Shown: piece after piece, positions 1-64,000 of the stretch | Position numbering within the stretch: the first letter of the stretch is position 1 | How the letters are laid out: each line of letters starts with the position of its first letter | Source: Mercenaria mercenaria | Taxonomy: Eukaryota | Assembly (NCBI RefSeq): GCF_021730395.1 | Contig: NC_069364.1 | Span: 83,403,972-83,467,971, forward strand | Direction: 5' to 3' | Length of the DNA stretch: 64,000 nucleotides | The notes under the pieces: model-generated | Told to the model about the DNA's origin: nothing | What the model saw: only the letters and a program-made list of their open reading frames with translations | Databases searched by the model: none | Position numbers and translations under genes: made by a program

Positions 1-910
1 ATCATCAAGATGAACATTCTGACCAACTTTCATACAGATCCCATGAAAAATATGGCCTCTAGAGAGGTCACAAGGTTTTTTTATTATTTGACCTACTGAC
101 CTTCTTTTTGATCGCAGTTGACCCAGTTTCGAACTTGACCTAGATATCATCAAGATGAACATTCTGACCAACTTTCATACAGATCCCATGAAAAATATGG
201 CCTCTAGAGAGGTCACAATGTTTTTTTATTATTTGACCTACTGACCTAGTTTTTGACGGCACATGACCCAGTTTCGAACTTGACCTAGATATCATCAAGA
301 TGAACATTCTGACCAACTTTCGTGAAGATCCCATGAAAAATATGGCCTCTAGAGAGGTCACAAGGTTTTTTTATTATTTGACCTACTGACCTAGTTTTTG
401 CCCGCAGTTGACCCAGTTTCGAACTTGACCTAGATATCATCAAGATGAACATTCTGACCAACTTTCATACAGATCCCATGAAAAATATGGCCTCTAGAGA
501 GGTCACAAGGTTTTTTTATTATTTGACCTACTGACCTAGTTTTTGATCGCAGTTGACCCAGTTTCGAACTTGACCTAGATATCATCAAGATAAACATTCT
601 GACCAACTTTCATACAGATCCCATGAAAAATATGGCCTCTAGAGAGGTCACAAGGTTTTTTTATTATTTGACCTACTGACCTAGTTTTTGATCGCAGTTG
701 ACCCAGTTTCGAACTTGACCTAGATATCATCAAGATAAACATTCTGACCAACTTTCATAAAGATCCCATGAAAAATGTGACCTCTAGAGTGGTCACAAGC
801 AAAAGTTTACGCACGCACGGACGCACGCACGGACGCACGCACGCACGGACGACGGACGCTGCGTGATCACAAAAGCTCACATTGTCACTTTGTGACATGT
901 GAGCTAAAAA
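1..910 (+). mobile_element. HINE/Helentron-like non-autonomous element, 5'-truncated by the window edge. About 5.5 copies of a 145-bp satellite monomer (1-800), an (ACGCACGG)n microsatellite (806-858), and a 3' terminus AAAGCTCACATTGTCACTTTGTGACATGTGAGCTAAAAA
   Basis: The monomer phase repeats every 145 bp, with ATCATCAAG at 1, 146, 291, 436, 581 and 726. The microsatellite is followed by the conserved hairpin-plus-GAGCTAAAAA terminus, the same terminus seen at 15160, 26283, 29897 and 63465. Confidence 0.6.
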
Positions 911-948
911 GAAGAGAGGCATATTTTTAAGTCAGCAAGACGTAAATA

Positions 949-2756
949 CAAGAGAGCCATGATGGCCCTAGGTCGCTCATCAGAGTAACACACCATATCA
1001 GTGTAAACATATGCAACCTGGTGACCAAGTTTTTGACATCACATGACCCAGTTTCACCTTCATCTGAGTTTCCAAGGAGATAAACATTCTGACCATATGT
1101 TTCATGAAGATTGGAGCAAAAGTGTCGCCTCTATAATGTGTAAAAAAGATTTTTCTTTGATTTGTCTAGTTACCTAGTTTTTAACCCAACTGTACCCAAA
1201 TTTAAACTCGTTCGAAATTTCATGGAGACAAATATTCTAACAAATTGTCATTAAGATTAGACCAAAAATGTGGCCAGAGTGTAAATAAGCATTTTTTTAT
1301 TTGAATAAGTGTACTAGTTTTTGACCCAGATAAAAACATGTCCATGATTTCATGAAAACAAATATTCTGAAAAGTTTCATGAAGACTGGAGCAAAAAAGT
1401 GGCATCTAGAATGTAAAACAAGCTTTTCCTTGGATTTTACAAAGTGACCTACTGTTTTTGACTCTACCTGACCCAAATTCAATATCATACAAGACTTTAT
1501 GATATAAAACATTCTGACCAAGTTTTATGAAGATTGAATCAAAAATGTGTAAACAAGCTTTATCTTTGATATGACCTGGTGACATAGTTTTTGATCTCAT
1601 GGATTCAGATAAAAAGTCATTCGTGATTTCATGGAGACAAAGATACTGACCAAGTTTCATGCACATCAGATGAAAAATGCATCCCCTATTGCATACATAA
1701 AGTTTTTCTTTGATTTGATCGGGTGAAATAGTTTTTTGAACCAAGATGACACATATTCGAACTTTACCTAGATTAAATCAGGACAAGCATTCTGACCAAT
1801 TCTCATGAGTTTCAAACTAAAAATAATTGGCCACTAACCTAAGAGTGTTAACAAGATTTTCCTTTGATCTAGCTTAGTGATTTTAATAGATCTTCAAGAT
1901 AAATATTCTGATCAAGTTTCATGAAGATAGGGATTACAAATGTGGCCTCTAGAGTGTTATTAAGCTTTCCTTTTAATTTGGCCATGTGACCTAGTTTCTG
2001 AACTCACACGACCCAAATTCAACTTTTACCTAGAAGTCATCAGACAAACATTCTGGCCAATTCTAATGAGTTTCAAACTTAGAATGTTGTCTCTAGAGTG
2101 TTAACAGGATTTTCATTTGATATGGCCTAGTGACCTAGTTTTTGATCCCACATGACCCAGATTTGAACCTGACCTAGAGATCATCAAGATAAACATTCTG
2201 ATCAAGTTTCATGAAGATAGAGTAATAAATGTAGCCTCTAGAGTGTTAACAAACTTTTTTTCTACAATTTGACCATGTAACCCAAGTTTTGGACCCCACA
2301 CAACCCAGATTCGAACTTGACCTAGAGATCATCAAGATAAAGATTCTGAGCAATTATCATCAGTTTCAAACTTAAAATGTGGTCTCTAGAGTGTTTACAA
2401 TATTTTCCTCTAGACTGGCCTAGTGACCTAGTTTTTGACCGCACATGATCAAGATTTTAACTTGGCCTAGAGGTCATCAAGATCATCAAGATAAACATTC
2501 TGATCAAGTTTCATGAAGATAGGATCATAAATGTGGCCTTTAGAGTGTTAACAAGATTTTCAAATGATGGTATACTGACCTAGTTTTTTATCTTACATGA
2601 CCCAGTTTTGAACTTGACCTAGAGATTAACAAGACAAACATTCTAACTAAGTTTCATAAAGATTGGGTTAACAAGGCAAATGTTGATGAACGCGGGACGA
2701 CAATGACTCGTCACAATAGCTCACCTTGAGCTCTTCATGCTCTGGTGAACTAAAAA
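949..2756 (+). mobile_element. HINE-like element with diverged 130-170-bp monomers. 5' terminus CAAGAGAGCCATGATGGCCCTAGGTCGCTCA, 3' terminus ...TCACAATAGCTCACCTTGAGC...GGTGAACTAAAAA
   Basis: The 5' CAAGAG plus GGCCATGATGGCC palindrome motif is at 949. Degenerate copies of the TGACC..AGTTTTTGA..CATTCTGACCAA..TTCATGAAGAT monomer follow. A terminal ..CTCACC..GTGAACTAAAAA lies at 2700-2756. Confidence 0.5.
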
Positions 2757-3139
2757 CCCAATAAAATATCAGCCATGAATTAGCTTCTTAACACATAATA
2801 AATGTAAGAGCTGTGAATTAAATCAGTAAATACTAAATATCATTTTACCTCACTGTATTGTTGTGTGCCCTTTAAGGCATTATTTTATCATGGGAGATAC
2901 CTACACAGAACTACTAGCTGGATAGCTTCCTCAAAAAGAGGACTGTAGACCTAAGTGAGGTTTTAAAACAAACTCCAACACAGTGTTACTTCCCCTTATC
3001 GGTACAGTAGACACTGCTACCATGTATAAATTGGGCTGAATTTCAGCCGAGTTACATTTTTCATTATTTTAATTTTGTTGTACTAAGATTTTATCTCATT
3101 AGTTAAATATTATATGTTTTGTTAGTAAAACGAGCAAAA

Positions 3140-3900
3140 CAAGAGCTGTCTCCATAGGATGACACATGCCCCCGATGGCACTTTGAATGAATAGTTATGG
3201 CCGATGTTAGAGTTTAGGACCTTTGACCTACGGAGCTGGGTCTTGCGCGCGACACGTCGACTTACTGTGTCACACATTCATGCATAGTTATTTTAAAATC
3301 CATGCATGAATGACAAAGATATGGACTGGACATGCCCATCAATGCACTATCATGAAAAATGACCTTTAACGTCTAAGTGTGACCTTGACCTTTGAGCTAC
3401 GGACCTGGGTCTTGCGTGTGACACGTCGTCTTACTGTGGTACACATTCATGCCAAGTTATTTGAAAATCCATCCATCGATGACAAAGATATGGACCGGAC
3501 ACGCCCATCAATGCACTATCCTTTAACGTCTAAGTGTGACCTTGACCTTTGAGCTACGGACCTGGGTCTTGCGCATGACACGTCGTCTTACTGTGGTACA
3601 CATTCATGCCAAGTAATTTGAAAATCCATCCATCGATGACAAAGATATGGGCCGGACACACCCATCAATGCACTATCCTTTAACGTCTAAGTGTGACCTT
3701 GACCTTTGAGCTATGGACCTGGGTCTTGCGCGCGACACATCGTCTTACTGTGGTACACATTCATGCCAAGTTATTTGAAAATCCATCCATTGATGACAAA
3801 GATATGGACCGGACACGAAAATTGCGCACAGACCGACAGACGGACAGACAGACGGTTCAAAAACTATATGCCTCCCTTCGGGGGCATAAAAAACTAAAAA
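3140..3900 (+). mobile_element. Hairpin-terminated tandem-repeat element of a second terminal type. 5' CAAGAGCTGTCTCC.., four copies of a roughly 155-bp monomer (3218-3830), a (CAGACGGA)n microsatellite, and a terminal hairpin ATGCCTCCCTTCGGGGGCAT (3868-3887)
   Basis: Monomers starting GACCTTTGAGCTACGGACCTGGGTCTTGCG recur at about 155-bp spacing. The microsatellite is at 3826-3858 and is followed by a perfect 8-bp-stem hairpin. Confidence 0.5.
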
Positions 3901-4644
3901 ATAATGCAGTAATACTAAAATTACTTCATTTTCTAATGTTGTGACGCGCACCTGCTAAAAATGCAAACAATGAAATTAGCTGACTGTATTTTGAGTACAG
4001 AGAATTTGACGAGTGACATACTGCAAAATATAGATATCAAATACTTTCATTATGTTGTTAGGTTGTGACATAAATGCCAATCTGACTGTAGATTAAGGCA
4101 AGCATTTGGTTTACTAGGCGTTGCCAAGCGTGCCGCCTGCATTCTAGGATCACGTGGTTGTACTATCTTCAAGTGATTTGCTTGAAGGGAGGGATGATTG
4201 TTTGACAATATTCCTGCATGGAGGTTGGTTTCAAAACCCATGTGATTCAGTCAGTGACCTTAATCACTCCGCCAAGGAGACCCCTTTGACTCGCTCTATT
4301 CAGAAAGGCAATCTGTTATAATTATGTTAGGCTATGTTTAAATTTCAAATCTCATCATGGTAGGAAATGTATTCATTGACAAGTTCTTCAAAATATAACT
4401 TTGGTATAGAGATTTTTCTAATCAGTTGATTTGAATGCCCAGTGTACAAACTGATGGAAAAAAATATTTTACATAAACAGGCATGTGTATTCTGGTAAAT
4501 AAATGCACACACTGTCTTTATATTATCAGCATTTCATTTGTACCACAACTATACATGTAAAGAACGTTACCAAAGTTGCAATTTTACTACTCCATAGTGT
4601 TTTTGTTGACTGAGAAATCTATAAAATCCAAGAAAATTAGTCCT

Positions 4645-4899
4645 TCATAAATTATAATGATTACACATTGTATTAAGTAAAATAAACTCACTACAGAATG
4701 CTCTTGATCTATTTTTTAATGGTACACTTTCTGCCCTCCATGATACTTGTGATGCTGCTGTTGGTACTTGTGCCCCTTTTCCTGCTTTATTTCCTCCACC
4801 TCCATTGAAAGACTCTTCAACTGTATGTGCAAGGAGAGTTCGATGTCCTACAAGACTTCTCATTGATTTATAAGTTTTAACAGCATCCAAATCCATCTG
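4645..4899 (-). CDS. Candidate 3'-terminal coding exon, preceded by the acceptor TTTTTTTAACAG. It is in phase with the upstream proline-rich exon that ends at 6397.
   Basis: An acceptor AG sits immediately 5' of ATGGATTTGGATGCT on the minus strand. The ORF runs to a stop at 4645. The phase-0 donor of exon 6397-7733 matches the phase-0 start here. The product is not recognised. Confidence 0.3.
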   Translation of the reverse strand, partial: QMDLDAVKTYKSMRSLVGHRTLLAHTVEESFNGGGGNKAGKGAQVPTAASQVSWRAESVPLKNRSRAFCSEFILLNTMCNHYNL

Positions 4900-5249
4900 T
4901 TAAAAAAATATTCCCATTAGTACCTGCAAACTATTCATGGTTCTGAAAACTAAATTGTGTGCTTGAGAGAAAACATATTCAACTTGATACTGGACTGCCA
5001 AAAATAACTAACAAAATCCTGCTTTACTTCTGCCAAATTAAAGCCGAGTAAAAGGCTCAATCAATTGAAATTGGAGATATCAAGTTTCCATTACATTCAA
5101 CTTCAATAACATACAGCAGAATTTGCTGTGAAAGAAATCTAAATTTATGTGTGAACTCTGAAGCCTACCTATTTCTGTAATAGACAAATTGTGAAAATTC
5201 GAAACTAGCATTGTCACAGGAGTAACGAATTATGCCCCAATAATATGGC

Positions 5250-6275
5250 CTTGTCACAGAACTAAGCTAAATGTCAAAGCAGAACTTGCTTGACCTTTGA
5301 CCTTAAAACCAATAGGGGTCATCTGCTGCTCATAATCAACATCCCTATGTAGTTACATGATCCTGGACCCAAGCATTCTAAAGTAAATGTCCTGAAATGG
5401 TTTAAATGTTCCGGTCACTCTAACCTTTGACCTTTTGAACTCAAAATCAATAGGGGTCATCTGCTGATCATGACCAACCTCCCTATTAAGTTTCAAGATT
5501 CTATGCCCAAGAATTCTGAAGTTATTGTCTGAAAACTGTTAACTCTTCCAGGTCACTGTGACCTTGACCTGTGACATACTGGCCTCAAAATCAAAATGGG
5601 TCATCTGCTGGCCATGACCAACGTTCAAATTAATATGTATGATCCTAGGCAAAAGCACTCTCAGGTTATCATCTGGATACCATTTAAATGTTTCGGATTA
5701 TTGTGACCCTGAACAATGACCTACTGACCTCAAAGTCAAAACTGACCTGTATTTCATTTTGTAACACCTGTGTACCAAAACCTATGATCCTAGGCCCAAG
5801 CACTCTCAAGTTATCATCCAGAAACCGTTCAATTGTTCTGAGTCATTGTGATCTTGACCTTTGATCTTACTAGCCTTTTAAGTCAAACTTGACCTGTTTT
5901 TCATGATGTTACACCTGTGTACCAAAATTTATAATCCTAGGCAAAAGCATTCTCAAGTCATCATCCGGAAACCAGGGTCATTGTGACCTACTGACCTGAA
6001 AGATGAACCTGACCTGTAATTGACCAAAATGTATGATCCTAGGTCAAAGCATTCTCAAGTTATCATCAGGAAACTGTTTAACTGTTCATGGTCACTGTGA
6101 CCTTGACCTTTGACCTAGTGATATCAAAGTCAAATTTGGTCTGTATTTTCTGAATATACACCTGTGTACCAAAAACTATTTAAATCTGTCAAGCTTTTCA
6201 TGAGTTATTGCCCGGAAACCATGAAAAACCAACTGAATGACAGACAGACAGACCAACCAACCGACCAACAAGCTC
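5250..6275 (+). repeat. Tandem array of about six 145-165-bp monomers (GACCTTGACCTTTGACC...CAATAGGGGTCATCTGCTG...), ending in a (CAGA)n(CCAA)n microsatellite at 6236-6275. It lies inside the predicted intron of the minus-strand proline-rich gene.
   Basis: CAATAGGGGTCAT and GTGACCTTGACCTTTGA blocks repeat directly. The same monomer family occurs at 12100-12480 and 39110-40690. Confidence 0.6.
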
Positions 6276-6396
6276 ACTCTCATATAGCCCCTTAAACTTC
6301 ATTTTGTGGAAGTTTAATAATGACTTTGTTACATGTGTATGAGGTATATCATATTGGCCCAAGAATTCTAGTGCAATATAAACATAAAATAGGTAC

Positions 6397-7733
6397 CTTC
6401 AGTGGTTGCAGTGCCAGTTCTGGTGATGGAGCTCTAACTGACAATAAAGCCTGCACTGGTTCTGCTTCTGTTGAATGGGCCATCTTATCTGCAGCTTCTT
6501 GAACCTTTCTCTCTAGAGATACTTTTAGTTGTTCCATTCGTTGAGGAGATGCCTCATTGGCACTTGTCATAACTTGTGTAGCTTGCTGTTGAACAGATGG
6601 AAAAGCCATCTTAAGGGACTTTTTTTTCATATATACAGAACTTGAACATGATGACATGACTGGTCTTCTAATTTCCAGAAGCTGCTGCATCGGGACTTGT
6701 GCATCATCTCCAGTTCCTAGTGGCGGTGGAGGAGGTGGTGAAGCCATGCCAGATGGAGCTGCAGGCTTTCGTGGCATAAACCCTGATGCAGGTGGTGGTG
6801 GCGGAGGTGCACCCCATAATTTAGCTGAATATGGTTGAGCAACTTCTGGCCTAGGAGGTTGTGGTGGAGCACCCCCTGGTGGTGGTGGAGGTGGTGGTGG
6901 AGCACCTCTTTCAAACATTAAAGACCGAGATGGTGCTCCAAATGAAGAATGCAGACGTTCTTTTCCAGGCAGCGGTGGTGGAGCACCCCCTGGTGGAGGT
7001 GGTGGGGGTGGAGCACCTCTTCCAAACATTAAAGATGAATGTGGTGCTCCAAATGAAGAAGTCTGAGGCAAAGGAAACGATGCTAAATTTGAAAGTGGGG
7101 CTGCTCCCATCAATGGTACTGAATCAAATATAGGTTGTTGACCAAATGCAGGTGGAGGTGGTGGCACTCTTCTTTTTGCAAGGGGCAGAGACTTTGCACA
7201 CAATGATACAGCTTGTAGCTGTTGAGTAACCGCTTTTCTAGGCAGCGGTGGCGAAGCAACCCCTGGTGAAGGTGATGGGGGTGGAGCACCCCCTGGTGGA
7301 GGTGGTGGCAGTGAAAGCTACCCCTGGTGGAGCTGGTGGGGGTCGAGCACCCACTGGTGGAGGTTGAGCACCACTTCCAAACATTAAAGATGGAGATGGT
7401 GCTCCAACCATTGACATTCTAGAAAATGGTGAGGATGCCTGTAAGCAAAAACCTACATCCCTCATCGCTGGCAATGATTCAAACATAGACTCTTTATTAA
7501 ATGTTTGAGATTCAGGCACAGCAGGTTGCTGCTGCTGTTGTGGTTGAAATTCAGGTTGATACATCCTAGAACGTGCAACAGGTGAGCTCTCTATCTTTCT
7601 TTCTTCAGTTTCTGGTAAAGAAGCAAAAACTGCTCGATACATCCTAGAACGTGCAACAGGTGAGCTCTCTGTCTTTCTTTTTTCAGTTTCTGGTAAAGAA
7701 GCAAAAACTGCTCTCTTAATCTTTTTTTTCTGC
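6397..7733 (-). CDS. Long proline-rich coding exon of about 1.34 kb, FH1/WASP-proline-rich-like, with an apparent one-nucleotide frame disruption near 7315-7324.
   Basis: Acceptor TCATATTTGCAG at 7733. Two long ORFs (7238-7795 and 6349-7203) in adjacent frames are reunited by a 1-nt shift. The sequence has repeated RGAPPPPPPPPGGAPP and SLMFGRGAPPPP motifs and ends at the donor CTGAAG|GTACCT near 6397. Confidence 0.4.
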
Positions 7734-8002
7734 AAATATGAAAACATTTTTGTATTATTTGCTACATTATTTTGTGACCTTCGGCCACACATCACAGAAA
7801 ATTAGAGATATTGGTGGCATCTGATGTAGAACTTCAACAATCCTGTTTCGTATCCAGCAATATCTTTATAATGGTGGAAGGCGAAAATAATATAGATTAA
7901 TCCTTCCAATTAATCTTGTTTATTCTGGCTAAATTCCAATTTAATTGTTTGTTTGTAATTTTGCATCGGTTGTCATAACGCTAAGTCGTTGCTATGGAAT
8001 GT

Positions 8003-8296
8003 TTGTTTGTTTGTTTGTTTTGTGTTTAACGCCGTTTTTCAACAGTATTTCAGTCATGTAACGGCGGGCAGTTAACCTAACCAGTATTCCTGGATTCTGA
8101 ACCAGTACAAACCTGTTCTCCGCAAGTAACTGCCAACTTCCCCACATGATTAATCAGAGGTGGAGGACTAATGATTTCAGACACAATGTCGTTTATCAAA
8201 TAGTCACGGAGAACATACGCCCCGCCCGAGGATCGAACTCGCGACCCCGAGATCCGTAGACCAACGCTCTTACCTACTGAGCTAAGCGGGCGGGCT
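8003..8296 (-). mobile_element. tRNA-derived SINE of about 294 bp in minus orientation, with a (GTTT)n/(AAAC)n tail and a 12-bp target-site duplication GCTATGGAATGT (7991-8002 and 8297-8308)
   Basis: The reverse complement begins CCCGCCCGCTTAGCTCAGTAGGTAAGAGCGTTGGTCTACGGATC..GGGTCGCGAGTTCGATCCTCGGGCGGGG, a tRNA-like head with A/B-box-like segments. It is about 94% identical to the copy at 26511-26800. Perfect direct repeats flank it. Confidence 0.75.
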
Positions 8297-8835
8297 GCTA
8301 TGGAATGTATCGCGAGATTTCGTAGCAGACGATAATTTATAAGTAAAGTCACGTGTTTGCCGTGCTTCCGATTTGCCATTCAGCACGAGGCCGTTTTAAG
8401 AACAACCCGCCCACCGCACCCCTTTTTTAGCATAATTTAAATACTATTTCGTTTGTTTTATGATACTATAGATTTTCAATCAATAATTATAATGGTAAAG
8501 TATTAAGGCAGTTACACGTTGTATGCAATACTTGCCTATTTTTACAACATTCTTGTTACTTTTTTGCTGCCGAGTTTTTCTCACTCTTTCAGAATGCTTT
8601 ACTTTTTATGGCATCAGATGTTAAAGCACATGAGCCAAGAAACGCTATAACCAGAATCGACACAATATGCTACTTTTGAAGTTCAACATCATAGTGTCGC
8701 TCAGAAGCCAATGATTATATCATTCAGCCTTATTCGGAAGGATCACAGGATACGATGAAACCGGTGACACTGTGATGGAAATGTATTCTGTACTAGTTCA
8801 AAATATCTATATTGACCGTTAACATTCACCAGCGT

Positions 8836-9170
8836 TAACTTTTACTTGTGTTTAAATGTGCTTATTTAAAGAACTTGACACTTTAAGACATCTTTACCTA
8901 ATTTATGATTTTGATTACTTATACCATTTGTAATCAGATGTACATGGTGACATTTAGAAATGATGTGAAGTGCCTGCGTTTAGGAGATACATATATTCCT
9001 GTTTGTTAACTTTTACTTAGGTTTAAAGGTGCTTATTTGAAACACTTGACTCTAAGACATTTTGCCTAGTTTATGATTATGATTACTTATACCATTTGCA
9101 AATCAGATGTACATGGTGACAGTTATAAATGATGTGAAGTGAGGGCGTCAAGGAGATACATATATTCCTG
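8836..9170 (+). repeat. Two tandem copies of a roughly 167-bp unit (TTAACTTTTACTT..GGTGCTTATTT..CAGATGTACATGGTGACA..GGAGATACATATATTCCTGTTTGT)
   Basis: The two copies are read directly and are about 90% identical. Confidence 0.5.
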
Positions 9171-9324
9171 TTTGTCATTTTAAAATTGCTTAGCTTGTTA
9201 TCTTAAGCCGGTACCAGAACTTATAACTTTAAACTCTAAATATTTTCTTTTACTTTCATCTCTTTTATTTATTTTCTCTCTTCTAATCTTTCTTCTGTCA
9301 TACTGGCGGAAAATTCTTACGTCT

Positions 9325-9935
9325 GGGTGCGACTAGGGCATGCCATACTGAGTTGTTAACTGTCAATTACTAAATCTTTTTGCATACTCATGGGTCCCTG
9401 ACCAGCCGCCGCCATTTACCGGGGTTGGTGACACTCGTGGGTTCAAAATTCAATTTTTTCTGGTTCATTTTTTCGAGCATTTAAGAATTGGCCAGAGAGC
9501 GAAAAGGGCTAGGCGTTCTTATAGCTGCTCAACCATTTACATAGGTTACATTTGTTGTTATTAGGTTTATGTTGCGCCAATGGTATCTGGTTCGTATATG
9601 GTACATGGTGTACCTGGTTATTGTATGGTACCAAAGGGGTACCTGGTTTGTATAAGGTACATGGAAGTACCTTGTTCGTATATGGTACAAAATGGGTACC
9701 GGGTTCGTATATGGTACATGGAAGTACCTGGTCCGTGTATGGTACAAAATGGGTACCGGGTTCGTATATGGTACATGGAAGTACCTGGTTCGTATATGGT
9801 ACAAAATGGGTACCTGGTTTGTAAATGGTACATGGAAGTACCTGGTTTTTATATGGTACCAAAGGTGGTGCCTGGTTCTACCTGGCTTTGGCGCAACGAG
9901 GTTCAAATTATCTAAGGCATGCCCGGGTCGCACCC
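9325..9935. mobile_element. Foldback/MITE-like element. The 20-bp terminal inverted repeats are GGGTGCGACTAGGGCATGCC and its partner GGCATGCCCGGGTCGCACCC. It encloses about ten copies of a 57-bp minisatellite (9590-9870), itself a dimer of a 28-29-bp subunit containing GGTACC. Inner inverted repeats are TTGCGCCAA and TTGGCGCAA.
   Basis: TIRs are at 9325-9344 and 9916-9935 with 2 mismatches. The internal unit is GTACCTGGTTCGTATATGGTACAAAATGGGTACCGGGTTCGTATATGGTACATGGAA. Confidence 0.45.
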
Positions 9936-10510
9936 TTTGTGAGGATTTTCAACTTCAATCGCCATTTAACGTTTGAAGTTGTAAGCCACTATGACCGTCT
10001 TTCAATCCACACTTACCCTAAACGTAAAAATAAACTTGTGTTTATAATCGGAAGTGTTTTTATTTTCTTTTAAACAGGAAAGCTTAGGTTATATGATGGT
10101 ACATCAACCTAGGAATTCTATCCTAGAATAAAAATCACTGCTGGCATAATTTTTGTATTGGAAAGTCTAAAAACAAACTGGTCATGATGGTGCTAAATTG
10201 CTAACACAAGTTACAATTTTTGCAGAGAATCATCAAAGAGACATTTCAAGGGTGGGCCTTCAAAATGTGATTAACATTGGTGAAGGACATGTTACAAAAT
10301 AAAGCAGATTGTGCTATCTGGTTTTAAATTAGTATGTCCTTTCTAGCCTTTAATATCAGCTAGTGGAATCTGCAAGATCTGTCACAGGAGACAGCAGACT
10401 TGGCTATTTTGATGCTGAATTGTGAAACTGGGCACATATTTGAAGTTTGAATCAAATAAGTGAGATAGAATAGAAATGCATTACAACTTGAACCTCTGAA
10501 ATTCTAGCAA

Positions 10511-11455
10511 CAAGAGGGCCAAGATGGCCCTAGGTTGCTCACCTGAGAAACACAGTGTAAACATGTTTGACCTAGTGATTTCATGGAAATATATATTCTG
10601 ACCAATTTTCTTTAAGATTGGACTAAAATTGTGGTCTCCTAAGTGTAAACAAGTATTTTCTTCAATTTGACCTAGTGATCTAGTTTTAAAGCCAAGATGA
10701 CCTACATTCGAATTTGACCTAGATTTGATCAAGGCAATCATTCTGACTTAATTTCATCAACCTCAATTGAAAAATACAGTCTCTATCGCATACAAAACGT
10801 TTTTCTTTGATTTGTCCTAGTGGCCTAGTTTTTAAACCCAGATGATCCATATTCAAATCTGACCTTAATTTCATCAAAGCTATCATTCTGGCCAAATTTC
10901 ATAAAGATTAATTGAAAAATACAGTCTCTTTTGCATACACAAGGTTTTACTTTGATTTGACCTCTGACCTAGTTTTTGACCACAGATAACCCATTTTCGA
11001 ACTTGGCCTAGATTTCATCAAGTTAATTATTCTGACCAAAATTCATTATGATCAATTGAAAAATACAGCCTCTATCGCATACACAAAGTTTTTCTTTGAT
11101 TTGACCTTGTGGCCTAGTTTTTGACCCAAGATGACCCATTTTCATATTCGGCCTAGATTTCATCAAGGTAATCATTATGACAAAATTTCATGAAGATCAG
11201 TTGAAAAATACAGCCTCTTTCGCATACACAAGGTTTTTCTTTGATTGGACCTAGTGGCCTAGTTTTTGACCCCAGATGACCCATTTTTCAAACCTGGCCT
11301 AGATTTCATCAAGATAATCATTCTGACCAAATTTCCTGAGGATCAGTTGAAAAATACAGCCTCTATCGCATACACAAGCTACATGTTGACAGACAGACAG
11401 ACAGACGACAGACGCTGGACATTGAGCGATAACAAAACCTCAACTGAGCAAAAAG
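10511..11455 (+). mobile_element. HINE-like element. 5' CAAGAGGGCCAAGATGGCCCTAGGTTGCTCACCTGAG, about six copies of a roughly 150-bp monomer, a (GACA)n microsatellite (11388-11420), and a 3' terminus ..CTCAACTGAGCAAAAAG
   Basis: A direct read shows the 5' motif, the tandem monomers (..CATTCTGACCAAA.TTCAT.A.GATCA.TTGAAAAATACAGCCTCTATCGCATACACAAGG..), the microsatellite and the terminus. A second 5' motif (CAAGATCTGTCACAGGAGACAG) lies upstream at 10372. Confidence 0.55.
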
Positions 11456-12040
11456 GGGGTATAACTAAAAGCATTTTGGTGCCAGTATCATGAACATTAT
11501 GTCATTTGGAACCCCCATTTTAAATTTGAATAAAATCCATTTAGTAACAACAGAGATGTAAAGAAAAAGGCATCAAAGTTAAATTGAAATTCTAGGTAAA
11601 AAAGGGAGATAAGTCACTAAATAATTGTGCAAGAATAATGGACCTTGTAACATATGATGAACATGACAATGTGGAAGAACATTTTAAGTTTGAATCAAAT
11701 TCATGAAGTAATAACACAGATCAGTGAACATTAAACTGGAAGTCTAACTAAAAGGGGGGAATAACTCATGAAATATTGGCGCCAGATTTATGGCCCATGT
11801 GTCATAAGATGTGGGTGATGATGTGCTACAACTATGACAAGTTTGAATCAAATCTGTCTTGTAATAAGTGAGATAGAGTGAAAGTGCACCAAAATTTTAG
11901 AAATTGTTACAAAAAGGGGACATGAAAAATTGCTAGAGTTATGAACCTTGTGTCATATGATGTGGGTGTTAATGTGGAACAAATATTTAAATTTGAATCA
12001 AATCCATTCAGTAAAAAAAACTTGTAGAACAAGAAATGCC
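11455..12040 (+). repeat. Tandem array of about four copies of a 150-bp monomer (AAAAGGGGGATAA.TCATGAAATATTGGCGCCAG..TGTCATA.GATGTGGGTGATGATGTG...TTTGAATCAAATC...). The same family is at 19722-20470.
   Basis: Direct repeats are read at about 150-bp spacing. Confidence 0.5.
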
Positions 12041-12099
12041 CCATCCCCCACCCCCTTGATGCATTCAGTAATTGCGCAAGGAACAGAAATTATTTGGTC

Positions 12100-12480
12100 A
12101 CTGTGCACAAAAGTGCTATTGTTCTTGGTCAAGTTCACCTTGACCTTTGACCTACTGACCTCAAGATCAATAGGGGTAATCTGGTTATGAAAAACCTCTC
12201 TATTAAGTTTTGTGATCCTAGACCCAAGCATTCTCAAGTTATCGTCCAGGCACATTTTAGCTGTTCCAGTCACTGTGACCTTGACGTTTGACCTACTGAC
12301 CTCAAAATCAATAGGGGTCATATGCTTGTCATGATCAACTTCCCTATTAAGTTTTATGATCCTAGGCCCAAATGTTCTTGAGTTATCATCCAGAAACTGT
12401 TTAACTGTTCTATATCACTGTGACCTTGACCTTTGACTTCTGATCTCAAAATCAATAGGGGTCATCTAATAGTAAAATTA
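12100..12480 (+). repeat. About 2.5 copies of the 145-bp CAATAGGGGTCAT/GTGACCTTGACCTTTGACC satellite family
   Basis: Same monomer as the arrays at 5250-6275 and 39110-40690. Confidence 0.5.
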
Positions 12481-13100
12481 TTTTAACACTGGGCATTCTA
12501 TTTCATACAAGAAGATTTTTAAAATGTCCACTATATACAAATGTACATATAGGGAAAAGTGACCATGCCCACTGGCAGCCACGATTTTTGAAGAATCATG
12601 GTAGAATGTCACACAAGGGCAATTTGAACATCATACAAGAAGATCTTTAAAGTTTCCACTACATACAACTACCTTAAAGCAGGGCATTAGACAACTGTTG
12701 GGAACAGGTACTCATACTCTCAGAATGGGGAAATTTTCGTCTTTTTAAGACAAAAAGGGGAAGTTTTTAGCCATATATATGTTACTAATTTTCACACTTA
12801 TTAATACTGTTTTCAATCATTTCTAACTAATATAACTATATTGCAGCAGTAACCTTCCTTAGAGGCACTATGATATAACTTCAAAAGAGAGTTCATATCT
12901 GGTTGTGTCAAACAATTTTTTATCAGGGGAATATTCTTCTGAGAAAGGGGAATAAACATATCATTTTATGGGGGGAATTGGACCCATATTCGGCCCCAAA
13001 AATGGCCAAACATTAGTGCCCTGAAAAAAGACCCCTATTGGTTGCCAAAGGTTTGACATAACAAAATAATTTGAATATTCATGGAAGAGTGTTACATAAG
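12480..13100 (+). repeat. Degenerate tandem copies of a roughly 125-155-bp monomer family (ACAAGAAGATTTTTAAA..CCACTATATACA..GGGAAAAGTGACCA.GCCC.CTGGCAGCCA..). The same family is at 27900-29700, 30480-31150, 41750-42000 and 47600-48180.
   Basis: Motif blocks recur. Confidence 0.4.
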
Positions 13101-13557
13101 GACCATTTGTGTGAAATAATTTTGTAATCAGCCAAGCTGTTTAAAAGATTTACTTTGAAGATCTCATTGATTTCAGTTCTACTGGCCCCTGTGTGCAACC
13201 AAGTGGAATGGTTTGAACAATTGAGAAGAAGACCACCCTAGGAATGTTCAGGCTAAGTTTCATCAACTTCATCGCATGGAAAAATTTTCAGGGAAGTTGT
13301 TTGAAGTGTGGATGGTCTGAAAGACGCAGGACAACAGTGATCAAAATAGCTCATGATGAGGGGAAACTGTTCGGAGAATAAAGGTGGAAAATAGCTCATG
13401 ATGAGGTGAAAGTACAGTTTGGAAAATAAAGGTGGAAAGAGGACCCTTGAAATGGTTTTACAACTAATATGTTAATCAGATACCTTTCTCAAACGTAACT
13501 TTGCCTCTTCTCCATCCATTCTCATGTCACTAAATCTGGAAACTCCAGCTTCTAAAA

Positions 13558-14022
13558 AACAAGAGAGCCAAGATAGCCCATGGGCGCTCACTTGAGTAAC
13601 ATACAATAACAGTGTAAACATGTCTAATCTAGTGAGACAAATTGAGACAAACATTCTAACCAATTTTCATTAAGACTGGACCAAAAACGTGGCCTCTTGA
13701 GTGTAAACAAGCATTTTCTTTGATTTAACCTAGTAACCTAGTTTTTGATCTCAAGTGACCCAGATTCGAAACTCCAAGACTTCATGATAACAAATATTCT
13801 GACCAAGTTTTATAAATATATAGAATCAAACATGTGGCCCCATAGGTAGACCTGAACTTTTATCTCGATGATATCTAGGTCAAGTTCAAAACTGGGTCAC
13901 ATGAGCTCAAAAACTAGGTCACTGTAAATAATAGAAAAAATGACCTCATACTCAGTTCAAAACTGGGTCATGTGGGGACAGGTGAGCGATTCAGGACCAT
14001 GATGGTCCTCTTGTTTAAAGAA
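13558..14022. mobile_element. Two HINE 5' termini placed head-to-head. One is in plus orientation at 13558-13850 (CAAGAGAGCCAAGATAGCCCATGGGCGCTCACTTGAG..). The other is inverted at 13850-14022 (reverse complement of ACAAGAGGACCATCATGGTCCTGAATCGCTCACCTGTCCCCACATGACCCAGTTTTGAACTGAGTATGAGG..).
   Basis: The inverted copy matches the 5' region of the element at 61567 when reverse-complemented. Confidence 0.45.
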
Positions 14023-14329
14023 TCCACAAGTGTTCATTAATACCCTCCAAGGTGTCCGTTACTACCCGACCTGTTCACTAACTGCCTCCAATATCATGAC
14101 CAGTCTTACATATTATCTAACATATTGAAAATTGTTGTGTTTTTGGCATTGCTTTCCACTAAATACTGAAGGCCAGGTGTATAATCATTTATAACAGAGT
14201 TCAATTTCATTGAGAAGAAAACACAGCTTCACTGCACCAGAATAGCCTTATTTAAGTGTCCATTAATACCTGACCCAGCTACCCCTTTTCTTCTGTATTA
14301 TGAAGTTGACTGAAAACTACCTACCTACT

Positions 14330-15160
14330 TTACGGACGGATGCACACACACACCGATAGACGGACGCCATGCGCACATGACCCACTTTCGAACTTGACCT
14401 AGATATCATCAAGGTAAACATTCTGACCAATTTTCATGAAGATCCATTGAAAAATATGGCCTCTAGAGAGGTCACAAGGTTTTTTTATTTTTAGACCTAA
14501 TGACCTAGTTTTTGACCGCATGTGACCCACTTTCGAACCTGACCTATATATCATCAAGGTGAACATTCAGACCAACTTTCATGAAGGTCCGTTGAAAAAT
14601 ATGGCCTCTAGGAGGTCACAAGGTTTTTCTATTTTTAGACCTACTGACCTAGTTTTTGACTGCACGTGACCCAGTTTCCAACTTGACCTAGATATCATCA
14701 AGGTAAACATTCTGACCAATTTTCATGAAGATTCATTGAAAAATATGGCCTCTAGGGAGGTCACAAGGATTTTCTATTTTTAAACCTACTGGCCTAGTTT
14801 TGGACTGCACGTGACCCAGTTTCAAACTTGACCTAGATATCATCAAGTTGAACATTCTGACCAATTTTCATGAAGATCCATTGAAAAATATGGCCTCTAG
14901 GGAGGTCACAAGGTTTTTCTATTTTTAGACCTACTGACCTAGTTTTGGATCGTACGTGACCCAGTTTCGAATTTGACCTAGATATCATCAAAATGAACAT
15001 TCTGACCAATTTTCATAAAGATCCCATGAAAAATGTGACCTCTAGAGTGGTCACAAGCAAAAGTTTACGGACGGACGGATGGACGCACGGACAGACGGAC
15101 GACGGACGCCACGCGATCACAAAAGCTCACCTTGTCACAAAGTGACTGGTGAGCTAAAAA
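14330..15160 (+). mobile_element. 3' portion of a HINE. About five copies of a 145-bp monomer (14390-15060), an (ACGGACGG)n microsatellite (15063-15110), and the terminus GCGATCACAAAAGCTCACCTTGTCACAAAGTGACTGGTGAGCTAAAAA
   Basis: Monomer, microsatellite and terminus follow the same plan as the element at 1-910. Confidence 0.6.
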
Positions 15161-15506
15161 CACTCAAATAACCTTTTAAACAACAAGAAGTAATTGTAAG
15201 ACTAACAAATACAATTCAGTTCATTTCAATTTGATCATATACAATTGATAAGCAATGCGAGAAAAGGCACCATCCAACATCATGTTGAGAGCGTCATAAA
15301 AACTTTCGAGAAAACCAATTGATTGTGCTAATATTAACTTAATTTTGCAAAATCAAAAAGTAATGAAATAAATATATTTCTCCAAAAATGACGCTGTTTT
15401 CTTTGGTATCCTAATTAAACCCTTTCTCTTCTTGGACATAATAGTGAATATTAAACATATCTTCTAACTCAACAAAGTTACTCAAGACCTCACGTCCAGA
15501 AACAAA

Positions 15507-15743
15507 TGAGCCGTGCCATGAGAAAACCAACATAGCGGGTTTGTGACCAGCATGGATCCAGACCAGCCTGCACATCCGCGCAGTCTGGTCAGGATCCATA
15601 CTGTTCGCTTTTAAAGCCTACTGCAATTAGAGAAAATGTTAGCGAACAGCATGGATCCTGACCAGACTGCGCAGATGCGCAGGCTGGTCTGGATCCATGC
15701 TGGTCGCAAAGCCACTATGTTGGTTTTCTCATGGCATGGCTCA
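15507..15743. repeat. Near-perfect 236-bp palindrome with two roughly 102-bp arms and a 34-bp spacer. Each arm also contains a nested sub-palindrome (GGATCCAGACCAGCCTGC..GCAGTCTGGTCAGGATCC).
   Basis: Left arm TGAGCCGTGCCATGAGAAAACCAACATAGCGGGTTTGTGACCAGCATGGATCCAGACCAG... Right arm is its reverse complement with about 7 mismatches. Confidence 0.7.
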
Positions 15744-16059
15744 AATGGTAAAATAACAGATCCACATTTACTGTATGGTTACATATCATACTCAATAGGA
15801 GCATAAAAACTACAAAACTGAGTATCATTATGCTTCTGAGCAATGTTACCTTCTTTAAACAATGCATTTAACTGCCATAACCATGACTGTTATATGAAGA
15901 ACCAACTACTTACAAGACCTTTATGGGAACATTTTGGGCAATGCAATATCATACAATGAGCATAAGTTTTCACATACACAGCAATTCGTTAAAAAGACTA
16001 TTAAAATTTTGAAGTACAGGAGATCACACCTGATTCATTTTTCACCTTGTTGACAGTAA

Positions 16060-16795
16060 ACTTATGACAATGACACCTGCCACAGAGACATGGAACCACT
16101 GTGGCTTCTAGAGTGGTCAAAAGCCTTTCCTTTGGATTTGACCGGGTGACCTAGTTTTTGATTCCACATGACCCAGATTCAAATTTGACCTAGAGGTCAT
16201 CAAAAAAAGCATTCTGACCAAGATTCATAAAGATTGGGTCACAACTGTGGCCTCTAGAGTGTTCACAAGCTTTTGCTATGATCTTGCCTACTGGCCTAGT
16301 TTTTGACCCTACATGACCCAGTTTCAAACTTGATCAAGAAATCATCAAGTCAAACATTCTGACAATGTTTCATAAAGATTGAATCACAACTGTGGCCTCT
16401 GCAGTGGTCACAAGCTTTTCCTTTGATTTGACTGGGTGACCTAATTTTTGACCCCACATGACCCAGATTCAAACTTCACCTAGAGGTCATCAAGGCAAAC
16501 ATTCTGACTAAGTATCATAAAGATTGAGGCACAACTGTGGCCTCTAGATTGTTCAAAAGCTTTTCCTATCTGGCATACTGACCTAGTTTTTGACCCAGTT
16601 TCAATCTTGACCTAGAGACCATCAAGACAAACATTCTGACCAAGTTTCATAAAGATTGGGTCACAACTGTGGCCTCTAGAGTGTTCACAAGGCAAATGTT
16701 GACGCACATCGAATGACCCTCGAAGGACGATGACCGGTCACAATACCTCACCTTTAGCACTCTGTGCTCAGGTGAGCTAAAAAAGTAGTAAAAGA
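16060..16795 (+). mobile_element. HINE-like 3' portion. About four copies of a 150-bp monomer and the terminus ..GGTCACAATACCTCACCTTTAGCACTCTGTGCTCAGGTGAGCTAAAAAAG
   Basis: Tandem monomers ..CATTCTGAC.AAG.TTCATAAAGATTG..CACAACTGTGGCCTCTAGAGTG.TCA.AAGC.. are followed by a terminus related to the one at 2700-2756. Confidence 0.5.
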
Positions 16796-17078
16796 TAAAG
16801 CAATGAGCAGTTTTAAACTAAAAATACTTCTGAGTTTTAAGTGAATACTTCTGAGTGAATTTCCACAGCCTTGCCTTGCAGAACATAACAAGAGCTGTCA
16901 CAGGAGACAGTGTGCTCGACTATTTTGATACTGGACAGTGAAACTTGGCACATCTGAGGAAACTGAAGTTGTCACTGGAGTGTTTAATGGTGGATGAAGA
17001 TATTGTACAACAGCTTGAGTCTATGTCAAAATATTAAGTAATGAGGGAGGTAAAGATTAAGTGTATCAAAACAAGAGG

Positions 17079-18425
17079 GCCATGATGGCCCTATATCGCT
17101 CACCTGTTATCATTGCACTTGAGGACAAGAAGGTCCTCAGAAAAATATCTAAGTCGAAAGGACAGGAACAACAAAGGGAAGAAATTTAACCAAAAAGAAA
17201 AAAAAATCTTACAAGGTACAGATATGTTAAAATACACCTAAAAATTGGAGGTACCATCCATGTTGTACCACAGAAAACTGGTCTCGTGTTTTCCGTACGG
17301 CCAATAATAAAAATGTTACTAAAAATAAGCTATTTATAGTAATGTAAAAGGGAAGTAATTATAACTAGAGCTATCACTAAAGGTGATGAATGTACCCCCC
17401 GCATGCACTGACACAGTACATTGCAATTTGACGCACACAAGATTGCATAATTATGTGGACTGTATGTATATAGAATGTATGTATACAGTATAGTAACAAA
17501 AAACAAAGTCCCATAACTATGCAGAATATTTATCTAAAAGAATGTAACATGCACCATGCACAACTAGGGTTGGTACTGATAACTTGTGTGAAGTTTCATT
17601 AAATTGTGTCAAGGGGATGAGGAGATATGGTGCGCACAAGATTGTGTCTATGTATATAGTATAGTAACAAAAAAAAACAAAGTCCCATAACTCTGCAAAT
17701 TTTTTTTCTGAAAGAACCTAACATGCCCCATGCACAACTACTGTTGTTACTGATCACTTGTGTGAAGTTTCATTAAATTGTGTCAAGGGGATGAGGAAAG
17801 ATGGTGTGCACAAGACTGTGTCTATGTATATAGCATAGTAACAAAAAAACAAAGTCCCATAACTCTGCAATTTTTTTTCTAAAAGAACCTAACATGCCCC
17901 ATGCACAACTACTGTTGGTACTGATCACTTGTGTGAAGTTTCATTAAATTGTGTCAAGGGGATGAGGAGAGATGGTGCGCACAAGATTGTGTCTATGTAT
18001 ATAGTATAGTAACAAAAAAACAAAGTCCCATAACTCTGCAAATTTTTTTTCTAAAAGAACCTAACATGCCCCATGCACAACTAATGTTGGTACTTATCAC
18101 TTGTGTGAAGTTTCATTAAATTGTGTCAAGGGGATGAGGAGAGATGGTGCGCACAAGATTGTGTCTATGTATATAGTATAGTAACAAAAAAACAAAGTCC
18201 CATAACTCTGCAAATTTTTTTCCTAAAAGAACCTAACATGCCCTATGCACAACTACTGTTGGTACTGATCACTTGTGTGAAGTTTCATTAAATTCTGTCA
18301 AGGGGATAAGGAGAGATGGTGCGCACAAGATTGCGTCTACGGACAGACGGACAGACGGACAGACAGACAGACAACCTGAAACCAGTATACCCCCCCTTAC
18401 AACTTTGTTGTCGGGGGGTACAAAA
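17079..18425 (+). mobile_element. HINE-like element. 5' CAAGAGGGCCATGATGGCCCTATATCGCTCACCTG, five copies of a roughly 180-bp monomer (17440-18330), a (GACGGACAGACA)n microsatellite, and a terminal hairpin TACCCCCCCTTACAACTTTGTTGTCGGGGGGTA (18392-18422)
   Basis: Read directly. Monomers ..TAGTAACAAAAAAACAAAGTCCCATAACTCTGCAA..CATGCCCCATGCACAACTA.TGTTGGTACTGATCACTTGTGTGAAGTTTCATTAAATTGTGTCAAGGGGATGAGGAGAGATGGTGCGCACAAGATTGTGTCTATGTATATAG. Confidence 0.5.
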
Positions 18426-18724
18426 ATATAAATATTGTAAGTGGACCAAAGAAGGATCTGCCAAATAAATCTGTTGACATAAATGAAATTTCAGATCAGT
18501 ATCTTCATTAGTTATGGAGATAAACAATTTTAATTTGAAATAAAGGGAGGTAATCTGACATAAAATCAGTCCATAGTTATCTACCCTGATTGTCTCAGTT
18601 CAACTAATAACAATAATGAAATTTCAAATTAGTCCTGTAAGTACTTACTGATATAAATCCATTTTGATTACAATCAGGGGAGGTAATCAGATATAAAATA
18701 AATCTGGAACCTATGATTGGATCT

Positions 18725-19722
18725 GATTTGTCATGGAATCCAAGATTTATTGTTGTGGAAGATATTTCGGAAGTTTGTATCAAATAAAACCATAAATGAA
18801 GTCTCTAAAGTATATGGCTACAAAAGCCAAAATAGCCAATTTTGGACCTTTAAGGGGCCATAACTCTGGAACCCATGATAGAATCTGGCAAGTTGAAGAA
18901 AGGAAGCAAGATTTTGTGGTGATACAAGTTGTGCGCAAGTTTGGTTAAAATCAAATCATAAATGAAGCTGCTATTGTGCAGACAAGGTCAAAATAGCTAA
19001 TTTTGGTCTTTCAGGGGCCATAACTCTGGAACCCATTATGGGATCTAGCCGTTTCAAGAAAGGAACCGAGATCTTATGGTGACACAAGTTTTATGCAAGT
19101 TTGATTAAATTCAAATCATAAATGAAGCTGCTATTGTGCAGACAAGGTCAAAATAGCTAATTTTGGCCCTTTCAGGGGCCATCACTCTGGAACCCATAAT
19201 GGAATCTCGCCAGTTCAAGAAAGGAACCGAGGTCTTATGGTGATACAAGTTGTGTGCAAGTTTGGTTAAAATAAAATCATAAATGAAGCTGTTATTGTGC
19301 AGACAAGGTCAAAATAGCTAATTCTGGCCCTTTCAGGGGCCATAACTCTGGAACCCATAAAGGAATCTGGCCAGTTCAAGAAAGGAACCAAGATCTTATG
19401 ATGATGCAAGTTGTGTGCCAGTTTGGTAAAAATCAAATCATAAATAAAGCTGCTATTGTGCAGACAAGGTCAAAATAGCTAATTATGGCCCCTGAAACTC
19501 TGGAACCTATAATGGGATCTGGCCAGTTCAAGAAAGGAACCATGATCTTATGGTGATACAAGTTGTGTGCAAGTTTGGTTAAAATAAAATCATAAATGAA
19601 ACCACTATCGTGCAGACAAGAAATTGTTGACGGACACACGGACGCACGGACTGACGACGGACGAAGGGTGTTCACAAAAGCTCACCTTGTCACTATGTGA
19701 CAGGTGAGCTAATAAGTACAAT
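18725..19722 (+). mobile_element. HINE 3' portion. About 7.5 copies of a 122-bp monomer (..AAATCATAAATGAAGCTGCTATTGTGCAGACAAGGTCAAAATAGCTAATTTTGGCC..GGGGCCATAACTCTGGAACCCATAATGG..), a (GACGGAC.)n microsatellite (19633-19667), and the terminus GTGTTCACAAAAGCTCACCTTGTCACTATGTGACAGGTGAGCTAATAAG
   Basis: Direct repeats are read, followed by the conserved terminus. Confidence 0.55.
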
Positions 19723-20575
19723 TCTAAGCATAAAGGGAGCAAAATTCATAAGATATTGGTGCAAGAGATATGCACCTTGTGTCATATGGTGTGGGTGATG
19801 ATGTGAAACAACTACTTCAAGTCTGAATCAAATGTATTTCGTAATCACTGAGATATACTTTAGTGAAAATGCATCAAAATTAACCTTAAATTCTAAATAA
19901 AAGGGTGCATAATTCATGAACAATTGGTGCAAGAGTTATGCACCTTGTGTCATATGATGTGGGTGATGATGCTGAACGACTATTTTAAGTAGGAATCAAA
20001 TCCATTCAGTAAAACCAGAGATAGAGTTAAAGTGAATCGAAACTTTAACCTGAAATTCTAAGTAAAAAGGGGGATAATTCATGAAAAAATTGTGCCAGTT
20101 TTATGCACCTTATGTCATATGATGTGAATGATGATGCTGAACGACTATTTTAAGTAGGAATCAAATCTATTCAGTAATAACAGAGATAGAATAAAAGTGC
20201 ACCAAAACTTTAACCTGAAATTCTAAGTCATATGATGTGGGTGATATTTTAAGTTTGAATAGAATCCATTCAGTAATAATAGAGATAGAATGAAAGTGCA
20301 TCAAAACTTTAACCTTAAAATCTAAAAGAAATGGGTGGATAAATCATGAAATATTGGTGCCAGAGTCATGGCTATTATGTCAGATGATGTGGGTGATTAT
20401 GAGGAAAGACTATTTTAAGTTTGAAACAAATCCATCAAGTAATTACAGAGATAAGAAGAAAAAAGAGAAAGTGTAAAAAAACTTTAACCAAGTTGGGGAC
20501 GCAGAAAGATGCCGACGCCAACGCCGCGTCGAGTAGGATAGCTCTCCTTATACCTCGTACAGTAGAGCTAAAAAC
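19722..20575 (+). mobile_element. Tandem array of about five copies of a 150-bp monomer (AAAGGG.GCATAATTCATGAA.AATTGGTGCAAGAG.TATGCACCTTGTGTCATATGATGTGGGTGATGATG..). It ends with a (GCCGAC)-type microsatellite (20505-20535) and the terminus ..CTCGTACAGTAGAGCTAAAAACAC.
   Basis: The array starts immediately after the preceding element's terminus. Its own terminus resembles 57030-57115. Confidence 0.5.
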
Positions 20576-21246
20576 ACTCAGGTATGAAAAGATTACACGT
20601 GCATGTCTGACTATATAATTTTTTCCCCTTAAAAGCATACTGTTTCTTGTCATCTTATTATTAGGGCAGTATGGTTTACCATACCCGACACATAAGAAAT
20701 GCTAAAAATCGAAAACAGCTACAACTTCCTCATGAATATGTTTCAAAACGTACAAATACGTGTGTCTAATTTTTTGTGGTAATCCCTGATTTTTAGATAA
20801 CATTTGCAATGACAAATCTTACACTACCACTCATGATTCCTTAGCTGAAGTGCTTATTTCAATTCGAAAACATTTTAGGTAAATATACACTCAACTAGAA
20901 CATAAAGTAGGAATTAAACAAGCATTTGAATGAGATCTTGCATGTTCACTAATTACCAACAGTTCACGAATACTCCAACCCATTATACCTTTATAGGGGC
21001 TAGCCTCGAATGAATATCTGCATATCAAATATCATGTTTATTCAACTTTGTATCTTAAGATTAAGAAGATTAGTAGTTATTTTTCTGTAGTATTGCATCC
21101 ATTTTAACTAACTTTTTAAAAACACTTTTTAGAGTTTTTCTGTTAACATATTTTATAGACTTTGCAATGTGTTTGAATGAATAAATGTTGCCTGAATTTT
21201 CCAGAATCACGATAAGTATCTTTCCTTTTTATCAAAAACTGCTTAC

Positions 21247-22047
21247 CTTGTAAAGCCACTTGTGGTTCTTTAATTGCTCTTCCATCTGCTGCTGGCATTT
21301 TAGCTGAGTCTTTCACTGTCATTCCTTCTTTCTCTTCTGCTGTAAGTTCATCTAATTCAGCTTCAAGTTCAGCATGGTCATCCATCTTTGCCATGTCCAT
21401 ACTTATTGCCTCTGAAATGTCTGTGTCTGCATACACATCTTCATATAAACATACATCTTCACAGCCTTGTGCATAAAAGGCTGTGTCTGCACACACATCT
21501 TCTTCTAATAAATCTTCAGGTTCATAGGTTTCTGCATAAAACTCAGTCATACCGTAAGGTTCATCTGCCCTTGCTCCATCTGCACGCATAGCAGAACTAC
21601 TACTTTTCAAATAGCTGGAAATATCTGGAGCACCGAATTCAGCTGCCTTCCTGAATTTAGCTTTTGGCACTGCGCTAAATTTAACCATAGTAGGAGGACT
21701 TCCCTTGTCTCTATCTTCATCTCGTACAGCAGTTTTAGCTTTTGTCACTGGCCCAACAACTCCATTTCTTGTTGTTTCAGTAGACTGACCAGTGCTAGAA
21801 TATCGGTTATACATGTATCTGACACCAGCATCATATTCAAACAGGCTAAATCCCATTTCTTCCTCTGATTCTTCACTCTCACTATCTGCTGCTTTCATAA
21901 CCTTATCAGCTGAAGAAACTTTCTCCAAAGTTTTCATTTTCACATGATCTTCTGACACTTTTCTAGGACTTGAATCATCTGATTTAAGATATTCTACTGC
22001 TGATGATGATTGTAAATAAAATGGAGATAGTGATTCACATTCGGATT
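21247..22047 (-). CDS. Internal coding exon (801 nt, phase 0 to phase 0) of an acidic, low-complexity protein. The product is not recognised.
   Basis: On the minus strand the acceptor TTTCATTTCAG lies at 22048-22058 and the donor CTTTACAAG|GTAAGCAG at 21246. The ORF 21143-22111 is open across the whole interval and is rich in D/E/S, e.g. EESEEEMGFSLFEYDAG, EDLLEEDVCADTAFYAQGCEDVCLYEDVYADTD. Confidence 0.45.
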
Positions 22048-22319
22048 CCTGAAATGAAATAAAGAACAGAGGTTTACAGTCTGAATGCTCCACTCTTATG
22101 TAATTATACAAAGAACAAGCATCACCCCAGCATTAGAAGTCCCCTGCTGAAGAGAGCATGTCACATTTGCTGCCACTGGAACAAATTAATTAATTAATTA
22201 TATATAGATTTTTTTCATATTTAAATTAAAGTTCAGGACATGCATATTCTGAAAATAACCCATACACTATTCGCCAAGTTTCATGAAAACATCTCTTGTA
22301 CTTTTAAAGTAAATGTAAA

Positions 22320-22410
22320 ATCTTTTTTTGATTGAGGGATGGACAGATAGACAAGGATGGACAGTTAACAGACAGGAATGGACAGATAAACAGGGATGGA
22401 CAGATAGACA
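22320..22410 (+). repeat. Short minisatellite (GGATGGACAGATAGACAA-like units of 18-21 bp, about 5 copies)
   Basis: Read directly. Confidence 0.5.
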
Positions 22411-23217
22411 AACTGATGCAGAAACAGACAAAATATGATGAGCATTGTTGTATTTTATACTATAGTAATGCTACAGCAAGATTGTCTGTTGCAGTTACTT
22501 CCCTTGACTTACAATATATATTAGCTGTGTTGTAATAAATTTGATTCAGTGTTAGTTAGTTAGTCTTACAGTAAAAATCTAGAAATACTACACTCTTATG
22601 TCTTTATTCATTCTTTCAGATAGAATTATATTGCCAATAATAACACATAATAAAACAAGCATAATTATTATCCATACTGCCTTCTATTTATGTCCAATGT
22701 ATCAAGAAAGTATCTACTGTTTAAATTTATAAAGTTATTGCAGAATTCATCATTTGTGACAGATGTCTGCACTGACCTCTAGATTTTGGCTAAAATTTTT
22801 TTTTTAAAACTGAAGTCTGATCATATCATGAACATTAGAACCTGAGCTTTAGTTTCTAAACTATCTTAAAAATGCCAAATCAAAAAAGCATGCCCATGTC
22901 TAGAATCGAACCTGGGCTGTCCTGGAAATAAAAAAAAATTCCTGTGTTCTTGACCAAAACACCATAGAATAATACACACATAATGAGAGTTAAATATCAA
23001 CTTTAAAATTGAAACTGAAACTGAATAATTTGATAAAATGCCCATGATGATGATAACTTTATTCAAACAAACAGTCATCACCGCACCCTGCCCCCGAGGC
23101 CATTTTACCCCTACTGCCAAATACCAGTGCTTAAAGCCTTACATGTTATTCTCAGACGGGCTGCATAATATTATAGAGGTTAAAACCCCCTGGTCAATGG
23201 TGCCATCACTTATTATT

Positions 23218-26200
23218 TTAACAAGAGGACCATGATGGTCCTGAATCGCTCACCTCTTCCCACATGACCCAGTTTTGAGTATGACTTCGTTTTTTTTCTA
23301 TTATTTGACATAGTGACCTAGTTTTTAAGTTCATGTGACCCAGTTTTGAACTTGATTTAGATATTATCAAGATAAAAATTCTGATCAATTTTCATGAAGA
23401 TCCATTGAAAAATAAGGTCTCTAGAGAGGTCACAACGTTTTTCTATTATTTGACCTATTGACCTAGTTTTCGAAGGTACGTGACCCTGTTTTGAACTTTA
23501 TCTAGATATCATCAAGGTGAACATTCTCACTAAATTTCATGAAGATCTCATGAAAAATATGGCCTCTAGAGAGGTCACAAGGATTTTCTATTTTTATACC
23601 TACTGGCCTAGTTTTTGATGGCACGTGACCCAGTTTCAAACTTGACCTAGATAACATCAAGGTGAACATTCAGATCAATTTTCATGAAGATCCATTGAAA
23701 AATATGGCCTCTAGAGAGGTCACAAGATTTTAATAATTTTAGACCTACTAACCTAGTTTTAGACCGCAGTTGACCCAGTTTCAAACTTGACCTAGATGTC
23801 ATCAAGATGAACATTCAGACAAACTTTCATACAGATCCCATGAAAAGTATGGCCTCTAGAGAGGTCACAAGGTTTTTTTATTATTTGACCTACTGACCTA
23901 GTTTTTTAAGGCATGTGACCCAGTTTCAAACTTGACCTCGATATCATCAAGGTGAACAATCTGACCAATTTTAATGAAGATCCATTCAAGGGTATGGCCT
24001 CTAGAGAGGTCACAAGGTTTTTCTATTTCAAGACCTACTGACCTAGTTTTTGATCACAGTTGACCCAGTTTCGAACTTGACCTAGATATCATCAAGGTGA
24101 ACATTCTGACCAATTTTCATGAAGATCTTGTGAAATATATGGCCTCTAGAGAGGTCACAACGTTTTTTCATTATTTGACTTACTGACCTACTTTTTGAAG
24201 GCACGTGACCCACTTTCGAACTTGACCTAGATATCATCAAGATGAACATTCTGACCAATTTTTATGGAGATCCATTCACAAGTATGGCCTCTAGAGAGGT
24301 CACAAGGTTTTTCTATTTTTAGACCTACTGACCTAGTTTTTGACCGTACATGACCCAGTTTCGAACCTGACCTAGATATCATCAAGGTGAACATTCAGAT
24401 CAATTTTCATGAAGATCCATTGAAAAATATGGCCTCTAGAGAGGTCACAAGATTTTAATAATTTTAGACCTACTAACCTAGTTTTAGACCGCAGTTGACC
24501 CAGTTTCAAACTTGACCTAGATGTCATCAAGATGAACATTCAGACAAACTTTCATACAGATCCCATGAAAAGTATGGCCTCTAGAGAGGTCACAAGGTTT
24601 TTTTATTATTTGACCTACTGACCTAGTTTTCGAAGGTACGTGACCCTGTTTTGAACTTTATCTAGATATCATCAAGGTGAACATTCTCACTAAATTTCAT
24701 GAAGATCTCATGAAAAATATGGCCTCTAGAGAGGTCACAAGGATTTTCTATTTTTATACCTACTGGCCTAGTTTTTGATGGCACGTGACCCAGTTTCAAA
24801 CTTGACCTAGATAACATCAAGGTGAACATTCAGATCAATTTTCATGAAGATCCATTGAAAAATATGGCCTCTAGAGAGGTCACAAGATTTTAATAATTTT
24901 AGACCTACTGACCTAGTTTTTGACCGCAGTTGACCCAGTTTCAAACTTGACCTAGATATCATCAAGATGAACATTCAGACAAACTTTCATACAGATCCCA
25001 TGAAAAGTATGGCCTCTAGAGAGGTCACAAGGTTTTTTTATTATTTGACCTACTGACCTAGTTTTTTAAGGCATGTGACCCAGTTTCAAACTTGACCTCG
25101 ATATCATCAAGGTGAACAATCTGACCAATTTTAATGAAGATCCATTCAAGGGTATGGCCTCTAGAGAGGTCACAAGGTTTTTCTATTTCAAGACCTACTG
25201 ACCTAGTTTTTGATCACAGTTGACCCAGTTTCGAACTTGACCTAGATATCATCAAGGTGAACATTCTGACCAATTTTCATGAAGATCTTGTGAAATATAT
25301 GGCCTCTAGAGAGGTCACAACGTTTTTTCATTATTTGACTTACTGACCTACTTTTTGAAGGCACGTGACCCACTTTCGAACTTGACCTAGATATCATCAA
25401 GATGAACATTCTGACCAATTTTTATGGAGATCCATTCACAAGTATGGCCTCTAGAGAGGTCACAAGGTTTTTCTATTTTTAGACCTACTGACCTAGTTTT
25501 TGACCGTACATGACCCAGTTTCGAACCTGACCTAGATATCATCAAGGTGAACATTCAGATCAATTTTCATGAAGATCCATTGAAACATATGGCCTATAGA
25601 GAGGTCACAAGGTTTTTCTATAATTTGATATACTGACCTAGTTTTTGAAGGCACATGACCAAGTTTCGAACTTGACCTAGATATCATCAAGATGAACATT
25701 CAGACCAACTTTCATACAGATCCCATGAAAAATATGGCCTCTAGAGAGGTCACAAGGTTTTTCTATTATTTGACCTACTGACCTAGTTTTTGAAGGCACG
25801 TGACCCACTTTCAAACTTGATCTAGATATCATCAAGGTGAACATTCTGACCAATTTTCATGAAGATCTCATGAAATATATGGCCTCTAGAGAGGTCACAA
25901 CGTTTTTCTATTTTTAGACCTACTGACCTAGTTTTTGATGGCACGTGACCCAGTTTCAAACTTGACCTAGATATCATCAAGGTGAACATTCTGACCAATT
26001 TTCATGAAGATCTTGTGAAATATATGGCCTCTAGAGAGGTCACCAGGTTTTTCTATTTTTAGACCTACTGACCTAGTTTTTGATGGCACGTGACCCAATT
26101 TCAAACTTGACCTAGATATCATCAAGATGAACATTCTGACCAATTTTCATAAAGATCCCACAAAAAATGTGACCTCTAGAGTGGTCACAAGCAAAAGTTT

Positions 26201-26283
26201 ACGCACGGACGCGTGGACGGACAACGGACGCTGCGTGATCACAAAAGCTCACCTTGTTACTATGTGACAGGTGAGCTAAAAAC
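23218..26283 (+). mobile_element. Complete HINE of about 3.07 kb. 5' ACAAGAGGACCATGATGGTCCTGAATCGCTCACCTC, about 20 copies of a 145-bp monomer (23280-26180) with internal higher-order block duplications, an (ACGGACG)n microsatellite (26200-26235), and the terminus GTGATCACAAAAGCTCACCTTGTTACTATGTGACAGGTGAGCTAAAAA
   Basis: Both termini are present. The block starting ACCTAGTTTTCGAAGGTACGTGACCCTGTTTTGAACTTTATC at 23461 recurs exactly at 24621, offset 1160 bp or 8 monomers. The roughly 240-bp segment 23660-23900 recurs at 24390-24630 and again, with variants, at 24820-25060. Confidence 0.7.
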
Positions 26284-26510
26284 AGAAATATCACACACTA
26301 CCCTATCCATAGAGCCTGTACCAGCAAGTACATGTAATTTAACAAACCTTGAAAATATGTGTTGAAATGTAAAATTTTACAAAAACTATCACCTGCTGTT
26401 ATCAAATATAAAACAATTATCAAAACAATGAAGTCTCTGAAATACAGTCTAGGATTTTTTTTTTTTTTTTTTTTTTTTTAAATATATTAAGTGATTTACT
26501 TCTGCGTAGT

Positions 26511-26800
26511 AAACCCGCCCGCTTAGCTCAGTAGGGAGAGCGTTGGTCTACGGATCGCGGGGTCGCGAGTTCAATCCTCGGGCGGGGCGTATGTTCTCCG
26601 TGACGATTTGATAAAAGACATGGTGTCTGAAATCATTCGTCCTCCACCTCTGATAATTCATGTGGGGAAGTTGGCAGTTACTTGCGGAGAACAGGTTTGT
26701 ACTGGTACAGAATCCAGGAACACTGGTGAGGTTAACTGCCCGCCGTTACATGACTGAAATACTGTTGAAAAACGGCGTTAAACCCAAAACAAAACAAAAA
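26511..26800 (+). mobile_element. tRNA-derived SINE of about 290 bp in plus orientation. It is preceded by a poly(T) run at 26459-26480, has an (AAAAC)n tail, and a 12-bp target-site duplication CTTCTGCGTAGT (26499-26510 and 26801-26812).
   Basis: Head CCCGCCCGCTTAGCTCAGTAGGGAGAGCGTTGGTCTACGGATCGCGGGGTCGCGAGTTCAATCCTCGGGCGGGG. The body is homologous to the inverted copy at 8003-8296. Perfect flanking direct repeats are read. Confidence 0.8.
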
Positions 26801-27714
26801 CTTCTGCGTAGTTCTAACTGCAGTTCATTCCACGGTTTTGGACCAATAGCACAGAAACTTCTATCACTGAATGTCTTGCACTTGTTGCATGGAACAACAT
26901 AATGCCATTCAGAATTTTCTGACAATCTGAAACCTTGTCTTCTAGGAAGTTTGATGAAGATCTATTAAGCCATTCAAGGAAGAAGTTGTTAAGGGTTTTC
27001 CTACTTTAAGCTCTCCAGTAGCCCTTTACAGTGAAGTAATAGACCAAAGTTTCAGCTCATCTTGCCACTGTGGAACTTTCAATGTATGCGGATTAATTAA
27101 GTTATCTCATTCAAAACTAAAGATATTAAGCCGAAACCATTTTTCTATTTTAAGCAATACTGACCTTGACCTTGACCTGAGTGACCCCAAAATACATTCT
27201 GATCCTATTTGCTTGATATAAGTTACCCACACAATGGGTTTGCTGACAGTTAAGGTCTACCCTAATAGAAGATATTGAGTGGAAGCCATTTTACTATTTT
27301 TACTATCAGTGACCCAAAACAGGATCAAAAGTTACTTCTTCATAAAAGCTTGCTATACAACAAGTTTGGTGACTATAATTTAATCATGACTTGAGTTATA
27401 AACATGAAACCACCTTTTTGATGATTACAATGAAAATAACAACCTTTTTTGGTAATTGTAACCCTGACCTTGATTTTTTATCCCACTAAAAATAAACAAG
27501 AGTACCGCAATGCGAAGCAATATATGCCAGAAGGTATGACCTTTGACCACTAAGTGAGACCAAAGGGTTATATCAGAGAATTTAAAGAACTTGACTGTTG
27601 AAGCCCAAAGGACAGGAACAACAAAGGGACGAAATTCCCAAAAAAAATTCAAAGTCCATAAAAAAAACATCTAAGACCATGAAAAAAATCTATAAAAAAA
27701 ATTGTAAGTGAACA

Positions 27715-29897
27715 AACAAGAGGGTCATTGACCCTAAAGCGCTCACCTGTGTAATAAGGCTTCAAGTATGTTTATGTAACATTCTGGTACAAGTACAAAG
27801 TTAGATTTCTTCTGCTAGCATAATAAAAGTATATACATGTTACAAACATTTTTGAACTTAGGGCAATAATTTTAACAATTATGGTAGACAGTACAACTCT
27901 GATATCACATGCCAAATATCAAGACTCTAACTATTATTGATTCAGAGAAGAAGATTTTTAAAATTTCTTATATATAAGCCTACAGTTAGTACATGTCACG
28001 CACAGGGGCATGGACATTTTTTACCTTAGGGCAATAATTTGGACAATTATGGTAGAGAGTCACACCCTTATATCACATGCAAATATCAAAGCTCTAGAGA
28101 GAAAGATTTTAAAAGTCTAATAGCTGAAAACCTATTTCTAACCAAAAAGACCCATATGTTCAATGAACTAGAACCATTTGAACAACTTTAAAAGAGGGCT
28201 ACCCAGAGATCATTTGTGTAAAGTTTCATCGAAATCCATTCAGTGGTTTTGGAGGAGATGTGTTGATGAAAAATGACCACGCCCTCTGGCGGTCATGTTT
28301 TTTAACGAATCAAAAAATTTTGAACATTATTTGTAGAAGGTCACACAAGGACCATTAAATTTTGTGTAAAATTATTTCAAAATTGGGCTAACAGTTTTCT
28401 ACAAGAAGTTTCTCCTATATACAAATAGGCAAAAGTGACCACGCCCCCTGGCAGCCATGTTTTTTGACAAATCAGAATAATTTGAACAATCTTGGGAAAG
28501 GGTCACACAAGGACCATTTGTGTAAAAAAATTTTAAAATGGGGCCAACAGTTTCACACAAGAAGATTTTTAATGTTTCCACTATATACATATACAGGGAA
28601 AAGTAACCACGCCCTCTGACACCTATGTTATTTGACAAATCAAAATAATTTGAACAATCTTGGCACACAAGGATCATTTGTGTAAAATTAGTTTAAAATC
28701 GGGCCAGCAGTTTCACACAAGAAGATTTTTAAAATTTCTACTATATACATATAGGGAAAAGTGACTACTAGACAATGCATCATACCAAATATCAAAAGCC
28801 TAGGTCGTATGGTTTCAGACAAGAAGATTTTTTAAGCTTTTTTCTATATAAGTCTATATAAAACTTGGGACCCCCAGGGCAGGGCCTCTTTTCACCCAAA
28901 GGGTACAATTTGAACAAATTTGGATGAGGACCATAAGACAATCCTACAAACCAAATATCAAAGGTCTAAGTGTTGTGGTTTCAGACAAGAAGATTTTTAA
29001 ACTTTTTTTCCTATATAAGTCTATGTAAAACTTGGGACCCCCGGGACAGGGCCACATTTGACCCTAGAGGGATAATTTTAGAACAATCTTGGTAGAGGAC
29101 CACTAGATGATGCTACACACCAAATATCAAAGCCCTAGGCCATGTGGTTTTGTACAAGAAGATTTTCAAAGTTTTCCCTATATAAGTCTATATAAAGCAT
29201 GTGACCCCCGGGGCAGGGCCATATTTGACCCTAGGGGGATAATTTGAATAATCTTGGTAGAGGACCACTAGATGATGCTACCCACCAAATATAAAAGCCC
29301 TAGGCCATGTGGTTTTGTACAAGAAGATTTTCAAAGTTTTCCCTATATAAGTCTATATAAAGCATGTGACCCCCAGGGCAAGGCCATATTTGACCCTAGG
29401 GGGATAATTTGAATAATCTTGGTAGAGGACCACTAGATGATGCTACATACCAAATATCAAAGCCCTAGGCCATGTGGTTTTGTACAACAAGATTTTCAAA
29501 GTTATCCCTATATAAGTCTATATAAACCATGTGACCCCCTGGGTGGGGCCATATTTGACCCTAGGGGGATAATTTGAACAATTTTGGTAGAGGACTACTA
29601 GAAGATGCTATACATCAGATATCAAAGCCCTAGGCCTTGTGGTTTTGGACAAGAAGATTTTTAAAGTTTTTCCTTTCGGTTGCCATGGCAACCAGAGTTC
29701 TGCTTGGAATTCAATTCTTTTAATAAATTTTGTAGAGCTTCACCCAAGGAACATTCCTGTGAAGTTTGGATGAAATTGGCCTAGCGGTTTATGAGGAGAT
29801 GTCGTTTAAAGTAAAAGTTTACGGACAGACAACGGACGACGGACGAAGTGCGATCACAAAAGCTCACCTTGTCACTCCATGACAGGTGAGCTAAAAA
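27715..29897 (+). mobile_element. HINE. 5' CAAGAGGGTCATTGACCCTAAAGCGCTCACCTGTG, arrays of two related monomer families (125-155 bp, 27900-29700), a conserved pre-terminal segment (29690-29820), a microsatellite, and the terminus ..GCGATCACAAAAGCTCACCTTGTCACTCCATGACAGGTGAGCTAAAAAC
   Basis: Both termini are read. Monomers include ..AAGAAGATTTTCAAAGTTTTCCCTATATAAGTCTATATAAA.CATGTGACCCCC.GGGCAGGGCCATATTTGACCCTAGGGGGATAATTTGAA.AATCTTGGTAGAGGACCACTAGATGATGCTACA.ACCAAATATCAAAGCCCTAGGCC.TGTGGTTTTG.ACAAG. Confidence 0.55.
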
Positions 29898-30214
29898 CCT
29901 GGTTAAAATTGAGAGAGACCTTTACACTGATGCTACATACCAAGTTCGATGAATATCCACTAAGGTGTCCATGAGAAAAAGACGTTTAAAGGTGTTTCTA
30001 TCTTAAGCTCCGGTAGCCCCTTATAGTGACATAACAGACCAAGTTTGATGAAGATCCATCAAGTGGTTCATTAGTTGTTTTGAGGTACTTCCTTTTTCAA
30101 TGGAGCCAAGTGCCCTCACTAGAAGAAAATCTATAGATCAAGTTTGTGGAGTTATAACATGCATTTTCAGAGAAAAAGATGTTTCAAAATGATATCCATT
30201 TCTGCTTGAGGATC

Positions 30215-31362
30215 GCTCACCTGAGTAATATGAGCTACATGTTTCAAATGTCAAACTGATGCTAAATATAAGAAAGTAGGTCAGTCTGGTCACTGAATTT
30301 CAGTTTTAAGATCGGTGTGCAAAACTGTATATGTCATTCAAATTTCAAGGCTGTATCTCAAAAACAAGAAAGTAGGTCAGTAGGTTAAGGTCACAGTCAA
30401 GTGACCCCTAATTACTTGGGGTCATCAGGTAATTATAATTAAACAGTCTAGGAAATATGATCTCATAACTTTTGAAGTATTTTTTTCCTATATAACTCAT
30501 ATAAAAACTAAGTGACCCTCTGGGGCCTCTTTTCACCCCAGGGGCATAATTTGAACAATCTTGTTAGAGAGCCACTAGGCAATGCTACATACCAAAATAT
30601 CAAAAGCCTAGGCCTTGAACTTTCAGACAAGAAGATTATTAAAAGTTTTTTCCTATATAAGTCTATGTGTGGGGCCTCTTTTCACCCCAGGGGCATAATT
30701 TGAATAATTTTGGCAGAGGACCGCAAGGCGATGCTACATACCAAAGGCCTAGGTCTTATGGTTTCAGACAAGAAGATTTTTTAAGTTTTTTCCTATATAA
30801 GTCTATGTAAAACTTGGGACCCCCGGGGTGGGGCCTCTTTTCACCCCAGGGGCATAATTTGAACAAACTTTATAGAGGACTATTAGATGATGTCACATGC
30901 CAAATATTGAGGCTCTATGCCTTGTGGCTTTGGACAAGAAGATTTTCAAAGTTTTCCCTATATAAGTCTATGTAAACCATGTCATCCCCCAGGGCAGGGC
31001 CATATTTGACCCTAGGGGGATAATTTGAACAATCTTTGTAGAGGACCACTAGATGATGCTACATGCCAAATATAAAAGCCCTATGACCTGTGGTTTTGGA
31101 CAAGAATATTTTTAAAGTTTTTCCTTTCGGTTGCCATGGCAACCAGAGTTCCGCATGGAACTCAATTCTTTGAATAATTTTGAAAGGGGGCCACCCAAGG
31201 ATCATTCCTGTAAAGTTTGGTGTAATTCTGCCCAATAGTTTTCAAGAAGATTTGTTTTTAGAAAATGTTGACGGACGCACGACAGAAAACACACGACAGA
31301 CATTGAACTGTCACAAAAGCTCACCATGAGCCTTTCGCTCAGGTGAGCTAAAAAGTGATTCA
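30215..31362 (+). mobile_element. HINE-like element. A partial 5' motif (..GAGGATCGCTCACCTGAGTAAT) at 30215, arrays of the ATATTTGACCCTAGGGGGATAATTTGAA family, the conserved pre-terminal segment TTTCCTTTCGGTTGCCATGGCAACCAGAGTTC.GC.TGGAA.TCAATTCTTT.AATAATTTTG, and the terminus ..GAACTGTCACAAAAGCTCACCATGAGCCTTTCGCTCAGGTGAGCTAAAAAG
   Basis: Same architecture as the element at 27715-29897. The pre-terminal segment matches 29670-29760. Confidence 0.45.
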
Positions 31363-31984
31363 AATAAAGGCCCTCTGGGGTTTAAATTTTCTGTTATAAT
31401 TTAGACATGAGCATATTTAAGAAATAAATTTTTTTTTAGGTTGGATTTTAACTTAACTGACACAATTTAGGTCACATGGCCACTTTCAAGCATCTAATTA
31501 TAGAGTAAGATCCAACATGTCCCTTTGTGTGCTATTACATGAAAAGCTGGGCACCTGGGTTAAAACAATGACATTCAGTAAGTCAATTTGTAACTTCCTC
31601 ACCTGGAAGCCTTCTACATACAAGGTTTCAAACCCACAGTGAAGAGGGGTAAGTAAATTTGACTTCATAAGTACATTCTATGTTCCATTCAAGGTTTTGA
31701 AACACAGTTGTGACTGGTATGTGATTTAAGTCACTCAGTCATAAAGGCCCTAAAAATTGATATAACAGTCAAGCAGATCATTGAGCACAATATTTATTCA
31801 AGTGAAAATGTTACCGTTGATTCTGAATCTTCATCCCAATTGTCATCAGACTCATACTCATCTTTCATTGCGGTCCTGAAAAGAAAAGAATGACATTCGT
31901 TATAACTAGAGATTGTTTTTGAAATAACGGCTGTTAGGGATCAGAAACACTTGACTGTTCAAAAACTTTGTCACTACTAAAAAA

Positions 31985-33300
31985 TTAAATCAGCAAGAAG
32001 GCCTTGACGGCCCTAGTTCTTACCCCAGATAACCTAGTATCTAACATTGCCTAGATTTCATAAACACAAACATTTTGACAATGTTCTATATAACTCAGGT
32101 AGATCACTAACCAAATGACATAGTTTTTGATCTCAGGTATCACATTTTCAAAAGTGACCAAGATTTCATACAAACATTCTGACTAAGATTAAAGATGATC
32201 AGATTGAAAAGTGACCTCTGAAGTGTTACTAAAGTTTTTCTATGATTTGACCTAATGACTGTTTTTCCCAAGTGACCCTGTTACAAAATTATCATAAATA
32301 TTACATAGACAAACATTCTAACCAAGTCTCATGAAGATCAGGAAGAAAATGTGGCCTTTTGAGGGCTAACAATGTCTTACTATGATTTACCCAGTGACAT
32401 AGTTTTTCACCCAGATAACCCATAAATGAATTTGATCTAGATTTGATAGAGACAACTATTCTGACAAAGGGTTATAAAAATCAAGCAGAAAATGTGGCCT
32501 CTTGTAACAGTTTGAACATGTTTTTTCTATGATTCAACATCATGACCTAATTTAATACCTCAGGTAACCAAGTTTTGTATCTGTCTTAGATTTTGAAGAC
32601 ACAAACATTCTGACAAAGTTTTATGAATATCAAATGGAAACATGGCCAATCTTTTTCTATGATTTGACCAAGTGACCTCGAAGAAGATTTCAGTTAACCA
32701 AGTTTTAAAAGTGACCTAGATCTTATAGAGACCACCCTTTTTGACAAAGATTAATCATGATCCAGTAGAAAATGTGGCTTCAGGAGTGTTAACAAGGTTT
32801 TTCCATGATTTGGCCTAGTGACCTAGTTTCTCACCCAGATAATCCATAATTGAACTTGACCTAGATTTCATAGAGAGAACTATTCTGACAAAGTTTAATG
32901 AAAATCAAGTAGAAAATGTGGCCTCTAGAGTTAACAAGGTTTTTATATGATTCAACCTAGCGACCTAGATAAAGACCTCAGGTAACCAAGTTTTGAATCT
33001 GGCTCAGATTTTGAGTTTTATGAAGATCATGTAGTACAATCCTTTTCTATAATTTGACCTAGCGACCTAATTGAAGAACTCGGGTAACCAAGTTTTAACT
33101 GTAACCTTGATTTAATGGAGACAAACATTTTTGACAAAGAATTATGATGATCAAGAAGAAAATGTGGCCTCTGGAGTGTTAACAAGGTTTCTCTATGTAT
33201 AGGTTAGTGTTTATTAATGTGTATATACAAAGTTTAATCAGCTATGAGTGGCGCAGCTGCGAGGCTGACTAAGTTTTGTAAATGCACATTAATAAACCCT
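31985..33300 (+). mobile_element. HINE-like element. 5' AGCAAGAAGGCCTTGACGGCCCTAGTTCTTACCCCAG, about eight diverged 150-160-bp monomers, and a 95-bp imperfect palindrome at 33203-33300 (34-bp arms: GTTTATTAATGTGTATATACAAAGTTTAATCAGC and the reverse complement of GTTTATTAATGTGCATTTACAAAACTTAGTCAGC)
   Basis: Read directly. The monomers are much more diverged than in neighbouring arrays. Confidence 0.45.
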
Positions 33301-33410
33301 TAACTATTTAGAGTTTGAAATTATTTTTTGTTTCTGGATGATGTCAGAGCTAATAAAATCAATAACACACCTCTTGTCCCTTCTATACTCATGACTTACC
33401 TGATTAATAA

Positions 33411-35851
33411 GGCCATCCTTAAAAAATTGTTTGTTTGCAGTAACGCGACCCAGAATTTTTAGTGTGAGTAGGTAGGTAGGGATTTTTTTTTTTTTCGTTT
33501 TTTTTTTTTTTTTTTTTTTTTGTATGCTAATTGTACAATACCTGCATTTCCATTTTAACCCTCTGGTTTATACACCTGGGTACTAACACTTCTCTGTAGA
33601 ATGCTAACTTGATTGTAACATATCTGCAAGGGTGGTAGTTTTCACATAGTATGAATACTAATATTACTAGTAATATCACCTTTTTAATAACAATAAAAAC
33701 AACAGATTATAAGCCTGACACCAGTCAGAAACAGAGCTTATTATCTCCATATGAACTTAAAAATTTAAGATTATCAATATATTAAACAAAAATAATTGGC
33801 CAGACCTTTTGAATGTCCTTGCACTGGCTAGGGTAATAAAAAACACATTACATTCCTTAGGATTCAGCATTGAAGTACATAGCAAAATCTTTGATATTTT
33901 AATACCCTGTAGACCCGAATCTGATTACTAGCACCGCACTCCTTCAAAGCCTATGTATCATGTAATTTTAAGACAATACTAAATTGTTTTACATTGTTTT
34001 CTCAGGGCTTAAGCTATGTTAATATTTTAGGGAGAAGTCATTTCTTTCTCAGCTAAGATTAAGGAGAAGTGGAGTGATTTTAGGGAAACGCGGAAAGCTT
34101 TTTAATAGCGCCATGACAGGCAAGTTTAAAATGGAACTAAATATACTTAGCAATGTAAACCTAATTTCTTATCCTTGTGAATCTAATGTGATTAAACTGC
34201 AAATTAAAGTTTTTTTCGCTCTTGCAATGATTGCCTTAACCAAGAAAAGCCTAATCTGAATATGAATACAATTAAAAAAAGCTAGGTTAATTCAAAGAAG
34301 TATAAAATATTTATTTTTATAGCTCTTTGGTTAATTCCATATCAGCAAAAATAAATCAAGCTTCCAGTGCTAATGCACTCAAAGTCAAAACACAAAAACC
34401 CATAAAAGCATTTCACAGTCACTTCTTGAATTAAATACATGTCAATAGCAGTGACATCACTATGACATCACACATAATACACGTCTTCTTTGATCTGCAA
34501 GTGTCTTCTTTGATCTGCTACTGTCGGCACACATAAAAAGAAACAGTTGTCAAACAGATTAAAGCCAGTTTCTGATGGCAGGTGTCAAAAATTTGCATGA
34601 ATTTCAGTTACATTATTTAAGTCACAGAAAGTTTCAGTAATAATAACTATGTTTCTAAAGTCTGTGTTTTGAAAAATAGGAAAAAGTGGACCCATCGAAA
34701 TTTAATTTCACGCAAATAGGAAAATCTGGAAATGTAAACATTATGGATTTCTTTCACTGGTTTTAGTCATTGCATTGAAAGGATGCTTAACTTTATAAAG
34801 AAATTTTCAGGTAAGAAAATTTTGTTTGTCTAATATTTTTGACGTTTATTGTGCTCTTTCCAAGTGACTTGTGTAGTGTCACTGCAGTTTTATCCTCGGG
34901 GCAGATTAAAAAGATTATGCAACGACAAAAGATCGAAACTGAAATTATTATTTGTTTGCAAAATTGTTTGAGAAATTATGACAGAATGATATCCAAGAAT
35001 TTATCTTTCCCAGATGTTTTACGTACGAGAAAAATCATTATTTTACAAATCTAAAACTCGGTTAAATACGTCTCCAGTATTGCACAGATAACACTATGTA
35101 CCACGATTTGTCCATGTGGAATTTTCTAAACAACTTTTTGCATAATTTTGTAGTATATCAGGAAATCGGCAGGGCGTTCGGTAGACCCGAGCTTCTGGGT
35201 TTTCACTCGCACTTATCGAGAAAAACTCGTATTTGACCCGCACAAAAAAAATTCCCGTGCGTCGGCTTGACCCGAGGAAATTTTCTTTTATGCGTATCGA
35301 GTTCGAAAGAACTGCCCCTTGTCAATCAAAATCCCGGTGAATTCGAAAATTGTTCGCCGCCATAAGGGGAAGTATGGCAGTAGGCGGAGCTTGGTATATT
35401 AATCAGCTTCAGGCAGATGTCAATCATGCCACGCACCGACTGACACGTGGGCTTCTCGCGGTTTGTATTTGATACAATAATGTCCGTCATTGCCAAAGGT
35501 ATTTATTGATCAATGTGTTAAAGTTAATTGATAAACAATGCATAGAAGAGCAGCCTAATATCGTATTTGTGTCACTTGTTAATTAGCGGTATACAGAAAG
35601 CGTAACATTCACACATTTTGTTTCTTATCGGTCATACCGATCATTCATGTAGTTGAACCTCAACGAACACTGTCTAGGAAAACTTATACAAATACAAATA
35701 GTTACCCAAAAGAAATAACGAAACAGGAAAGAATAAAAACACGGCACCGAAAAAAAAAAATCCGAATTTTAGGTTAAAAAATTGTTTGAGTCGCGGCGAT
35801 TTTCGTGAGTCGGTCGCGTTACCGCAAACAAACAATTTTTTAAGGATGGCC
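33411..35851. mobile_element. Non-autonomous PIF/Harbinger-like (Tourist-type) DNA transposon of 2,441 bp. The 41-bp terminal inverted repeats are GGCCATCCTTAAAAAATTGTTTGTTTGC(A/G)GTAACGCGACC. The 3-bp target-site duplication is TAA (33408-33410 and 35852-35854). It has no transposase ORF. A CpG-rich segment lies inside at 35160-35460.
   Basis: The left TIR at 33411-33450 and the reverse complement of 35812-35851 match with one mismatch. TAA immediately flanks both ends. A TWA duplication with a GGCC-initiated TIR is characteristic of PIF/Harbinger. Confidence 0.55.
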
Positions 35852-36269
35852 TAAATGACTGCAAGTTAATGCTGATTTACAAAAATAAATTTCCCAACAA
35901 TTTGAAAAGTACTGCAATGCCACTGGACAAAAATAATTTCATACACTAAGAAATGACCCTATGACTTTTAGTTTTTCAACTCCTGTAAACCACTTTTAAA
36001 AAGTATTGTTAATCGGTTTTGATAAATATATCACATGTCCAGAAATGAGACCGTGTTTTGAAGAGTATTGTCCCTTGATTATTAAGCCAGATCGGTTAAA
36101 TTTGGTTGTTTCCCTTTATACCACTTTAACGCGGGTATTGACTTTCGTTAATCTCTCTTATCTTGATAATCTTGACCTTACACTGGTTTTGTTAATTAGG
36201 GGTATTGCGACAACATTGTGAAACTTTTTACACAAGTGGAGTTTATACCTTGCCCGAGGCAATTTGCAG

Positions 36270-37740
36270 TGTATTCCTCAAATTGGTGATTTTGAATGAT
36301 AATCGGGTTTTTGTTTCAAAATTGAGAGCCGGAAAGGATATTCCCATTTTAGATATATATTTAAACTTTTGATTATATCTTTTAAGGGCAAAATATATGT
36401 GAATCATAAATTAAAAGTTAATTAATTAAAAAATAATTTTTGAAATTTAAATATTTTTATTCAAACATGTAATTTAAAATAACAGTTTTAACCTAATTTG
36501 ACAAAGACGGAATTAGGTCGACGTACATGTTTATTACCTGATATACATAACATTCTTATTTCTTCAAATTGGTGATTTTGAATGATAATCTGGAATTTGT
36601 TTAAAAATTGTCAGGAAGCATATAATTCCCATTACTCAATGTATTTTTAAAATATGTATTTAATGACCTCCAGATCTGGCTAAAAATAATCTTTCTCTCA
36701 AATTGAAGTTTGTTAATACTAGAAGATGTACGTGTTTTTGTGTCTAAAATATCTCGTCGAAACCAATAGCACTATAGCGGAATAAGTGATTTATGACTTC
36801 AAAATAAGATTTTTTTTATAATCGAGACAGTTTACCTTGAGTAAAGCGTTACAATCGCTTTTCGATTTTCATCATATAGAAAAACAGCAAATTCTCAAGT
36901 ATTTCCGTAATATATAGTTAAACTTTGTCAGTAATTAAGTTTTAAAGCCTTCTTAAGAAATATAGCATTTATTTCCATATATCTATAAAAGTATTTGTTC
37001 TTGTTGTCGAACGATCTGGAGGATAGTCCCTTTAATTTTTAAAATATTTTTATGAGGGCGAAATATATTATGTATTTCGAGTCTCCTTGAAAATGTGTCT
37101 TTTCAATTTAAAAAAGTTTTTAAATATTATGGATCTGTGGCCTATAAATGCGTTTTACTTTACAATAATGTGAATTTGATTTTGAACGTAAGATAAATTA
37201 TCAAAATTTATAACTCCATATCCATAATTTAGATTTTAACTTTAAAGTGTATTAATGCAAGAGCCGTAATAATTGTCCCTTTAGGCCCGGGGCATGTCAG
37301 ACAAACAGATACTAATCCAATTTGTAACGGTAATAAACAGAAATATGTCAGCATTCGGTTAACTTATTGTCAAACCCGTTATTTGACTTTATCATACATA
37401 TATAATCATTACAAAAAGATAAAATAAGAAATTTTTAACAACAATATTATAATACTTACAAACAAGAAACATGAAATTTACACCCGACCCAATGGACTTG
37501 TTATATTTACATGTACAATATTCAAGTTTAAATATGAACATGTAGTTCTATATGTTAATCAACTTTATGTTATGTTACGTTTTAATGCAATAAATAATTC
37601 TAGTAGTGAAAATGGTATTAAATGAATTAAAAAATGGAATATTTTTATTTAAACATGTAATTTAAAATAACTTTATTTTTATTTAATCTGACAAAGTAAT
37701 GACATTAAAGATGGAATTAGATTGACACACATGTCTATTT
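36270..37740 (+). repeat. AT-rich dispersed or short-range direct repeats. A roughly 270-bp unit occurs at 36270-36540, partially again at 36560-36700, and at 37600-37740. A roughly 130-bp pair lies at 37790-37930 and 38030-38160.
   Basis: Shared blocks TCAAATTGGTGATTTTGAATGATAATC and TTATT.AAACATGTAATTTAAAATAAC...TTTGACAAAG...GGAATTAG.T.GAC..ACATGT.TATT. Confidence 0.35.
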
Positions 37741-39109
37741 AATTCAGTTTATCCGGTGTCATCAGTACACGTGTACTGTGATGGGCAAAATTTTCCAAAT
37801 TAGTAAAATCAGTGATATTCAAACGTTTAGGGAAGCAAGACGACATAAAAATGATTTTAAAATAAACTCATTGAAAGAAAGATTAACTTTTCTAGTTTAC
37901 TTCAATAACTTAATAAATGTTGTGAGATGATTATAAATATAAGAATAAATCATTCTAAAAGACCATGTAAAGCTTAAAATCTGTCATTTCCTACAGAAAT
38001 CAGTGGGACTCTGGATCAAAATTAGTTACTTATTTCAAACGCTTAGGGAAGCAAGAAGATCATATTTTATTTTATTAAAAATTATATTGAAAGAAAGTGC
38101 AAATATTGCAGATTACTTCAATAACTTAATAAATATTGTCAGATGATGCTTTTGATGTCATCTGATGTGTTAAAGATTTTCTCCTTCTATATTTCAATAG
38201 GCGTAAATTGACCGATAATAGCTAATCGATACACTCGATAACCTGTTTTCAAGGGAGACAATTTCGCCAATAAGCCAGCAAATTGGCTTAGATTTCTGGG
38301 TATGAAAGCCGTATGTTATCCACTTTAAATAAAGTCTTTACCTACTTACTTACTTTTAACCTCGACCTAGGTTTACTGAGGCAAACTTTCTGACCTTTAA
38401 GGAGATCAAACAGAAAATGTGGCCTCTACAGTGTGTTAACAAGGTTTTAATGATTTAACCTAGTGTCCTAGTTTTTTTATCTCTGGTAACCTAGGTTTTG
38501 ATGGAAATGTCTCCCATACCACTCCAAATCTTTGGGAGACATAATTATAAATTATAAATGTAACTGATTAGGAATAGGCTCTTAACTGAAAAGATATGCC
38601 AAAACCACCAAACATTTGGGTTATACTTGGAAACAAGTATTGATAAAAAGTTCATAATTCACTCTGCAATAACTATGTAAACTGCCTTTTTCATGAAGAA
38701 AATCAGGTTATTTTCAACATTTTCTATCATTGATCAAAAGTAAACTTCAATGAAGTCTTTGCTTGAAAATTCCTGTTCATATCAAAATGTTTTTAAAGAA
38801 GAGCAATATACCCCTGAAGGGTTATGTGGTGGGCAAGAAAATATTTTTTTTTGGGGGGTGGGAGGGGGGAGTTCCAAGTTTCAAGTCAATACCTTTAATA
38901 TTCTTAAAGTTTTGCTTTGGACACAAAATAAGATGGGCAGATTTGACCTTGACCTTGGTTCATGCACTGCACATTGTCTCATCACCACCTACCTACAACT
39001 AAAGTTTGAAGTCAATCCTTAAATGGTTAATAAGATATGCTCCAGACACTAAACTAGAAAATGCTTTTGTAAAAAAGCGCATATCTCCCCCAATGCAAAG
39101 TCCTATAGG

Positions 39110-40760
39110 CAAGAAGTCAATAGGGGTCAGGAGCAAAAAGTCAAAGAGACACTGATGGTTGGCTGCAATAGGGATCATCTACTTGGCATGTCCAGTCATC
39201 CCGCTAAATTTCAACACTCTTGGCCTAGTGGTTCTCAAGTCACTGTTCAGGCTCCTGTGACCTTGCCCTTTGATCAAGTGACCTCAAAATAAATAGGGGT
39301 CATCTACTCTGCATGTCCAATCATCCTATTAAGTTTCAACATTGTAGGTCAAGTGGTTCTCAAGTTATTTCCAAAAAATGATTTTACATGAACAGGCCAC
39401 TGTGACCTTGACCTTTAATAGACTGACCCCAAAATCAATAGTGGTCATCTACTCTGCATGTTCAATCATCCTATGAAGTTTCAACATTCTGGGTCAAGTG
39501 GTTCTCAAGTTATTGATCGGAACTGGTTATCAATGTTCAGGCCTCTGTGACCTTGACCTTAACGGAGTGACCCCAAAAACAATATGGGTCATTTACTCTG
39601 CATGAACAATCATCCTATGAAGTTTCAACATTCTGGGAAGAGAGATTCTCAAGTTATTGATTGGAAATGGTTTTCCATGTTCAGGCCCCTGTGGCCTTGA
39701 CCTTTAACAGAGTGACCCTAAAATCGTTAGGGGTCATCTACTCTGCATGACCAATCATCCTATGAAGTTTCATCATTCCAGGTCAAGTGGTTCTCAAGTT
39801 ACTGACCGGAAATGGTTTTCAATGTTCAGGCCCGTGACCTTGACCTTTCACAGAGTGACCCCAAAATCGTTAGTGGTCATCTACTCTGCATGACCAATCA
39901 TCCTATTAAGTTTCAACATTCTGGGTCAAGTGGTTCTCAAGTTACTGACCGGAAATGGTTTTCAATGTTCAGGCCCCTGTGACCTTGACCTTTAATGGAG
40001 TGACCCCAAAATCGATAGGGGTCATCTATTTTGCATGTACAATCATCCTATGAAGTTTCAACATTCTGGGTCAAGTGGTTCTCTAGTTATTGATCGGAAA
40101 TGGTTTTCCATGTTCAGGCCCCTGTGACCTTGACCTTTGATGGAGTGACCCCAAAATCAATAGGGGTCATCTACTCTTCATGACCAATCATCCTATGAAG
40201 TTTCAACATTCTGGGTCAAGTGGTTCTCTAGTTATTGATTGGAAATGGTTTTCAATGTTCAGGCCCCTGTGACCTTGACCTTTGACGGAGTGACCCCAAA
40301 ATCAATAGGGGTCATCTGCTCTTCATGACCAATCATCCTATGAAGTTTCAACATTCTGGGTCAAGTGGTTCTCTAGTTATTGATCGGAAATGGTTTTCAA
40401 TGTTCAGGCCCCTGTGACCTTGACCTTTGACGGAGTGACCCCAAAATCAATAGGGGTCATCTACTCTTCATGGCCAATCATCCTATGAAGTTTCAACACT
40501 CTGGGCCAAGTGGTTCTCTAGTTATTGATCGGAAATGGTTTTCAATGTTCAGGCCCCTGTGACCTTGACCTTTGACGGAGTGACCCCAATAACAATAGGG
40601 GTCGTCTACTCCAGCAGCCCTACAACCCTATGAAGTTTGAAGGTTCTAGGTCAAATGGTTCTCCAGTTATTGCTCGGAAATGAAGTGTGACGAACGGACC
40701 GACGGACGGACGGACAGGGCAAAAACAATATGTCTCCTGGAGGAGACATAATAAAACAGG
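39110..40760 (+). mobile_element. Hairpin-terminated array of about eleven copies of a 145-bp CAATAGGGGTCAT family monomer (highly homogeneous at 39800-40600), followed by a (GACGGACGG)n microsatellite (40690-40715) and the terminal hairpin ATATGTCTCCTGGAGGAGACATAAT (40722-40750)
   Basis: CCTGTGACCTTGACC recurs at 40121 and 40266, a period of 145. Copies differ by only a few bases. The microsatellite-plus-hairpin ending matches those at 3826-3887, 18335-18422 and 48320-48405. Confidence 0.6.
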
Positions 40761-41290
40761 CAGATTTGACCTTTGATCTCAATTTGTGACCTTGACCTTA
40801 AACCAACAGACCAAATTCATGTTCTGTGCACATTGTCTAATCACTACCTTTCTACATGCCAAGTTTGAAGTCAATAAATTAAATGATTAATAAGTTAGGC
40901 TCCCTATATGAAATATGACAGACAGATTTGACCTTTGAACTCAATTTTTTTTCTTAGCCTTTGACCTACAAACCCAGTTCATATGCTCTGCACATACCTA
41001 CATGCCAAGTTTTGAAGTCAATACCTTGCATGGGTATTTAGTTATACTCCGGACACAAAATATGATGGCCAGTTTTGACCTTTCAGCTCCATTTTTGACC
41101 TTGACCTAAAGAGAAGTGTTCTGCACATTGTCTCATTGCTATATACCATCTATATGCCAAGTTTAAAGCTAATACCTTTAATGGTTAAAAAGCTCCGAAC
41201 ACAAATTATGATGGATAGATGGACTAGCAGACAGACAGACAGACACAAGCCCCATCACATCTTTTTTTTTTCAAAATGGGCATATAAAAA
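40760..41290 (+). repeat. Three copies of a roughly 170-bp monomer (..GGCAGATTTGACCTTTGA.CTCAATTT..GACCTTGACCT.AA...TGTTCTGCACATTGTCT.AT..CTA....ATGCCAAGTTTGAAGTCAATA...), a (CAGACAGA)n microsatellite, and the small hairpin GCCCCATCACATC..GATGGGC. A partial copy lies at 38880-39020.
   Basis: Read directly. Confidence 0.45.
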
Positions 41291-42564
41291 TCAATAAATT
41301 TCAAAGAACTTTGATCTCTTTGGTGAACTTATAATCAAAAACACTGTGATAGTTTTATATTACAATGTAAGTATGACTCTTCACAGGACATATATGGTAA
41401 GAATCAAAGAAAGACAAGCACCTGAACAGTGTACCTTAACCTTATATTTAAATACTGCATCATGAATTGACTCAGAGGGAAATATTTTTTATTTAACATT
41501 CAAACAAATAAATATCCTTCTTACAACCTATTTTGTTAGTTGTCAGACATATTGCTTACATGAAAACATATACAAGACATACATATATGTTGGCCCTATA
41601 TTGCTCGCCCGAGTTTAGTTGCTTGCTTGAACAGTTAAAAGCTTCAACTAAATAAATACAAGCAGATAATGTGTATGATTGTGTTTTAGAGGGGAGGGGG
41701 ATGAGGTGGGGTAAGACATAGAGGAAATGATGTAAATGACAATATGAAACATGATGATTTTTAAAGTTTCCACTACAGAAATATGAGGAATCAGAATAAT
41801 TTGACCAATTATGGTAATGTATCCCACAAGGACCATTTCTGTGAAATTAATTAAAGTTCAGGCCAGCAATTTCATACAAGAAGATTTTTAAAATTTCAAC
41901 TATATTCACAAAGGGAAAAGAGACCACACCCCCTGGTGGCCATGTTTTTTGATGAATCGTATTAATTTGAACAATCTTGGCAAGGGTTACATAAGGACTA
42001 TTTAATGTGTGAAATTATTTTAAAATAAATTATTCAACTAGTCTAGTGATTTAAGAGAAGATGTTGTTGTTAGAGATTTTTCTATGTTTAGCTCTGGTGG
42101 CCACTATGTGTAACCAAGTGGAGCAGTTTGAACAAAATTAAAAAAGGCCCCCTAAGTAACATCCAGGCCAAGTTTCATCAACTTCCAAACAATGGTTTCA
42201 GAGGAGTTGTAAGAAGGAAAGGGTGGATGGATGGACAGACGGGTGCCAGACAGTGAACTAGAAGTTGTTGGAAAATTGATCGGAATAAGCAGGAGTTTTC
42301 TCTTAAAAATAACAACCCTTACCCCATCCCAATCCCCTCCACCAACCTCAGAAATATAAGAAACACAAGCTAGTCTGAAATCCTTACTCTGCTTCAAAAC
42401 ACAATTCAGCCTCCTCTTCATAATCAGCCTCCTCTTCATTAAAGGCCAAACTTTTACTGTGCGACTAAAAATAAAAGTAAAAATTTCAAAAAATGTTTGG
42501 ACTAAGTATTCTGCATTTCTTCATCTTACATTTCACTAGGTTTTATCTCCAAACAAAAGGATCA

Positions 42565-43322
42565 AATAGTCCTTGGCCGCTCACCTTAAGACCATATGGA
42601 ATTATCTTGCTGCAAGAAAATACAGACCCTACTGCATACACAAGGTTTTTCTTTCATTTGACCAGATGATGTAGTTTTTAACCCAAGATCCCCCATATTC
42701 AAACTTGGCCTAGATTTCATCGAGACAAACATTCTGATCCCATTTCAAGAAGATCCAGTAAAAAAATGCAACCTCTATTGCATACACAAGGGTTTTTTTA
42801 TGATTTGACCAGATGACCTAGTTTTTGACCCAAGATGACCCATATTCAAGCCTTGTGTAGATTTCATCAAGAAAAACATTCTGATCAAACTTCATGAAGA
42901 TCCAGTGAAAATGCATTCCCTATTGCATTCACAAGGTTTTTCTTTTATTTGATCTAGTGACCTTTTTTTTTTCCATCCCAGATAACACATATTCAAATTT
43001 GGCTTAGATTTCACCAAGACAAACATTCTGATCAAATTTCATGAAGGTCCAGTGAAAAATGTAGCCTCTATTGCACACACAAGTGTTTTCTTTGTGTTTG
43101 ACCTAGTGAACTAGTTTTTTACCCCAATTGACCCACATTCAAACATGGCTTAGACTGCACCAAGGCAATCATTCTGATAAAATTTCTCGAAGATCAAGTA
43201 AACAATGCAGCCTCTATTGCATACACAAGCTAAGTGTGAACAAACGAAAGACATCAGATGCCGGTTATCGAGTGACTACAATAACTTATCCGAGCATTGC
43301 TCAGGTGAGCTAAAAACATAAA
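42565..43322 (+). mobile_element. HINE. 5' ..TCCTTGGCCGCTCACCTTAAG, about four copies of a 150-bp monomer, and the terminus ..GAGCATTGCTCAGGTGAGCTAAAAACAT. Unusually, no microsatellite precedes the terminus.
   Basis: Monomers ..CATTCTGATC.AATTTCA.GAAGATCCAGT.AAAAATG.AGCCTCTATTGCA.ACACAAGG... The terminus is conserved. Confidence 0.55.
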
Positions 43323-43619
43323 ATCATCCTCTAAATTTTGCTGGTAGGAGACCAGAAAATTGTCCTTGGTTTATCAATAATAACCTTAGTACTAAGTCTG
43401 GAGTATTTGCAATATTTATCTCTGACCTACAGCTAGAAAAAAATAAACAAAAACCGCAGTCCTCAATAATTATCAGACCTTTTGAAAGAGTAGCTAAGGC
43501 ATTTTCAAGCTATACATGTATATCAAGAAAATTAATTACTTAACTAAATGTGTGTCCATAGGACACAGATGCCCCTGACTCCTGTCATTGTACATAGTAT
43601 GACTCAAGGTTAAACATGG

Positions 43620-43890
43620 GGGCCTCTGTGGCAGAGTGGTTAAGGTCGCTGTCTTCAAATCACTTGCCACTCATCGGTGTGTTTCAAGCCTCACTCTGGG
43701 TGTTGAATTCTTCATTTGAGGAAGCCATCCAGCTGGCGGAAGGTCCGTGGTTCTCCTCAGGTGCCTGCTCATGATAAAATAATGCACGGAGAGGCACCTG
43801 GGGTCTTCCTCCACCATTAAAGCCGGAAAGTCACCATATAACCTATCATGTGTTGGTGCGACGTTGAATCCAACAAGGTTAAACATTTTT
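43620..43890. other. Possible SINE or tRNA-related repeat. Its head GGGGGCCTCTGTGGCAGAGTGGTTAAGGTCGCTG has D-arm-like GTGGCAGAGTGGTTAAGG.
   Basis: A tRNA-like D-arm motif is visible, but no full cloverleaf could be drawn by eye and no tail or target-site duplication was identified. Confidence 0.2.
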
Positions 43891-44789
43891 TCAAGATGTA
43901 TGAAATATAAACTTTTAAGAACTTACTGTGTATTTTTCAGTGAAGACCATAACTCTGACCTAGCTGAATGAAATCCTAAAGAGAACACACAGTCCAAAAC
44001 TAAACAATCCTCTAATGTTTTATGACTCTAGGTAAAGTACATTTTGACATACATGCAGCACATACAACTTCAAACGTAACATCAGTTGTGCAACTTCACA
44101 TGCTATATAACAATCCTCTAATGTTTTATGACTCTTAACTCAAACTTTTATCCCATTTATGCATATTTTTTTTGACAATCACTCTGGTGTGACTGGTAAA
44201 ATTCCAGAACAGAACGACATGTGCACAACTTCATATGCTGAATAATATTCCTAGGTGTTTCATGACCCTAGGTCATATACTTTTTGAGATATGTCTGACA
44301 CAACTTTTATGTCTTTTTATGCATATTCTTTTCCTATGTCAACGGCCATAACTCTGGTCCGAGTGGTTTATCTAGCTGAATAATATTTCTGTAATTTTTA
44401 CATGCCACACAAATTTAGGCCCTTTTTATGCTTTTTTTAATAAGTCAAGGGCCGTAACACTGGTCTGACTGTGTGAGATCCAAATTTAAACCCCTGGTGG
44501 ACTGCTTCTAATACTGAATTTCAATCATGTGAGGATTGACGACTCTGTGGCAAATACTTCTTGAGATATATGAACAACATTTTCCATAACCTTGTAATAA
44601 ATGCTTTTCAATTTTGAACTGAAAAACTAGTAAAAAACAGCTCATTCTTAATAATTAAGTCAATCCTGTTGAGTGCTTACACTTCATTCAGTTGTCTTAA
44701 AACACAGAGTAAACAGCTTTAAATACAGCAGTATATACATGTATTTCCAATAACGTTTCACAATTATATCCCTTTATATCATGTCATAC

Positions 44790-44953
44790 CTTAGTATTAA
44801 TACTATCTAACAGCTCATTTTGTTTTTCAAGTTCTTCTCCCATATCCACTGCCATACATCTAAGGGAAGCAAGCATATCAGATTGTTCCTCCTTTTTTTC
44901 TGCTACAGCTGATCTGGCTATCCTTCTCTTTAATACAGGTTCATCTCCAGGAC
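44790..44953 (-). CDS. Coding exon of 164 nt (entry phase 1) encoding a SNAP25-type Qc-SNARE motif: ..GPGDEPVLKRRIARSAVAEKKEEQSDMLASLRCMAVDMGEELEKQNELLDSINTK
   Basis: Acceptor ..TATTTGCCAAG| and donor ACTAAG|GTATGAC. SLRCMAVDMGEELEKQNELLDSI matches the SNAP-25 C-terminal SNARE [23 protein letters not shown] at 10 of 23 positions with identical spacing (established family knowledge). It is phase-compatible with the upstream UBL exon. Confidence 0.45.
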
Positions 44954-45340
44954 CTTGGCAAATACAGAAGTTGATATTTCAGAATGTGCCACGACGATAA
45001 AATTATCCTCTTTTCCACTAAACGAAAATGTTTACTCAACCAGAATCCTTAAAAGTACTTGCAATACAGATATGTGTGGTGACCAAAATACTGTGATGAC
45101 CAGAATACTAAGTCAATATCTTTAGGATGAATAAAATTCAAATACATTAAAACATGATCTTTTGTGACATTTCAGTATAAAAAAAAACACATTTAACTAC
45201 GAACATACTTCATGTGGAAATAGAGACAAAACTGTATAATGTAATGCCAATCCAGCTTTGTGTGACCACCAGAATGGTTTGCCTCTGGGATATATTTTAT
45301 AGTTTCATTAAATATTACAGAATGAGCCAAGTCACCATAC

Positions 45341-45486
45341 CTCCCCTCAGTCTTAACACAAGATGCAACATTGACTCATGCTGGATGTTATAGTCCTGCA
45401 GTGATCTACCATCTTCTAACTGCTTTCCAGCAAATATCAATCTCTGTTGATCTGGTGGTATTCCTTCTTTGTCTTGAATCAGTGCC
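45341..45486 (-). CDS. Coding exon encoding the C-terminal two-thirds of a ubiquitin-like domain, [49 protein letters not shown]. It ends in phase 1 after RLRGG.
   Basis: Acceptor CATTTTGCAG| and donor GGGGAG|GTATGG. It is about 90% identical to the invariant ubiquitin segment [48 protein letters not shown], with 4 substitutions, so it is a ubiquitin-like domain rather than canonical ubiquitin. It overlaps the listed ORF 45315-45551. Confidence 0.6.
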
Positions 45487-46406
45487 TGCAAAATGCAATC
45501 ATTGAAGTCACATGGCATTGTGGTCATATGGCAACTTTCCAGCTTAAACATTTGAGGAAAATCCCAGGGGACCCTTTACAGGGCCGCTGGGTAAAACCAA
45601 AAGCCTTTCACAAACAAACAGTATAGTTTCTTCAACAAAAATATCAGTGGTAACCTCAACCATTCAGCCTTATATAATTCATCAAAAACAAACACATAAC
45701 TATAACTATGAACCAATATAAATTCTTTCAACCTAGTACCATTAATGCTCCCAGTGAGTCTATTGTCACCTTTTATTTTTTGTGTTTACCTTAGTAAGAT
45801 GCTATCATAATTATTTTTAAATAAAAAAAACATTTTTCATTTACCTATAAAACCAATGAAATGTTATAGCAAATGTACAAACACAGTCATGATAACAAAT
45901 ATATTTAAGGCCAATCCACCTATTATTAGCTTGCAAACAAAAGCTTTAGCAAAATTTTCTGAGATGAAAAAGGGACATAAATTTGCATGAGTATTGTTAA
46001 CTAGAGCTATGAAACTTGCCATATGAGGTCATATTGAAATGCCGGGAGACATACATGCAAAACTTTCACATAATTTCTATATTAAAAGGGGACATGATTT
46101 TGATAAAATAAAAAGAGTTATGTAGCTTGTCCTATGAGTTTATCTCATAAGGCCAAACACAAATGTTGAAAAAATTTGACCTAGTGGTTTCTGACAAACC
46201 TGTTTACAACCGAGTAAAACTTATTATGCAGACGCCAACACCAACAAAAGGGTGGCAACAAGACTGTAATATTTGAAAAGTTTAGTTGCACTAAAAAATT
46301 GGTAACACTTTAATTTAACATGATAACTAACACTATATATACTATCATAAAATGTGTAGTTAACATTTGGCTATATCAACAGATTTCAAATCAGAAAAAT
46401 CAATAC

Positions 46407-46510
46407 CTTTACATCAGCTATAGTACTGCAGGCATCCAAATCCATACTAACTGTCTTCCCCGTCAATGTTTTGACAAATAAGTGAGAAGTCTTCTGCGTT
46501 TTTGGATTCC
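46407..46510 (-). CDS. Coding exon encoding the N-terminal third of the same ubiquitin-like domain, ..[34 protein letters not shown]. It has no initiator Met, so the domain is internal to a larger protein.
   Basis: Acceptor CTATTTAG| and donor [37 protein letters not shown] aligns to ubiquitin [25 protein letters not shown]. The intron position between VK and A(L/K)IQDKEG is phase 0 on both sides. Confidence 0.5.
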
Positions 46511-46619
46511 CTAAATAGTAAATTAATTTAAAAAACATTAAACACTGCTTTTAATAACAAGAGATCACAGAGTGATCTTGGCGCCCACCAATGTGCCATT
46601 TTTGAGTGTTCCAAATTTC

Positions 46620-47560
46620 AAGACTTACTGACTAGCTCAAGGTCAAATTTCATTTCCGTACACAACACTGTGCATGTGGTCCAAATTCAAAAGCTGTAGC
46701 TTGAGATGTGAAAGTAGGTCACTAGATCAATTTCAAGGACAAAGTTCTTTGTACACAAAACTATGCATGTGCATCAAGTTTGAAGGCTGTAGTTTGAGAA
46801 ATTTGAAAGTAGGTCACTAGGTCAATCTTAAGGTCACAGTTTATTTTGGTACAAAAAACTATGCAAGTGGTCCAAATTTGAAGGCTGTAGCTTGAGAAAT
46901 GTGAAAGTAGGTCACTAGGTCAATGTCAAAGTTTGTTTCGGTACACAATCCTATGCATGTGGTCTAAATTTGAAGCCTGTAGCTACAGAAATGTGAAAGT
47001 AGGTCACTAGGTCAATCTTAAGATCAAAGTTCATTTCAGTACACAAAACTAAGCAAGTGGTCCAAATTTGAAGGCTGTAGCTCGAGAAATGTGAAAGTAG
47101 GTCACTAGGTCAAAATCAAGGTCAAATTTTATTTCGGAACACAGAACTATGCATGTGGTCCAAATTTGAAGCCTGTACCTTCAAAAATGTAAAAGTAGGT
47201 CACTAGGTCAATGTAAAGGTCAAAGTTTGTTCGGTACACAAAACTATGCAAGTGGTCCTAATTTGAATTTGAAGGCTGTAGCTCGATAAATGTGAAAGTA
47301 GGTCACTAGGTCAAAATCAATGTCAAATTTTTTTGACACAGAACTATGCATGTGGTCCAAATTTGAAGCCTGTACCTTCAAACATGTGAAAGTAGGTCAC
47401 TAGGTCAATGTAAAGGTCAAAGTTTGTTTCGGTACAAAAAACTAAGCATGTGGTCCAAATTTGAAGGCTGTAGCTTGAGAAATGTGAAAGTAGGTCACTA
47501 GGTCAAAATCAAGGTCAAATTTCATTTCGGAACACAAAGGTCAACTCATGTCAAGGTTCA
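46620..47560 (+). repeat. Tandem array of about eight copies of a 121-bp monomer (..AAAGTAGGTCACTAGGTCAAT.T.AAGGTCAAAGTT..TTTCGGTACACAAAACTATGCA.GTGGTCCAAATTTGAAGGCTGTAGCT.GAGAAATGTGA..)
   Basis: Direct repeats are read. They are diverged at the 5' side and homogeneous toward 47500. Confidence 0.65.
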
Positions 47561-48405
47561 TCTTGCCTCTCAAAACCATACATGTGGTCCAAATTTGAAT
47601 ATTGTAGGTTACTGACAAGAAGATTTTAAAAGCTTTTCCCTATATAAGTCTATATGAACCATGTGACCCCCGGGGCGGGGCCATATTTGACCCTAGGGGG
47701 ATAATTTGACCAAACTTGGTAGAGAACCACTAGATGATGCTACATAACAAATATCAAAGCCCTAGGTTTTGTGGTTTGGGCAAGAAGATATTCAAAGTTT
47801 TTCCCTATATAAGTCTATGTAAACCATGTGACCCCCGGGACGGGGCCATATTTGACCCTAGGGGGATAATTTGAAAAATCTTAGTAGAAGACCACTAGAT
47901 GATGTCACATACAAAATATCAAAGCTCTAGGCCCTATGGTTTTGAACAAGAGGTTTTTCAAAGTTTTTCCCTATATAAGTCTATATAAACCATGTGACCC
48001 CCGGGGCGGGGCCATATTAGACCCCGGGGAAATAATTTGAATCATCTTGGTAGAGGACCACTAGATGATGCTTCATACCAAATATCAAAGCTCTAGGCTC
48101 TGTGGTTTTGGACAAGAAGATTTTCAAAGTTTTTCCCTATATAAATCTATGTAAATTATAGAAATAAACAAAGGGCCATAACTCACTAAAAAATTGTTGA
48201 ACCAGTCTGATTTTCAGAGGGACACAACTAGAGTACCAATACATCATTCTGACAAAGTTTGGTCAAAATGCCCCTGGTAGTGTCTGAGGAGATGCGATAA
48301 CGAGAAATTGTTAACGGAAGGACGGACGGACGGACAGACGGAAGGACGTCGGACCACAGACGCAGAGTGATTTGAATAGCCCACCATCTGATGATGGTGG
48401 GCTAA
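47560..48405 (+). mobile_element. Hairpin-terminated element 3' portion. About four copies of the 155-bp monomer (ATATTTGACCCTAGGGGGATAATTTGA family), a unique pre-terminal segment, a (GGACGGAC)n microsatellite (48318-48352), and the terminal hairpin TAGCCCACCATCTGATGATGGTGGGCTA (48378-48405)
   Basis: Read directly. The hairpin has a perfect 12-bp stem. Confidence 0.5.
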
Positions 48406-48418
48406 CAATGTGTGTGTC

Positions 48419-48680
48419 CAAATAAGATAAATTATTTTCAATTAAAAATAATTTGATTTATTTATTCAAGAAATACTTGTTATGCTCGTTGCCATGGTCA
48501 CACGGTTATCTCTCGGTCTTTTCTTATAACTGGTTCCCGTCTTTCTGACTAATACGAATTACACATAATTACTGGGCCGAGAACAATCTTAATAACGGCT
48601 TATAAAAGCAAAAAACACGTGCAGCCTTTCTCACTTACGTCGTAGTCTACCTGTAAAGAACATCGAACTTACAACTTTTC
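48419..48680 (+). repeat. Ngaro-like element terminal repeat A1 (A2 copy at 54104-54365)
   Basis: 262-bp direct repeat, 259 of 262 identical. Confidence 0.8.
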
Positions 48681-48729
48681 TTCTGCTACGTATATATATA
48701 TATATACTAGTAAATCTACTCGGATTCTA

Positions 48730-49890
48730 ATGCCGCGTGGGCGTGTTAGACAGCGAGGCGGCAGGGCTAGGGCAGGAAGGCCAGCCAGGGCAAACAGAAA
48801 TGCCGACGGCCAGCAGAATGAAGCAGGCGGCCAGCAGAATGAGGCAGAACGAGGCAATAACCATCCAAACACCCGCGGGCAGAAACGAAGAGCCGATGAC
48901 CTTGAGCACGCTGAAAGGACACCGGCACGTGGTCTGGCAGAGCCATCAGATATAGATGACGGAGGCAATATACTGTTACAGGAAAATGCCGGTGGGTCTA
49001 ATTTTATTGATTTTGAACAGGTTTTTCGTAGTTCAGGTCTTATGTCTTGTAACGGTAATGAGACTAGTTCAAGGTCAAATAGTACTTCTAATATAGGATT
49101 TGACAATGGACACGACAAAAATGTACCTCTGCCACCCCGTCAGATCAATGAAACGTGTCAGAATGCCTCCTTTAATCATAACTTTCCATCCGTTCGTTTA
49201 TCAAATGATGATTTGACTGCACATGTACCATCATCGTTAAAACAACAAATCTGTCGTGGAGAATACGTTAATCTGGCCTTACTCTTAAAAGGGGCTATCG
49301 AACTGTCTGAATTTTGTAAGGGTAGTGTTTTCAAACTCTCGGCGGATGGCCACATTGAGTCATCTCATAAAGAGTGCAAAGATAAAATTACATCTAGAGA
49401 AAAATGGACCAATGCATTTATAATTTATGCTTCCATTTACCTTCCGACACATAGTGATAAAGTTCACGAGTTACTTCACTATATGTTTAACATATGGGAC
49501 TGTGCAATGCGCCAAGGGGGCAACGGGTGGAGAATTTATGATGAACAATTTCCCCTTTGCCAGGCTATATGTCCGTCCCCATGGTCACAAACAAATAACG
49601 AACTTTGGTGGCGATGTATACAGGTCAAAGATAATCAGTCTGCAAATCAGTCAGTTATAAATCCTCTCAGGTACACGTGCCATGATTTTAACAGAGGTAG
49701 TTGTTTCTGGTCAAACTGTAAATATCCTCATATATGCGCAAAATGTTTTGCACCACATCCTGAGGTCACCTGTTCCCAGTCCGGTTCTTCAGGTCAAGGT
49801 CAAATGACAAGCCCTCAGTTTAATTTTCGTGGCAGGGGCTTTCGCCGACCGTTCAGAGGACCTAAACGAGGTCAACCAAGAAAACAGTAA
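48730..49890 (+). CDS. ORF1, a putative Gag-like protein of 386 aa with a basic N-terminus and a Cys/His cluster (CHDFNRGSCFWSNCKYPHICAKCFAPH)
   Basis: It is the first ORF of the element and overlaps ORF2 in a different frame, as is typical of DIRS-order elements. It was not recognised by specific motif beyond the zinc-knuckle-like Cys/His spacing. Confidence 0.5.
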   Translation: MPRGRVRQRGGRARAGRPARANRNADGQQNEAGGQQNEAERGNNHPNTRGQKRRADDLEHAERTPARGLAEPSDIDDGGNILLQENAGGSNFIDFEQVFRSSGLMSCNGNETSSRSNSTSNIGFDNGHDKNVPLPPRQINETCQNASFNHNFPSVRLSNDDLTAHVPSSLKQQICRGEYVNLALLLKGAIELSEFCKGSVFKLSADGHIESSHKECKDKITSREKWTNAFIIYASIYLPTHSDKVHELLHYMFNIWDCAMRQGGNGWRIYDEQFPLCQAICPSPWSQTNNELWWRCIQVKDNQSANQSVINPLRYTCHDFNRGSCFWSNCKYPHICAKCFAPHPEVTCSQSGSSGQGQMTSPQFNFRGRGFRRPFRGPKRGQPRKQ

Positions 49891-51586
49891 AACTGTAAGC
49901 TTTAACTCAACAAACAGCCCATCAGTTCAACAGCTCACCAATTTTGATATTTCTAATTTGGCAAAATCACCAGTAAAAGTGGAAGCCTTGAAACAATATG
50001 CACTCTTGTACGAAACCAGTGAATCTAAGTTTTTACTAGACGGTTTTACGAAAGGATTTTCCATTCAGTACACAGGTCCTCGCTTACCACGAGATTCAAA
50101 TAATTTGCGTTCTGTTACACTCAGTCCGGAAATAATAAAATCTCAAATTAATAAAGAGTTAGAAGCAGGAAGAATAGCTGGTCCATTTGTTCATCGCCCA
50201 TTTCCTAATTTAATAGTTTCACCGATAGGCTTAGTTCCTAAAAAAACACCGGGAGAATTCCGAATGATTCATCATTTGTCACATCCCCCTGGCGGTTCAA
50301 TTAATGACTTTATTGACCCAGATTTATGCTCTGTCCAATACACTAGCTTCGACAAGGCAGTTAAGTTAGTTCAAGATCTAGGACGAAATTGTAAACTTTT
50401 CAAGTCGGACATTAAAAGTGCATATCGTTTAATACCGATTCACCCCGATGATTTTGAATTACTGGGATTTTGCTATGATGGTCATTTTTATTTTGACAAA
50501 GCGCTCCCGTTTGGGGTATCAATAAGCTGCATAACTTTTGAAAGGTTTGCTAGGTTTCTTGAATTTTGTGTTAAATTAAAACTACAGTCAGATAGCTTGA
50601 TACACTATTTAGATGACTTTCTAGGGGGAGACAAATCTGTTGAATCATGTACTCGTGCTTTAGAAATTTTTAAAAGTACAATGTCTGAACTTGGTGTGCC
50701 TTTAGCGCTCGACAAAACTGAAGGCCCTACAGAGGTTTTGATCTTTTTAGGCCTAGAACTAGATTCAAACCATATGACGGTAAAAATTCCTATAGCAAAA
50801 ATGCAGGAGGTTATACAAAAAATCGAAGAAATTCTTTCACGAAATAAAACAACATTAAAGAAAATGCAGTCTCTCATTGGGTCATTAAACTTTTGTTGCA
50901 GAGCCATAGTAGTGGGTAGGCCTTTTATACGCCGACTAATAAACTCAGTTTGTGGTCTCACGAAGCCTTTTCATCGCATTCGAATTAAAAAAGAGATACG
51001 GCTTGATTTGGCAATGTGGTTAGTTTTTCTAAAAAAATTTAACGGTATCTCTGTTTTTCATGACCGTTATTGGATCACGAACACCGATACAGAGTTATAC
51101 ACTGATAGTGCGGGTGGCAAGGGATTAGGCTTTGGTATATACTTCAAAGGCCATTGGTGTTCGGCGAAGTGGCCGGACACGTGGCACACGTGCGGCATCA
51201 CGTCAGATATAACAGTACTGGAATTGTTCCCGATTTTGGTAGCTATATTCATTTGGGGAAAGGATCTGATGAATAAAAAAATAAGATTTAACAGCGATAA
51301 TATGGCTGTGGTTCACATTCTTAACAAATTATCCTCTAAATCAGAACGAGTTATGTGCATTGTCAGGATATTAACGTTGAGATGTTTTAACTTGAATATT
51401 TTAATCAAAGCCTCTCATGTCCCGGGTTGTAGCAATGAAATCTGCAACGCTTTATCTCGCTTTCAGTTGAACAAGTTCAGAGAATTAGCTCCAGACGCAG
51501 ACGTCAGCCCCCATTCAATACCAACTTTTCTATGGGACATCTTCGATCTAGAGCTAGACAACTGCTTCTGTCAGGGATTTCAATGA
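49829..51586 (+). CDS. ORF2, reverse transcriptase plus RNase H, 585 aa
   Basis: RT motifs IVSPIGLVPKK, FRMIHHLSHP, FKSDIKSAYRLIPIHPDDFELLGF, ALPFG and HYLDDFLGG are present. The RNase H region has YTDSAGGKGLGFG..ELFPILVA..NSDNMAVVHIL..ASHVPGCSNEICNALSR. Confidence 0.85.
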   Translation: MAGAFADRSEDLNEVNQENSKTVSFNSTNSPSVQQLTNFDISNLAKSPVKVEALKQYALLYETSESKFLLDGFTKGFSIQYTGPRLPRDSNNLRSVTLSPEIIKSQINKELEAGRIAGPFVHRPFPNLIVSPIGLVPKKTPGEFRMIHHLSHPPGGSINDFIDPDLCSVQYTSFDKAVKLVQDLGRNCKLFKSDIKSAYRLIPIHPDDFELLGFCYDGHFYFDKALPFGVSISCITFERFARFLEFCVKLKLQSDSLIHYLDDFLGGDKSVESCTRALEIFKSTMSELGVPLALDKTEGPTEVLIFLGLELDSNHMTVKIPIAKMQEVIQKIEEILSRNKTTLKKMQSLIGSLNFCCRAIVVGRPFIRRLINSVCGLTKPFHRIRIKKEIRLDLAMWLVFLKKFNGISVFHDRYWITNTDTELYTDSAGGKGLGFGIYFKGHWCSAKWPDTWHTCGITSDITVLELFPILVAIFIWGKDLMNKKIRFNSDNMAVVHILNKLSSKSERVMCIVRILTLRCFNLNILIKASHVPGCSNEICNALSRFQLNKFRELAPDADVSPHSIPTFLWDIFDLELDNCFCQGFQ

Positions 51587-52423
51587 ATTCAAGGCTAACA
51601 TATAATACTGCCTTTCGGGCATTTGAAAATTTTAGGCGGTTATACAATCTTTCAGACAGTTGGCCTATACCAGAACAACAAATCACTTTATTTATGGCTT
51701 ATTGTTTCGAAAAAGGGTTGTCACCCAAGACAATCACGAGGTATATAGCTGGGCTAAATTATTTTCACAAACTTTCTGGATATTATGATATAACCCAGGT
51801 TTTCATTGTTAATAAATTACTAGAGGGTTGCCATAGGAACCGTATCACACATGATAACAGAGCCCCACTAACTCTGCCTATTTTGACATCTATTTGCAGA
51901 GTTCTAAGAGAAATATGCTTCAATGCGTATGAAACAAAACTGTTTACTTCGCTCTTTACTTTAGCATACTTTGGATTGTTCAGGGTTAGCGAATTAGTTG
52001 TCTCCTTTAGGGGACAATTTGATGGGCCCATTAAACGATCAGATTTGTTCGTGATTGATAACCAATATCTTACAATTCAACTTCGGCATAGTAAAACAAA
52101 CCAAAGGGGAAAACCGACTAAAACTACCCAGAGAATCTGGGCCTGTCTGTGCAGTGCAAGCATTAACAGATTTCTTGGCCGTAAGACCAAAAAATGAAGG
52201 AATATTATTTTGTCATCAAGAAGGCACCCCAGTTACCAGAACTCAATTTTCAGCCATTCTGTATAAATGTCTGAGTAAAAATCAAATTACTGGTACATTT
52301 AAATCGCATAGCTTTAGAATTGGTCGGGCTACAGACCTGGCAACTAGGGGTTATTCAGCGAGTGTAATTATGAAACTTGGTAGATGGAAATCTAATTGCT
52401 ATAAAGTATACATCCGAACGTAA
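51532..52423 (+). CDS. ORF3, tyrosine recombinase, split over two frames (51532-52197 and 52055-52423) by an apparent one-nucleotide frameshift near 52105-52120
   Basis: YR hallmarks are LFTLAYFGLFRVSELV, IQLRHSKTNQRG, then after the frame change ..SGPVCAVQALTDFL..HSFRIGRATDLA..GRWKSNCYKVYIR, which gives the R..H..R..Y catalytic signature. The join falls in the GGGGAAAACC run. Confidence 0.75.
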
Positions 52424-52584
52424 TTCTACAGTAAAGAGATGTTTTCCCACTCTTAACTGTATCAGCGGACAACATTTTTTAAAAGTGCATTGAAGTCAGT
52501 TCTTCCTGGTAGTTATTCCGTTTAAAGCGAATTTTCCACATTTAAGGTATTCTTGTCAATTCCATCTAATAACTATTTGTAGAT

Positions 52585-53139
52585 GTGTGGGTCCTGGGAG
52601 ATTCAATACCGTTCTGGGCTGGTAAACGAGCAGCAGACACCGGTAAACCCAACCTTTCGTTACCCGATATAACTATAGCTTGGTGGGGAATAAGCGGACT
52701 TCGATGGACATCATTTCGCCATTCAGTACAGACTCAAGTATTACTGTCATCGCCACCAAGGGCTATCATCTTACATTTAGGTGGTAACGATTTGACAAGT
52801 TTATCTTCTATCGAGCTAAGGGAGTTAATAGAGACAGAAGTGAAATATCTACGCGATGCCTTCCCCGAGACAATTATCATTTGGGTAGATATTTTACCAA
52901 GGAGGGTCTGGAGGGGGGCCTGTAATCTCAAAGCTATTGACGTCAAACGCAAACGAATAAATAGATCGGGCCGGATTATTACAAGTCGGTCTGGCAGGAG
53001 TGATATAGTGAGCCCAGATATTGATACGGCTACTAATTTTTTCAGATCTGACGGGGTCCATTTAAATGAGGTGGGGTTGGAGTTTTATCTGTACTATTTG
53101 AAATCTGCCATAATAAAAAATCTCTGTGCGTCTCAATAA
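52585..53139 (+). CDS. ORF4, an SGNH/GDSL-family hydrolase-like protein of 184 aa
   Basis: Block I VLGDSI (GDS), block III LHLGGNDL (GGND) and block V DGVHLN (DxxH) occur in the correct order and spacing. Its position after the YR ORF matches the hydrolase-like ORF reported in some Ngaro elements. Confidence 0.65.
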   Translation: MWVLGDSIPFWAGKRAADTGKPNLSLPDITIAWWGISGLRWTSFRHSVQTQVLLSSPPRAIILHLGGNDLTSLSSIELRELIETEVKYLRDAFPETIIIWVDILPRRVWRGACNLKAIDVKRKRINRSGRIITSRSGRSDIVSPDIDTATNFFRSDGVHLNEVGLEFYLYYLKSAIIKNLCASQ

Positions 53140-53171
53140 TAATTTTGGGGGATAAATTGAAATTTATTGTG

Positions 53172-54110
53172 GCGGTAAAATTTTTATTGGCCGGAAGGTG
53201 ACCAGGCGTTGCAGTTTCTATGAAGTAAATTTAACAAGTTATTGTTATTTACAATTTCCAATTTCGCTTACTTCGGAATATGGGCGTGACTTCTCTCCTC
53301 GATGGCATTCTATTTTGCGTTCAAGAGGAGACATAGCCGTCCGTATTCGGATTTTTCTATCTTATTTCGCAGGTCACTACTTTATGTAAGCTGTTATTGT
53401 TACTCTGAGTCACCAGGTTATTTCAATGGTTGTCAACTGGACTGTTGCTTCTGGTTACTTGTTTACTTATTGTTGTCGACCCGAATGTTGCTTCGGGTCA
53501 CTAAGTAGTGGTAAACTCGAATGTTGCTTCGGGTTTGTTTGTAGTCTGTCGTTGACCTGAATGTTGCTTCGGGTCACTAGGTCTGGCCCATGTAGTTTTG
53601 GTAAGGCCTAGTCGACGTGTTTGCTGCCAGTAACGCATTACAGGTTCTACCGGCATACCTCGTATCGAGCTGGTAGTGTGATTATGGGTCCTTTGCTTTC
53701 AAGGTTGGTACCGATTCACGGTACGGTCAACTTGGAAGCTGGGGTCTATGACTGCACGATCAGTGGGACTCCTTTGGTAATGCGACACGTAGCAATTGAT
53801 GCCATTAGTAATATTTTCAAAGGTGACTCGGCGACCGGGATCCTTTTGGCAATTTCACTTGTAATGTTTGGCACGCTTGCAGGTCCCTTCCGGTCGATGA
53901 GCTAGCTACCAAATTTGAGCAGCCGACACAACCAAACTTATTAATTTGAAATGATATGAATATACATGTAATTCGTAAGCAATATTTCAAGGTTTTATTA
54001 TCACGTACCTATATCTATTTGAATATATTGTCGGTACAGATTGGTGACATGTTTAATAAATTTAGAGAAGGCTGTATGTATTGTTTTTTATTTCGAGTAA
54101 TATCAAATAA
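53172..54110 (+). repeat. Ngaro-like element repeat B1 (B2 copy at 55000-55935). It contains three tandem GAATGTTGCTTCGGGT hairpin-forming motifs (53470-53585).
   Basis: Roughly 939-bp direct repeat, about 99% identical. It is noncoding, and the ORFs listed inside it are repeat artefacts. Confidence 0.8.
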
Positions 54111-56264
54111 GATAAATTATTTTCAATTAAAAATAATTTGATTTATTTATTCAAGAAATACTTGTTATGCTCGTTGCCATGGTCACACGGTTATCTTTCG
54201 GTCTTTTCTTATAACTGGTTCCCGTCTTTCTGACTGATACGAATTACACATAATTACTGGGCCAAGAACAATCTTAATAACGGCTTATAAAAGCAAAAAA
54301 CACGTGCAGCCTTTCTCACTTACGTCGTAGTCTACCTGTAAAGAACATCGAACTTACAACTTTTCCCCGCCCGCCTCAGCCCGCAAAAGCTACCATATTT
54401 TTGATTAATAAGATTGTTTCACCTATACTATACCATGTGATAACTATTTTTGGTCAGGAATTGCTGTTGGTTGTATATATTTTCAGGATACCATATTTCA
54501 AATTTCTGTTGTATCAATGTTGAATTCTGACGGTGTCACCAACTCATGTACCCAGAGCCATAAGACGAATGCAATTCAGATGTGAAAACAGTATATTGTT
54601 ATGAAGACTGTGATTTTATCAAATAAACGGTTACAGGCGCCTTAGCGGTACATGGAATTAATGCTGATGTGAACAGTCATTTGTAATATACTTATTTAGT
54701 GTGAACACTGATTCATTGGAAGTGATTTGTCAGTTAATGATCATAGTGCTCGGGTATTTGTTTGTTCTTATTACACATTTTATGTGCATTTATATCGTGT
54801 GACATTTTGTGCTAGCTTAATGGGACAATTATTTGACATTACATGTATACTAAGCAGCATAATTCTGGACATTTAGTGTATTTACTTCATGAAGACGTAA
54901 TTCTATGCCTAAATAATATAAATGTATGTATATAAAGAGTCGGACAGTCTATCTTAAGGTTTCATTCATATATGTCGCTCTATTTATATGTTGTATATTG
55001 CGGTAAAATTTTTATTGGCCGGAAGGTGACCAGGCGTTGCAGTTTCTATGAAGTAAATTTAACAAGTTATTGTTATTTACAATTTCAAATTTCGCTTACT
55101 TCGGAATATGGGCGTGACTTCTCTCCTCGATGGCATTCTATTTTGCGTTCAAGAGGAGACATAGCCGTCCGTATTCGGATTTTTCTATCTTATTTCGCAG
55201 GTCACTACTTTATGTAAGCTGTTATTGTTACTCTGAGTCACCAGGTTATTTCAATGGTTGTCAACTGGACTGTTGCTTCCGGTTACTTGTTTACTTATTG
55301 TTGTCGACCCGAATGTTGCTTCGGGTCACTAAGTAGTGGTAAACTCGAATGTTGCTTCGGGTTTGTTTGTAGTCTGTCGTTGACCTGAATGTTGCTTCGG
55401 GTCACTAGGTCTGGCCCATGTAGTTTTGGTAAGGCCTAGTCGACGTGTTTGCTGCCAGTAACGCATTACAGGTTCTACCGGCATACCTCGTATCGAGCTG
55501 GTAGTGTGATTATGGGTCCTTTGCTTTCAAGGTTGGTACCGATTCGCGGTACGGTCAACTTGGAAGCTGGGGTCTATGATTGCACGATCAGTGGGACTCC
55601 TTTGGTAATGCGACACGTAGCAATTGATGCCATTAGTAATATTTTCAAAGGTGACTCGGCGACCGGGATCCTTTTGGCAATTTCACTTGTAATGTTTGGC
55701 ACGCTTGGTCCCTTCCGGTCGATGAGCTAGCTACCAAATTTGAGCGGCCGACACAACCAAACTTATTAATTTGAAATGATATGAATATACATGTAATTCG
55801 TAAGCAATATTTCAAGGTTTTATTATCACGTACCTATATCTATTTGAATATATTGTCGGTACAGATTGGTGACATGTTTAATAAATTTAGAGAAGGCTGT
55901 ATGTATTGTTTTTTATTTCGAGTAATATCAAATAATGCTTCATTTACACAGAAAGATATCTAGCCATATCACAAAGGTATTTCTGTTTTTTGCTCTTGCA
56001 GCCCCTAAAAGGTGCTTAAGTGTCCCAAATTTGAATAAATTTGAGAGAGGACCTTACAATGATGCTACAGACAAAATTTGACGAAGATCCATCAAGCGGT
56101 TCATGAGAAGAAGTGGTTTAAAGGTTTTTTCTAATTTTAGCCCTAGCGGCACCTTAAAGGGGCCAAGTGCCCTCATTTAAACAATTTTTGGGAAAGCATC
56201 TTACAAAATTATTCTACAGACAAAGTTTCATGAAGATCCATTAAGCGGTTCATGGCCAGACAAA

Positions 56265-57115
56265 ACAAGAGCACTGCCTTGCGGGTGCTGACGCTCATCT
56301 GATTTTTTTTGTATAATAGAAATATTGTCCTACCTATGATTTTCTAAGTCTAAAAAGGGCCATCATTCTTGCAAAAAGCTGGATAGAGTTATGTTTCTTG
56401 ATGTACAGCATTCGCTTATGATGATGAAAAACTGTTGCAAGTTTTAAAGCAATAGCTTTGATGGTTTATGAGAAAAGCTGACTTAAACATAATACTCAAC
56501 CAAGAAAACTGATTTTCTAAGTCCAAAAGGGGTAATAACTAAAAGCAGGACGGAGTTATGTTTCTTGATGTACAGGGTCAGCTTATGATGGTAAACAAGT
56601 GTTGCAAGTTTCAAAGCAATAGCTTTGATAGTTTATGAGATAAAGTTGACCTAAACATAAAACTTAACCAAGAAATCTGATATTTTCTAAGTCCAAAAGG
56701 GGCCATAAATCTTGCAAAAAGCAGGATGGAGTTATGTTTCTTGATGTACAGGGTCAGCTTATGATGGTGAACAAGTGTTGCAAGTTTTAAAGCAATAGCT
56801 TTGATAGTTTAGGAGAAAAGCTGACCTAAATATAAAACTTAACCAAGAAAACTGATTTTCTAAGTCCAAAAGGGGAAATAATTCTTGCAAAAAGCAGGAT
56901 GGAGTTATGTTTCTTGATGTACAGGGTCTGCTTATGATGATGAACAAATGTTGCAAGTTTCAAAGCAATAACTTTGATAGTTTTGGAGAAAAGCTGACCT
57001 AAACATAAAACTTAACCAGGCAACGCCGACGCCGACACAGACGCCGACGCCGATCAAGTGATGACAATAACTCATCATTTTTTTTCAAAAAATCAGATGA
57101 GCTAAAAATGACCTA
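56265..57115 (+). mobile_element. Complete small HINE. 5' CAAGAGCACTGCCTTGCGGGTGCTGACGCTCATCTGA, about five copies of a 145-bp monomer (..AAAAGCTGAC.TAAACATAAAACTTAACCAAGAAA.CTGATTTTCTAAGTCCAAAAGGGG..AATAA.T...GCA..A.GGA.GGAGTTATGTTTCTTGATGTACAGGGTC.GCTTATGATGGT.AACAA.TGTTGCAAGTTT.AAAGCAATAGCTTTGATAGTTT..GAGA), a (GCCGAC)n microsatellite (57030-57060), and the terminus ..AATCAGATGAGCTAAAAA
   Basis: The 5' and 3' termini carry the complementary 11-mers GCTCATCTGAT and ATCAGATGAGC, a subterminal inverted repeat that parallels GCTCACCTG and CAGGTGAGC in the main family. Confidence 0.55.
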
Positions 57116-57650
57116 GTATATTTGACCTTTATGAGTGATATTGATCTTTGAGACAGGGTCCTGGGTCTTGCATGGCATGTCATCTCATTATGGGGAACAT
57201 TAGTGCCAAGTGATTGTAGTATCTCTTGATGAAAGGTAGTTTTTGACCAGAAATGAAACAGATCCTCTTAAGTTTTGACTTCAAAATGTAACCTTAATCT
57301 CTGAGCTAGGTGTCTGGGTCTTCAACGCATCCATGCAAAGTAACCAGACACAAAACAGACCCTAATAACATTTGACATCCCAAGTATGACCTTGACCTTG
57401 GAGTTGGGGTCTGGATCTTTTGTGCGAAACGTTGTCTCAACATTTGTGCCAAGTAATTTCAAAATCCCTTGATGAATGGCACAGCTGTGGACTGGACATG
57501 ACACAGACCTGTTAACCTTTCACCTCCAAGTGTGTTCATGACCTTTGAGCTAGGGGTCTTTGTCTTGTGCAACACAGGTTGTCTCCTTAATTGAACATTT
57601 TTGCCAAGTTATTTTAAAATTCCTTCATGGTTGGACACAGCCCACTTCTT
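57115..57650 (+). repeat. About four diverged copies of a roughly 135-bp monomer of the GACCTTTGAGCTAGGGGTCT..GTGCCAAGT.ATTT.AAAATCC.T.GATGA family (same family as 3218-3830)
   Basis: Shared motif blocks with the array at 3218-3830. Confidence 0.45.
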
Positions 57651-58464
57651 TTCCCCTTTTTTGTTTCTCAAAAGGTGGGGAACAACTGAAATTACAAACA
57701 TTTAGTCTACAGGATTTAAGGAAAAGCCCTCTATTGTAACTGTCACATACTAAAAACATGTAGTAATTAAATATCAAGTTAAGGTAGTTCTTCACATCTG
57801 CTAAATAGAGTAATGATGCAGCAGCTTCTGACTGGAAAACATAGAGTAAAACCTGGACCAAGCATACAGTAAGGAAAATTGGCCAGATGTAGAGGTCATC
57901 CTGTGTTTGCATTTAGGAAAGCATTAAAATTACTTTCGCATAAGATAAAAACAACAAAAAATTGCTGTCACACGAAACAATTCCAAAATGCCCTCAAATC
58001 AACTTAAAACTTGCTGATCTATTAAATTACAGGTAAATATCTATAAGATATGGACAGACAAATTTTATTTGATCAGACAATGTTGCTTTTCAACAGTGAA
58101 AAGTTTCATTAAAATCTTCCCTGTGAAAAAAATTTAATTGCAAAAATGTCATTAAAATTGTAGAGACCTATTATGCATTCCCCTTTGAAGACATACAGTA
58201 GTATTGCTAGTCCCTTTAAAGATATGTATAATATCAGACCATGGCTGATGAATAATGATATGTATAGAAAACCTGTATTTCAAGATCACCTGTGAACAGG
58301 GACCCCCTAGCTATCAAGAACAATAGAATCATTTCAAACAGATTCAAACACTTCAAGTACCCTTTCATTTCTGAATAAAGACCATATGCATTTGACCTCT
58401 CAGCTGACCTCAAAAGTATTTTTTTTATGTACACTCGGGTTTTTCTGCACACAACAGTTCTTAC

Positions 58465-58540
58465 CTATTCTTTGAGTTCCAAATGCCTGACTGAAGTCAA
58501 CTTTATCATCCAGGTCCCAGCTGTCAAATGCTTCTTCAAG
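58465..58540 (-). CDS. Candidate coding exon encoding LEEAFDSWDLDDKVDFSQAFGTQRI, ending in phase 1
   Basis: Acceptor TTTTGATTCTAG| and donor AGAATAG|GTAAGAAC. The frame is open throughout. Confidence 0.35.
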
Positions 58541-59619
58541 CTAGAATCAAAAGGAATATATGAATTCTACAACCTGTTAACAACTAAACAATCAAACTGA
58601 ATGTATGTCTGCCATCTTCAAATATCTCATCATCCTAAAACTCCTCTTACATTTTTTATCTTCTTTACATTCATCAAGTTTTATGTGATTTGTACACCAA
58701 GATTACATGTAAAAGAGGATGCAGATTACTGTTTGTACAAATTTGTGTTAGTGTTCTGGGATGATATTACAGCTGGCTATTGCCCCTTGCATTTGTACCA
58801 GGATTATCAATATGTTTCATAGCCTACTTCTTTTCAGAAATTTGTCTTATTTTAACAGGAATAAAGTTGTCTTTCCTATGGCTTGCCAGCTTGATTTTAA
58901 CAACAAAAAGTAGAAAATGTCCTGTGGCAAGCATGTCAAATAGAAATCCATTCAACTTTTATGTAACATAGAGTTCCCCTTTAGTCTGTGCTAAGCGGGT
59001 GGGAAGGTGTTGCTCTCATCAACAGATTCAATCAAACAAGTCTGCTATTACTTTTGCTTGGTCGCATTCTATGCTTCCAAAGGATCTTCTTAAAGATTTT
59101 ATTAACTTTCACAACAGCATTCTTGCTGTGTGGCGGCCCATAACTGGACTCAGTCTGCTTATATTTTCTGGTCCTTTTGGATCATAGAGTCCATTAAATG
59201 TTTATGGACAATATAGTTCCCCTTCAGAAGGTGCTATTCAGAAGGTGCTAGTGGAGTGCAAGGTATGCTGAACCTTTCGATACCCCTCATGAACAGATTT
59301 AATCAATCCGGGTCTACTATCAATTTTGCTTGGTTGCACTCTTATATTTAAGGATATCTTCTTAAAAGATTTTATTATTCACATAAAGCTTTTTCTTGAA
59401 GAAAGGTTATGCATTTCTTAACATTGCCGGAAACATACAATTATTTCTAAAAATATAACTAAACAGTCACATAATTTGCCTAAAAGAAGATTCTGCATTT
59501 GTATTAAGACATGTACCACAATGAATAAATACAGTAGAAATAGTATAGAAATAGAAATAGTATTCCACTGTGTACATGTTTTCCTAGAAAATAAAGATAT
59601 CATAAATACCATCAACATT

Positions 59620-59775
59620 TTCTCAGTCTGTAACTCATTATCTGTGATCTCTTGAGCCAGTCTGATTCCTTCCTTCAGGAAGTCAATTTGTTTATCAGAG
59701 GAGTCAAAGTTCAGCCTTACATTAGTAAGTACATCATCGATTGCCTTCTCATAATCAACCTCTGGCTTCTTCTCC
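59620..59775 (-). CDS. Candidate coding exon encoding EKKPEVDYEKAIDDVLTNVRLNFDSSDKQIDFLKEGIRLAQEITDNELQTEKMLM
   Basis: Acceptor TATATTGCAG| and donor GTTGATG|GTATTT. It is part of the listed ORF 59418-59780. Confidence 0.4.
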
Positions 59776-60256
59776 TGCAATATATAATTATCACAAGATT
59801 GTTTGTAGCCCTCTTACTATGTATTTTCACCATAGCATTTCTTTTATATATTTGTCTTAGTGTGTATTTCCCGTTTCAGTAACAACACTTGTTTACTGCA
59901 TTGATTTAACTTGAAAATTCTAAAAAAGTATCTAGCATTCTGTTTTAACAGTTGCATAATCAACAAGCTGTAAAGAGAGATTTTTTTATTGTATGCATTG
60001 TTTAAAGTGTGTATAAAATATATATGTGAAATGTACTGCAATTTTCTTTAACTTCCATATTTTGTGTGTGCCAACAGAATGCAAATTTATGAATCAAGCT
60101 GTGATTGCCACAAATCTATAACCAATCAAAAATCTTGATTTTCTTAAGGAATGTGGCTGAGTTTGAAATGTGTGCAATGCAAATATAAGTATGCATACAG
60201 CCTTTGCTCTTTAGATATACATGTACATGTGTACTGTTAAAATATATCATACTGTA

Positions 60257-60349
60257 CCTCTTCAAAGCCCATATACTGAAGCTGGTCGACATTTTCTCGT
60301 TCCACCAGTTCTGACATAGAGGGTGCATCTATAGCCTTTTTCTCCTCAT
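60257..60349 (-). CDS. Candidate coding exon of 93 nt encoding DEEKKAIDAPSMSELVERENVDQLQYMGFEE
   Basis: Acceptor TTTTTATCAG| and donor GAAGAG|GTACAG. Phase 0 to phase 0. Confidence 0.4.
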
Positions 60350-60767
60350 CCTGATAAAAATTACATAAAATCCCTAATTTGAAAACACACAGCATTCTGA
60401 GAAAAGATTTTTACTTTAATTGATAACTTTCAATTTCTGGCCATATTTTTACTTCAAAGATCAATATACTTACCTTAACTAAACAGAAGCACAATATCTG
60501 ATTCAAAAAGGGATATTACTCAGAAAATATTCAATGACTTTAAGAATTTTGATTTAAAGAAATCCTACATGTACCAATTCCATATCAAATTTTATCAGCA
60601 AAAATGATTACATGTAGACACTGTGTAATCATGACCTAAATGAAAGCAGGGCTACTTAGCTGATTGAATAAAAATCTATTAGGTGGTGACAGTAAAAGTA
60701 AGGTTAACCAATCAAGATGCAAAAATAACCAACTTGTAAACAAAGGTATGAAAATGTGAAAATATAC

Positions 60768-60869
60768 CTTATCTCTTTTCTCTATAGCAACAAAGCTGGT
60801 GAACTGTGTTACTATAGTATACTGTTTACTCAGCTCTATAATATAGTCCTTGGTGTTCATCTTCACTAT
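60768..60869 (-). CDS. Candidate coding exon of 102 nt encoding IVKMNTKDYIIELSKQYTIVTQFTSFVAIEKRDK
   Basis: Acceptor TTCATTACAG| and donor GATAAG|GTATAT. Phase 0 to phase 0. It is part of the listed ORF 60636-60920. Confidence 0.4.
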
Positions 60870-61029
60870 CTGTAATGAAATGTAAATAAAAATGAAATTA
60901 TGAAACTGGCAGTCTGCCAAGCTGAGCTCCTTCTTAACTCAATTTAAATGTTTATTTGTTTTGTTGGGTTTGACGTCACACCAACACAATTACAGGTCAT
61001 ATGGCGACTTTTAATATATATGTTTCTGT

Positions 61030-61300
61030 TACATTCTTTTACAGTATGCACATCTACCTCATGAACAGTACAGAATGGACAAGTACCTCAATGTCAGTAC
61101 CGTTCAAACACCTACCTTATTGTCTGTATGGTATGACCACATATCTCATGATCAAAAAGTATAGAAATCTACCTCATGGTCAGTACGATACAAACATCTA
61201 CCTCACATTGCTAAGGTAGGGACACCTACCTCATAATCTGTAAGGTATGGACACCTACCTCATGGTCAGTAAAATATGGACACTTACCTCATGGTCAGTA
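61030..61300. repeat. Intronic minisatellite of about seven copies of a 24-40-bp unit. On the minus strand the unit is CTGACCATGAGGTAGGTGTCCATAC. It is a reiteration of the exon 61288-61368 splice-donor junction.
   Basis: Plus-strand copies of (C)ACCTACCTCATGGTCAGTA are at about 61046, 61115, 61170, 61195, 61225, 61248 and 61272. The last overlaps the true exon/intron junction. Confidence 0.5.
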
Positions 61301-61368
61301 CGGTCAGCAGAGAGAACTCCATCCTCCCAGTCACTGATTATTGCTCTTGCTGTTAAACGATGAAGAAT
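61288..61368 (-). CDS. Candidate coding exon of 81 nt encoding ILHRLTARAIISDWEDGVLSADRTDHE
   Basis: Acceptor CTCACTTTCCAG| and a strong donor CATGAG|GTAAGTG. Phase 0 to phase 0. Confidence 0.4.
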
Positions 61369-61566
61369 CTGGAAAGTGAGAAAAAAAAACGTGATGTTGC
61401 CCAATACATATAAATTTTTTATATAATCCAAGAGCACAGACTTTTCATTTACTTATCCAGACCCAAAAGGTTTGAGGACAGTCTCGGAGATAAAAAAGGT
61501 ATGCTTAATTTAACAAGAAATGTTTTGTAGCTATGTCATAAATTCAAAGCTGCAAGATTTTTTAAA

Positions 61567-63465
61567 CAAGAGGACCATGATGGTCCTGAATCGCTCACCT
61601 GTCCCCACATGACCCAGTTTTGAACTGAGTACGACGTTGTTTTTTTCTATTATTTGACATAGTGACCTAGTATTTGAGCTCATGTGACCCAGTTTTGAAC
61701 TTGACCTAGATACCGAGATAAAAATTCTGACCAAGTTTCATGAAGATCCATTGAAAAATATGGCCTCTAGAGAGGTCACAAGGTTTTTCTATTATCTGAC
61801 CTAATGACCTAGTTTTTGACTGCACGTGACCCACTTTCGAACTGGACCTAGATACCATCAAGGTGAACATTCTCACCAATTTTCATGAAGATCTCATGAA
61901 AAGTACGGCCTCTAGAGAGGTCACAAGGTTTTTCTATTTTTAGACCTAATGACCTAGTTTTTGACCACACGTCATCCACTTTCGAACCTGACCAAGATAT
62001 CATCAAGGTGAACATTCTGACTAATTTTCATGAAGATCCATTGAAAAATAAGGCCTCTAGAGAGGTCACAAGGTTTTTCTATTTTTAGACCTACTGACCT
62101 AGTTTTTGACCGCATGTGACCCACTTTCAAACCTGACCTAGATATCATCAAAGTGAACATTCAGACCAACTTTCATGAAGATCCATTGAAAAATATGGCC
62201 TCTAGAGAGGTTACAAGGTTTTTCTATTTTTAGACCTAATGACCTAATTTTGGACCGCACGTGACCCAGTTTCAATCTTGGCCTAGATATCATCAAGGTG
62301 AACATTCTGACTAATTTTCATGAAGATCCATTGAAAAATATGGCCTCTAGAGAGGTCACAAAGTTTTTCTACCTTTAGACCTACTGACCTAGTTTTTGAA
62401 AGCACGTGACCCAGTTTCGAACTTGACCTAGATATCATCAAGATGAACATTCTGACTAATTTTCATGAATATCCATATAAAAATATGGCCTCTAGGGAGG
62501 TCACAAGGTTTTAGTAATTTTAGACCTACTGACCTAGTTTGACTGCACGTGACCCACTTTCGAACATGGCCTAGATATCATCAAGATGAACATTCTGACC
62601 AATTTTCATGAAGATCCATTGAAAAATATGGCCTCTAGGGAGGTCACAAGGTTTTTCTATTTTTAGACCTACTGACCTAGTTTTTGACCGCATGTGATCC
62701 ACTTTCGAACATGGCCTAAATATCATCAAGATGAACATTCTGACTAATTTTCATGAAGATCCATTGAAAAATATGGCCTGTAGGGAGGTCACAAGGTTTT
62801 TCTATTTTTAGACCTAATGACCTAGTTTTGGACCGCACGTGACCCAGTTTCGAACTTGACCTAGATATCATCAAGATGAACATTCTGACCAATTTTCATG
62901 AAGATTCATTGAAAAATATGGCCTCTAGAGAGGTCACAAGGTTTTTCTATTTTTAGACCTACTGACCTAATTTTGGAAAGCACGTGACCCAGTTTCGAAC
63001 TTGACCTAGATATCATCAAGATAAACGTTCAGACCAACTTTCATACAGATCCCATGAAAAATATGGCCTCTAGAGAGGTCACAAGGTTTTTCTTTTATTT
63101 GACCTACTGACCTAGTTTTTAGTGGCACGTGACCTAGTTTCGAACTTGACCTAGATATCATCAAGACGAACATTCTGACTAACTTTCATGAAGATCCACT
63201 GAAAAATATGGCCTCTAGAGAGGTCACAAGGTTTTTCTATTTTTAGACCTACTGACCTACTTTTTGACCGCAGTTGACCCAGTTTCGAACTTGACCTAGA
63301 TATCATCAAGATGAACATTCTGACCAACTTTCATAAAGATCCCATGAAAAATGTGACCTCTTGAGTGGTCACAAGCAAAAGTTTACGCACGGACGGACGG
63401 ACGGACGACGGACGCTGCGCGATCACAAAAGCTCACACTGTCACATTGTGACATGTGAGCCAAAA
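61567..63465 (+). mobile_element. Complete HINE of about 1.9 kb. 5' ACAAGAGGACCATGATGGTCCTGAATCGCTCACCTGTCCCCACATGACCC, about eleven copies of a 145-bp monomer, an (ACGGACGG)n microsatellite (63385-63415), and the terminus GCGATCACAAAAGCTCACACTGTCACATTGTGACATGTGAGCCAAAAAG
   Basis: Both termini are present. The monomers are the same family as at 1-800, 14390-15060 and 23280-26180. The terminus is nearly identical to 860-910. Confidence 0.7.
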
Positions 63466-64000
63466 AGACTAGGTATTTTTGTATCAAGAAAATATAAAAT
63501 TGTGTATCAATAAATTAAATAATTCACAATATGAAATGAAATCTAACATTTCCATCTGTAATGCTGAGATCTGAAGTAGACACCATTGTAGAAACTTCTT
63601 CCCCGGCTATGCTTGCTCGCAATGTTGCCTGCAATATAATACTTGTCATCAGGTACCCTACTCCATTGAAACACATCAAAAGAAAAGTCTAAGAGTACTA
63701 ATAGTAAATCAATGTTAAATAATAAATGATAATCAAAAGACATGCTGTAATTGTGCAATGTATGTTAAAGTGCACATCATCACTATACAATGATAACAAT
63801 TCTATTTTATAACATATTTTTTTGCAAATCTGAGAATCTTATAGATATAATTAGATACATTTTCAAGATCATTCAAAACTCAAAGAAAGTACTATTATCT
63901 GAAATTGAAAAATATACCTTGATCTAAAATCATACAAGTCACACTGATTTAACCCTTACCCTGCTAAATTTCTACAATGAACTTGTCCATCTACCAGTCT

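Follow-up and report, generated by a model that had tools for sequence, protein, structure and literature searches.

A co-oriented nest of satellite-bearing, HINE-like elements in a 64-kb window of the Mercenaria mercenaria genome

The window analyzed here is a 64,000-nucleotide stretch of the Mercenaria mercenaria genome (contig NC_069364.1, positions 83,403,972 to 83,467,971). On their sequence architecture, the satellite-bearing elements that fill much of it are assigned to HINEs, the non-autonomous rolling-circle partners of Helentrons that carry satellite arrays (compare Cg_HINE, DINE-1, and pearl). They make up at least 39% of the window, and a DIRS/PAT-like tyrosine-recombinase retroelement makes up a further 12% (Table 1). 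The elements show at least 6 to 8 terminal-sequence variants and fall into ~12 clusters set apart by 0.3 to 8 kb of unrelated, host-like DNA that includes exon-like sequence. The ubiquitin-like exon in this spacer DNA is spliceable (AG/GT borders), a search for a homologue of the 322-aa ORF found none, and a SNARE-like ORF bearing a GT donor lies, like all exon-like ORFs of the spacers, on the canonical strand of the HINEs. The retroelement does not belong to the HINE family and has inserted so as to part HINE 17 from the HINE remnant that follows. Its split direct repeats show identities of 98.9% and 99.1%, and no database protein shares more than 73% identity with its reverse transcriptase (RT). 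Another repeat is present in both orientations (8010-8294 and 26514-26798).

Table 1. Features of the window, with strands in the canonical direction and HINE assignments as predicted from element architecture
Feature	Position	Strand	Details
HINE 1	1..910	-	145-bp array x5.5 (1-799); (ACGC/ACGG)n 809-859
HINE 1, canonical 5' end	874-910	-	subTIR/IR hairpin and T-run; canonical 3' end beyond window start
Stub GAAGAGAGGCAT	911..922	-	10/12 matches to CAAGAGAGCCAT end motif, as read from sequence
HINE 2, complete	949..2756	-	CAAGAG+palindrome+GCTCA end at 949; diverged 145-bp array 1888-2663; hairpin end 2699-2756
HINE 3, other terminal family	3140..3893	-	CAAGAG-CTGTCTCC end; 157-bp array 3218-3817
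HINE 3, right part		-	(ACAG/ACGG)n 3836-3855; hairpin ATGCCTCCC-TTC-GGGGGCAT + A6, ending 3893
Degenerate HINE	5289..6275	-	138- and 147-bp arrays 5289-5974; (ACAG)n 6240-6251; eroded AAGCTCAC end
Two proline-rich ORFs (284 and 185 aa)	6349..7795	-	HINE canonical strand
HINE 5	10511..11443	-	CAAGAG+palindrome end 10511; 145-bp array 10649-11378; microsatellite 11389-11408; truncated hairpin end
Array-only remnant, GACCTTGACC satellite family	12137..12465	-	oriented like relatives at 3218, 5289, 39240
HINE 7, complete	13560..15160	-	145-bp array 14372-15057; host of reversed fragment
Reversed fragment	13852..14024	+	173 bp; canonical 3' end and about one monomer; 91% identity with 61556-61727
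HINE 8	16098..16783	-	145-bp array; hairpin end 16722-16783; without CAAGAG end
HINE 9, host element	16889..20574	-	CAAGAG-CTGTC..GACAG end 16889; 165-bp array 19720-20462; AGCTCTCC-type hairpin end 20528-20574
HINE 10, within HINE 9, same orientation	17072..19715	-	172-bp and 161-bp arrays
Orphan ORF, 322 aa	21143..22111	-	between HINE clusters
HINE 11, complete	23222..26282	-	20 x 145-bp array
HINE 12, complete	27717..29897	-	160-bp and 165-bp arrays
HINE 13	30211..31354	-	truncated subTIR end 30211-30230; 166-bp array 30767-31125; hairpin end 31295-31354
HINE 14	39240..40756	-	10 x 145-bp GACCTTGACC-family array; (ACGG)n 40702-40717; hairpin ATGTCTCC-TGGA-GGAGACAT + AATAAAA
Probable HINE end	40780..41290	-	(ACAG)n 41231-41246; weak GCCCCAT..ATGGGC hairpin; A-run to 41290
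HINE 16	42554..43316	-	degenerate CAAAAG+GCTCACC end; 147-bp array 42617-43229; hairpin end 43260-43316
Ubiquitin-like exon	45318..45575	-	borders TTTTGCAG/exon and exon/GTATGG; between HINE clusters, on HINE canonical strand
HINE 17, complete	46558..48408	-	98-bp and 166-bp arrays; AGCCCACC-type hairpin end
DIRS/PAT-like tyrosine-recombinase retroelement	48419..55935	+	ORFs: RT, SAM-like integrase, GDSL hydrolase
HINE array remnant, two monomers	55973..56254	-	same orientation; directly ahead of HINE 19
HINE 19, complete	56266..57108	-	173-bp array; AACTCATC-type hairpin end
HINE 20, complete	61567..63466	-	12 x 145-bp array

The architecture of the elements agrees with that of HINEs in all structural features tested, in line with the first-pass annotation, which had proposed non-autonomous elements of Helentron type. 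Cg_HINE of the Pacific oyster (Vojvoda Zeljko et al. 2020, PMC7492417) has the same layout of T-run, 5' subTIR, complementary IR, GTCC-type microsatellite, satellite-like central array, 3' subTIR, and palindrome, and likewise has T-rich boundaries without target duplication, some elements with two consecutive arrays, and a constant array orientation relative to the flanks. The 166-bp monomers of the window have motif blocks in common with the oyster CL1/Cg170 monomers, a likeness judged by eye and unquantified, but the window sequences are not the oyster's. DINE-1/HINE elements of Drosophila, mosquito, and mite (Thomas et al. 2014, PMC4067079) share the subTIRs, the IR by the 5' subTIR, the 3' stem-loop, T strings at both boundaries, TT targets, and the optional microsatellite and tandem repeats; they differ in phylum and sequence, and the central arrays of the window are long, with up to 20 monomers. 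The bivalve "MITEs" pearl, DTC84, and MgE (e.g., PMC3879986) have core repeats followed by an ACGG-type microsatellite, together with flanking modules, but their description predates the Helentron link and reads them as MITEs with an AA target duplication. Those papers draw the element in the orientation adopted by the first-pass annotation, and its end labels agree with the older pearl/DTC84 drawings. By Helentron convention, however, the end that carries the T-run, subTIR, IR, and microsatellite is the 5' end (PMC7492417, PMC4067079), so the labels were inverted: the end called 3' is the canonical 5' end, and the elements lie on the minus strand. The counts below keep the plus-strand reading of the end motifs.

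The window is a nest of ~20 independently inserted HINEs, all with their canonical 5'-to-3' direction on the minus strand. At least 15 co-oriented elements had been claimed earlier, and the pattern proved stronger than that, since strand-blind scans found 17 ends with microsatellite, hairpin, and A-run (17/17) and 11 to 13 ends with CAAGAG and palindrome, all on the plus strand. A search for the GGTGAGCTAAAAA pattern on both strands, allowing up to 2 mismatches, gave 13 matches, every one plus, against 2.5 expected by chance. Profile hidden Markov models (HMMs) of both end types, likewise run on both strands, returned 13 significant "right" ends, all plus, and 9 significant "left" ends on the plus strand with one on the minus strand (14013-13977). 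ACGG-type microsatellite clusters, scanned independently of family, numbered 13 on the plus strand and 0 on the minus strand. Scanning for a GC-rich hairpin with an A-run added ends at 3893, 18426, 40756, and 41290 that belong to other terminal families and are all plus, while its six minus-strand matches were AT-rich hairpins without a microsatellite. Each satellite family matches solely the plus strand within the window, and a self-BLAST gave 593 plus/plus and 36 plus/minus HSPs, nearly all of the latter from 13852-14024. This segment, previously placed at 13850-14022, is the sole reversed piece in the window, and the combined annotation holds 18 plus units and 1 minus unit.

The co-orientation of the window elements is confirmed as real and beyond chance. 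If all ends are counted, 17/17 facing the same way has a probability of ~2^-16; the value is 2^-11 for the ~12 physically separate clusters only and 2^-5 for the ~6 independent element families only. That the window is simply a chance run of orientations is barely credible: it was chosen because it looked unusual and, given co-orientation within families, the agreement of ~6 families amounts to only ~2^-5, but 17/17 ends or 12/12 clusters (2^-16 to 2^-11) speak against chance, as does the same tendency in independent contigs of another species. In this second bivalve, represented by short metagenome contigs, adjacent elements were in the same orientation in 24 cases and opposite in 3 by profile HMMs (P = 5e-5), and 22:7 by family-agnostic annotation (P = 0.008), some pairs on at least one contig (L102) being non-independent because it holds a local 1.77-kb tandem duplication. 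Pairs in which both ends matched the window-type profile were 21 same and 3 opposite, whereas pairs with an end found only by its microsatellite (another family) were 1 same and 4 opposite (Fisher one-sided P about 0.007, a hand calculation). Since co-orientation there is specific to the terminal family, there are fewer effective independent trials than the earlier figure of 2^-14 assumes; its verdict against chance holds, and its assumption of independence does not.

Several window elements are head-to-tail or nested with the same polarity. The 38-bp gap between 910 and 949 is as first described, and the stub at 911..922, which follows the end of HINE 1 without a gap, is a vestigial head-to-tail joint. 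A terminus reported at 19722 as running into the next array does abut it, but it lies at 19715 and is better read as the end of HINE 10 (17072-19715) nested in HINE 9 (16889-20574). Because HINE 10 has an extra internal end (GTACCCCCC hairpin, 18388-18426), it is itself composite. Similarly, the terminus beside the retrotransposon, given as 48405, is adjacent to it as claimed (10 bp before 48419) but ends at 48408; with the DIRS element taken out, this end is ~47 bp from an array remnant. HINE 19 (56266) begins 11 bp past an older array remnant, and 105 bp separate 16783 from 16889. Exact GAGCTAAAAA/CAAGAG joints are present in a related bivalve; contig L040 of the second bivalve has exact head-to-tail GGTGAGCTAAAAA/CAAGAG joints, and L112 has a similar joint. 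Insertion at an earlier element's end, proposed in the first-pass annotation as insertion into its A-run, accounts only for the abutting and nested subset and not for the ~12 clusters lying 0.3 to 8 kb apart. The host-like DNA between clusters, with its spliceable ubiquitin-like exon and long ORFs, means that a contiguous nest later split by insertions cannot explain all of the spacing. Target availability also fails to explain the orientation, since the spacer DNA has nearly as many T5 runs (125) as A5 runs (130).

The HINE copies are ~87% identical to each other, alignments between them break off no farther than 10 bp from the termini, and a comparison of 300-bp flanks between copies found no non-HINE similarity, only trivial overlaps or HINE-array sequence. 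The copies also vary in the length of the array, the terminal variant, and the satellite family. The ~87% identity and the unrelated flanks indicate independent insertions and reject segmental duplication; segmental growth of a composite satellite locus, raised earlier as an alternative, was thus discarded. Duplication of a block already holding elements has precedents in the L102 unit (94 to 96% identity) and in the bindin-gene example of C. gigas, where 4.5 kb separate two copies of 99.7% identity (PMC7492417), but the termini at which alignments stop, the flanks, and the differences among copies make it extremely unlikely here.

Our best reading of the co-oriented nest, held tentatively, is polar rolling-circle insertion near resident relatives. 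Adjacent or tandem Helitron insertions have been reported in bat, silkworm, maize, rice, and Drosophila, and the same pattern is predicted for Helentrons (PMC4067079, PMC5148889); clustering of related insertions has been suggested as a possible outcome of rolling-circle transposition (PMC4067079). The Helentron Rep/helicase would cut and join one specific DNA strand, and new copies may favor the termini, T-runs, or hairpins of resident relatives, or the vicinity of the donor, with the same strand polarity. Repeated rounds would yield co-oriented clusters, which later insertions, such as that of the DIRS-like element, and small deletions could spread and erode. Against polar insertion, we know of no mechanism that keeps polarity over 0.3 to 8 kb. 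Families with unrelated satellites also agree here (~2^-5), which is not predicted by the family-specific pattern of the second species; the cross-family agreement in the window may be partly chance or a locus-wide bias.

Such a bias is the main rival, somewhat unlikely in our judgment: a strand asymmetry in which minus-strand host gene transcription or replication-fork direction sets the polarity of insertion or survival, so that any HINE family landing in the domain takes the same orientation. Transcription could act through integration into the displaced non-template strand or orientation-dependent selection in introns, and forks might act as they do on IS200/IS605 and Tn7 in bacteria, where single-strand transposons have a replication-linked orientation bias (PMC5371812). 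This would fit an orientation shared across ~12 separate clusters, 6 to 8 terminal families, and 63 kb. The ubiquitin-like exon and the SNARE-like, 322-aa, and proline-rich ORFs all lie on the canonical HINE strand, but they perhaps represent only one or two genes, so their agreement weighs little; the DIRS retroelement is antisense to them, as is typical of intronic retroelements. On the canonical strand, the window spacer has G>C by 2.9% and T>A by 1.3%, and unique flanks in 88 contigs of the second bivalve have T>A by 1.4 to 1.7% (P about 0.002), reaching 0.1 to 2 kb from the repeats, but the flank skew is small and could stem from unmasked co-oriented HINE debris. Nor would a family-blind effect predict the 1:4 ratio of second-species pairs that involve a different terminal family. 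Transitions in satellite monomers are symmetric (A>G 30 versus T>C 32; C>T 40 versus G>A 39), a comparison of low power, and a search for polyadenylation-signal asymmetry found none.

Filtering after insertion is a less probable explanation still. Both orientations would arrive, inverted long homologous arrays would be unstable (hairpins, fork stalling) and deleted, and only co-oriented copies of each family would persist. It is well established that inverted repeats lying close together are unstable, which supports this possibility, as do the family-specific co-orientation in the second species and the lone reversed copy, cut to 173 bp and 350 bp from a homologous array. However, instability drops steeply with spacer length, and same-family copies here are 2 to 40 kb apart; filtering also leaves unexplained the agreement of families with unrelated arrays and the exact head-to-tail joints. 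Very improbable is a unistrand piRNA cluster, transcribed from one strand and keeping one orientation for antisense small RNAs. The transposon content of the window and its strikingly one-way dominant class would suit it, but the DIRS element runs opposite to the canonical HINE direction, the repeat at 8010-8294 and 26514-26798 occurs both ways, and exon-like host sequence is interspersed.

Satellite-carrying HINEs are a known element class, and the co-orientation is a modest, testable novelty; the nest suggests that the class inserts or survives with an undocumented strand polarity. The Cg_HINE paper describes integration "in both orientations" and an even, dense dispersal and does not describe local co-orientation or nests (PMC7492417), and orientation statistics for neighbors are not reported in PMC4067079. 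IS200/IS605 (IS608) and Tn7-TnsE (PMC5371812) offer an analogue, in that HUH single-strand chemistry or fork targeting gives one orientation per replication domain, but they are bacterial, and such a bias has not been demonstrated for eukaryotic Helitrons or Helentrons. The tandem Helitrons of bat, silkworm, maize, and rice (cited in PMC4067079 and PMC5148889) resemble the window in having adjoining rolling-circle elements in the same direction and composite elements with multiple 5' ends. They differ in being attributed to termination-signal bypass and in consisting of copies of one element, whereas neighbors in the window belong to different families, with unlike arrays and ages, and unrelated DNA parts most of them. 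Composite elements with multiple 5' ends were seen on contig L071 and at 17072-19715.

The window is eukaryotic DNA rich in AT (GC ~37%), and Rfam and tRNA scans over its whole length gave no Rfam, rRNA, or tRNA match. Tandem Repeats Finder resolved ~25 separate arrays with periods of 98 to 173 bp, and every element contains such arrays. Read on the plus strand, an array is bracketed on the left by CAAGAG, then a short palindrome (GGCCATGATGGCC and variants), then GCTCACC, and on the right by an (ACGG/ACGC/ACAG)n microsatellite, then a hairpin (AGCTCACC-loop-GGTGAGCT), then an A-run. Subterminal inverted repeats (subTIRs) of ~11 to 13 nt lie at both ends, the left GCTCACCT(G) being the reverse complement of the right (C)AGGTGAGC, and minor families carry matching variants (CTGTCTCC with GGAGACAT, and GCCCACC with GGTGGGC).

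HINEs, the non-autonomous Helentron elements, are recognized by an inverted repeat (IR) complementary to the 5' subTIR and 1 to 22 nt from it, with a GTCY-type microsatellite beside the 5' flank (PMC7492417, PMC4067079). In the window, the 5' subTIR and its complementary short IR form the hairpin, with a predicted single-stranded DNA fold of -8.6 to -12.2 kcal/mol (predicted-fold z scores of -3.5 to -6.7 in the main family and -2.5 to -5.1 in the other terminal families, which are variants of the end sequence). The microsatellite, which reads (GTCC)n on the canonical strand, directly precedes 13 ends. Near the canonical 3' end, a palindrome (GGCCATGATGGCC or GGACCATGATGGTCC) kept in 9 copies lies between the subTIR and CTCTTG; its predicted 7-bp stem is weak on energy alone (z of -1.2 to -2.4). 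On the same canonical strand, CTCTTG is followed by T runs of 1 to 6, and T5 stands before AGCTCACC. The 8 sites that were reconstructed, with approximate boundaries, show no target-site duplication, and no Rep/helicase ORF was found within the 64-kb window. Judged by their sequence, the elements are HINEs on each structural test that could be run. Their anatomy is that published for Cg_HINE of the Pacific oyster (PMC7492417), DINE-1/HINE of insects and mites (PMC4067079), and the older "pearl/DTC84" bivalve elements (PMC3879986). The first-pass annotation had called the CAAGAG end 5', which agrees with the pearl/DTC84 drawings but is inverted relative to the Helentron convention, its 3' end being the canonical 5' end. 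Since that convention places the T-run, subTIR, IR, and microsatellite at the 5' end, the minus strand is the canonical strand of all window elements.

The same annotation had counted at least 15 elements in one orientation with a single reversed piece, and both claims were borne out by motif, profile, microsatellite, hairpin, self-BLAST, and satellite scans. The motif GGTGAGCTAAAAA (≤2 mismatches) matched 13 times, always on the plus strand, compared with 2.5 matches expected. Profile HMMs for the two end types, applied to each strand, found 13 right ends plus 9 left ends with strong scores, all on the plus strand; the sole minus-strand left end (14013-13977) belongs to the reversed fragment, a 173-bp piece at 13852-14024. 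Because these HMMs were trained on plus-strand copies, we also ran family-independent scans. ACGG-type microsatellite clusters numbered 13 on the plus strand and 0 on the minus strand. A generic scan for a GC-rich hairpin followed by an A-run recovered the known ends and 4 more of other terminal families (3893, 18426, 40756, and 41290), all on the plus strand, while its six minus-strand matches were AT-rich hairpins without a microsatellite. Self-BLAST of the window gave 593 +/+ HSPs versus 36 +/- HSPs, the latter nearly all from the reversed fragment, and every satellite family (variants of the central array) matched on the plus strand only, fixed relative to the flanks. Together, 17 hairpin ends and 11 to 13 CAAGAG ends point one way, in ~20 element units, with one reversed fragment.

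These insertions are independent. Copies are ~87% identical, alignments between them end no more than 10 bp from the termini, and 300-bp flanks, compared at high sensitivity, have nothing in common but trivial overlaps or neighboring HINE arrays. Arrays range from 2 to 20 monomers, and satellite family and terminal variant also change from one element to another. Segmental growth of a composite locus had been offered as one origin of the pattern; since flanks are unshared beyond the element ends and alignments stop at the termini, we reject segmental duplication for the window and rank duplication of an element-bearing block lower as an explanation of orientation. A Helitron-type tandem array made by termination bypass was likewise rejected: it would need identical or nearly identical copies end to end, and abutting neighbors differ (the elements at 1-910 and 949-2756 are ~74% identical). 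Nested and neighboring elements carry different satellites, with gaps of 38 to 384 bp.

At short range, elements of the window have inserted head to tail and inside one another. The 38-bp gap from 910 to 949 opens with GAAGAGAGGCAT (911-922), and because 10 of its 12 positions are identical to the end motif CAAGAGAGCCAT, this stub resembles what would remain of an exact head-to-tail joint, similar to a circle junction. A 105-bp gap separates elements from 16783 to 16889, and the element at 17072-19715 sits with identical polarity inside that at 16889-20574, a nesting that explains why one terminus had appeared to run straight into the next array. The element at 56266 starts 11 bp past an older two-monomer remnant, and insertion of a DIRS/PAT-like retroelement parted two units formerly ~47 bp from each other. 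The earlier suggestion that elements enter at the end of a previous one thus holds for abutting and nested units but not for the ~12 clusters that remain, which lie 0.3 to 8 kb apart in non-HINE DNA, mostly without a recognizable transposon. An inverted-repeat scan of these spacers for transposon ends found one convincing pair, and most spacers are not demonstrably later insertions. That pair (33410-33450/35812-35852; 41 nt, 98% complementary, 2.36 kb apart) lies in the largest spacer and represents candidate terminal inverted repeats of a DNA transposon; the region beside it, at 36 to 38 kb, has only 27% GC. Spacer DNA (31.6 kb) holds 130 A5 runs versus 125 T5 runs, and with this balance target availability cannot set the orientation. 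Inside HINEs, T-runs are commoner on the plus strand. Asymmetry of polyadenylation signals was also rejected as a selective reason, AATAAA occurring inside HINEs 16 times on the plus strand versus 15 on the minus strand.

Features of the window spacers and of HINE-bearing contigs from a second bivalve
Feature	Coordinates	Strand	Details
Young DIRS/PAT-like tyrosine-recombinase retroelement	48419-55935	+	
Its gag-like ORF	48730-49890	+	
Its RT ORF	49829-51586	+	
Its SAM-like/Tyr recombinase ORF	51532-52423	+	
Its extra GDSL/SGNH hydrolase ORF	52585-53139	+	
Its split direct repeat A	A1 48419-48680 = A2 54104-54365		98.9%
Its split direct repeat B	B1 53172-54110 = B2 55000-55935		99.1%
Ubiquitin-like exon	45318-45575	-	Ubiquitin profile residues 27-72, Pfam E 1e-18
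SNARE-like ORF	44787-44978	-	~400 bp downstream of ubiquitin-like exon; donor /GTATGA
Acidic 322-aa ORF (…SESEESEEEMGFSLFEYD…)	21143-22111	-	
Two proline-rich ORFs, 284 and 185 aa	6349-7795	-	Repeated FGAP..SLMF..GAPPPPPPP units
Head-to-tail joint GAGCTAAAAA/CAAGAG, second bivalve	L040 283/284		Exact
Head-to-tail joint, second bivalve	L112 4019/4024		Similar to that of L040
Duplicated 5' end and microsatellite, second bivalve	L071 1-190		Two identical ends, 117 bp apart
Local tandem duplication, 1.77 kb, second bivalve	L102 1679-3915		HINE ends of both orientations

The main rival to orientation set by the elements themselves is that transcription or replication biases one strand across the whole locus. 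This rival accounts very well for the window, where all families and clusters agree in orientation. The exon-like ORFs of the spacers (the ubiquitin-like exon, the SNARE-like ORF, the 322-aa orphan ORF, and the two proline-rich ORFs) all lie on the minus strand, canonical for HINEs, with the DIRS element antisense to them. Spacer skew runs the same way, G exceeding C by 2.9% on the canonical strand (GC skew of -0.029 on the plus strand). Substitutions, at low power, lend this rival no asymmetry (A>G, 30 versus T>C, 32; C>T, 40 versus G>A, 39). The counts are of singleton changes from the monomer consensus, based on 82 monomers in the 8 usable sets of 13 array sets sampled; transitions are strand symmetric, and only A>C (20) versus T>G (6) deviates, with a P value of 0.005 before correction for 6 tests.

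Among the exon-like ORFs, the ubiquitin-like exon has canonical AG/GT borders (acceptor TTTTGCAG/, donor /GTATGG). The SNARE-like ORF has a weak V-SNARE_C match only (E of 0.06) and no database homologue. The 322-aa ORF had no homologue in either of two large protein searches; being unusually long for DNA of 35% GC, it probably represents a lineage-specific exon or gene. The proline-rich ORFs overlap 30-bp and 78-bp tandem repeats and have no Pfam match. The RTs closest to that of the DIRS/PAT-like element (70 to 73% identity) belong to bivalves and to assemblies contaminated with bivalve DNA, and for the gag-like ORF of this element no recorded match was found.

Scanning metagenome contigs with the end motif yielded at least ~100 host-derived contigs, most from two JGI samples, Ga0224510 and Ga0224511. 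The host is another bivalve, with HINE satellites 71 to 79% identical to those of the window among the matches listed. These "metagenomes" (contigs L003 to L122) hold much HINE-rich bivalve host DNA and form a usable, unlabelled comparative source. Ruditapes loci and an ENA bivalve assembly held few ends of the window type, and end-motif scans of genome contigs and viral contigs gave chance prokaryotic or viral matches only.

Among the matches listed, end profiles found at least 19 second-bivalve contigs with two or more elements, adjacent pairs being 24 same to 3 opposite (P = 5e-5); adding family-agnostic microsatellite ends replaced this ratio with 22:7 (P = 0.008), and the added opposite neighbors belong to other families. 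Within the same listed matches, counting microsatellite or hairpin ends only gave 11 same to 7 opposite, while pairs with both ends of the window-type profile were 21 same to 3 opposite, versus 1 same to 4 opposite for pairs involving a microsatellite-only end (Fisher one-sided P of ~0.007, by hand). Co-orientation of neighbors in the second bivalve is family specific, and the 1:4 ratio of cross-family pairs, among the matches listed, contradicts a locus-wide bias. The pairs are not all independent, given the tandem duplication in contig L102. Most kilobase-long spacers between co-oriented neighbors, among the matches listed, are unique within the contig set. The unique flanks of 88 of these contigs, again among the matches listed, show T in excess of A by 1.4 to 1.7% on the canonical strand (P of ~0.002, reaching 0.1 to 2 kb) and no GC skew. 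This excess could be real strand asymmetry or unmasked co-oriented debris.

Polar integration beside resident relatives or the donor is the most likely builder of the co-oriented nests. A Helentron Rep/helicase would act on one strand, new copies would integrate at resident relatives or close to them, or close to the donor, with polarity kept, and repeated integration would give co-oriented nests, eroded and interrupted later. Such polar insertion fits published accounts of adjacent and tandem Helitrons and the same prediction for Helentrons (PMC4067079, PMC5148889). It leaves unexplained the polarity kept over kilobase distances of host DNA and the cross-family agreement in the window, for which chance would account at ~2^-5 given ~6 families; a chance run of orientations ranks lower than polar insertion, as does purging of inverted homologous arrays after insertion. 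A unistrand (flamenco-like) piRNA/small-RNA cluster also ranks lower, because it would expect all transposon classes to lie one way, whereas the DIRS ORFs are on the plus strand and the canonical HINE direction is minus, and one repeat (8010-8294 and 26514-26798) is found both ways round. By analogy with IS200/IS605 in bacteria, the strand-polar behavior of which with the replication fork is a model for a replication- or transcription-polar reading of HINEs, Helentron integration in animals might be strand polar relative to a moving machine that exposes single-stranded DNA (fork or transcription), so that co-oriented HINE runs would mark ancient domains; we regard this as doubtful.

HINEs are the chief vehicle scattering satellite-like arrays in bivalve genomes, as DINE-1 is in Drosophila. 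To our knowledge, all that is known of the mode and site of their insertion is "TT, T-rich, both orientations." If neighbors reproducibly tend to share polarity, this would constrain how eukaryotic HUH (Rep/helicase) transposons integrate, including the choice of strand for cutting and the choice between resident ends and exposed single strands as targets. It would also explain the origin of co-oriented arrays, which can merge to form longer satellites or can mediate deletions, and under the replication- or transcription-polar reading HINE orientation maps could serve as a fossil record of fork or transcription domains in bivalve genomes. The effect is testable on any chromosome-level bivalve assembly through simple annotation. 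For Cg_HINEs, the oyster paper says only that integration occurs in both orientations (PMC7492417), and a literature search found no orientation bias or statistic for neighboring, intronic, or clustered HINEs, DINE-1, or Helitrons. Sequence strings looked for in the literature gave no match either. The kind of element is already known, to which the dense one-way nest adds a new case, with Helentron insertion polarity suggested as a modest, testable novelty.

Three other repeats of the window were observed. The 285-bp repeat at 8010-8294 and 26514-26798, with one copy per orientation (94.8% identical), holds a conserved ORF fragment (…VGLRI.GSRV.SSGGAYVLRD…) and is a candidate transposon family that breaks the one-way rule. 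A 57/28-bp tandem repeat (GGTACCTGGTTCGTATATGGTACATGGAA…) at 9582-9878 is open in several frames on both strands and is not HINE-like. Between two HINEs, at 15507-15743, lies a near-perfect palindrome of 237 bp (85.8% self-complementary), a foldback-like element.

Follow-up and report, generated by a model that had tools for sequence, protein, structure and literature searches.

Elements of the PIF/Harbinger superfamily are recognized by a 3-bp target-site duplication (TSD) of the form TWA (PMC4482050, PMC2213677). Their terminal inverted repeats (TIRs) are shorter than 60 bp in 93% of the families, with lengths of 25 to 50 bp being typical of animal elements (PMC4482050, PMC9179366), and a broad survey found that TIRs usually begin with A or G (PMC4482050). 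The rice elements mPing and Pong have GGCC ends and TAA/TTA duplications (PMC2836001), and PHIS elements prefer AT-rich targets (PMC4122938). A plant-type TIR motif, G(N)5GTT, has served for Medicago elements (PMC2213677); animal families are not defined by it. Tourist-like MITEs are short (~100 to 500 bp), high-copy, non-autonomous elements (PMC2836001). Another superfamily, Zator, also makes 3-bp duplications (PMC10045372); Zator-1 of amphioxus (Branchiostoma) has 33-bp TIRs with a TAA or TTA TSD and is able to mobilize non-transposon DNA that it flanks (PMC12905397).

Within the 64-kb stretch of DNA analyzed here (the window), positions 33411 to 35851 (2,441 bp) are bounded by TIRs and flanked on both sides by TAA (Table 1). 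The TIR arms are complementary at 39 of 40 positions. Their sole mismatch (A at 33439 versus G, on the arm strand, at 35823) is a CpA on the left and a CpG on the right, and there are no non-CpG mismatches between the arms. With up to three mismatches allowed, a TIR 28-mer, a 19-mer, and an inner 20-mer each occurred twice in the 64-kb window, while the chance expectation from shuffled sequences was 0.00 to 0.05 and none of the 100 shuffles reached two occurrences. For the flanks, the probability of an identical random 3-mer pair is ~0.02 to 0.025, and that of a pair that is both identical and TWA is ~0.001 to 0.003. Duplications of 2, 4, 5, or 8 bp, of TA, or of TTAA were rejected, as was a Spy-type pattern with no duplication (AAA/TTT), because the flanks do not match them. 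These results confirm that the TIRs and the TSD are real, far beyond chance, and the element is very probably a single insertion of a class II (TIR, cut-and-paste) DNA transposon that is non-autonomous. The host genome is eukaryotic and most likely from a bivalve. The preliminary description of this locus had reported 41-bp TIRs (40 of 41 matching) with TAA duplicated on both flanks. The inverted repeat and the duplication both hold, 3 bp being the only length that fits, but the arms are 40 nt long; a repeat tool returns 41 nt at 98% because it also pairs the terminal A of the left TAA with the initial T of the right one.

Table 1. Features of the element and its borders, in window coordinates
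Feature	Position	Strand	Remarks
Left TSD copy	33408-33410	.	TAA; base before (33407) is A
Left TIR	33411-33450	+	40 nt, GGCCATCCTTAAAAAATTGTTTGTTTGCAGTAACGCGACC; 2 CpG; position 29 is CpA
CpG-poor, AT-rich interior	33451-35020	.	CpG o/e 0.33-0.43; no ORF, no domain
Subterminal GGA-T13-CG, then poly-T run	33480-33521	+	39 T-rich nt; TRF 33483-33521
Internal TIR-core-like stretch	34939-34972	+	...TTATTTGTTTGCAAAATTGTTTGAG; at the CpG-poor/CpG-rich boundary
CpG-rich block	35021-35811	.	CpG o/e ~1.4-1.5, GC 39%; non-coding; unbroken into right TIR
Internal TIR-core copy	35774-35788	+	Perfect, 15 nt, TTAAAAAATTGTTTG; inverted versus right TIR, 40 nt apart
Right TIR	35812-35851	-	40 nt; 3 CpG
Right TSD copy	35852-35854	.	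TAA; base after (35855) is A

The earlier statement that the interior holds no transposase ORF agrees with our searches: the longest ORF of the element, counted from stop to stop, is at most 79 codons, and its six reading frames gave no Pfam matches at E ≤ 1. From the element, 37 ORF pieces (stop to stop) were joined into 1,662 aa and compared with 5.8 billion proteins, and nothing scored. No RNA gene was detected in the CpG-rich block by Rfam (at the gathering threshold and at E ≤ 1) or by an ARAGORN tRNA search, and no DDE transposase was detected by Pfam in 28 other ORFs of the window. The interior does contain several repeats. The GGAT(n)CG motif near the left end has an inverted counterpart close to the right end (33480 to 33493 and 35750 to 35763; 14 nt, 100% inverted), and the CpG-poor interior, which has no repeat in common with the rest of the 64-kb window, includes a tandem repeat (20 bp, 2.2 copies; 34483 to 34525). 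The TIR core AAAATTGTTTG is present in four copies in the element and five in the whole window, with 0.33 expected; one of the four, as AAAATTGTTTG(AG), lies in the TIR-core-like stretch at the CpG boundary. The fifth site (12909 to 12919) is without TIR context and was set aside. Since the perfect 15-nt core copy lies 40 nt from the right TIR in inverted orientation, the two could form a hairpin.

The element itself has no coding capacity, and its transposase would have come from an autonomous relative located elsewhere in the same genome. This enzyme would have recognized the 40-bp TIRs, probably together with the core, which recurs twice in the interior; in the PIF/Harbinger case, it would be a DDE transposase brought to the element by a DNA-binding protein of the Myb/SANT-like type. 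Having cut the element out, the transposase would have placed it at an AT-rich TAA target via a 3-nt staggered cut, the repair of which would have produced the TAA duplication.

The single most likely superfamily is PIF/Harbinger, to which the element probably belongs. Like non-autonomous derivatives of this superfamily (e.g., rice mPing and zebrafish Harbinger3N_DR), it has a 3-bp TWA TSD (i.e., TAA on both sides), an AT-rich insertion target, and no coding capacity. It also shares with them TIRs of less than 60 bp that start with G (here 40 nt, matching at 39 of 40, with GGCC as in mPing/Pong) and presumably needs proteins supplied in trans. The termini are GGCC...GGCC (i.e., 5'-G...C-3'), and the TIR starts with GGCCATCCTT. 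Unlike them, the element is no MITE, given its length of 2.4 kb, and the G(N)5GTT motif of plant elements is missing from its TIR; beyond GGCC, this TIR has no similarity to that of mPing/Pong. The TWA duplication and the GGCC-initiated TIR had been presented in the preliminary description as PIF/Harbinger (Tourist) hallmarks. Both are consistent with this superfamily, but a TWA duplication combined with a 30- to 40-bp TIR is not exclusive to it (i.e., Zator-1 has both), and GGCC is documented for mPing/Pong while the broad survey specifies just a first base of A or G. The Tourist label, which implies a short, high-copy MITE, does not suit an element of 2.4 kb.

We regard it as unlikely that the element is instead a non-autonomous Zator member, moved by a Zator transposase (IS630/Tc1-related, ISAzo13/TP36-like), which is of a different family from that of PIF/Harbinger. 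Compared by description rather than by terminal sequence, the element has the TSD and the TIR length of Zator and is indistinguishable from Zator-1 by these features, and among molluscs Zator has been reported in bivalves only (PMC10294476). Since Zator-1 also combines TAA/TTA duplications with 33-bp TIRs, Harbinger is not singled out, and on this comparison a TWA duplication and a 30- to 40-bp TIR alone cannot place an animal element in PIF/Harbinger. Harbinger is favored mainly because it is commoner in bivalves, in which Zator is rare (44 ORF-based elements; 3 curated families versus 58 for PIF-Harbinger; PMC10294476).

Other PHIS groups (i.e., NuwaII, Pangu, NuwaI, ISL2EU, and Spy) resemble the element as related DDE transposons with short, AT-rich targets. 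NuwaII was rejected on its C/TNA/G target (PMC4482050), the TAA at this locus being flanked by A on either side (33407 and 35855), and such an A-flanked TAA fits none of the targets of Pangu (ANT), NuwaI (CWG), ISL2EU (AT), and Spy (none) (PMC4482050). AcademX elements make 3-bp TSDs in animals (PMC7165386), as found here, and are abundant in bivalves, where Academ ranks third in curated families among the DDE superfamilies (100 families; PMC10294476), but the Academ rule of 5'-pyrimidine...purine-3' (PMC7165386) conflicts with the 5'-G...C-3' termini. We consider a non-autonomous AcademX element very improbable. CMC/EnSpm (CACTA) elements terminate in CACTA/CACTG and were rejected on the GGCC...GGCC termini. 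The TSDs of CMC/EnSpm range from 2 to 4 bp (PMC7165386).

The CpG content changes sharply within the element. The change point was placed by maximum likelihood at 35021, with 17 CpGs in the 1,610 bp on its left and 49 CpGs in the 830 bp on its right. The CpG o/e was 1.50 for positions 35001 to 35851 versus 0.43 for positions 33411 to 35000, and the CpG-rich block departs from the background rate with P = 2e-15. The o/e rises to 2.3 in the last 150 bp of the element, and the block stops exactly at the TIR, the first 160 bases of the right flank being CpG-free. The left 1.6 kb of the element (o/e, ~0.33 to 0.43) is equal to the host background; the window has an o/e of 0.46 overall and a background of 0.35. 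The o/e of the left flank is 0.19 to 0.25, and that of the flank at 35855 to 38000 is 0.97. On the side of its CpG-poor half, the element adjoins a flank that is CpG-poor too, and its CpG-rich half is turned toward the CpG-normal region at 36 to 38 kb. No match to the CpG-rich segment was found elsewhere in the 64-kb window, and CpG-containing k-mers and subterminal repeats (e.g., GACCCG) showed no excess over first-order Markov simulated sequences. A 300-bp CpG-rich core (35160 to 35460) in a CpG-depleted window had been described previously. That core is indeed CpG-dense, but it is a mere part of the block that extends from ~35021 to the right TIR, and the window, depleted as its overall o/e is, has other CpG-normal patches (e.g., 48 to 56 kb).

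We argue that the CpG step is intrinsic to the element, the CpG-rich block ending at its TIR, and that the contrast predates the insertion, because the TIRs are near-identical: with zero non-CpG TIR mismatches, decay in place is unlikely for any CpG mutation rate below ~30 times that of other sites. We read the element as a chimera of its CpG-rich right third and its CpG-poor left 1.6 kb. The right third (~35021 to 35851), which is continuous with the right TIR, would be native transposon sequence, and the left 1.6 kb would be filler or captured host DNA gained before insertion.

A methylation boundary acting after insertion would give the same CpG arrangement, which counts against an intrinsic step. 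In our judgment it is somewhat unlikely that the element, CpG-rich throughout at the time of insertion, landed on a boundary with a methylated gene body to its left and unmethylated DNA (an intergenic region or a promoter) at ~35 to 38 kb, and that its left two-thirds lost CpGs in place. Such a history is consistent with the match in CpG o/e between each half of the element and its own flank, with the lone TIR mismatch (CpG to CpA, in the left arm), and with the gene bodies nearby, as shown by host exons on the minus strand, one of which is ubiquitin-like (45339 to 45490). However, the loss of 60 to 75% of the CpGs in place predicts 3 to 10 non-CpG TIR mismatches at a CpG rate 10 to 30 times that of other sites, and none were seen; the probability of observing none is 5e-5 to 0.13, depending on the CpG rate ratio (10 to 30) and the starting o/e. 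Moreover, two of the three left-arm CpGs survive, and the 160-bp CpG-free right flank separates the CpG-rich block from the patch at 36 to 38 kb.

The preliminary description had also proposed a captured promoter or CpG island, for which a native transposon end is the likelier explanation because the CpG-rich third runs into the right TIR. We find it improbable that the segment was captured from the host as a promoter or a CpG island, perhaps together with a first exon, and is carried between transposon ends. The resemblances that point to a promoter were found by eye only; they comprise GCCGCCAT at 35356, which we take to resemble a YY1 motif, TATATTAA at 35395, presumably TATA-like, CACGTG at 35445, TCTCGCGG at 35454, and ATGTCCGTCATTGCCAAAG/GTATTT at 35480 to 35505. 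Against this origin, the high CpG content persists through the last 150 bp into the TIR, as in native terminal sequence, and the putative exon is directed outward just 350 bp from the end of the element. The segment has no match in the window and no protein, Pfam, or Rfam signal, and its CpG-containing k-mers are not repeated beyond chance. Quite improbable is the proposal that the right third acts as a promoter-like module that is mobile and resists methylation (i.e., a captured host promoter with a first exon, or the promoter of the transposon itself); if true, it would border a CpG-normal region that has methylated gene bodies on either side, where it could start host transcription or set a methylation boundary, and the element would be a vehicle spreading CpG-island-like regulatory DNA in a mollusc genome.

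Further copies were sought in several collections. The TIR 23-mer had no matches in metagenome, viral, and prokaryote genome contigs. An inner TIR 20-mer had one metagenome match and one Aequorivita match, both of which were attributed to chance (bacterial coding DNA, with no outer TIR). A distant-mode search of plasmid and phage collections returned no match to the element, and the TIR string retrieved unrelated primers only from the literature. In the 64-kb window, the reconstructed empty site had no match across the junction, and there was no autonomous partner with the same TIRs, the TIR being present just twice.

Alone, the element matters little, adding another non-autonomous DNA transposon to a bivalve-like genome rich in TEs, and its main use is in repeat annotation. 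Combined with methylome data and further copies of the family, the sharp CpG step in this young-looking element could serve as a convenient natural probe of whether CpG content in this genome follows sequence origin or local methylation domains. Elsewhere in the window, a 322-aa ORF had no homologues in the protein collection, and the left flank further out is part of a repeat family with a period of ~145 bp. The reverse transcriptase of a neighboring retroelement had its best named matches in Ruditapes, Dreissena, and clam-derived contigs (best, 70 to 73%).

The element is a non-autonomous insertion bounded by near-identical terminal inverted repeats (TIRs) of 40 nt, with an intact 3-bp duplication: its left end reads ...CTGATTAA-TAA-GGCCATCCTTAAAAAATTGTTTGTTTGCAGTAACGCGACC... 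(33408-33450) and its right end ...GGTCGCGTTACCGCAAACAAACAATTTTTTAAGGATGGCC-TAA-ATGAC... (35812-35854). In this region, the repeat finder returned no other inverted pair that was both long and highly identical, and it scored this one at 41 nt (98%), as the T of the right TAA can pair with the A of the left. In the end-to-end alignment, the likeness breaks off exactly past nucleotide 40, and the only mismatch (33439 versus 35823) is CpA in the left arm and CpG in the right. The outer 28-mer, outer 19-mer, and inner 20-mer of the TIR each occur twice in the 64-kb window at up to 3 mismatches (0.00 to 0.05 expected from shuffles). TAA is the sole duplication compatible with the flanks; TA, TTAA, and 4-, 5-, and 8-bp duplications were rejected, as was the Spy pattern AAA|TTT, since the flanks do not match them. 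Two random 3-mers of the window are identical with P of ~0.02, and are identical and of the TWA type with P of ~0.001 to 0.003. Alignment, k-mer counts, and flank check thus agree that the TIRs and TAA duplication claimed in the preliminary description are real, and together the two features indicate a fairly recent insertion. As a non-autonomous DNA transposon, the element is real but unremarkable.

Several superfamilies were weighed as its source. EnSpm, named among the rivals, requires CACTA-type ends, and NuwaII requires C and G around TNA (the flanking bases here are A and A). Pangu (ANT), NuwaI (CWG), ISL2EU (AT), and Spy (no duplication) do not match (PMC4482050). [quoted passage not shown] All structural features of this superfamily are present, and mPing/Pong, whose termini start GGCCAGTCAC, share the TAA duplication (TAA/TTA; PMC2836001). 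The element probably belongs to PIF/Harbinger, and the earlier assignment is plausible, although stated with too much certainty: Zator also yields 3-bp duplications (PMC10045372), and amphioxus Zator-1 has TAA or TTA duplications and TIRs of 33 bp, compared with 40 nt here (PMC12905397), so structure alone cannot separate the two. Given that curated bivalve libraries hold 58 PIF-Harbinger, 100 Academ, and 3 Zator families (PMC10294476), counts that we used as a prior, PIF/Harbinger is favored and Zator is an improbable source. AcademX is less probable still, despite its many curated bivalve families and its 3-bp duplications in animals, since its termini are almost always 5'-Y...R-3' (PMC7165386) and those of the element are G...C. 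The remaining probability lies with another or an unclassifiable superfamily.

The interior codes for nothing. Its longest stop-to-stop frame is 79 codons, a six-frame Pfam scan (E ≤ 1) gave no match, and neither did a search of 37 concatenated ORF pieces against 5.8 billion proteins, which bears out the earlier statement that a transposase ORF is lacking. No RNA gene was found by Rfam (gathering and permissive thresholds) or ARAGORN, and no interior repeats were seen elsewhere in the window except a poly-T run. The TIR core AAAATTGTTTG is present twice inside the element (34960 and 35778), both times as AAAATTGTTTGAG; 4 of its 5 occurrences in the window fall in the element (0.33 expected). 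Both ends also carry a subterminal GGA-T(11-13)-CG motif (repeat finder), with the T run enlarged to 39 nt on the left. Such repeated terminal motifs are the pattern expected of transposase or accessory-protein binding sites, and we regard them as putative sites of this kind. Mobilization would depend on proteins supplied in trans by an autonomous relative; in Harbinger, a Myb-like protein attaches to the ends and brings in the DDE transposase (PMC2836001, PMC9179366), and the same would apply here if the element is a Harbinger. A 3-nt staggered cut at TAA followed by repair would produce the duplication.

The window has a GC content of 37% and a CpG observed/expected ratio (o/e) of 0.46, with a background of 0.35 outside a few patches (often 0.1 to 0.3 per kb). 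The best two-segment split of the element lies at 35021, with 17 CpGs in 1,610 bp to the left and 49 in 830 bp to the right. The left interior (o/e, 0.33) equals the background, while the right block reaches 1.4 to 1.5 (P = 2e-15 versus the background rate) and stays rich through its final 150 bp (o/e, 2.3), into the TIR; the right flank has no CpG in its first 160 bp. The 300-bp core described previously (35160-35460) is indeed CpG rich, but its boundaries do not hold, as it is merely the middle of this right-third block.

The data favor an element that was already chimeric at insertion, because the TIR arms show no non-CpG differences and the left arm keeps 2 of its 3 CpGs. On this reading, the CpG-rich part would stem from the transposon's own terminus, and the CpG-poor part, whose CpG content matches long-resident host DNA, would be filler or captured DNA. 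A methylation boundary working after insertion could instead have made the step, and we consider this possible but rather unlikely. Each half lies toward a flank of similar CpG content, and the lone TIR mismatch is of the CpG-to-CpA type; however, a model of in-place decay (left part from o/e 0.8 to 1.4 down to 0.33; CpG mutation 10 to 30 times that of other sites) predicts 2 to 10 non-CpG differences between the arms, and the probability of the observed zero is 5e-5 to 0.13, depending on assumptions. That the CpG block is a captured promoter, an option raised initially, is doubtful. By eye, it contains GCCGCCAT, a TATA-like box, CACGTG, TCTCGCGG, and then a short ATG...AAAG|GT, which are visual resemblances only, but no homologue was found, CpG-containing k-mers are not repeated above chance, and the CpG richness reaches the TIR.

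Features located in the window (nucleotide positions unless kb is given)
Feature	Position	Strand	Description
Internal TIR-core copy	35774-35788		perfect 15-mer, inverted versus right TIR, 40 nt from TIR (repeat finder)
CpG-normal flank	36015-38000 (~36.0-38.0 kb)		GC 26-28%, CpG o/e ~1.0, enclosed by two strongly CpG-depleted domains; direct repeats 36274/36560, 36443/37631, 37870/38086
Retroelement ORFs (tyrosine recombinase, Ngaro/DIRS-like)	48646-53139	+	gag-like; reverse transcriptase PF00078; tyrosine recombinase PF02899 + PF00589, frameshift-split; GDSL/SGNH hydrolase
~145-bp-period arrays	1-800; 1.1-2.7, 10.5-11.4, 13.7-15.1, 16.1-16.7, 23.3-26.2, 32.0-33.2, 38.35-38.5, 42.6-43.2, 61.6-63.4 kb		copies 65-77% identical
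Tandem array	39240-39995		period 145/289 bp, 5.2 copies, 85%
Tandem array	30767-31125		period 166 bp, 2.2 copies, 82%; separate from 39240-39995
Near-palindrome	33199-33307		109 bp; 44-nt arms 82% complementary, 21-nt loop; 100 bp left of transposon
Foldback	15507-15743		103-nt arms 93% complementary, 31-nt spacer; in CpG-normal kilobase
Inverted pair	13978-14016 / 17069-17107		39 nt, 87%, starts ACAGGTGAGCGAT..., encloses 3.1 kb
Ubiquitin-like exons	46407-46484 + 45339-45490	-	one domain split over two exons, ending ...RLRGG|gt
Long ORFs	6352-7801; 21146-22132	-	one proline-rich (PPPPPP runs); one acidic, 322-329 aa
ORF cluster	9512-9973	both	overlapping ORFs, 99-139 aa, from short coding-like tandem repeat (VPYTNQVLPCTIY...)

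The CpG-normal flank, which is AT rich, may represent either an intergenic or promoter region free of methylation or young DNA that was inserted there. Another CpG-normal patch (48-56 kb) holds a young-looking tyrosine-recombinase retroelement, so CpG-normal DNA in the window can mark recent arrivals. The CpG o/e of the retroelement (0.7 to 1.1 versus ~0.35 in the background) suggests that it arrived recently. The best protein matches of its reverse transcriptase show 70 to 73% identity, and the named matches of the retroelement are all bivalves (Ruditapes philippinarum and Dreissena polymorpha) or clam-symbiont "MAGs," the latter evidently host contamination.

The ~145-bp-period repeat family forms at least 10 short arrays across the window, one of which stops ~200 bp left of the transposon; the family resembles the satellite-carrying mobile elements known from bivalves, and the arrays likewise fit a bivalve. 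The near-palindrome is possibly a foldback or MITE-like element of small size, with no clear duplication at its flanks, and the inverted pair may be a second TIR element, its flanks (GGGG/TATC) showing no obvious duplication.

The ubiquitin-like exons, which are host exons near the element, translate as HLFVKTLTGKTVSMDLDACSTIADVK ... (49 residues abbreviated); the match to ubiquitin is a lead only. Since a splice donor directly follows GG in the second exon, a fusion partner should sit farther to the left; neither an L40 nor an S27a extension was seen in the window. Neither of the two long ORFs, which may be host exons or degenerate transposable-element ORFs, has a Pfam domain, and a search of 5.8 billion proteins gave no homologue for the acidic one. 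The kilobase holding the ORF cluster has a relatively high CpG o/e of 0.72.

What the first reader, a model, noticed from the sequence alone, without database searches (positions are those of the whole stretch)
44790..46510. Ubiquitin-like domain spliced in frame onto a SNAP25-type SNARE motif (candidate UBL-SNARE fusion gene)
Three minus-strand exons have consensus splice sites and compatible phases. Joined, they encode ..[29 protein letters not shown] | [49 protein letters not shown] | PGDEPVLKRR..SDMLASLRCMAVDMGEELEKQNELLDSINTK.

The first two exons form a full ubiquitin fold. It is about 75-90% identical to ubiquitin, and the intron falls at the VK|A position. The third exon matches the C-terminal Qc-SNARE of SNAP-25 at 10 of 23 residues with identical layer spacing.

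I do not recognise a described UBL-SNARE domain combination. The C-terminal GG of the UBL is retained directly before the SNARE region, which raises the possibility of a cleavable or regulatory ubiquitin-like module on a t-SNARE.
Basis: partly seen in the sequence, partly recalled or inferred. Interest (0 to 1): 0.7.

Follow-up and report, generated by a model that had tools for sequence, protein, structure and literature searches.

The report
Ubiquitin-like exons beside orphan SNARE exon
Two exons encoding a diverged ubiquitin copy lie just upstream of a lone exon copied from a SNAP-25-type membrane-fusion gene and can be spliced to it in frame, but that exon carries only half a SNARE motif and nothing available shows the chimera is expressed or conserved.

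Summary
Three minus-strand exons (46510-46407, 45485-45341, 44953-44790) have AG/GT boundaries and compatible phases. Joined, they read as a ubiquitin-like domain, then RLRGG|PGDEP, then a SNAP-25-like helix.

- **Ubiquitin-like domain:** Pfam ubiquitin E=1e-26. It is 57/76 identical to ubiquitin (13/27 in exon 1, 44/49 in exon 2).
- **Exon 3:** against 177,635 PDB sequences, the top 20 hits are all the C-terminal SNARE motif of SNAP-25 (best E=2.6e-4). The zero-layer Gln is present and all eight core positions from -5 to +2 are conserved.

The "UBL-SNARE t-SNARE" reading is only partly supported.
- Only 8 of 16 layers are present, and no Pfam SNARE model passes its cutoff.
- The window holds no Qb motif, no cysteine linker and no convincing last exon.
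- The spliced junction is Gly76-Pro, which deubiquitinases barely cleave, so a cleavable module is unlikely.
- No protein resembling exon 3 turned up in 1.84 billion representatives, or in viral or metagenome DNA. The source genome's relatives seem absent from these databases, and no transcript data were available.

Best reading: a lineage-restricted exon-shuffled chimera in a 2.2-3.3 kb single-copy island between satellite arrays. It may well be spliced, but it is not a working SNARE.

The parts
46407..46510 (-). Exon 1: encodes NPKTQKTS plus ubiquitin positions 1-27 ([27 protein letters not shown]). It starts in phase 2 after a tttag| acceptor. Alternatively, an in-frame ATG at 46538 could make it a first coding exon (MFFKLIYYLG...).
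   Evidence: tblastn against ubiquitin residues 2-27 gives E=1e-5. 13/27 residues are identical, and the replacements are mostly conservative.
45486..46406 (-). Intron 1 (921 nt), single copy in the window, at ubiquitin K27|A28.
45341..45485 (-). Exon 2: ubiquitin positions 28-76 (ALIQDKEG...LVLRLRGG), 44/49 identical to ubiquitin. It ends one base into the Gly76 codon (G|GT).
   Evidence: The donor is at the 98.8th percentile and the acceptor at the 94.7th.
45315..45340 (-). Read-through tail if intron 2 is retained: GG-MVTWLIL, stop codon at 45317-45315.
   Evidence: No AATAAA or ATTAAA lies between this stop and E3.
44954..45340 (-). Putative intron 2 (387 nt), phase 1 on both sides.
44790..44953 (-). 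Exon 3: PGDEPVLKRRIARSAVAEKKEEQSD plus SNAP-25-type Qc SNARE layers -5 to +2 (MLASLRCMAVDMGEELEKQNELLDSINTK, zero layer Gln). It ends in phase 0 at AAG|gtatga.
   Evidence: E=5.5e-5 against SNAP-25 residues 135-184. (the top 20 PDB hits are all SNAP-25 SN2). (5 of 8 core positions identical, the other 3 are Ile to Leu). (one long predicted helix, pLDDT up to 85 in the core).
44784..44789 (-). Val codon plus TGA directly after E3. If the E3 donor is not used, the protein ends ...INTKV*.
44528..44590 (-). Weak candidate last exon (VMENVVHISQEVFATESSILT*). Val, Asn and Ile sit where SNAP-25 has layers +3 to +5. Not supported statistically.
   Evidence: the alignment to SNAP-25 and SNAP-29 extends 10 residues without a gap and gains 3-4 bits. 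Against this, the acceptor is at the 22nd percentile and the candidate ranks only 3rd of 25 AG sites in the proximal 350 nt.
44436..44441 (-). ATTAAA, the only poly(A)-type hexamer downstream of E3 before the repeats. A candidate 3' end, about 350 nt after the ...KV* stop.
46631..47538 (.). 98-bp tandem array bounding the single-copy island on the upstream side, 120 nt from E1.
42617..43296 (.). 147-bp tandem array bounding the island on the downstream side. A decayed repeat at 44003-44436 lies closer in.

Best explanation
This is a lineage-restricted chimeric locus made by exon shuffling. It combines a two-exon ubiquitin-derived domain with a single exon copied from a SNAP-25/23-type gene, the exon that encodes the N-terminal half of the second (Qc) SNARE motif. 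They sit together in a 2.2-3.3 kb single-copy island between satellite arrays.

If the locus is transcribed, the strong E2 donor and the in-phase E3 acceptor would most likely be joined. The product would be [N-terminal extension]-UBL-RLRGG-Pro-linker-half SNARE helix. It would probably end at the Val-stop just past E3 and be polyadenylated near 44440.

Shown: the exons, their homologies, their phases, the Gly76-Pro junction and the missing SNARE parts.

Inferred:
- The ubiquitin-like domain stays attached, because Gly-Pro junctions are not processed.
- The tail can at best enter the N-terminal half of a SNARE bundle with syntaxin or VAMP. It cannot drive C-terminal zippering, like SNAP-25 truncated by botulinum toxin E at residue 180.
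- The product would therefore be a decoy or adaptor carrying a ubiquitin-like tag, or a short-lived protein of the ubiquitin-fusion-degradation type. It would not be a fusogenic t-SNARE.
For: - **Homologies:** (ubiquitin; SNAP-25 SN2).
- **E3 needs an upstream exon:** its open frame starts at 44978 and has no Met until inside the SNARE core. E2 is the nearest same-strand exon, 387 nt away and in the matching phase.
- **Splice sites:** the E2 and E3 sites are at the 88th-99th percentile.
- **3' end:** there is no poly(A) hexamer between the ubiquitin read-through stop and E3; the next one after E3 is at 44441.
- **Contiguity:** the three exons share one unique island, so mis-assembly across repeats does not explain the E2-E3 adjacency.
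- **Protein-level constraint on the ubiquitin-like domain:** replacements are conservative (mean BLOSUM62 +0.47 against a null of -0.24, P=0.03). They are also very unevenly spread between the halves (Fisher P=2e-4), unlike uniform decay.
- **Protein-level constraint on E3:** all eight heptad core positions and the zero-layer Gln are kept at only 45% overall identity, in a 64-codon open frame (P about 0.01).
- **Gly-Pro ubiquitin fusions are uncleaved and act as UFD degrons:** PMC9703124.
- **Lineage-specific ubiquitin fusions to non-ribosomal partners exist:** PMC6332867.
Against: - There is no transcript evidence of any kind.
- No homologue of E3 was found: word-index search, HMMER over 1.84 billion representatives, viral and metagenome DNA. 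The spliced junction is also absent from metagenome and metatranscriptome contigs.
- Other candidate exons of the window found no relatives either, so this absence says little in either direction.
- The E2 donor GT comes for free from a GGT Gly76 codon followed by ATG.
- The E3 acceptor is AAG, with a disfavoured A at -3.
- The E1 acceptor is weak (64th percentile), and neither a start codon in good context nor an upstream exon was found.
- UBL-GG plus a 7-residue tail is by itself a normal ubiquitin-like precursor layout.
- The SNARE part is truncated at both ends.
Confidence: 0.45

Rival explanations
1. These are two unrelated pieces that merely lie side by side. A ubiquitin-like gene or pseudogene ends at the in-frame stop after GG-MVTWLIL (45315). 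E3 is a stranded relic exon of a dispersed SNAP-25-family duplicate, lying in the 3' UTR or in intergenic DNA and never joined to the ubiquitin-like exons.
For: - The read-through stop lies 8 codons after GG, a typical ubiquitin-like precursor tail.
- No other SNAP-25 exon is present in 64 kb, as expected for a stray fragment.
- The neighbourhood is full of repeats and a retroelement, so it is prone to fragment shuffling.
- The donor GT at Gly76 is a by-product of the GGT-ATG sequence.
- No homologue carrying this architecture was found.
Against: - E3 keeps a 64-codon open frame, both exon-boundary dinucleotides and every heptad core residue, while being only 38-45% identical to any SNAP-25 and with no closer relative detected. 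That is hard to reconcile with long neutral decay.
- There is no poly(A) hexamer between the ubiquitin stop and E3.
- The phases match, although the chance of that is only 1 in 3.
Confidence: 0.33
2. This is a functional UBL-Qc-SNARE gene. Its remaining exons (start codon upstream, layers +3 to +8 downstream) were missed, because they are too diverged, lie outside the window, or correspond to the weak candidate at 44590-44528.
For: - Adding the candidate exon extends the ungapped alignment to SNAP-25 and SNAP-29 by 10 residues and adds 3-4 bits. Val, Asn and Ile fall at layers +3 to +5, and the stop comes after 21 codons against 22 in SNAP-25.
- The E3 donor is strong, at the 97.8th percentile.
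- The ubiquitin-like domain and the E3 core look constrained.
Against: - The candidate exon is not significant: 3rd of 25 AG sites, acceptor at the 22nd percentile, and Glu, Thr and Ser at layers +6 to +8.
- No SNAP-25-like C-terminal pattern occurs anywhere on either strand.
- Layers -6 and -7 are not hydrophobic.
- No Pfam SNARE model passes its cutoff.
- No orthologue exists in 1.84 billion representatives.
- There is no membrane anchor.
Confidence: 0.1
3. The three exons are 3' or alternative exons of a larger minus-strand gene. Its other exons would lie upstream, beyond the tandem array and the inserted retroelement, for example the open segments at 61.4-58.4 kb. In that case the ubiquitin-like domain is an internal domain.
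For: - E1 starts at an acceptor in phase 2 and the ubiquitin-like domain lacks Met1.
- The only in-frame ATG (46538) sits inside the AT-rich acceptor tract, with T at -3.
- Exon-like open segments lie on the same strand upstream.
Against: - At least 12 kb of satellite plus a retroelement on the opposite strand lie in between.
- Those segments have no Pfam match and no homologue.
- The E1 acceptor scores poorly.
Confidence: 0.12

Closest known systems
Ubiquitin C-terminal extension (fusion) genes: UBA52 and RPS27A, and lineage-specific fusions such as ubiquitin-actin and ubiquitin-P1 in Bigelowiella (PMC6332867)
   Same: A ubiquitin-derived module with an intact LRLRGG sits directly in front of an unrelated polypeptide in one reading frame. 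The partner was acquired in a single lineage.
   Different: The module has no Met1 and is 25% diverged (K29L, K63H). It is split by an intron at K27|A28. The junction is Gly-Pro, which is not processed, instead of a cleavable residue. The partner is a fragment of a gene rather than a whole protein. Expression is not shown.
SNAP-25 family Qbc-SNAREs (SNAP-25, -23, -29), second SNARE motif
   Same: E3 aligns without gaps to SNAP-25 residues 146-184. It has the zero-layer Gln, identical or Ile-to-Leu core residues at layers -5 to +2, and the RR-[VI] pre-motif. SNAP-25 scores 24 bits, against 14 for SNAP-29 and 14 for syntaxin 8.
   Different: There is no Qb motif, no palmitoylated Cys linker, and no layers +3 to +8. 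Layers -6 and -7 are polar. No curated SNARE profile passes its cutoff.
Non-cleavable ubiquitin fusions: substrates of the ubiquitin-fusion-degradation pathway (Ub-Pro-X, Ub-G76V-X) and engineered Ub-synaptobrevin-2 and Ub-syntaxin-1 reporters (PMC9703124)
   Same: An N-terminal ubiquitin moiety is joined through a junction that deubiquitinases do not cut, and Lys48 is retained. The engineered cases also carry SNARE sequences.
   Different: Those are laboratory constructs built with true ubiquitin. Here Lys29, one of the lysines used in that pathway, is Leu. Degradation of this product has not been tested.
SNAP-25 truncated by botulinum neurotoxin E (residues 1-180)
   Same: The Qc helix ends at about the same layer (+2). 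General SNARE knowledge predicts binding without fusion competence.
   Different: The toxin product keeps the whole Qb motif, the linker and the membrane anchor. This comparison comes from memory of the literature and was not tested here.

Membership tests
Ubiquitin family domain (PF00240) | Profile match over the whole beta-grasp domain, above the curated cutoff | tested here: met
   92.9 bits against a cutoff of 25.4, E=1.1e-26, profile positions 1-72 of 72.
Ubiquitin family domain (PF00240) | Functional residues of ubiquitin proper: the Leu8-Ile44-Val70 patch, His68, the LRLRGG tail and all seven lysines | tested here: inconclusive
   alignment. The patch, His68, the tail, and Lys6, 11, 27, 33 and 48 are kept. 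Lys29 is Leu and Lys63 is His. Overall identity is 75%, so this is a ubiquitin-like domain, not ubiquitin.
Ubiquitin precursor / C-terminal extension genes | Ubiquitin starts at the initiator Met | tested here: not met
   Positions 1-2 are Ser-His. The frame continues upstream to an acceptor or to an ATG 20 codons earlier.
Ubiquitin precursor / C-terminal extension genes | The Gly76-X junction is cleavable by deubiquitinases (X is not Pro) | tested here: not met
   the spliced junction is GG|P. PMC9703124 reports that Ub-Pro fusions are not cleaved. Cleavage of this product was not assayed.
Ubiquitin precursor / C-terminal extension genes | The fusion is present in mRNA | not testable with these tools
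   No transcript data. Junction search in metagenome and metatranscriptome contigs was negative. Exact products are absent from the protein collection.
SNAP-25 family (Qbc-SNARE) | Significant sequence similarity to the Qc motif, with a zero-layer Gln | tested here: met
   the top 20 of 177,635 PDB sequences are all SNAP-25 SN2, best E=2.6e-4. E=5.5e-5. Gln at the Q174 position.
SNAP-25 family (Qbc-SNARE) | A complete 16-layer heptad (-7 to +8) | tested here: not met
   Layers -5 to +2 only. Positions -6 and -7 are Gln and Lys (sequence). No exon for +3 to +8 was found.
SNAP-25 family (Qbc-SNARE) | Two SNARE motifs (Qb plus Qc) joined by a linker, with a Cys cluster in SNAP-25 and SNAP-23 | tested here: not met
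   tblastn of SNAP-25 and SNAP-29 against both strands of the window at E up to 50 finds only E3.
SNAP-25 family (Qbc-SNARE) | A curated SNARE profile above its gathering score | tested here: not met
   only V-SNARE_C, at 14.1 bits against a cutoff of 27.1 (E=0.06).
SNAP-25 family (Qbc-SNARE) | Exon boundaries shared with SNAP-25 genes | not tested
   The alignment stops exactly at the E3 end (SNAP-25 K184). I could not retrieve SNAP-25 exon coordinates.

The most novel reading that the evidence does not exclude
The chimera is expressed as a stable, non-cleavable ubiquitin-like domain carrying half of a SNAP-25 Qc helix. It works as a natural decoy or adaptor. It would enter the N-terminal half of syntaxin/VAMP bundles, block full zippering, and present a ubiquitin-like tag (Ile44 patch and Lys48 intact) to proteasome or ubiquitin-binding receptors. 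That would link SNARE assembly to turnover in one mollusc lineage.
Probability: 0.12. Interest if true: 0.65.

Novelty: new variant of a known kind. Interest (0 to 1): 0.35.

Why it matters
If the chimera is expressed, it would be a natural counterpart of the engineered non-cleavable ubiquitin-SNARE fusions. It would also be a clean example of a new gene born by exon shuffling between two of the most conserved eukaryotic protein families. The ubiquitin half then shows what happens once a ubiquitin copy escapes concerted evolution. If it is not expressed, it is an ordinary by-product of duplication in a repeat-rich genome. It would also warn that in-phase exons with consensus splice sites can arise partly for free, here because a GGT-ATG sequence makes a donor.

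Tried and rejected
- **Whole joined product against the protein database.** Only polyubiquitins were listed (304 bits or more), so a single-domain relative could not have appeared. Uninformative.
- **E3 alone.** No candidates from the word-index search. Zero hits at E<=1e-3 from HMMER over 1.84 billion representatives. Nothing confirmed in viral or metagenome DNA.
- **Identifying the source genome.** I tried to find its annotation through neighbouring exon-like ORFs and through exact look-ups of seven ORFs or isoform products. Nothing was found, so absence from the databases cannot be read as "not annotated as a gene".
- **Spliced-junction 27-mer in metagenome and metatranscriptome contigs.** None.
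- **Search for the missing SNARE parts.** I used tblastn with SNAP-25, -23 and -29, a heptad scan after every AG and motif regexes on both strands. The only lead was the weak candidate at 44590-44528, which fails the rank test and has a poor acceptor.
- **An MAVDIGKE match at 44349-44326.** Rejected as chance.
- **The idea that the 22 codons upstream of E2 (MFKLESCH...) are a decayed ubiquitin N-terminus from an intronless copy.** Rejected. E2 is 90% identical while that stretch is unrecognisable and 5 residues short, and E1 supplies a proper N-terminal half.
- **Transposon capture.** No terminal inverted or direct repeats bracket the island.
- **snoRNA, tRNA or other RNA genes in the introns as a sign of transcription.** None.
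- **AlphaFold without an alignment.** Low confidence overall (pLDDT 55). It shows only that E3 is one long helix.
- **Literature searches for a UBL-SNARE architecture or for SNAP-25 exon coordinates.** Nothing.
Full report
**What is in the sequence.** On the minus strand there are three open segments bounded by AG and GT.
- E1, 46510-46407: tttag|G ... AAG|gtattg.
- E2, 45485-45341: tttgcag|G ... GAG|gtatgg.
- E3, 44953-44790: gccaag|G ... AAG|gtatga.

Joined, they give one 137-codon frame without a stop: [34 protein letters not shown] | ALIQDKEG...HLVLRLRGG | PGDEPVLKRRIARSAVAEKKEEQSDMLASLRCMAVDMGEELEKQNELLDSINTK. If intron 2 is retained, the frame ends GG-MVTWLIL*, with the stop at 45315. 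If the E3 donor is not used, it ends ...INTKV*.

**The ubiquitin-like part.** Pfam ubiquitin matches the whole profile at E=1.1e-26. Identity to ubiquitin is 57/76 and very uneven: 13/27 in E1 against 44/49 in E2 (Fisher P=2e-4). The 17 internal replacements are mostly conservative (I3L, I13V, T14S, L15M, E16D, V17L, E18D and others). Their mean BLOSUM62 score is +0.47, against -0.24 +/- 0.37 for random single-base replacements (P=0.03).

The Leu8/Ile44/Val70 patch, His68, Lys48 and LRLRGG are kept. Lys29 is Leu and Lys63 is His. Positions 1-2 are Ser-His, so there is no initiator Met. This is a diverged but apparently foldable ubiquitin copy with an intron at K27|A28, not a ubiquitin precursor.

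The 22 in-frame codons directly upstream of E2 are not a relic of the ubiquitin N-terminus. E1 supplies that half.

**The SNARE-like part.** tblastn of human SNAP-25 against the whole window finds E3 at E=5.5e-5. The alignment covers residues 135-184 at 38% identity with one 4-residue gap, and ends at the exon end. phmmer of E3 against all 177,635 distinct PDB sequences returns SNAP-25 C-terminal SNARE chains, squid included, as the top 20 hits (best E=2.6e-4). SNAP-29 and syntaxin 8 follow far behind.

In the ungapped core (SNAP-25 residues 156-184), 13/29 residues are identical. All eight heptad core positions are identical or Ile to Leu, and the zero layer is Gln. E3 therefore derives from a SNAP-25/23-type Qc exon.

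It is not a SNARE motif in the full sense.
- Only layers -5 to +2 are present.
- The positions of layers -6 and -7 are Gln and Lys.
- Pfam gives only V-SNARE_C, at 14.1 bits against a cutoff of 27.1.

AlphaFold on the single sequence is poor overall (pLDDT 55). It does model E3 as one helix, with pLDDT up to 85 in the core.

**What is missing.** tblastn with SNAP-25, SNAP-29 and the SNAP-23 C-terminus at E up to 50 finds no Qb motif, no linker and no last exon on either strand of the 64 kb. A heptad scan after every AG downstream and motif searches find no exon for layers +3 to +8.

The one lead is 44590-44528 (VMENVVHISQEVFATESSILT*). It extends the ungapped alignment to SNAP-25 and SNAP-29 by ten residues and adds 3-4 bits. 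However, it ranks only 3rd of 25 AG sites in the proximal 350 nt. Its acceptor is at the 22nd percentile, and it has Glu, Thr and Ser at layers +6 to +8. I treat it as unsupported.

**Is the join plausible?** I scored the sites with a generic metazoan splice matrix recalled from memory, ranked against every GT or AG on this strand of the window.

| Site | Percentile |
|---|---|
| E2 donor | 98.8 |
| E3 donor | 97.8 |
| E2 acceptor | 94.7 |
| E3 acceptor | 87.6 |
| E1 donor | 87.5 |
| E1 acceptor | 64.2 |

Points in favour of the join:
- The E3 open frame starts at 44978 and has no Met until inside the SNARE core. E3 can only be coding if spliced to an upstream exon, and E2 is the nearest, 387 nt away and in phase.
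- A 64-codon open frame has P of about 0.01 at this composition.
- No AATAAA or ATTAAA lies between the ubiquitin read-through stop and E3. After E3 the first is at 44441. A transcript through E2 would therefore probably include E3.

Points against:
- The E2 donor GT arises automatically from a GGT Gly76 codon followed by ATG.
- The E3 acceptor is AAG.
- Matching phase is a 1-in-3 event.
- GG plus a short tail is a normal ubiquitin-like precursor end.

**Context.** The segment 43297-46630 is single copy within the window. It is flanked by tandem arrays at 42617-43296 and 46631-47538. A decayed repeat at 44003-44436 narrows the clean island to about 2.2 kb.

Upstream on the opposite strand lies a tyrosine-recombinase retroelement with reverse transcriptase, integrase and GDSL-like hydrolase domains. 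No terminal repeats bracket the island. No RNA genes lie in the introns.

**Comparative evidence: none obtainable.**
- The joined product retrieved only polyubiquitins.
- E3 alone found nothing by word index, nothing at E<=1e-3 in 1.84 billion representatives, and nothing in viral or metagenome DNA.
- The spliced junction is absent from metagenome contigs.
- Exact products are not in the protein collection.
- Other exon-like ORFs of the window also found nothing. The source genome and its close relatives therefore seem absent from these resources.

The negative results show there is no widely conserved, annotated UBL-SNARE family with an E3-like motif. An orthologue above roughly 45 bits would have been seen. 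They do not tell us whether this locus is a gene.

**Mechanism.** The spliced junction is Gly76-Pro. Ubiquitin-Pro fusions are the exception that deubiquitinases leave uncut, and the attached ubiquitin then acts as a degron of the ubiquitin-fusion-degradation pathway (PMC9703124).

The tail covers the half of the Qc helix where SNARE assembly nucleates, but lacks the membrane-proximal layers. By analogy with SNAP-25 cut by botulinum toxin E (general knowledge, not tested here), it could bind partners but not drive fusion. It also has no membrane anchor. All of this paragraph is inference.

**Comparison with known things.** The closest known kind is the lineage-specific ubiquitin fusion gene, such as ubiquitin-actin and ubiquitin-P1 in Bigelowiella, alongside the universal UBA52 and RPS27A (PMC6332867). 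This locus differs in four ways: an internal rather than Met1 ubiquitin, a non-cleavable junction, a partner that is only a gene fragment, and no evidence of expression.

It fails the membership tests for a SNAP-25-family SNARE (two motifs, 16 layers, curated profile). It passes only the test of local homology to the Qc motif.

| Reading | Confidence |
|---|---|
| Lineage-restricted exon-shuffled chimera, probably spliced if transcribed, encoding a ubiquitin-like domain with a SNAP-25-derived half helix and not a t-SNARE | 0.45 |
| Adjacent but unjoined ubiquitin-like gene and relic exon | 0.33 |
| Exons of a larger upstream gene | 0.12 |
| True UBL-Qc-SNARE with exons I missed | 0.10 |

Interest is 0.35. 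The locus is a new variant of a known kind, and transcript data from the source species would settle it.

Noticed in passing
window 48730-53139 (+), with repeated blocks about 53466-53905 and 55294-55730: A tyrosine-recombinase retrotransposon of Ngaro/DIRS type. It has a gag-like ORF, reverse transcriptase (PF00078), Phage_int_SAM_1 plus Phage_integrase, and a GDSL-like hydrolase ORF. Two near-identical downstream blocks look like its terminal repeats.
   Followed up: partly
window 1-799, 10649-11378, 14372-15057, 23293-26191, 39240-40682, 61642-63375, among others: One 145-bp satellite family recurs in many arrays of up to 20 copies, on both sides of the locus. 165-bp arrays (28763-29674, 47614-48155) and a 98-bp array (46637-47538) are also present. 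Well over a quarter of the window appears to be tandem repeat.
   Followed up: no
window 61452-58403 (-): Exon-like open segments on the same strand upstream of the ubiquitin-like exons, for example IVKMNTKDYIIELSKQYTIVTQFTSFVAIEKRDK. The TSFVA[IV]E motif reminded me of VWA5A-type proteins. However, Pfam gave nothing relevant and no homologue was found.
   Followed up: partly
window 21143-22111 (-): A 322-aa acidic ORF preceded by a good acceptor. It contains SEESEEEMGFSLFEYD, which resembles the C-terminal tail of ribosomal P proteins. It has no Pfam match and no database relative.
   Followed up: partly
window 6349-7795 (-): Two long proline-rich ORFs (repeated GAPPPPPPP blocks, FH1/WH2-like composition) with internal 30- and 78-bp repeats. 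No Pfam match.
   Followed up: partly
window 43536-43922: A segment with overlapping open frames on both strands (for example ...VAEWLRSLSSNHLP... on the + strand). It looks like a SINE-type or other dispersed element commonly mis-called as protein in invertebrate genomes. This rests on memory only.
   Followed up: no
window 45315-45551 (-): E2 is embedded in a 78-codon ATG-initiated ORF (MFKLESCH...[12 protein letters not shown]). An ORF-based gene caller would report this as a truncated ubiquitin-like protein, hiding the two-exon structure.
   Followed up: yes

Follow-up and report, generated by a model that had tools for sequence, protein, structure and literature searches.

This study provided evidence that positions 48419-55935 of the analysed stretch of Mercenaria mercenaria DNA (64,000 nucleotides, hereafter the window) very probably constitute a Ngaro-like tyrosine-recombinase retrotransposon of the order DIRS, an assignment that takes in the mechanism of expression and integration proposed below. 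The element (7.5 kb) is a single integrated copy with the layout A1-ORFs-B1/A2-spacer-B2 (Table 1). The type is already known in molluscs, and Ngaro is part of the M. mercenaria repeat annotation, with about 1,750-1,800 fragments covering about 0.14-0.18% of the genome (PMC8905726); some of the details common to the element and its relatives are apparently undescribed.

Table 1. Features of the element, in window positions (a slash marks a predicted exon boundary)
Feature	Position	Strand	Remarks
A1, left split direct repeat	48419-48680	+	262 bp; 99% identical to A2
CAAATAA junction core, left end	48419-48425	+	recurs at the B1/A2 junction and the right end
TATA box in A1	48601-48607	+	TCACTT initiator-like motif about 25 nt downstream
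ORF1, Gag-like by position	48730-49890	+	386 aa
Common 5' splice donor	48991-48993	+	ATGCCG/GTGGGT; predicted
ORF2, reverse transcriptase and RNase H	49829-51586	+	585 aa; RVT_1, E=9e-14
3' splice acceptor, recombinase mRNA	51440-51466	+	CTTTATCTCGCTTTCAG/TT; predicted
ORF3, tyrosine recombinase, frameshifted	51532-52423	+	two halves, homologue consensus
Branch-point-like CTAAT and 3' acceptor, esterase mRNA	52555-52582	+	TTTGTAG/AT; exon from 52583
ORF4 exon, SGNH/GDSL esterase	52583-53139	+	ORF 52585-53139; no ATG of its own
B1, internal copy of repeat B	53172-54110	+	939 bp
A2, internal copy of repeat A	54104-54365	+	262 bp
C-rich box CCCGCCCGCCTCAGCCCGC	54366-54384	+	directly 3' of A2
A2-B2 spacer	54366-54999	+	634 bp, non-coding
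B2, right terminal repeat	55000-55935	+	936 bp

Class assignment and coding capacity

The core of the reverse transcriptase (RT) was placed in the alignment of RTs published by Ribeiro et al. 2019 (PMC6681497, supplement 16), and a neighbour-joining tree of 51 RTs was constructed. The window RT fell inside the Ngaro-like clade, consisting of Ngaro, the window RT and its bivalve homologues, in 191 of 200 bootstraps. It lay outside the group of DIRS and PAT and outside the Gypsy, BEL and retroviral clades, and it was not grouped with VIPER or TATE, the VIPER clade being separate in 200 of 200 bootstraps. The RT shared 55-56% identity with LvNgaro1/2 of sea urchins, no more than 30% with DIRS-like and PAT-like RTs (21-28% with the latter), about 23% with Gypsy and BEL, and 12-14% with VIPER. 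A preliminary description of this DNA had proposed a Ngaro-like element and named an RT phylogeny and profile searches of ORF2 and ORF3 as checks; the tree confirmed the Ngaro placement without LTR clustering, and the searches matched RVT_1 and phage-integrase-type domains.

The genes follow in the order Gag-like, RT/RNase H, tyrosine recombinase and SGNH esterase. No methyltransferase domain was found by a Pfam search of the element ORFs, with ORF1 and the RNase H region also searched at E<=10, and none of these ORFs had a Pfam match to a DDE integrase (rve) or a protease. The repeat search yielded no pair of inverted repeats, and neither a tRNA gene (ARAGORN) nor an Rfam match (E<=1) was found in or around the element. 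Published descriptions of Ngaro give split direct repeats downstream of the recombinase, no methyltransferase and an extra SGNH ORF (PMC9210276, PMC4157794, PMC8547959). The element has the Ngaro RT clade, the split repeats, the tyrosine recombinase, an RT followed by RNase H without methyltransferase, and the optional SGNH ORF; it showed no feature set that would make it a DIRS1-like, PAT-like, VIPER-like or LTR (Gypsy, BEL/Pao) member. The combination of repeat geometry and ORF complement, previously called unusual, is not unusual for Ngaro.

In ORF1, a basic N-terminus precedes a conserved central domain, and the C-terminus combines a CCCH and CCHC-like zinc-finger pattern with a basic tail. 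ORF1 is conserved with its counterpart in the related copy L004 and matched no meaningful Pfam family at E<=10. The ORF2 frame is open from 49808 and lies at +1 relative to ORF1; an exact-sequence look-up of ORF2 gave no match. As the RNase H region had no meaningful Pfam match (E<=10) and a sequence-profile search against PDB recovered no part of ORF2 other than the RT palm, RNase H was tested by fold. The AlphaFold model of ORF2 (pLDDT 81.7) matched the RT-RNase H of CaMV, Ty3, foamy virus and HIV over 490-610 columns in Foldseek, and an RT plus RNase H fold is thereby shown for the predicted structure. The RNase H is recognised by motif and fold only, with the motifs D-E-D-(D>N): codon 540 (51446-51448, AAC) encodes Asn, whereas the catalytic Asp is conserved at this position in at least 90% of 60 homologues. 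Three further highly conserved ORF2 positions are also altered in the window copy.

Concerning the recombinase, the first half of ORF3 (51532-52197) carries Phage_int_SAM_1 and the second half (52055-52423) carries Phage_integrase (E=3e-10). An indel of a length not divisible by three separates them at about 52117, between Pro 52114-52116 and Leu 52118-52120. Once the frame is repaired, the two halves together supply every catalytic residue (R, K, H-x-x-R, W and Y). The lesion fits best at a lone A52117, which stands between a conserved Pro codon and the motif LKLP; the neighbouring GGGG/AAAA runs (52106-52113) are an alternative site, as an extra base there would likewise restore the frame. 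A homopolymer artefact was considered as the origin of the frameshift and is weakened, since the homologues place the lesion best at A52117, outside the G/A runs.

With its frameshifted recombinase and the D540N change in RNase H, the window copy is probably non-autonomous. The alternative, that the copy is intact and autonomous, the frameshift being an assembly or sequencing error and Asn540 being tolerated, is in our judgement unlikely. Every other ORF is open, the repeats are 99% identical, and the esterase exon matches an annotated protein of M. mercenaria at 100% identity, all as expected of an intact copy, but the position of the lesion outside a homopolymer run, the conservation of Asp540 among the homologues and the three additional changes in ORF2 argue against it. 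The earlier label "near-intact" must therefore be qualified with regard to the recombinase and RNase H; the four-ORF complement (Gag-like by position) was identified correctly, apart from the split of the recombinase, which had been missed.

Split repeats, junction core and spacer

The two copies of A differ at 3 positions, all transitions, and the distance from the end of A1 to the start of A2 is 5,423 bp. B1 and B2 differ by 5 substitutions and one 3-bp indel (GCA at 53879-53881). B1 holds three units of about 78 nt with CCCGAA/TTCGGG hairpins (53429-53582). B1 and A2 overlap in CAAATAA (54104-54110), and the same heptamer opens A1 and closes B2 (55929-55935), so that the element ends read CAAATAA...CAAATAA, with no TG..CA. 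These data agree with the preliminary description as to the length of A, its second copy about 5.4 kb downstream, the position of B immediately upstream of A2 with the shared heptamer, the lack of TG..CA ends and the 3 of 262 differences in A; the count for B (about 6 differences and a 4-bp indel) needed correction. That description had also inferred a very recent insertion or ongoing activity. The identity of about 99% stands, whereas its use for dating is limited, since the split-repeat model, as read here, would regenerate only parts of A and B per cycle; repeat identity is thus a weak clock.

Chance cannot account for repeats of this length (262 and 939 bp) with about 99% identity. No further copy of A or B was found within the window; therefore, the repeats are element-specific, and the possibility that they are unrelated flanking satellites, raised earlier as a potential refutation, was not borne out.

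Five full-length relatives from clams, zebra mussel and a squamate were compared: L002 and L008 (Ruditapes), L004, L007 (Dreissena) and L009 (Rhineura). The A1-ORFs-B1A2-spacer-B2 layout was present in all five, each in another genome than the window copy, and all five break at exactly the same B/A point. The AAATAA core was invariant in 5 aligned B/A junctions and recurs at both insertion flanks. Split repeats were absent at three related loci (L001, L003 and L006), which were left out of the architecture comparison.

The spacer between A2 and B2 measures 234-799 bp in the five full-length relatives. A private insertion in the window copy was ruled out as its origin, since the spacer occurs in all relatives. 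Its sequence cannot be aligned between families, except for the C-rich box (CCCRCCCRCCACACCC), which follows A2 in all full-length relatives compared (five to six) and occupies the position where a primer-binding site adjoins an LTR. A search for a G-rich partner inside each element gave weak matches only (10-13 of 15-19 positions, G-U allowed), leaving self-pairing of the box unsupported.

Proposed spliced expression and replication

A1 may serve as a promoter and short 5' leader, as suggested by its sequence motifs: in the window copy, L002, L007 and L008, 72-83 nt separate the TATA box from the end of A. AATAAA is present in B1 (54055-54060), where a GT-rich tract follows it, and again in B2 (55880-55885), 56 nt before the end, in a putative polyadenylation region. 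Both TATA and poly(A) signals lie at conserved distances across the relatives.

Expression of the recombinase and the esterase appears to proceed through spliced mRNAs with a common 5' Gag exon, a model based on NCBI gene predictions and conserved GT/AG sites. Exon 1 would close with G48991, in phase 1 of the codon that follows ...LLQENA, and the same donor position is found in L001 (AAGCCG/GTAGGT) and L008 (GAAGCGG/GTAAGT). The recombinase exon would start at 51467, where the junction codon G+TT encodes Val; in the NCBI models P0231, P0233 and P0259, the exon for the Gag N-terminus is connected to the recombinase at the homologous position. The predicted spliced esterase product equals the NCBI protein P0121 (M. 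mercenaria LOC123547335) except for 2 residues, showing that a near-identical copy or allele is annotated in M. mercenaria. No description of spliced expression of downstream Ngaro ORFs was found in the literature searched.

The esterase ORF matched Lipase_GDSL_2 in Pfam (E=3e-6, under the curated cut-off) and has intact GDS, G, GGND and DGVH blocks. An alignment-based profile of the ORF4 family matched the ZfL2-1 ORF1p esterase (PDB 4c1b) over the full length (E=6e-11). The lack of an ATG in ORF4 appears to result from the supply of the 5' Gag exon by the spliced mRNA; a dead ORF was rejected as the explanation, as splicing accounts for the missing ATG.

Based on these features, the following cycle is proposed. 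Pol II would start at the TATA/initiator of A1 and read through B1, A2 and the spacer, with polyadenylation about 35-50 nt before the end of B2; as B1 carries the poly(A) signal of B2, read-through of B1 must be assumed. The unspliced RNA would yield the Gag-like ORF1 and ORF2 products, and splicing from donor 48991 to 51467 or 52583 would fuse the first 87 Gag residues to the recombinase or the esterase. The RNA would include neither the promoter portion of A nor the final part of B, and these could be recopied from the internal B1-A2 junction during reverse transcription, producing a circle with a B-A joint. The recombinase would then cross the AAATAA core of the joint with a similar genomic sequence, leaving the core at both ends and no true target duplication.

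Stretches of 4-9 nt at the two ends of the copies match the B/A junction core exactly or almost exactly, and this likeness of the flanks fits core homology. L002 is located within an (ATAA)n tract, and in L008 a 7-nt core is found at either end. The end heptamer could in principle be a 7-bp target duplication instead of core homology; among the paralogous flanks in the window, no insertion-spanning sequence representing an empty site was found.

Rival identities and known systems

That the ORFs are host genes, domesticated or bona fide, as in the NCBI annotation ("uncharacterized protein LOC..."), and not a mobile element is very improbable. Both products, esterase and recombinase, do have NCBI gene models in Mercenaria and Ruditapes, but each genome has many divergent paralogues, all of them with flanking split repeats, the window copy has a frameshift in its recombinase, the homologues are scattered over thousands of short contigs, and about 1,750-1,800 Ngaro fragments are counted in M. 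mercenaria (PMC8905726). Least credible of all is an origin by rearrangement of an LTR retrotransposon, for instance as a tandem or recombinant LTR-internal-LTR array with arbitrary cut points: B and A taken as one unit of 1.2 kb would give partial LTR-ORFs-LTR-spacer-partial LTR, with the C-rich box at the place of a primer-binding site, but this fails already on the RT tree, and also on the tyrosine recombinase in place of DDE integrase and protease, the lack of TG..CA ends and the breakpoint shared by five independent copies.

The Ngaro identity can be set against a reference group of LvNgaro1/2 and SpNgaro3 (sea urchins), DIRS-6_CGi and DIRS-7_CGi (Pacific oyster), and XtNgaro2 and DIRS-53_XT (Xenopus). 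The element is like Ngaro elements in its RT clade, its A1...B1A2...B2 repeats downstream of the recombinase and its lack of a methyltransferase, and like DIRS-53_XT in its four ORFs (gag-like, RT/RH, YR and SGNH; PMC9210276), although B measures 939 bp here and 152 bp there. Reviews draw B1A2B2 of Ngaro as contiguous (PMC8547959, PMC7192593), whereas the window copy and the five relatives have a spacer between A2 and B2 that opens with the C-rich box. A further difference from Ngaro descriptions is that the downstream ORFs are apparently spliced.

PAT-like elements (PAT, Kangaroo and SkowPat) share split direct repeats and a tyrosine recombinase with the element, but they have a methyltransferase domain and more distant RTs that group with DIRS-like ones. 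DIRS1-like elements belong to the same order, have a tyrosine recombinase and presumably restore their ends by means of an internal copy of the junction; however, their inverted terminal repeats, internal complementary region and methyltransferase are all missing here. The closest solved structure for the esterase, another retrotransposon SGNH esterase, is that of the CR1/L2 LINE ORF1p (zebrafish ZfL2-1, PDB 4c1b; PMC3905857), which is located within the LINE ORF1 protein, whereas in the element it is a separate 3' ORF fused to the Gag exon. The predicted splicing resembles retroviral subgenomic splicing in having one early gag donor and alternative acceptors before the downstream genes; unlike in retroviruses, the products would be N-terminal Gag fusions to recombinase or esterase, and they are predicted from gene models and conserved splice sites.

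The classification itself is routine, and the value of this analysis lies in its comparative by-products. We tentatively suggest, while considering it rather doubtful, that SGNH-bearing Ngaro elements from bivalves to squamates share a plan not found in current reviews, namely an obligatory A2-B2 spacer, a deeply conserved C-rich box at its start, an AAATAA crossover core directing integration into AAATAA-like sites, and retrovirus-like alternative splicing from a single donor in the Gag exon to the recombinase and to an esterase akin to those of LINE ORF1p. The comparison offers a testable set of cis-elements for an order with obscure priming and integration steps, accounts for 3' ORFs without start codons, and connects the esterase of Ngaro with that of LINE ORF1p. 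According to PMC7192593, it is not known what primes DIRS-1 cDNA synthesis; if the C-rich box were a signal for minus-strand priming or strand transfer, it would address the priming step of reverse transcription in the order DIRS.

As a separate observation, several deposited proteins from bacterial MAGs of clam symbionts are 54-61% identical to the RT of the element. They are most likely contamination by host transposons, and the matches serve as a warning about data quality.

Classification and architecture of the element

The element at 48419-55935 is a real Ngaro-like retrotransposon and had been correctly identified as such in the preliminary description. The reverse transcriptase (RT) of the window and those of five bivalve homologues were placed in the alignment of RTs published by Ribeiro et al. 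2019 (PMC6681497, supplement 16), and in the neighbour-joining tree (200 bootstraps) the Ngaro-like clade included the window RT in 191/200 bootstraps. The nearest reference RTs were LvNgaro2 (56% identity) and LvNgaro1 (55%), whereas DIRS-like and PAT-like RTs showed at most 30%, Gypsy and BEL RTs about 23%, and VIPER RT about 13% identity to it. Because this placement is accompanied by split repeats 3' of the recombinase, by an SGNH ORF and by the lack of a methyltransferase, the element agrees with Ngaro as defined in the literature (PMC9210276, PMC4157794, PMC8547959). It adds one more Ngaro to a known type and is of modest interest by itself; several of the comparative observations accompanying it merit specialist attention.

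Four forward ORFs were found downstream of A1. Pfam searches matched ORF2 to RVT_1, located Phage_int_SAM_1 and Phage_integrase (the recombinase) on two overlapping ORFs in different frames, and gave a sub-threshold GDSL-lipase match for ORF4; no family was assigned to ORF1, and the ORFs gave no match to a methyltransferase, a protease or a DDE integrase. ORF1 resembles its counterpart in a distant relative in two respects: the central domain is conserved between them, and both carry a CCCH plus CCHC-like Cys/His pattern at the C terminus. The AlphaFold model of ORF2 (mean pLDDT 81.7) aligned over 490-610 columns with the complete RT-RNase H enzymes of CaMV, Ty3, foamy virus and HIV-1, and its C-terminal part is predicted to follow the beta-beta-beta-alpha-beta-alpha-alpha-beta-alpha order, as in RNase H.

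Comparing 46000-58500 with itself, and the element with the entire window, recovered exactly two repeat pairs, with no additional A or B copies across the 64 kb; no inverted repeats were found by self-comparison, and the flanking DNA consists of short, unrelated tandem arrays with units of 98, 166 and 173 bp. Therefore, the split direct-repeat geometry described initially was correct, and only small counts for B needed revision. The A copies are 3 transitions apart, and the B copies differ by 5 substitutions and a 3-bp GCA indel, where about 6 positions and a 4-bp indel had been given. CAAATAA is the B1/A2 overlap, and the same heptamer stands at the A1 start and the B2 end. Repeat B also holds about three tandem units of about 78 nt, each with a CCCGAA-TGTTGC-TTCGGG hairpin, and internal short tandem repeats were also observed in B of the Dreissena relative.

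The layout A1-ORFs-B1A2-spacer-B2 was present in 5/5 full-length relatives from other genomes, with repeat identities of 93-100% and spacers of 234-799 bp. Thus, the A2-B2 spacer is a general feature, and the contiguous "B1A2B2" drawn in reviews is, judging from these sequences, a simplification.

Coordinates of features in the window and in its full-length relatives
Feature	Source	Position	Length
Repeat A1	Window	48419-48680	262 bp
Repeat A2	Window	54104-54365	262 bp
Repeat B1	Window	53172-54110	
Repeat B2	Window	55000-55935	
A2-B2 spacer	Window	54366-54999	634 bp
Tandem units in B	Window	53429-53582; 55257-55410	
ORF4	Window	52585-53139	
C-rich box	Window	54366-54384	
C-rich box	L002, Ruditapes philippinarum	14330-14345	
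C-rich box	L004, bivalve-like assembly (ENA)	14631-14648	
C-rich box	L007, Dreissena polymorpha	14158-14173	
C-rich box	L008, Ruditapes philippinarum	15214-15229	
C-rich box	L009, squamate Rhineura floridana	26805-26821	
Hairpin and (GGAC)n-like tract left of insertion	Window	48378-48403; 48321-48348	
Example tandem arrays	Window	23293-26191; 39240-40682; 61642-63375; 28763-29674; 47614-48155	
Long open frames (-)	Window	21143-22111; 6349-7795	

Putative splicing and transcript ends, and the esterase

ORF4 is without an ATG. The database protein P0121 (M. mercenaria, 272 aa) consists of the first 87 ORF1 residues, a junction Asp and ORF4, and it is regenerated by the window donor ATGCCG/GTGGGT (exon end 48991; the slash marks the exon boundary) and acceptor TTTGTAG/AT (exon start 52583), the predicted spliced product showing only two differences from P0121, both in exon 1. 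The donor position and the esterase acceptor were both also found in L008 and in L001, a related locus without split repeats, and the acceptor in L002. The NCBI recombinase models P0231, P0233 and P0259, from three other families, open with the same Gag exon, which joins just 5' of the recombinase, where the window reads CTTTATCTCGCTTTCAG/TT (51467). From the conserved splice sites and the NCBI gene models, we infer one donor with two alternative acceptors (48991/51467 and 48991/52583). Such a set would imply subgenomic mRNAs similar to those of retroviruses, here coding for Gag-exon fusions; no description of splicing in Ngaro was found in the literature searched.

Concerning the transcript ends, a TATA box lies in A, 72-83 nt from its 3' end, in four elements, followed in the window and L007 by an initiator-like TCACTT, while B carries AATAAA or ATTAAA 56-70 nt from its end and then a GT-rich tract. 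Given these signals, A should appear in the RNA without its 5' part and B without its tail, and exactly these two stretches adjoin each other where B1 meets A2 inside the element.

The esterase profile built from 31 ORF4 homologues found its best solved-structure match, over the full length, in 4c1b, the zebrafish ZfL2-1 LINE ORF1 esterase (E=6e-11), with PAF acetylhydrolases ranking behind (about 1e-5). This hints at an esterase module common to two unrelated retrotransposon orders. A lipid role in retrotransposition was proposed in the 4c1b paper (PMC3905857), and by analogy we might speculate that the Ngaro esterase has a similar lipid-related role.

Junction core, C-rich box and state of the copy

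The AAATAA junction core was invariant in 5/5 aligned B/A junctions, and both ends of each insertion carry 4-9 nt identical or nearly so to the core (7 nt in L008 and the window); the L002 insertion sits within an (ATAA)n microsatellite. The end cores would fit tyrosine-recombinase strand exchange in a short homology region; a search for an empty site found none.

Every full-length element, from bivalves to the squamate, has a C-rich box of roughly CCCRCCCRCCACACCC adjoining A2 on its 3' side, and the spacer outside the box is not alignable between elements. In 5/5 elements scored, few or no other 16-mers are richer in C than the box; multiplied together, the per-element probabilities come to about 2e-13 when the elements are treated as independent. 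Since the box is kept from clams to a lizard, its conservation argues for a function. It occupies the position of a primer-binding site, if B1A2 were an LTR; the box contains no TGG, no G-rich partner was found within the elements, and no Rfam match was obtained. Other possible readings are a GC box plus a CACCC box, or a site for a poly(C)-binding protein.

From Pro 52114-52116 to Leu 52118-52120 the recombinase switches reading frame, and homologue comparison placed the lesion best at the lone A52117, outside a homopolymer. In ORF2, codon 540 is Asn at the position of the last RNase H carboxylate, found in at least 90% of 60 homologues, and three more highly conserved positions are altered. 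Thus, the copy is probably helper-dependent. The pooled repeat divergence of 8/1191 (0.67%) corresponds to about 0.3-3 My if each site changes at an assumed 1e-9 to 1e-8 per year, a weak clock because the model, as read here, would recopy only part of A and the B tail per cycle. The esterase search returned P0121 (LOC123547335), the M. mercenaria NCBI protein, reported as 99% identical over ORF4, the sole difference being the translation of the GTG start codon; an annotated protein this close to the window sequence shows that there is at least one sister copy or allele. The M. mercenaria genome paper attributes 0.14-0.18% of the genome, in about 1,750-1,800 fragments, to Ngaro (PMC8905726).

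Related database entries and the rest of the window

The named RT homologues belong to bivalves (Ruditapes, Dreissena) and to "MAGs" of lucinid-clam symbionts. The MAG-deposited homologues of RT, recombinase and esterase (P0016, P0040, P0043, P0060, P0068, P0090, P0093, P0103, P0179, P0185, P0270 and P0296), assigned to Candidatus Thiodiazotropha and Sedimenticola, come from contigs of 3-7 kb, their RTs being 54-61% identical to that of the clam element, and contamination of the MAGs with host retrotransposon sequence is their most likely origin.

Short arrays (2-20 copies) of tandem repeats with 145-173 bp units lie densely throughout the window (1-64000; 37 TRF rows), and the 166-bp family that flanks the element on its left reappears at 28.7-31.1 kb. 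The insertion point is 15 bp to the right of an 11-bp-stem hairpin, AGCCCACCATC TGAT GATGGTGGGCT, which comes after the 166-bp array and is preceded by a (GGAC)n-like tract; as a guess, this region looks like the terminus of a Helitron-like or MITE-like repeat carrier. Neither of the two long minus-strand open frames matched Pfam. Acidic and serine-rich in one case, low-complexity and proline/threonine-rich in the other, they could be exons of the host or decayed repeats.

Follow-up and report, generated by a model that had tools for sequence, protein, structure and literature searches.

A Probable Gag-Spliced SGNH Esterase Gene in an Ngaro-Like Retrotransposon of the Clam Mercenaria mercenaria

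An open reading frame (ORF) of 184 aa at 52585-53139 (+) of the window, the whole 64-kb stretch of Mercenaria mercenaria DNA analysed here and the source of all coordinates given below, carries the motifs of an SGNH/GDSL hydrolase and lies behind a tyrosine recombinase (YR) gene. The locus raises the questions of whether the frame encodes a true esterase, whether it belongs to the retrotransposon in which it appears to lie and how a reading frame with no ATG could be expressed. The initial annotation regarded such an enzyme as an unusual cargo for a retroelement. This was an overstatement in that a Hydro-SGNH ORF following the YR is a published feature of Ngaro-type YR retrotransposons, described as being "with no proven function" (PMC9210276; PMC7192593, citing Goodwin & Poulter, 2004), and esterases occur as well in LINEs of the CR1/L2/RTEX type (PMC3905857) and, in bdelloids, in LTR and Penelope-like elements (PMC5408684). 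The reading favoured here, with a probability of about 0.75, assigns the ORF to an Ngaro-like YR retrotransposon as its accessory esterase gene (ORF4), spliced to the N-terminus of Gag and most likely acting alongside Gag.

Architecture of the Element

The element spans about 48419-55935. Between and beside its split direct repeats lie genes for gag, reverse transcriptase (RT), a recombinase with a frameshift and the SGNH protein, arranged as follows:

48419-48680 (+), split direct repeat A1, 262 bp, 98.9% identical to A2
48730-49890 (+), ORF1, gag-like, 386 aa, 53% identity to the gag of the related locus L009
49829-51586 (+), ORF2, reverse transcriptase, 585 aa, Pfam RVT_1 E=9.4e-14, 73% identity to the RT of L009
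51532-52423 (+), ORF3, tyrosine recombinase, Pfam Phage_int_SAM_1 E=6.7e-5 and Phage_integrase E=3.4e-10
52583-53139 (+), ORF4 and proposed exon 2, predicted SGNH (GDSL) esterase domain, stop codon included
53172-54110 (+), split direct repeat B1, 939 bp, 99.1% identical to B2
54104-54365 (+), split direct repeat A2, overlapping the end of B1 by 7 nt (aaataag)
54366-54999 (no strand), unique sequence between A2 and B2, 634 bp
55000-55935 (+), split direct repeat B2, with AATAAA at 55880-55885

A TATA-like box (tataaaag) is found in A1 at 48601-48608 with the gag ATG some 125 nt downstream, while the AATAAA of B1 is placed near 54055 by its offset from the signal in B2 and the element probably ends at ...atatcaaataa/tgcttc. 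The gag-like ORF1 has an Arg-rich N-terminus and a Cys/His motif (C-x7-C-x4-C-x3-H) at its C-terminus and matched no Pfam family. The YR ORF begins inside the last codons of the RT ORF; no RNase H was detected by Pfam at E<=1, nor was there any further Pfam match. In this copy the recombinase is split between two frames (51532-52197 and 52055-52423, with the frameshift near 52110-52118), and the recombinases of L009, L010 and L001, each an intact single ORF, align over both frames. The window copy is therefore unlikely to be autonomous, although it keeps an intact spliced SGNH reading frame. No further copies of the element were found in the 64-kb window by blastn or tblastn; about 1,750 Ngaro copies have been reported in the Mercenaria genome (PMC8905726).

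Judged from the Pfam matches, the element encodes an RT and a tyrosine recombinase in place of a DDE integrase, as do Ngaro-type elements of the DIRS order, and neither Pfam nor the space available points to a methyltransferase-like domain, unlike the situation in DIRS1-like and PAT-like elements. The order gag, RT/RH, YR, the split direct repeats and the lack of a methyltransferase are shared with Ngaro, as is a fourth ORF after the YR with an SGNH hydrolase domain, which in Xenopus is the Hydro-SGNH ORF4 of DIRS-53_XT and DIRS-54_XT (PMC9210276). The order of the repeats fits A1-[ORFs]-B1A2B2 with B1 abutting A2, but 634 bp of unrelated sequence separates A2 from B2, where no spacer is expected in the canonical Ngaro layout. 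By blastn this spacer has no similarity to the interior of the element or to the remaining window. The element differs from described Ngaro elements in this extra sequence and in its mollusc host, a venerid clam, while its ORF4 differs from that of Ngaro in not overlapping the YR, in having no ATG and in having a splice acceptor in front. The GDS of the clam corresponds to GHS in vertebrate copies.

The gene order gag-RT-YR-SGNH is conserved in seven related loci (L001, L002, L005, L009, L010, L015 and L022), and linkage of RT, YR and SGNH was found again in many divergent loci from different samples. With RT, YR and split direct repeats all identified, the initial placement of the ORF downstream of a recombinase inside a mollusc retrotransposon was well founded.

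Identity and Conservation of the SGNH Domain

The family motifs occur in order along the frame (residues numbered on 52585-53136), with VLGDSI at residues 3-8, LHLGGNDL at 63-70 and DGVHLN at 156-161. The Pfam search suggested with the initial annotation succeeded in part, giving a Lipase_GDSL_2 match from end to end (residues 4-164 against profile positions 2-175 of 178, E=3.2e-6), but the single-sequence score of 28.2 bits lies below the curated gathering cutoff of 32.9. This shortfall is only formal, because many of the homologues carry a precomputed PF13472 match and both profile and fold support the assignment strongly. There are 102 homologues of the ORF down to E=1e-7, and when the family profile was compared with the PDB the best match was 4c1b, the esterase of ZfL2-1 ORF1p (E=1.2e-10), followed by PAF acetylhydrolase (PAF-AH) Ib at about 1e-4. 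The AlphaFold2 model (pLDDT 97.3, pTM 0.92) has five strands alternating with helices in the three-layer alpha/beta/alpha arrangement of the SGNH fold, with a central parallel five-stranded sheet, and Foldseek matched it to SGNH esterases with probability 1.0 and TM-scores of 0.71-0.77, the top matches being sialate O-acetylesterase and PAF-AH Ib and the best being the bacterial sialate O-acetylesterase 7pzh (E=1.9e-7). Full-length Pfam match, profile and fold all agree with the SGNH/GDSL hydrolase that had been proposed from the ordered motifs, and the modelled structure predicts a true hydrolase domain with a compact fold. The profile and fold evidence therefore excludes a chance motif match.

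Block I contains the nucleophile Ser7 in VLGDSI, which aligns with the catalytic GDSI of 4c1b, and block V (DGVH) supplies Asp156 and His159 of the triad. For the oxyanion hole, Asn68 of block III lies in LGGNDL, while Gly38 of block II (GISGLRW) aligns with a glycine of 4c1b (fcfpGarv) that we take to be Gly165 of ZfL2-1. Gly165 is the oxyanion-hole residue named for ZfL2-1 (PMC3905857). As read from this alignment, both the Ser-His-Asp triad and the oxyanion-hole Gly and Asn appear intact.

Residues N68, D156 and H159 are invariant in 61 SGNH homologues at 28-69% identity, from molluscs to reptiles, with S7, G38, G66, G67 and D69 conserved in at least 90% of the same sequences; the vertebrate homologues recognised by sequence (frog, amphisbaenian, gecko and fish) have 28-36% identity. 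Values of dN/dS were 0.06-0.46 for copy pairs with measurable dS, these being closer pairs from other families, while between the window SGNH and its nearest relatives L005, L009 and L015 synonymous sites are saturated. Across copies from molluscs and vertebrates, purifying selection acts on the triad and oxyanion-hole residues. The initial annotation had listed catalytic Ser, Gly, Asn and His, to which Asp can be added, and these are confirmed by conservation down to 28% identity and by dN/dS below 1.

Such conservation bears on whether the domain might be a non-catalytic lipid-, RNA- or protein-binding module like the OSK domain of Oskar, which is listed as a non-catalytic SGNH protein (PMC3905857). 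The ZfL2-1 esterase itself has a low turnover, and its binding to liposomes does not depend on the active site (PMC3905857); GYS or EDS replaces GDS in some retrocopies (see below). However, the altered motifs occur in intronless copies, which otherwise look decayed, and a structural role would not need each of five catalytic and oxyanion residues to be kept in all, or in at least 90%, of the 61 sequences, such that loss of catalysis is considered unlikely.

Expression From a Proposed Spliced gag-SGNH Message

The 184 codons of ORF4 include no ATG, and the GTG at its listed start is read as Met by the bacterial table only. The frame opens 2 codons before 52585 after two stop codons, and the 160 nt between the YR stop and ORF4 contain several in-frame stops. 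With no ATG and with stops 2-3 codons upstream, ORF4 is therefore most probably not translatable on its own. The most likely start of the coding exon is 52583, immediately 3' of an AG acceptor, which would make ORF4 the second exon of a message with two further parts:

48730-48991 (+), proposed first exon of the SGNH mRNA, with the gag ATG, 87 codons and 1 further base
48992-52582 (+), proposed intron, 3591 nt, GT...AG, containing the remaining gag, RT and recombinase

In the proposed mechanism a phase-1 donor 87 codons into gag (G/GTGGGT, with the stroke marking the exon boundary) would be joined to a phase-1 acceptor (ttgtAG/AT) before block I, with removal of the 3.6-kb intron yielding a 272-aa protein. 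The donor reads CCG/GTGGGT with the exon ending at 48991 and is only a moderate match to the consensus in the window; the acceptor lies immediately before block I in the context ttgtcaattccatctaataactatttgtag/AT. The junction is identical to that of the RefSeq model XP_053405693.1, from which the product of the spliced CDS (48730-48991 plus 52583-53139) differs at 2 residues. The splice in the window's own family is drawn from predicted RefSeq models, and at least 10 further Gnomon models from Mercenaria and Ruditapes share this basic N-terminus, again joined at a D-[VI]-W junction.

The acceptor is widespread among the relatives, a phase-1 AG with a preceding pyrimidine tract being found no more than 32 nt from block I in 24 of 25 distinct intron-type loci. 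In 20 of the 25 this is the nearest AG, when one third would be expected (binomial P=2e-6, relatedness ignored). Early phase-1 G/GT donors in gag were found in L009 (GTGAGA, at the homologous position), L002 and L001 (both GTAAGA) and L010 (GTAATT), while in distant families the donor position is ambiguous, with several phase-1 GGT codons qualifying and L007 and L008 possibly splicing after codon 2.

Intronless gagN::SGNH copies with no RT or YR (L012/L014, L013, L026 and L038) carry the exact gagN/SGNH junction, and in L014 the identity to its full-length relative L022 is 91.4% from the exact acceptor onward, with no homology upstream. Real splicing is indicated because the retrocopies keep the exact junction and homology breaks at the acceptor, which is otherwise hard to explain. 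Whether the same holds across bivalve, and possibly other animal, Ngaro elements is judged at slightly below even odds. This tentative generalisation is that such elements have a conserved env-like splice fusing the esterase to an Arg-rich, NLS-like Gag N-terminus, and that the spliced RNA would occasionally be reverse-transcribed into intronless gagN::SGNH retrocopies, at least one of them intact.

The same observations weigh on the proposal that ORF4 is translated directly from unspliced full-length RNA, whether from the GTG at 52585 that opens the listed ORF, by an IRES or reinitiation or by frameshift or readthrough from the YR, with the RefSeq spliced models being artefacts. Some relatives (L002, L007 and L034) have an in-frame ATG upstream of block I from which splice-free translation is possible, and all ORFs are reported to overlap in Xenopus Ngaro families (PMC9210276), such that the expression strategy may differ between Ngaro lineages. 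In the clam element, however, ORF4 has no ATG, comes after three long ORFs at a distance of about 3.9 kb from the 5' end and is cut off from the YR stop by the stops described above. Moreover, conservation across relatives extends to the phase-1 acceptor with its pyrimidine tract but not to the upstream peptide, and the junctions of the intronless copies run counter to direct translation, which is regarded as distinctly improbable. It is strongly inferred from the sequences that ORF4 is expressed from an env-like spliced mRNA in which the gag N-terminus is fused to SGNH. The free-standing 184-aa protein assumed at first appears instead to be the 3' exon of this mRNA and is not a likely protein.

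The spliced models also bear on the suggestion that the ORF is a host gene beside the retrotransposon, or the chance match set aside above, in that NCBI annotates them as "uncharacterized protein LOC..." genes. Exon 1 of these models, however, is the element's own gag start, and the ORF lies between the recombinase and B1 within the split direct repeats. The RT-YR-SGNH linkage being conserved in divergent loci, the host-gene reading is therefore refuted for practical purposes and is scarcely credible.

No account of introns or splicing in YR elements, Ngaro included, was found in the searchable literature, which does not reach Goodwin & Poulter (2004) or Poulter & Butler (2015), and the env-like splice may already have been described in either of these. 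The word "spliced" in a DIRS-1 paper refers to an artificial marker intron rather than to splicing of the element.

Location, Role and Relatives of the Predicted Esterase

Neither ORF4 nor the 272-aa product has a signal peptide or hydrophobic segment (maximum Kyte-Doolittle value over 19 residues 0.88). With a pI of 9.6 (median net charge in the family +7), the spliced protein is basic, its first 88 residues forming the Arg-rich, NLS-like N-terminus of Gag. Because of this charge and the lack of a signal peptide or membrane segment, the spliced protein most likely acts in the cytosol or nucleus, by analogy as a short-acyl (acetyl-type) or lipid esterase. The shared N-terminus would send the esterase to the same place as Gag, where it may help the assembly or trafficking of ribonucleoprotein or particles on negatively charged membranes, as proposed for zebrafish L2 ORF1p. 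Even in ZfL2-1, a role in membrane targeting is speculation (PMC3905857).

The initial annotation had offered glycan remodelling as one possible role, which would place the enzyme in the secretory pathway and is disfavoured because neither product has a signal peptide or hydrophobic segment. Viral haemagglutinin-esterases are SGNH-type esterases, and the best Foldseek match of the clam domain is a sialate O-acetylesterase (7pzh), which might suggest a secreted or luminal receptor-destroying or glycan-modifying enzyme. However, Foldseek scores to the cytosolic PAF-AH Ib are practically equal, and the closest solved relative by sequence is the L2 retrotransposon esterase. The viral protein is a type I membrane glycoprotein with signal peptide, lectin domain and anchor, whereas the clam product has neither anchor nor lectin domain, its N-terminus is strongly hydrophilic and its 184-aa domain has no insertion. 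A secreted enzyme is on these grounds very improbable.

Of the known retroelement esterases, that of ZfL2-1 ORF1p (4c1b) is the best-scoring solved structure, with an end-to-end match that includes GDSI, hVGtND and DGlH (PMC3905857). It is likewise retroelement-encoded and basic with no signal peptide, and as a weak esterase that binds acidic phospholipids it is the sole experimental model for function (PMC3905857). It differs in its position upstream of pol, where it shares ORF1 with a dimerising coiled coil, and in belonging to a non-LTR element that has neither gag nor YR, whereas the clam SGNH is the last gene of a YR element and would gain its N-terminus from gag by splicing. The clam SGNH is thus like the CR1/L2 ORF1p esterase at the domain level and is not a member of that type. 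The esterases of bdelloid Vesta LTR elements (ORF3) and Athena Penelope-like elements resemble the clam gene in being an extra 3' ORF of the GDSL/SGNH type with intact catalytic residues, but Vesta is an integrase-bearing LTR element and Athena a Penelope-like element, a different class of retroelement from the clam YR element (PMC5408684). They have no TM or coiled-coil domains, and an auxiliary rather than env-like role has been proposed for them (PMC5408684). Among cellular enzymes the catalytic subunits of PAF-AH Ib (1wab, 1es9 and 3dt6), which are cytosolic and acetyl-specific, have the same compact SGNH fold (TM 0.71-0.74, profile E about 1e-4), and some gecko homologues bear their name in UniRef. 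PAF-AH Ib is, however, a cellular enzyme that partners LIS1, with an identity to the clam SGNH of only 17-19%.

For the proposed mode of expression the parallel is with retroviruses. The env mRNA of avian leukosis/sarcoma virus carries the first six codons of gag. As proposed for the clam element, a donor in the start of gag is joined to an acceptor before a 3' accessory gene with use of the gag ATG, the unspliced RNA serving as Gag and Pol message and as genome. The clam element differs in that 87 gag codons rather than 6 would be shared, the product would be a soluble enzyme rather than a glycoprotein and integration is by a tyrosine recombinase.

As an esterase ORF after the YR is already documented for Ngaro, what appears to be new here is the spliced gag-esterase message. 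Esterases are known, if unexplained, accessory genes in several classes of retroelement that are not related to one another (Ngaro, CR1/L2 LINEs, bdelloid LTR and Penelope-like elements). A further clam copy alone adds little to these, the useful result being a gene structure that is concrete and can be tested. A problem of annotation is that these transposon products appear in RefSeq as ordinary host genes. One such product is contained in a symbiont MAG, where it is labelled as a bacterial SGNH hydrolase. The protein for biochemistry would be the 272-aa fusion of Gag N-terminus and SGNH and not the 184-aa ORF, and with the proposed splice sites defined to the base public clam RNA-seq can confirm the junction directly. 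If the splice is general, the balance between genomic and subgenomic RNA would serve YR retrotransposons, as it serves retroviruses, to regulate an accessory protein, and the shared N-terminus would suggest delivery of the esterase to the Gag compartment, narrowing the hypotheses for the function of retroelement esterases.

Element structure around the esterase ORF

The SGNH/GDSL esterase ORF (ORF4) lies downstream of gag-like, reverse transcriptase (RT) and tyrosine recombinase (YR) genes in a unit bounded by split direct repeats, in agreement with its placement inside a retrotransposon by the initial annotation.

48419-48680: repeat A1
48730-49890 (+): gag-like ORF
49829-51586 (+): RT (RVT_1, E=9.4e-14)
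51532-52423 (+): YR (Phage_int_SAM_1 and Phage_integrase)
52585-53139 (+): ORF4, 184 aa, from the ORF listing
53172-54110: repeat B1
54104-54365: repeat A2, 98.9% identical to A1
54366-54999: 634 bp of unique sequence between A2 and B2
55000-55935: repeat B2, 99.1% identical to B1

Having RT and YR, no room for a methyltransferase and the order A1-[ORFs]-B1-A2...B2, the element is Ngaro-like in layout (PMC8547959; PMC9210276) with one irregularity, in that B2 directly follows A2 in canonical Ngaro elements whereas 634 bp intervene here. This spacer resembles neither the interior of the element nor any other part of the window and could be either a later insertion or a trait of the element's family. 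The YR is split into two overlapping frames by a frameshift near 52110-52118, while in the relatives L009, L010 and L001 it is a single ORF of 277-301 aa. Barring an assembly error, the frameshift probably leaves the window copy non-autonomous. Many independent contigs carry the same RT-YR-SGNH linkage, which, together with the fold evidence, excludes both an adjacent host gene and a chance match as explanations of ORF4.

Repeat A at its start, repeat B at its end and both junctions with flanking DNA share the hexamer AAATAA (48413-48425, 54099-54110, 55925-55941; gtgtcc|aaataag... and ...atatcaaataa|tgcttc), the pattern predicted for YR-mediated recombination of a circle carrying a B-A junction with an AAATAA target, with no target-site duplication. 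A Cys/His motif conserved in gag of the related loci L001 and L002, YTCHDFNRGSCFWSNCKYPHIC... (C-x7-C-x4-C-x3-H), lies in the gag C-terminus (window 49700-49800); it has no Pfam match and is nearer to a CCCH zinc finger than to the retroviral CCHC knuckle. Satellite-like tandem repeats with periods of ~98 bp, ~165 bp and ~173 bp lie on both sides of the element (46640-47610, 47610-48155, 56337-57054), the 165-bp family recurring ~17 kb upstream (~28763-31124). A short ORF at 45315-45551(-) encodes a ubiquitin-like C-terminal half and probably represents an exon or a fragment of a ubiquitin gene.

Identity of the SGNH domain

The motifs VLGDSI, LHLGGNDL and DGVHLN of ORF4 correspond in order to SGNH blocks I, III and V. 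Residues 4-164 match Pfam Lipase_GDSL_2 nearly end to end (profile 2-175 of 178, E=3.2e-6), with a score of 28.2 bits below the curated cutoff of 32.9. Searching a large protein collection gave 102 homologues, 61 of which were used for a family profile and conservation alignment; this profile matches solved SGNH hydrolases, the closest by sequence being the zebrafish L2 ORF1p esterase 4c1b (E=1.2e-10, next match ~1e-6). An AlphaFold2 model from the same alignment (pLDDT 97.3, pTM 0.92) has five strands alternating with helices, and a Foldseek search of the PDB returned only SGNH esterases (probability 1.0, TM 0.71-0.77), sialate O-acetylesterase 7pzh and PAF-acetylhydrolase Ib being the best matches. 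With a profile match present and the motifs conserved among homologues, the domain call of the initial annotation was correct.

Among the 61 sequences, with identity to the query down to 28%, Asn68, Asp156 and His159 are invariant while Ser7, Gly38, Gly66, Gly67 and Asp69 are kept in at least 90%. Gly38 is aligned to the ZfL2-1 Gly taken to be that protein's oxyanion-hole Gly165. Because the catalytic residues are conserved, an intact active site is predicted, and the possibility that the domain serves as a non-catalytic module is disfavoured by their invariance. The presence of catalytic Ser, Gly, Asn and His had been read earlier as a sign of selection, a view upheld by this conservation and by dN/dS between copies of 0.06-0.46 (Nei-Gojobori; pairs with measurable dS).

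Proposed splicing of the Gag N-terminus to the esterase

The sequence argues strongly that ORF4 cannot stand alone as a translated ORF. Its apparent start is GTG, the frame opening just two codons upstream after two stops, no Met codon occurs in the entire ORF, and an internal start could not yield the enzyme because the catalytic Ser is residue 7. The best database match, RefSeq XP_053405693.1 (272 aa), is a fusion to which the element's Gag contributes its first 87 residues, followed immediately by DVWVLGDS.... In the window, a candidate donor (CCG|GTGGGT, exon 1 ending at 48991) and a candidate acceptor (...ctatttgtAG|AT, exon 2 starting at 52583) would remove a predicted intron of 3591 nt carrying the remaining gag, RT and YR, with the split codon G+AT encoding Asp at the junction; the predicted 819-nt CDS gives 272 aa, two of which differ from XP_053405693.1. 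The same architecture (MPRGR...RGQKR.A[DE][DE]L[ED]...D[VI]W[VI]LGDS) is predicted by at least 10 more Gnomon models, which belong to diverged paralogous families of Mercenaria and Ruditapes.

A comparison that does not rely on gene prediction covered 25 distinct intron-type loci, drawn from the window, contigs reached via homologues and a metagenome scan. In 24 of the 25, a phase-1 AG with a pyrimidine-rich tract before it lies no more than 32 nt upstream of block I. In 16, exactly 5 nt separate this AG from the Trp codon (yAG|AT NNN TGG), and in 20 no other upstream AG is nearer, against one third expected (binomial P=2e-6, ignoring relatedness). The peptide upstream of the acceptor is unconserved across these loci, usually with a stop and without an ATG; direct translation from unspliced RNA, possible in the few relatives with an upstream ATG, is accordingly unlikely here. 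The following phase-1 G|GT donors lie near the beginning of gag, directly before a conserved (I/V)DFE motif; in distant families the exact donors are ambiguous.

L009: CCG|GTGAGA, at a position homologous to that of the window
L002: CGG|GTAAGA
L001: AGG|GTAAGA
L010: CAG|GTAATT

In two further loci, L007 and L008, a gag ORF follows the SGNH gene on the contig, which suggests that the element is assembled in tandem or in circularly permuted form. Their best phase-1 donor comes immediately after gag codon 2, so families may differ widely in how much of Gag the esterase shares.

The most telling splice evidence comes from four distinct intronless copies in JGI 3300022205 and ENA ERZ27296354 contigs (L012/L014, L013, L026 and L038), in which the Gag N-terminus is fused to the SGNH domain and whose contigs carry no RT or YR. 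L014, which sits in AT-rich genomic DNA of 6.9 kb, matches L022, a relative with RT-YR-SGNH, at 91.4% identity from exactly the predicted acceptor (cag|ATGTATGG) onwards, with no homology upstream of it, a break that reads as the signature of reverse-transcribed spliced RNA. The intronless genes look like retrocopies of the spliced RNA. L012/L014 is intact, with GYS replacing GDS, and its two sampled versions differ mainly by amino-acid changes; L013, L026 and L038 have stops, deletions or frameshifts. Sites, phase, conservation and retrocopies together point strongly to an env-like splice, the transcript of the window copy being predicted.

Function, distribution and significance

The esterase would be made from an env-like subgenomic mRNA with the gag ATG as start. 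In the predicted spliced product, hydrophobic segments are absent (Kyte-Doolittle scores over 19 residues peak at 0.88), the first 88 residues are rich in Arg (pI 10.3) and the SGNH domain is basic (pI 9.6; family median net charge +7), making a secreted HE-like receptor-destroying or glycan-modifying role unlikely and telling against the glycan remodelling proposed initially. The nearest structural neighbours are acetyl-specific esterases, while the nearest sequence neighbour, the L2 ORF1p esterase, has weak esterase activity and binds both acidic phospholipids and liposomes (PMC3905857). By analogy, the protein may best be pictured as an esterase of short-acyl or lipid substrates in the cytosol or nucleus, which the shared N-terminus would co-target with Gag and which would assist RNP or particle assembly or trafficking.

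The best database match to ORF4 is from Mercenaria mercenaria, in whose genome ~1,750 Ngaro copies have been counted (PMC8905726), with further homologues in Ruditapes, Dreissena, Mya, Mactra and Tegillarca and, at 28-36% identity, in frogs, an amphisbaenian, a gecko and a fish. The 6.3-kb contig L001 (GCA_016842945.1, JAEPBY010000262.1) belongs to a MAG of 'Candidatus Thiodiazotropha taylori' and holds a Ngaro-like element of animal type, in which gag, RT, YR and SGNH genes as well as splice signals are present. It is probably host (lucinid clam) DNA binned with the symbiont; NCBI names its product (also protein P0065) a bacterial SGNH/GDSL hydrolase.

SGNH/GDSL esterases are known from the ORF1 proteins of CR1, L2 and RTEX LINEs, with a crystal structure and biochemistry (PMC3905857), and from bdelloid Vesta LTR and Athena Penelope-like elements (PMC5408684). 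The initial annotation is thus confirmed as an observation and supported in part as an interpretation. The cargo, first described as unusual for a retroelement, is a known hallmark of Ngaro elements, the clam ORF4 being a mollusc example of it, and the finding as first written is therefore of only modest interest. The spliced architecture joining the Gag N-terminus to the esterase, with its retrocopies, goes beyond that first reading and, whether or not it has already been published, provides a useful and testable refinement.
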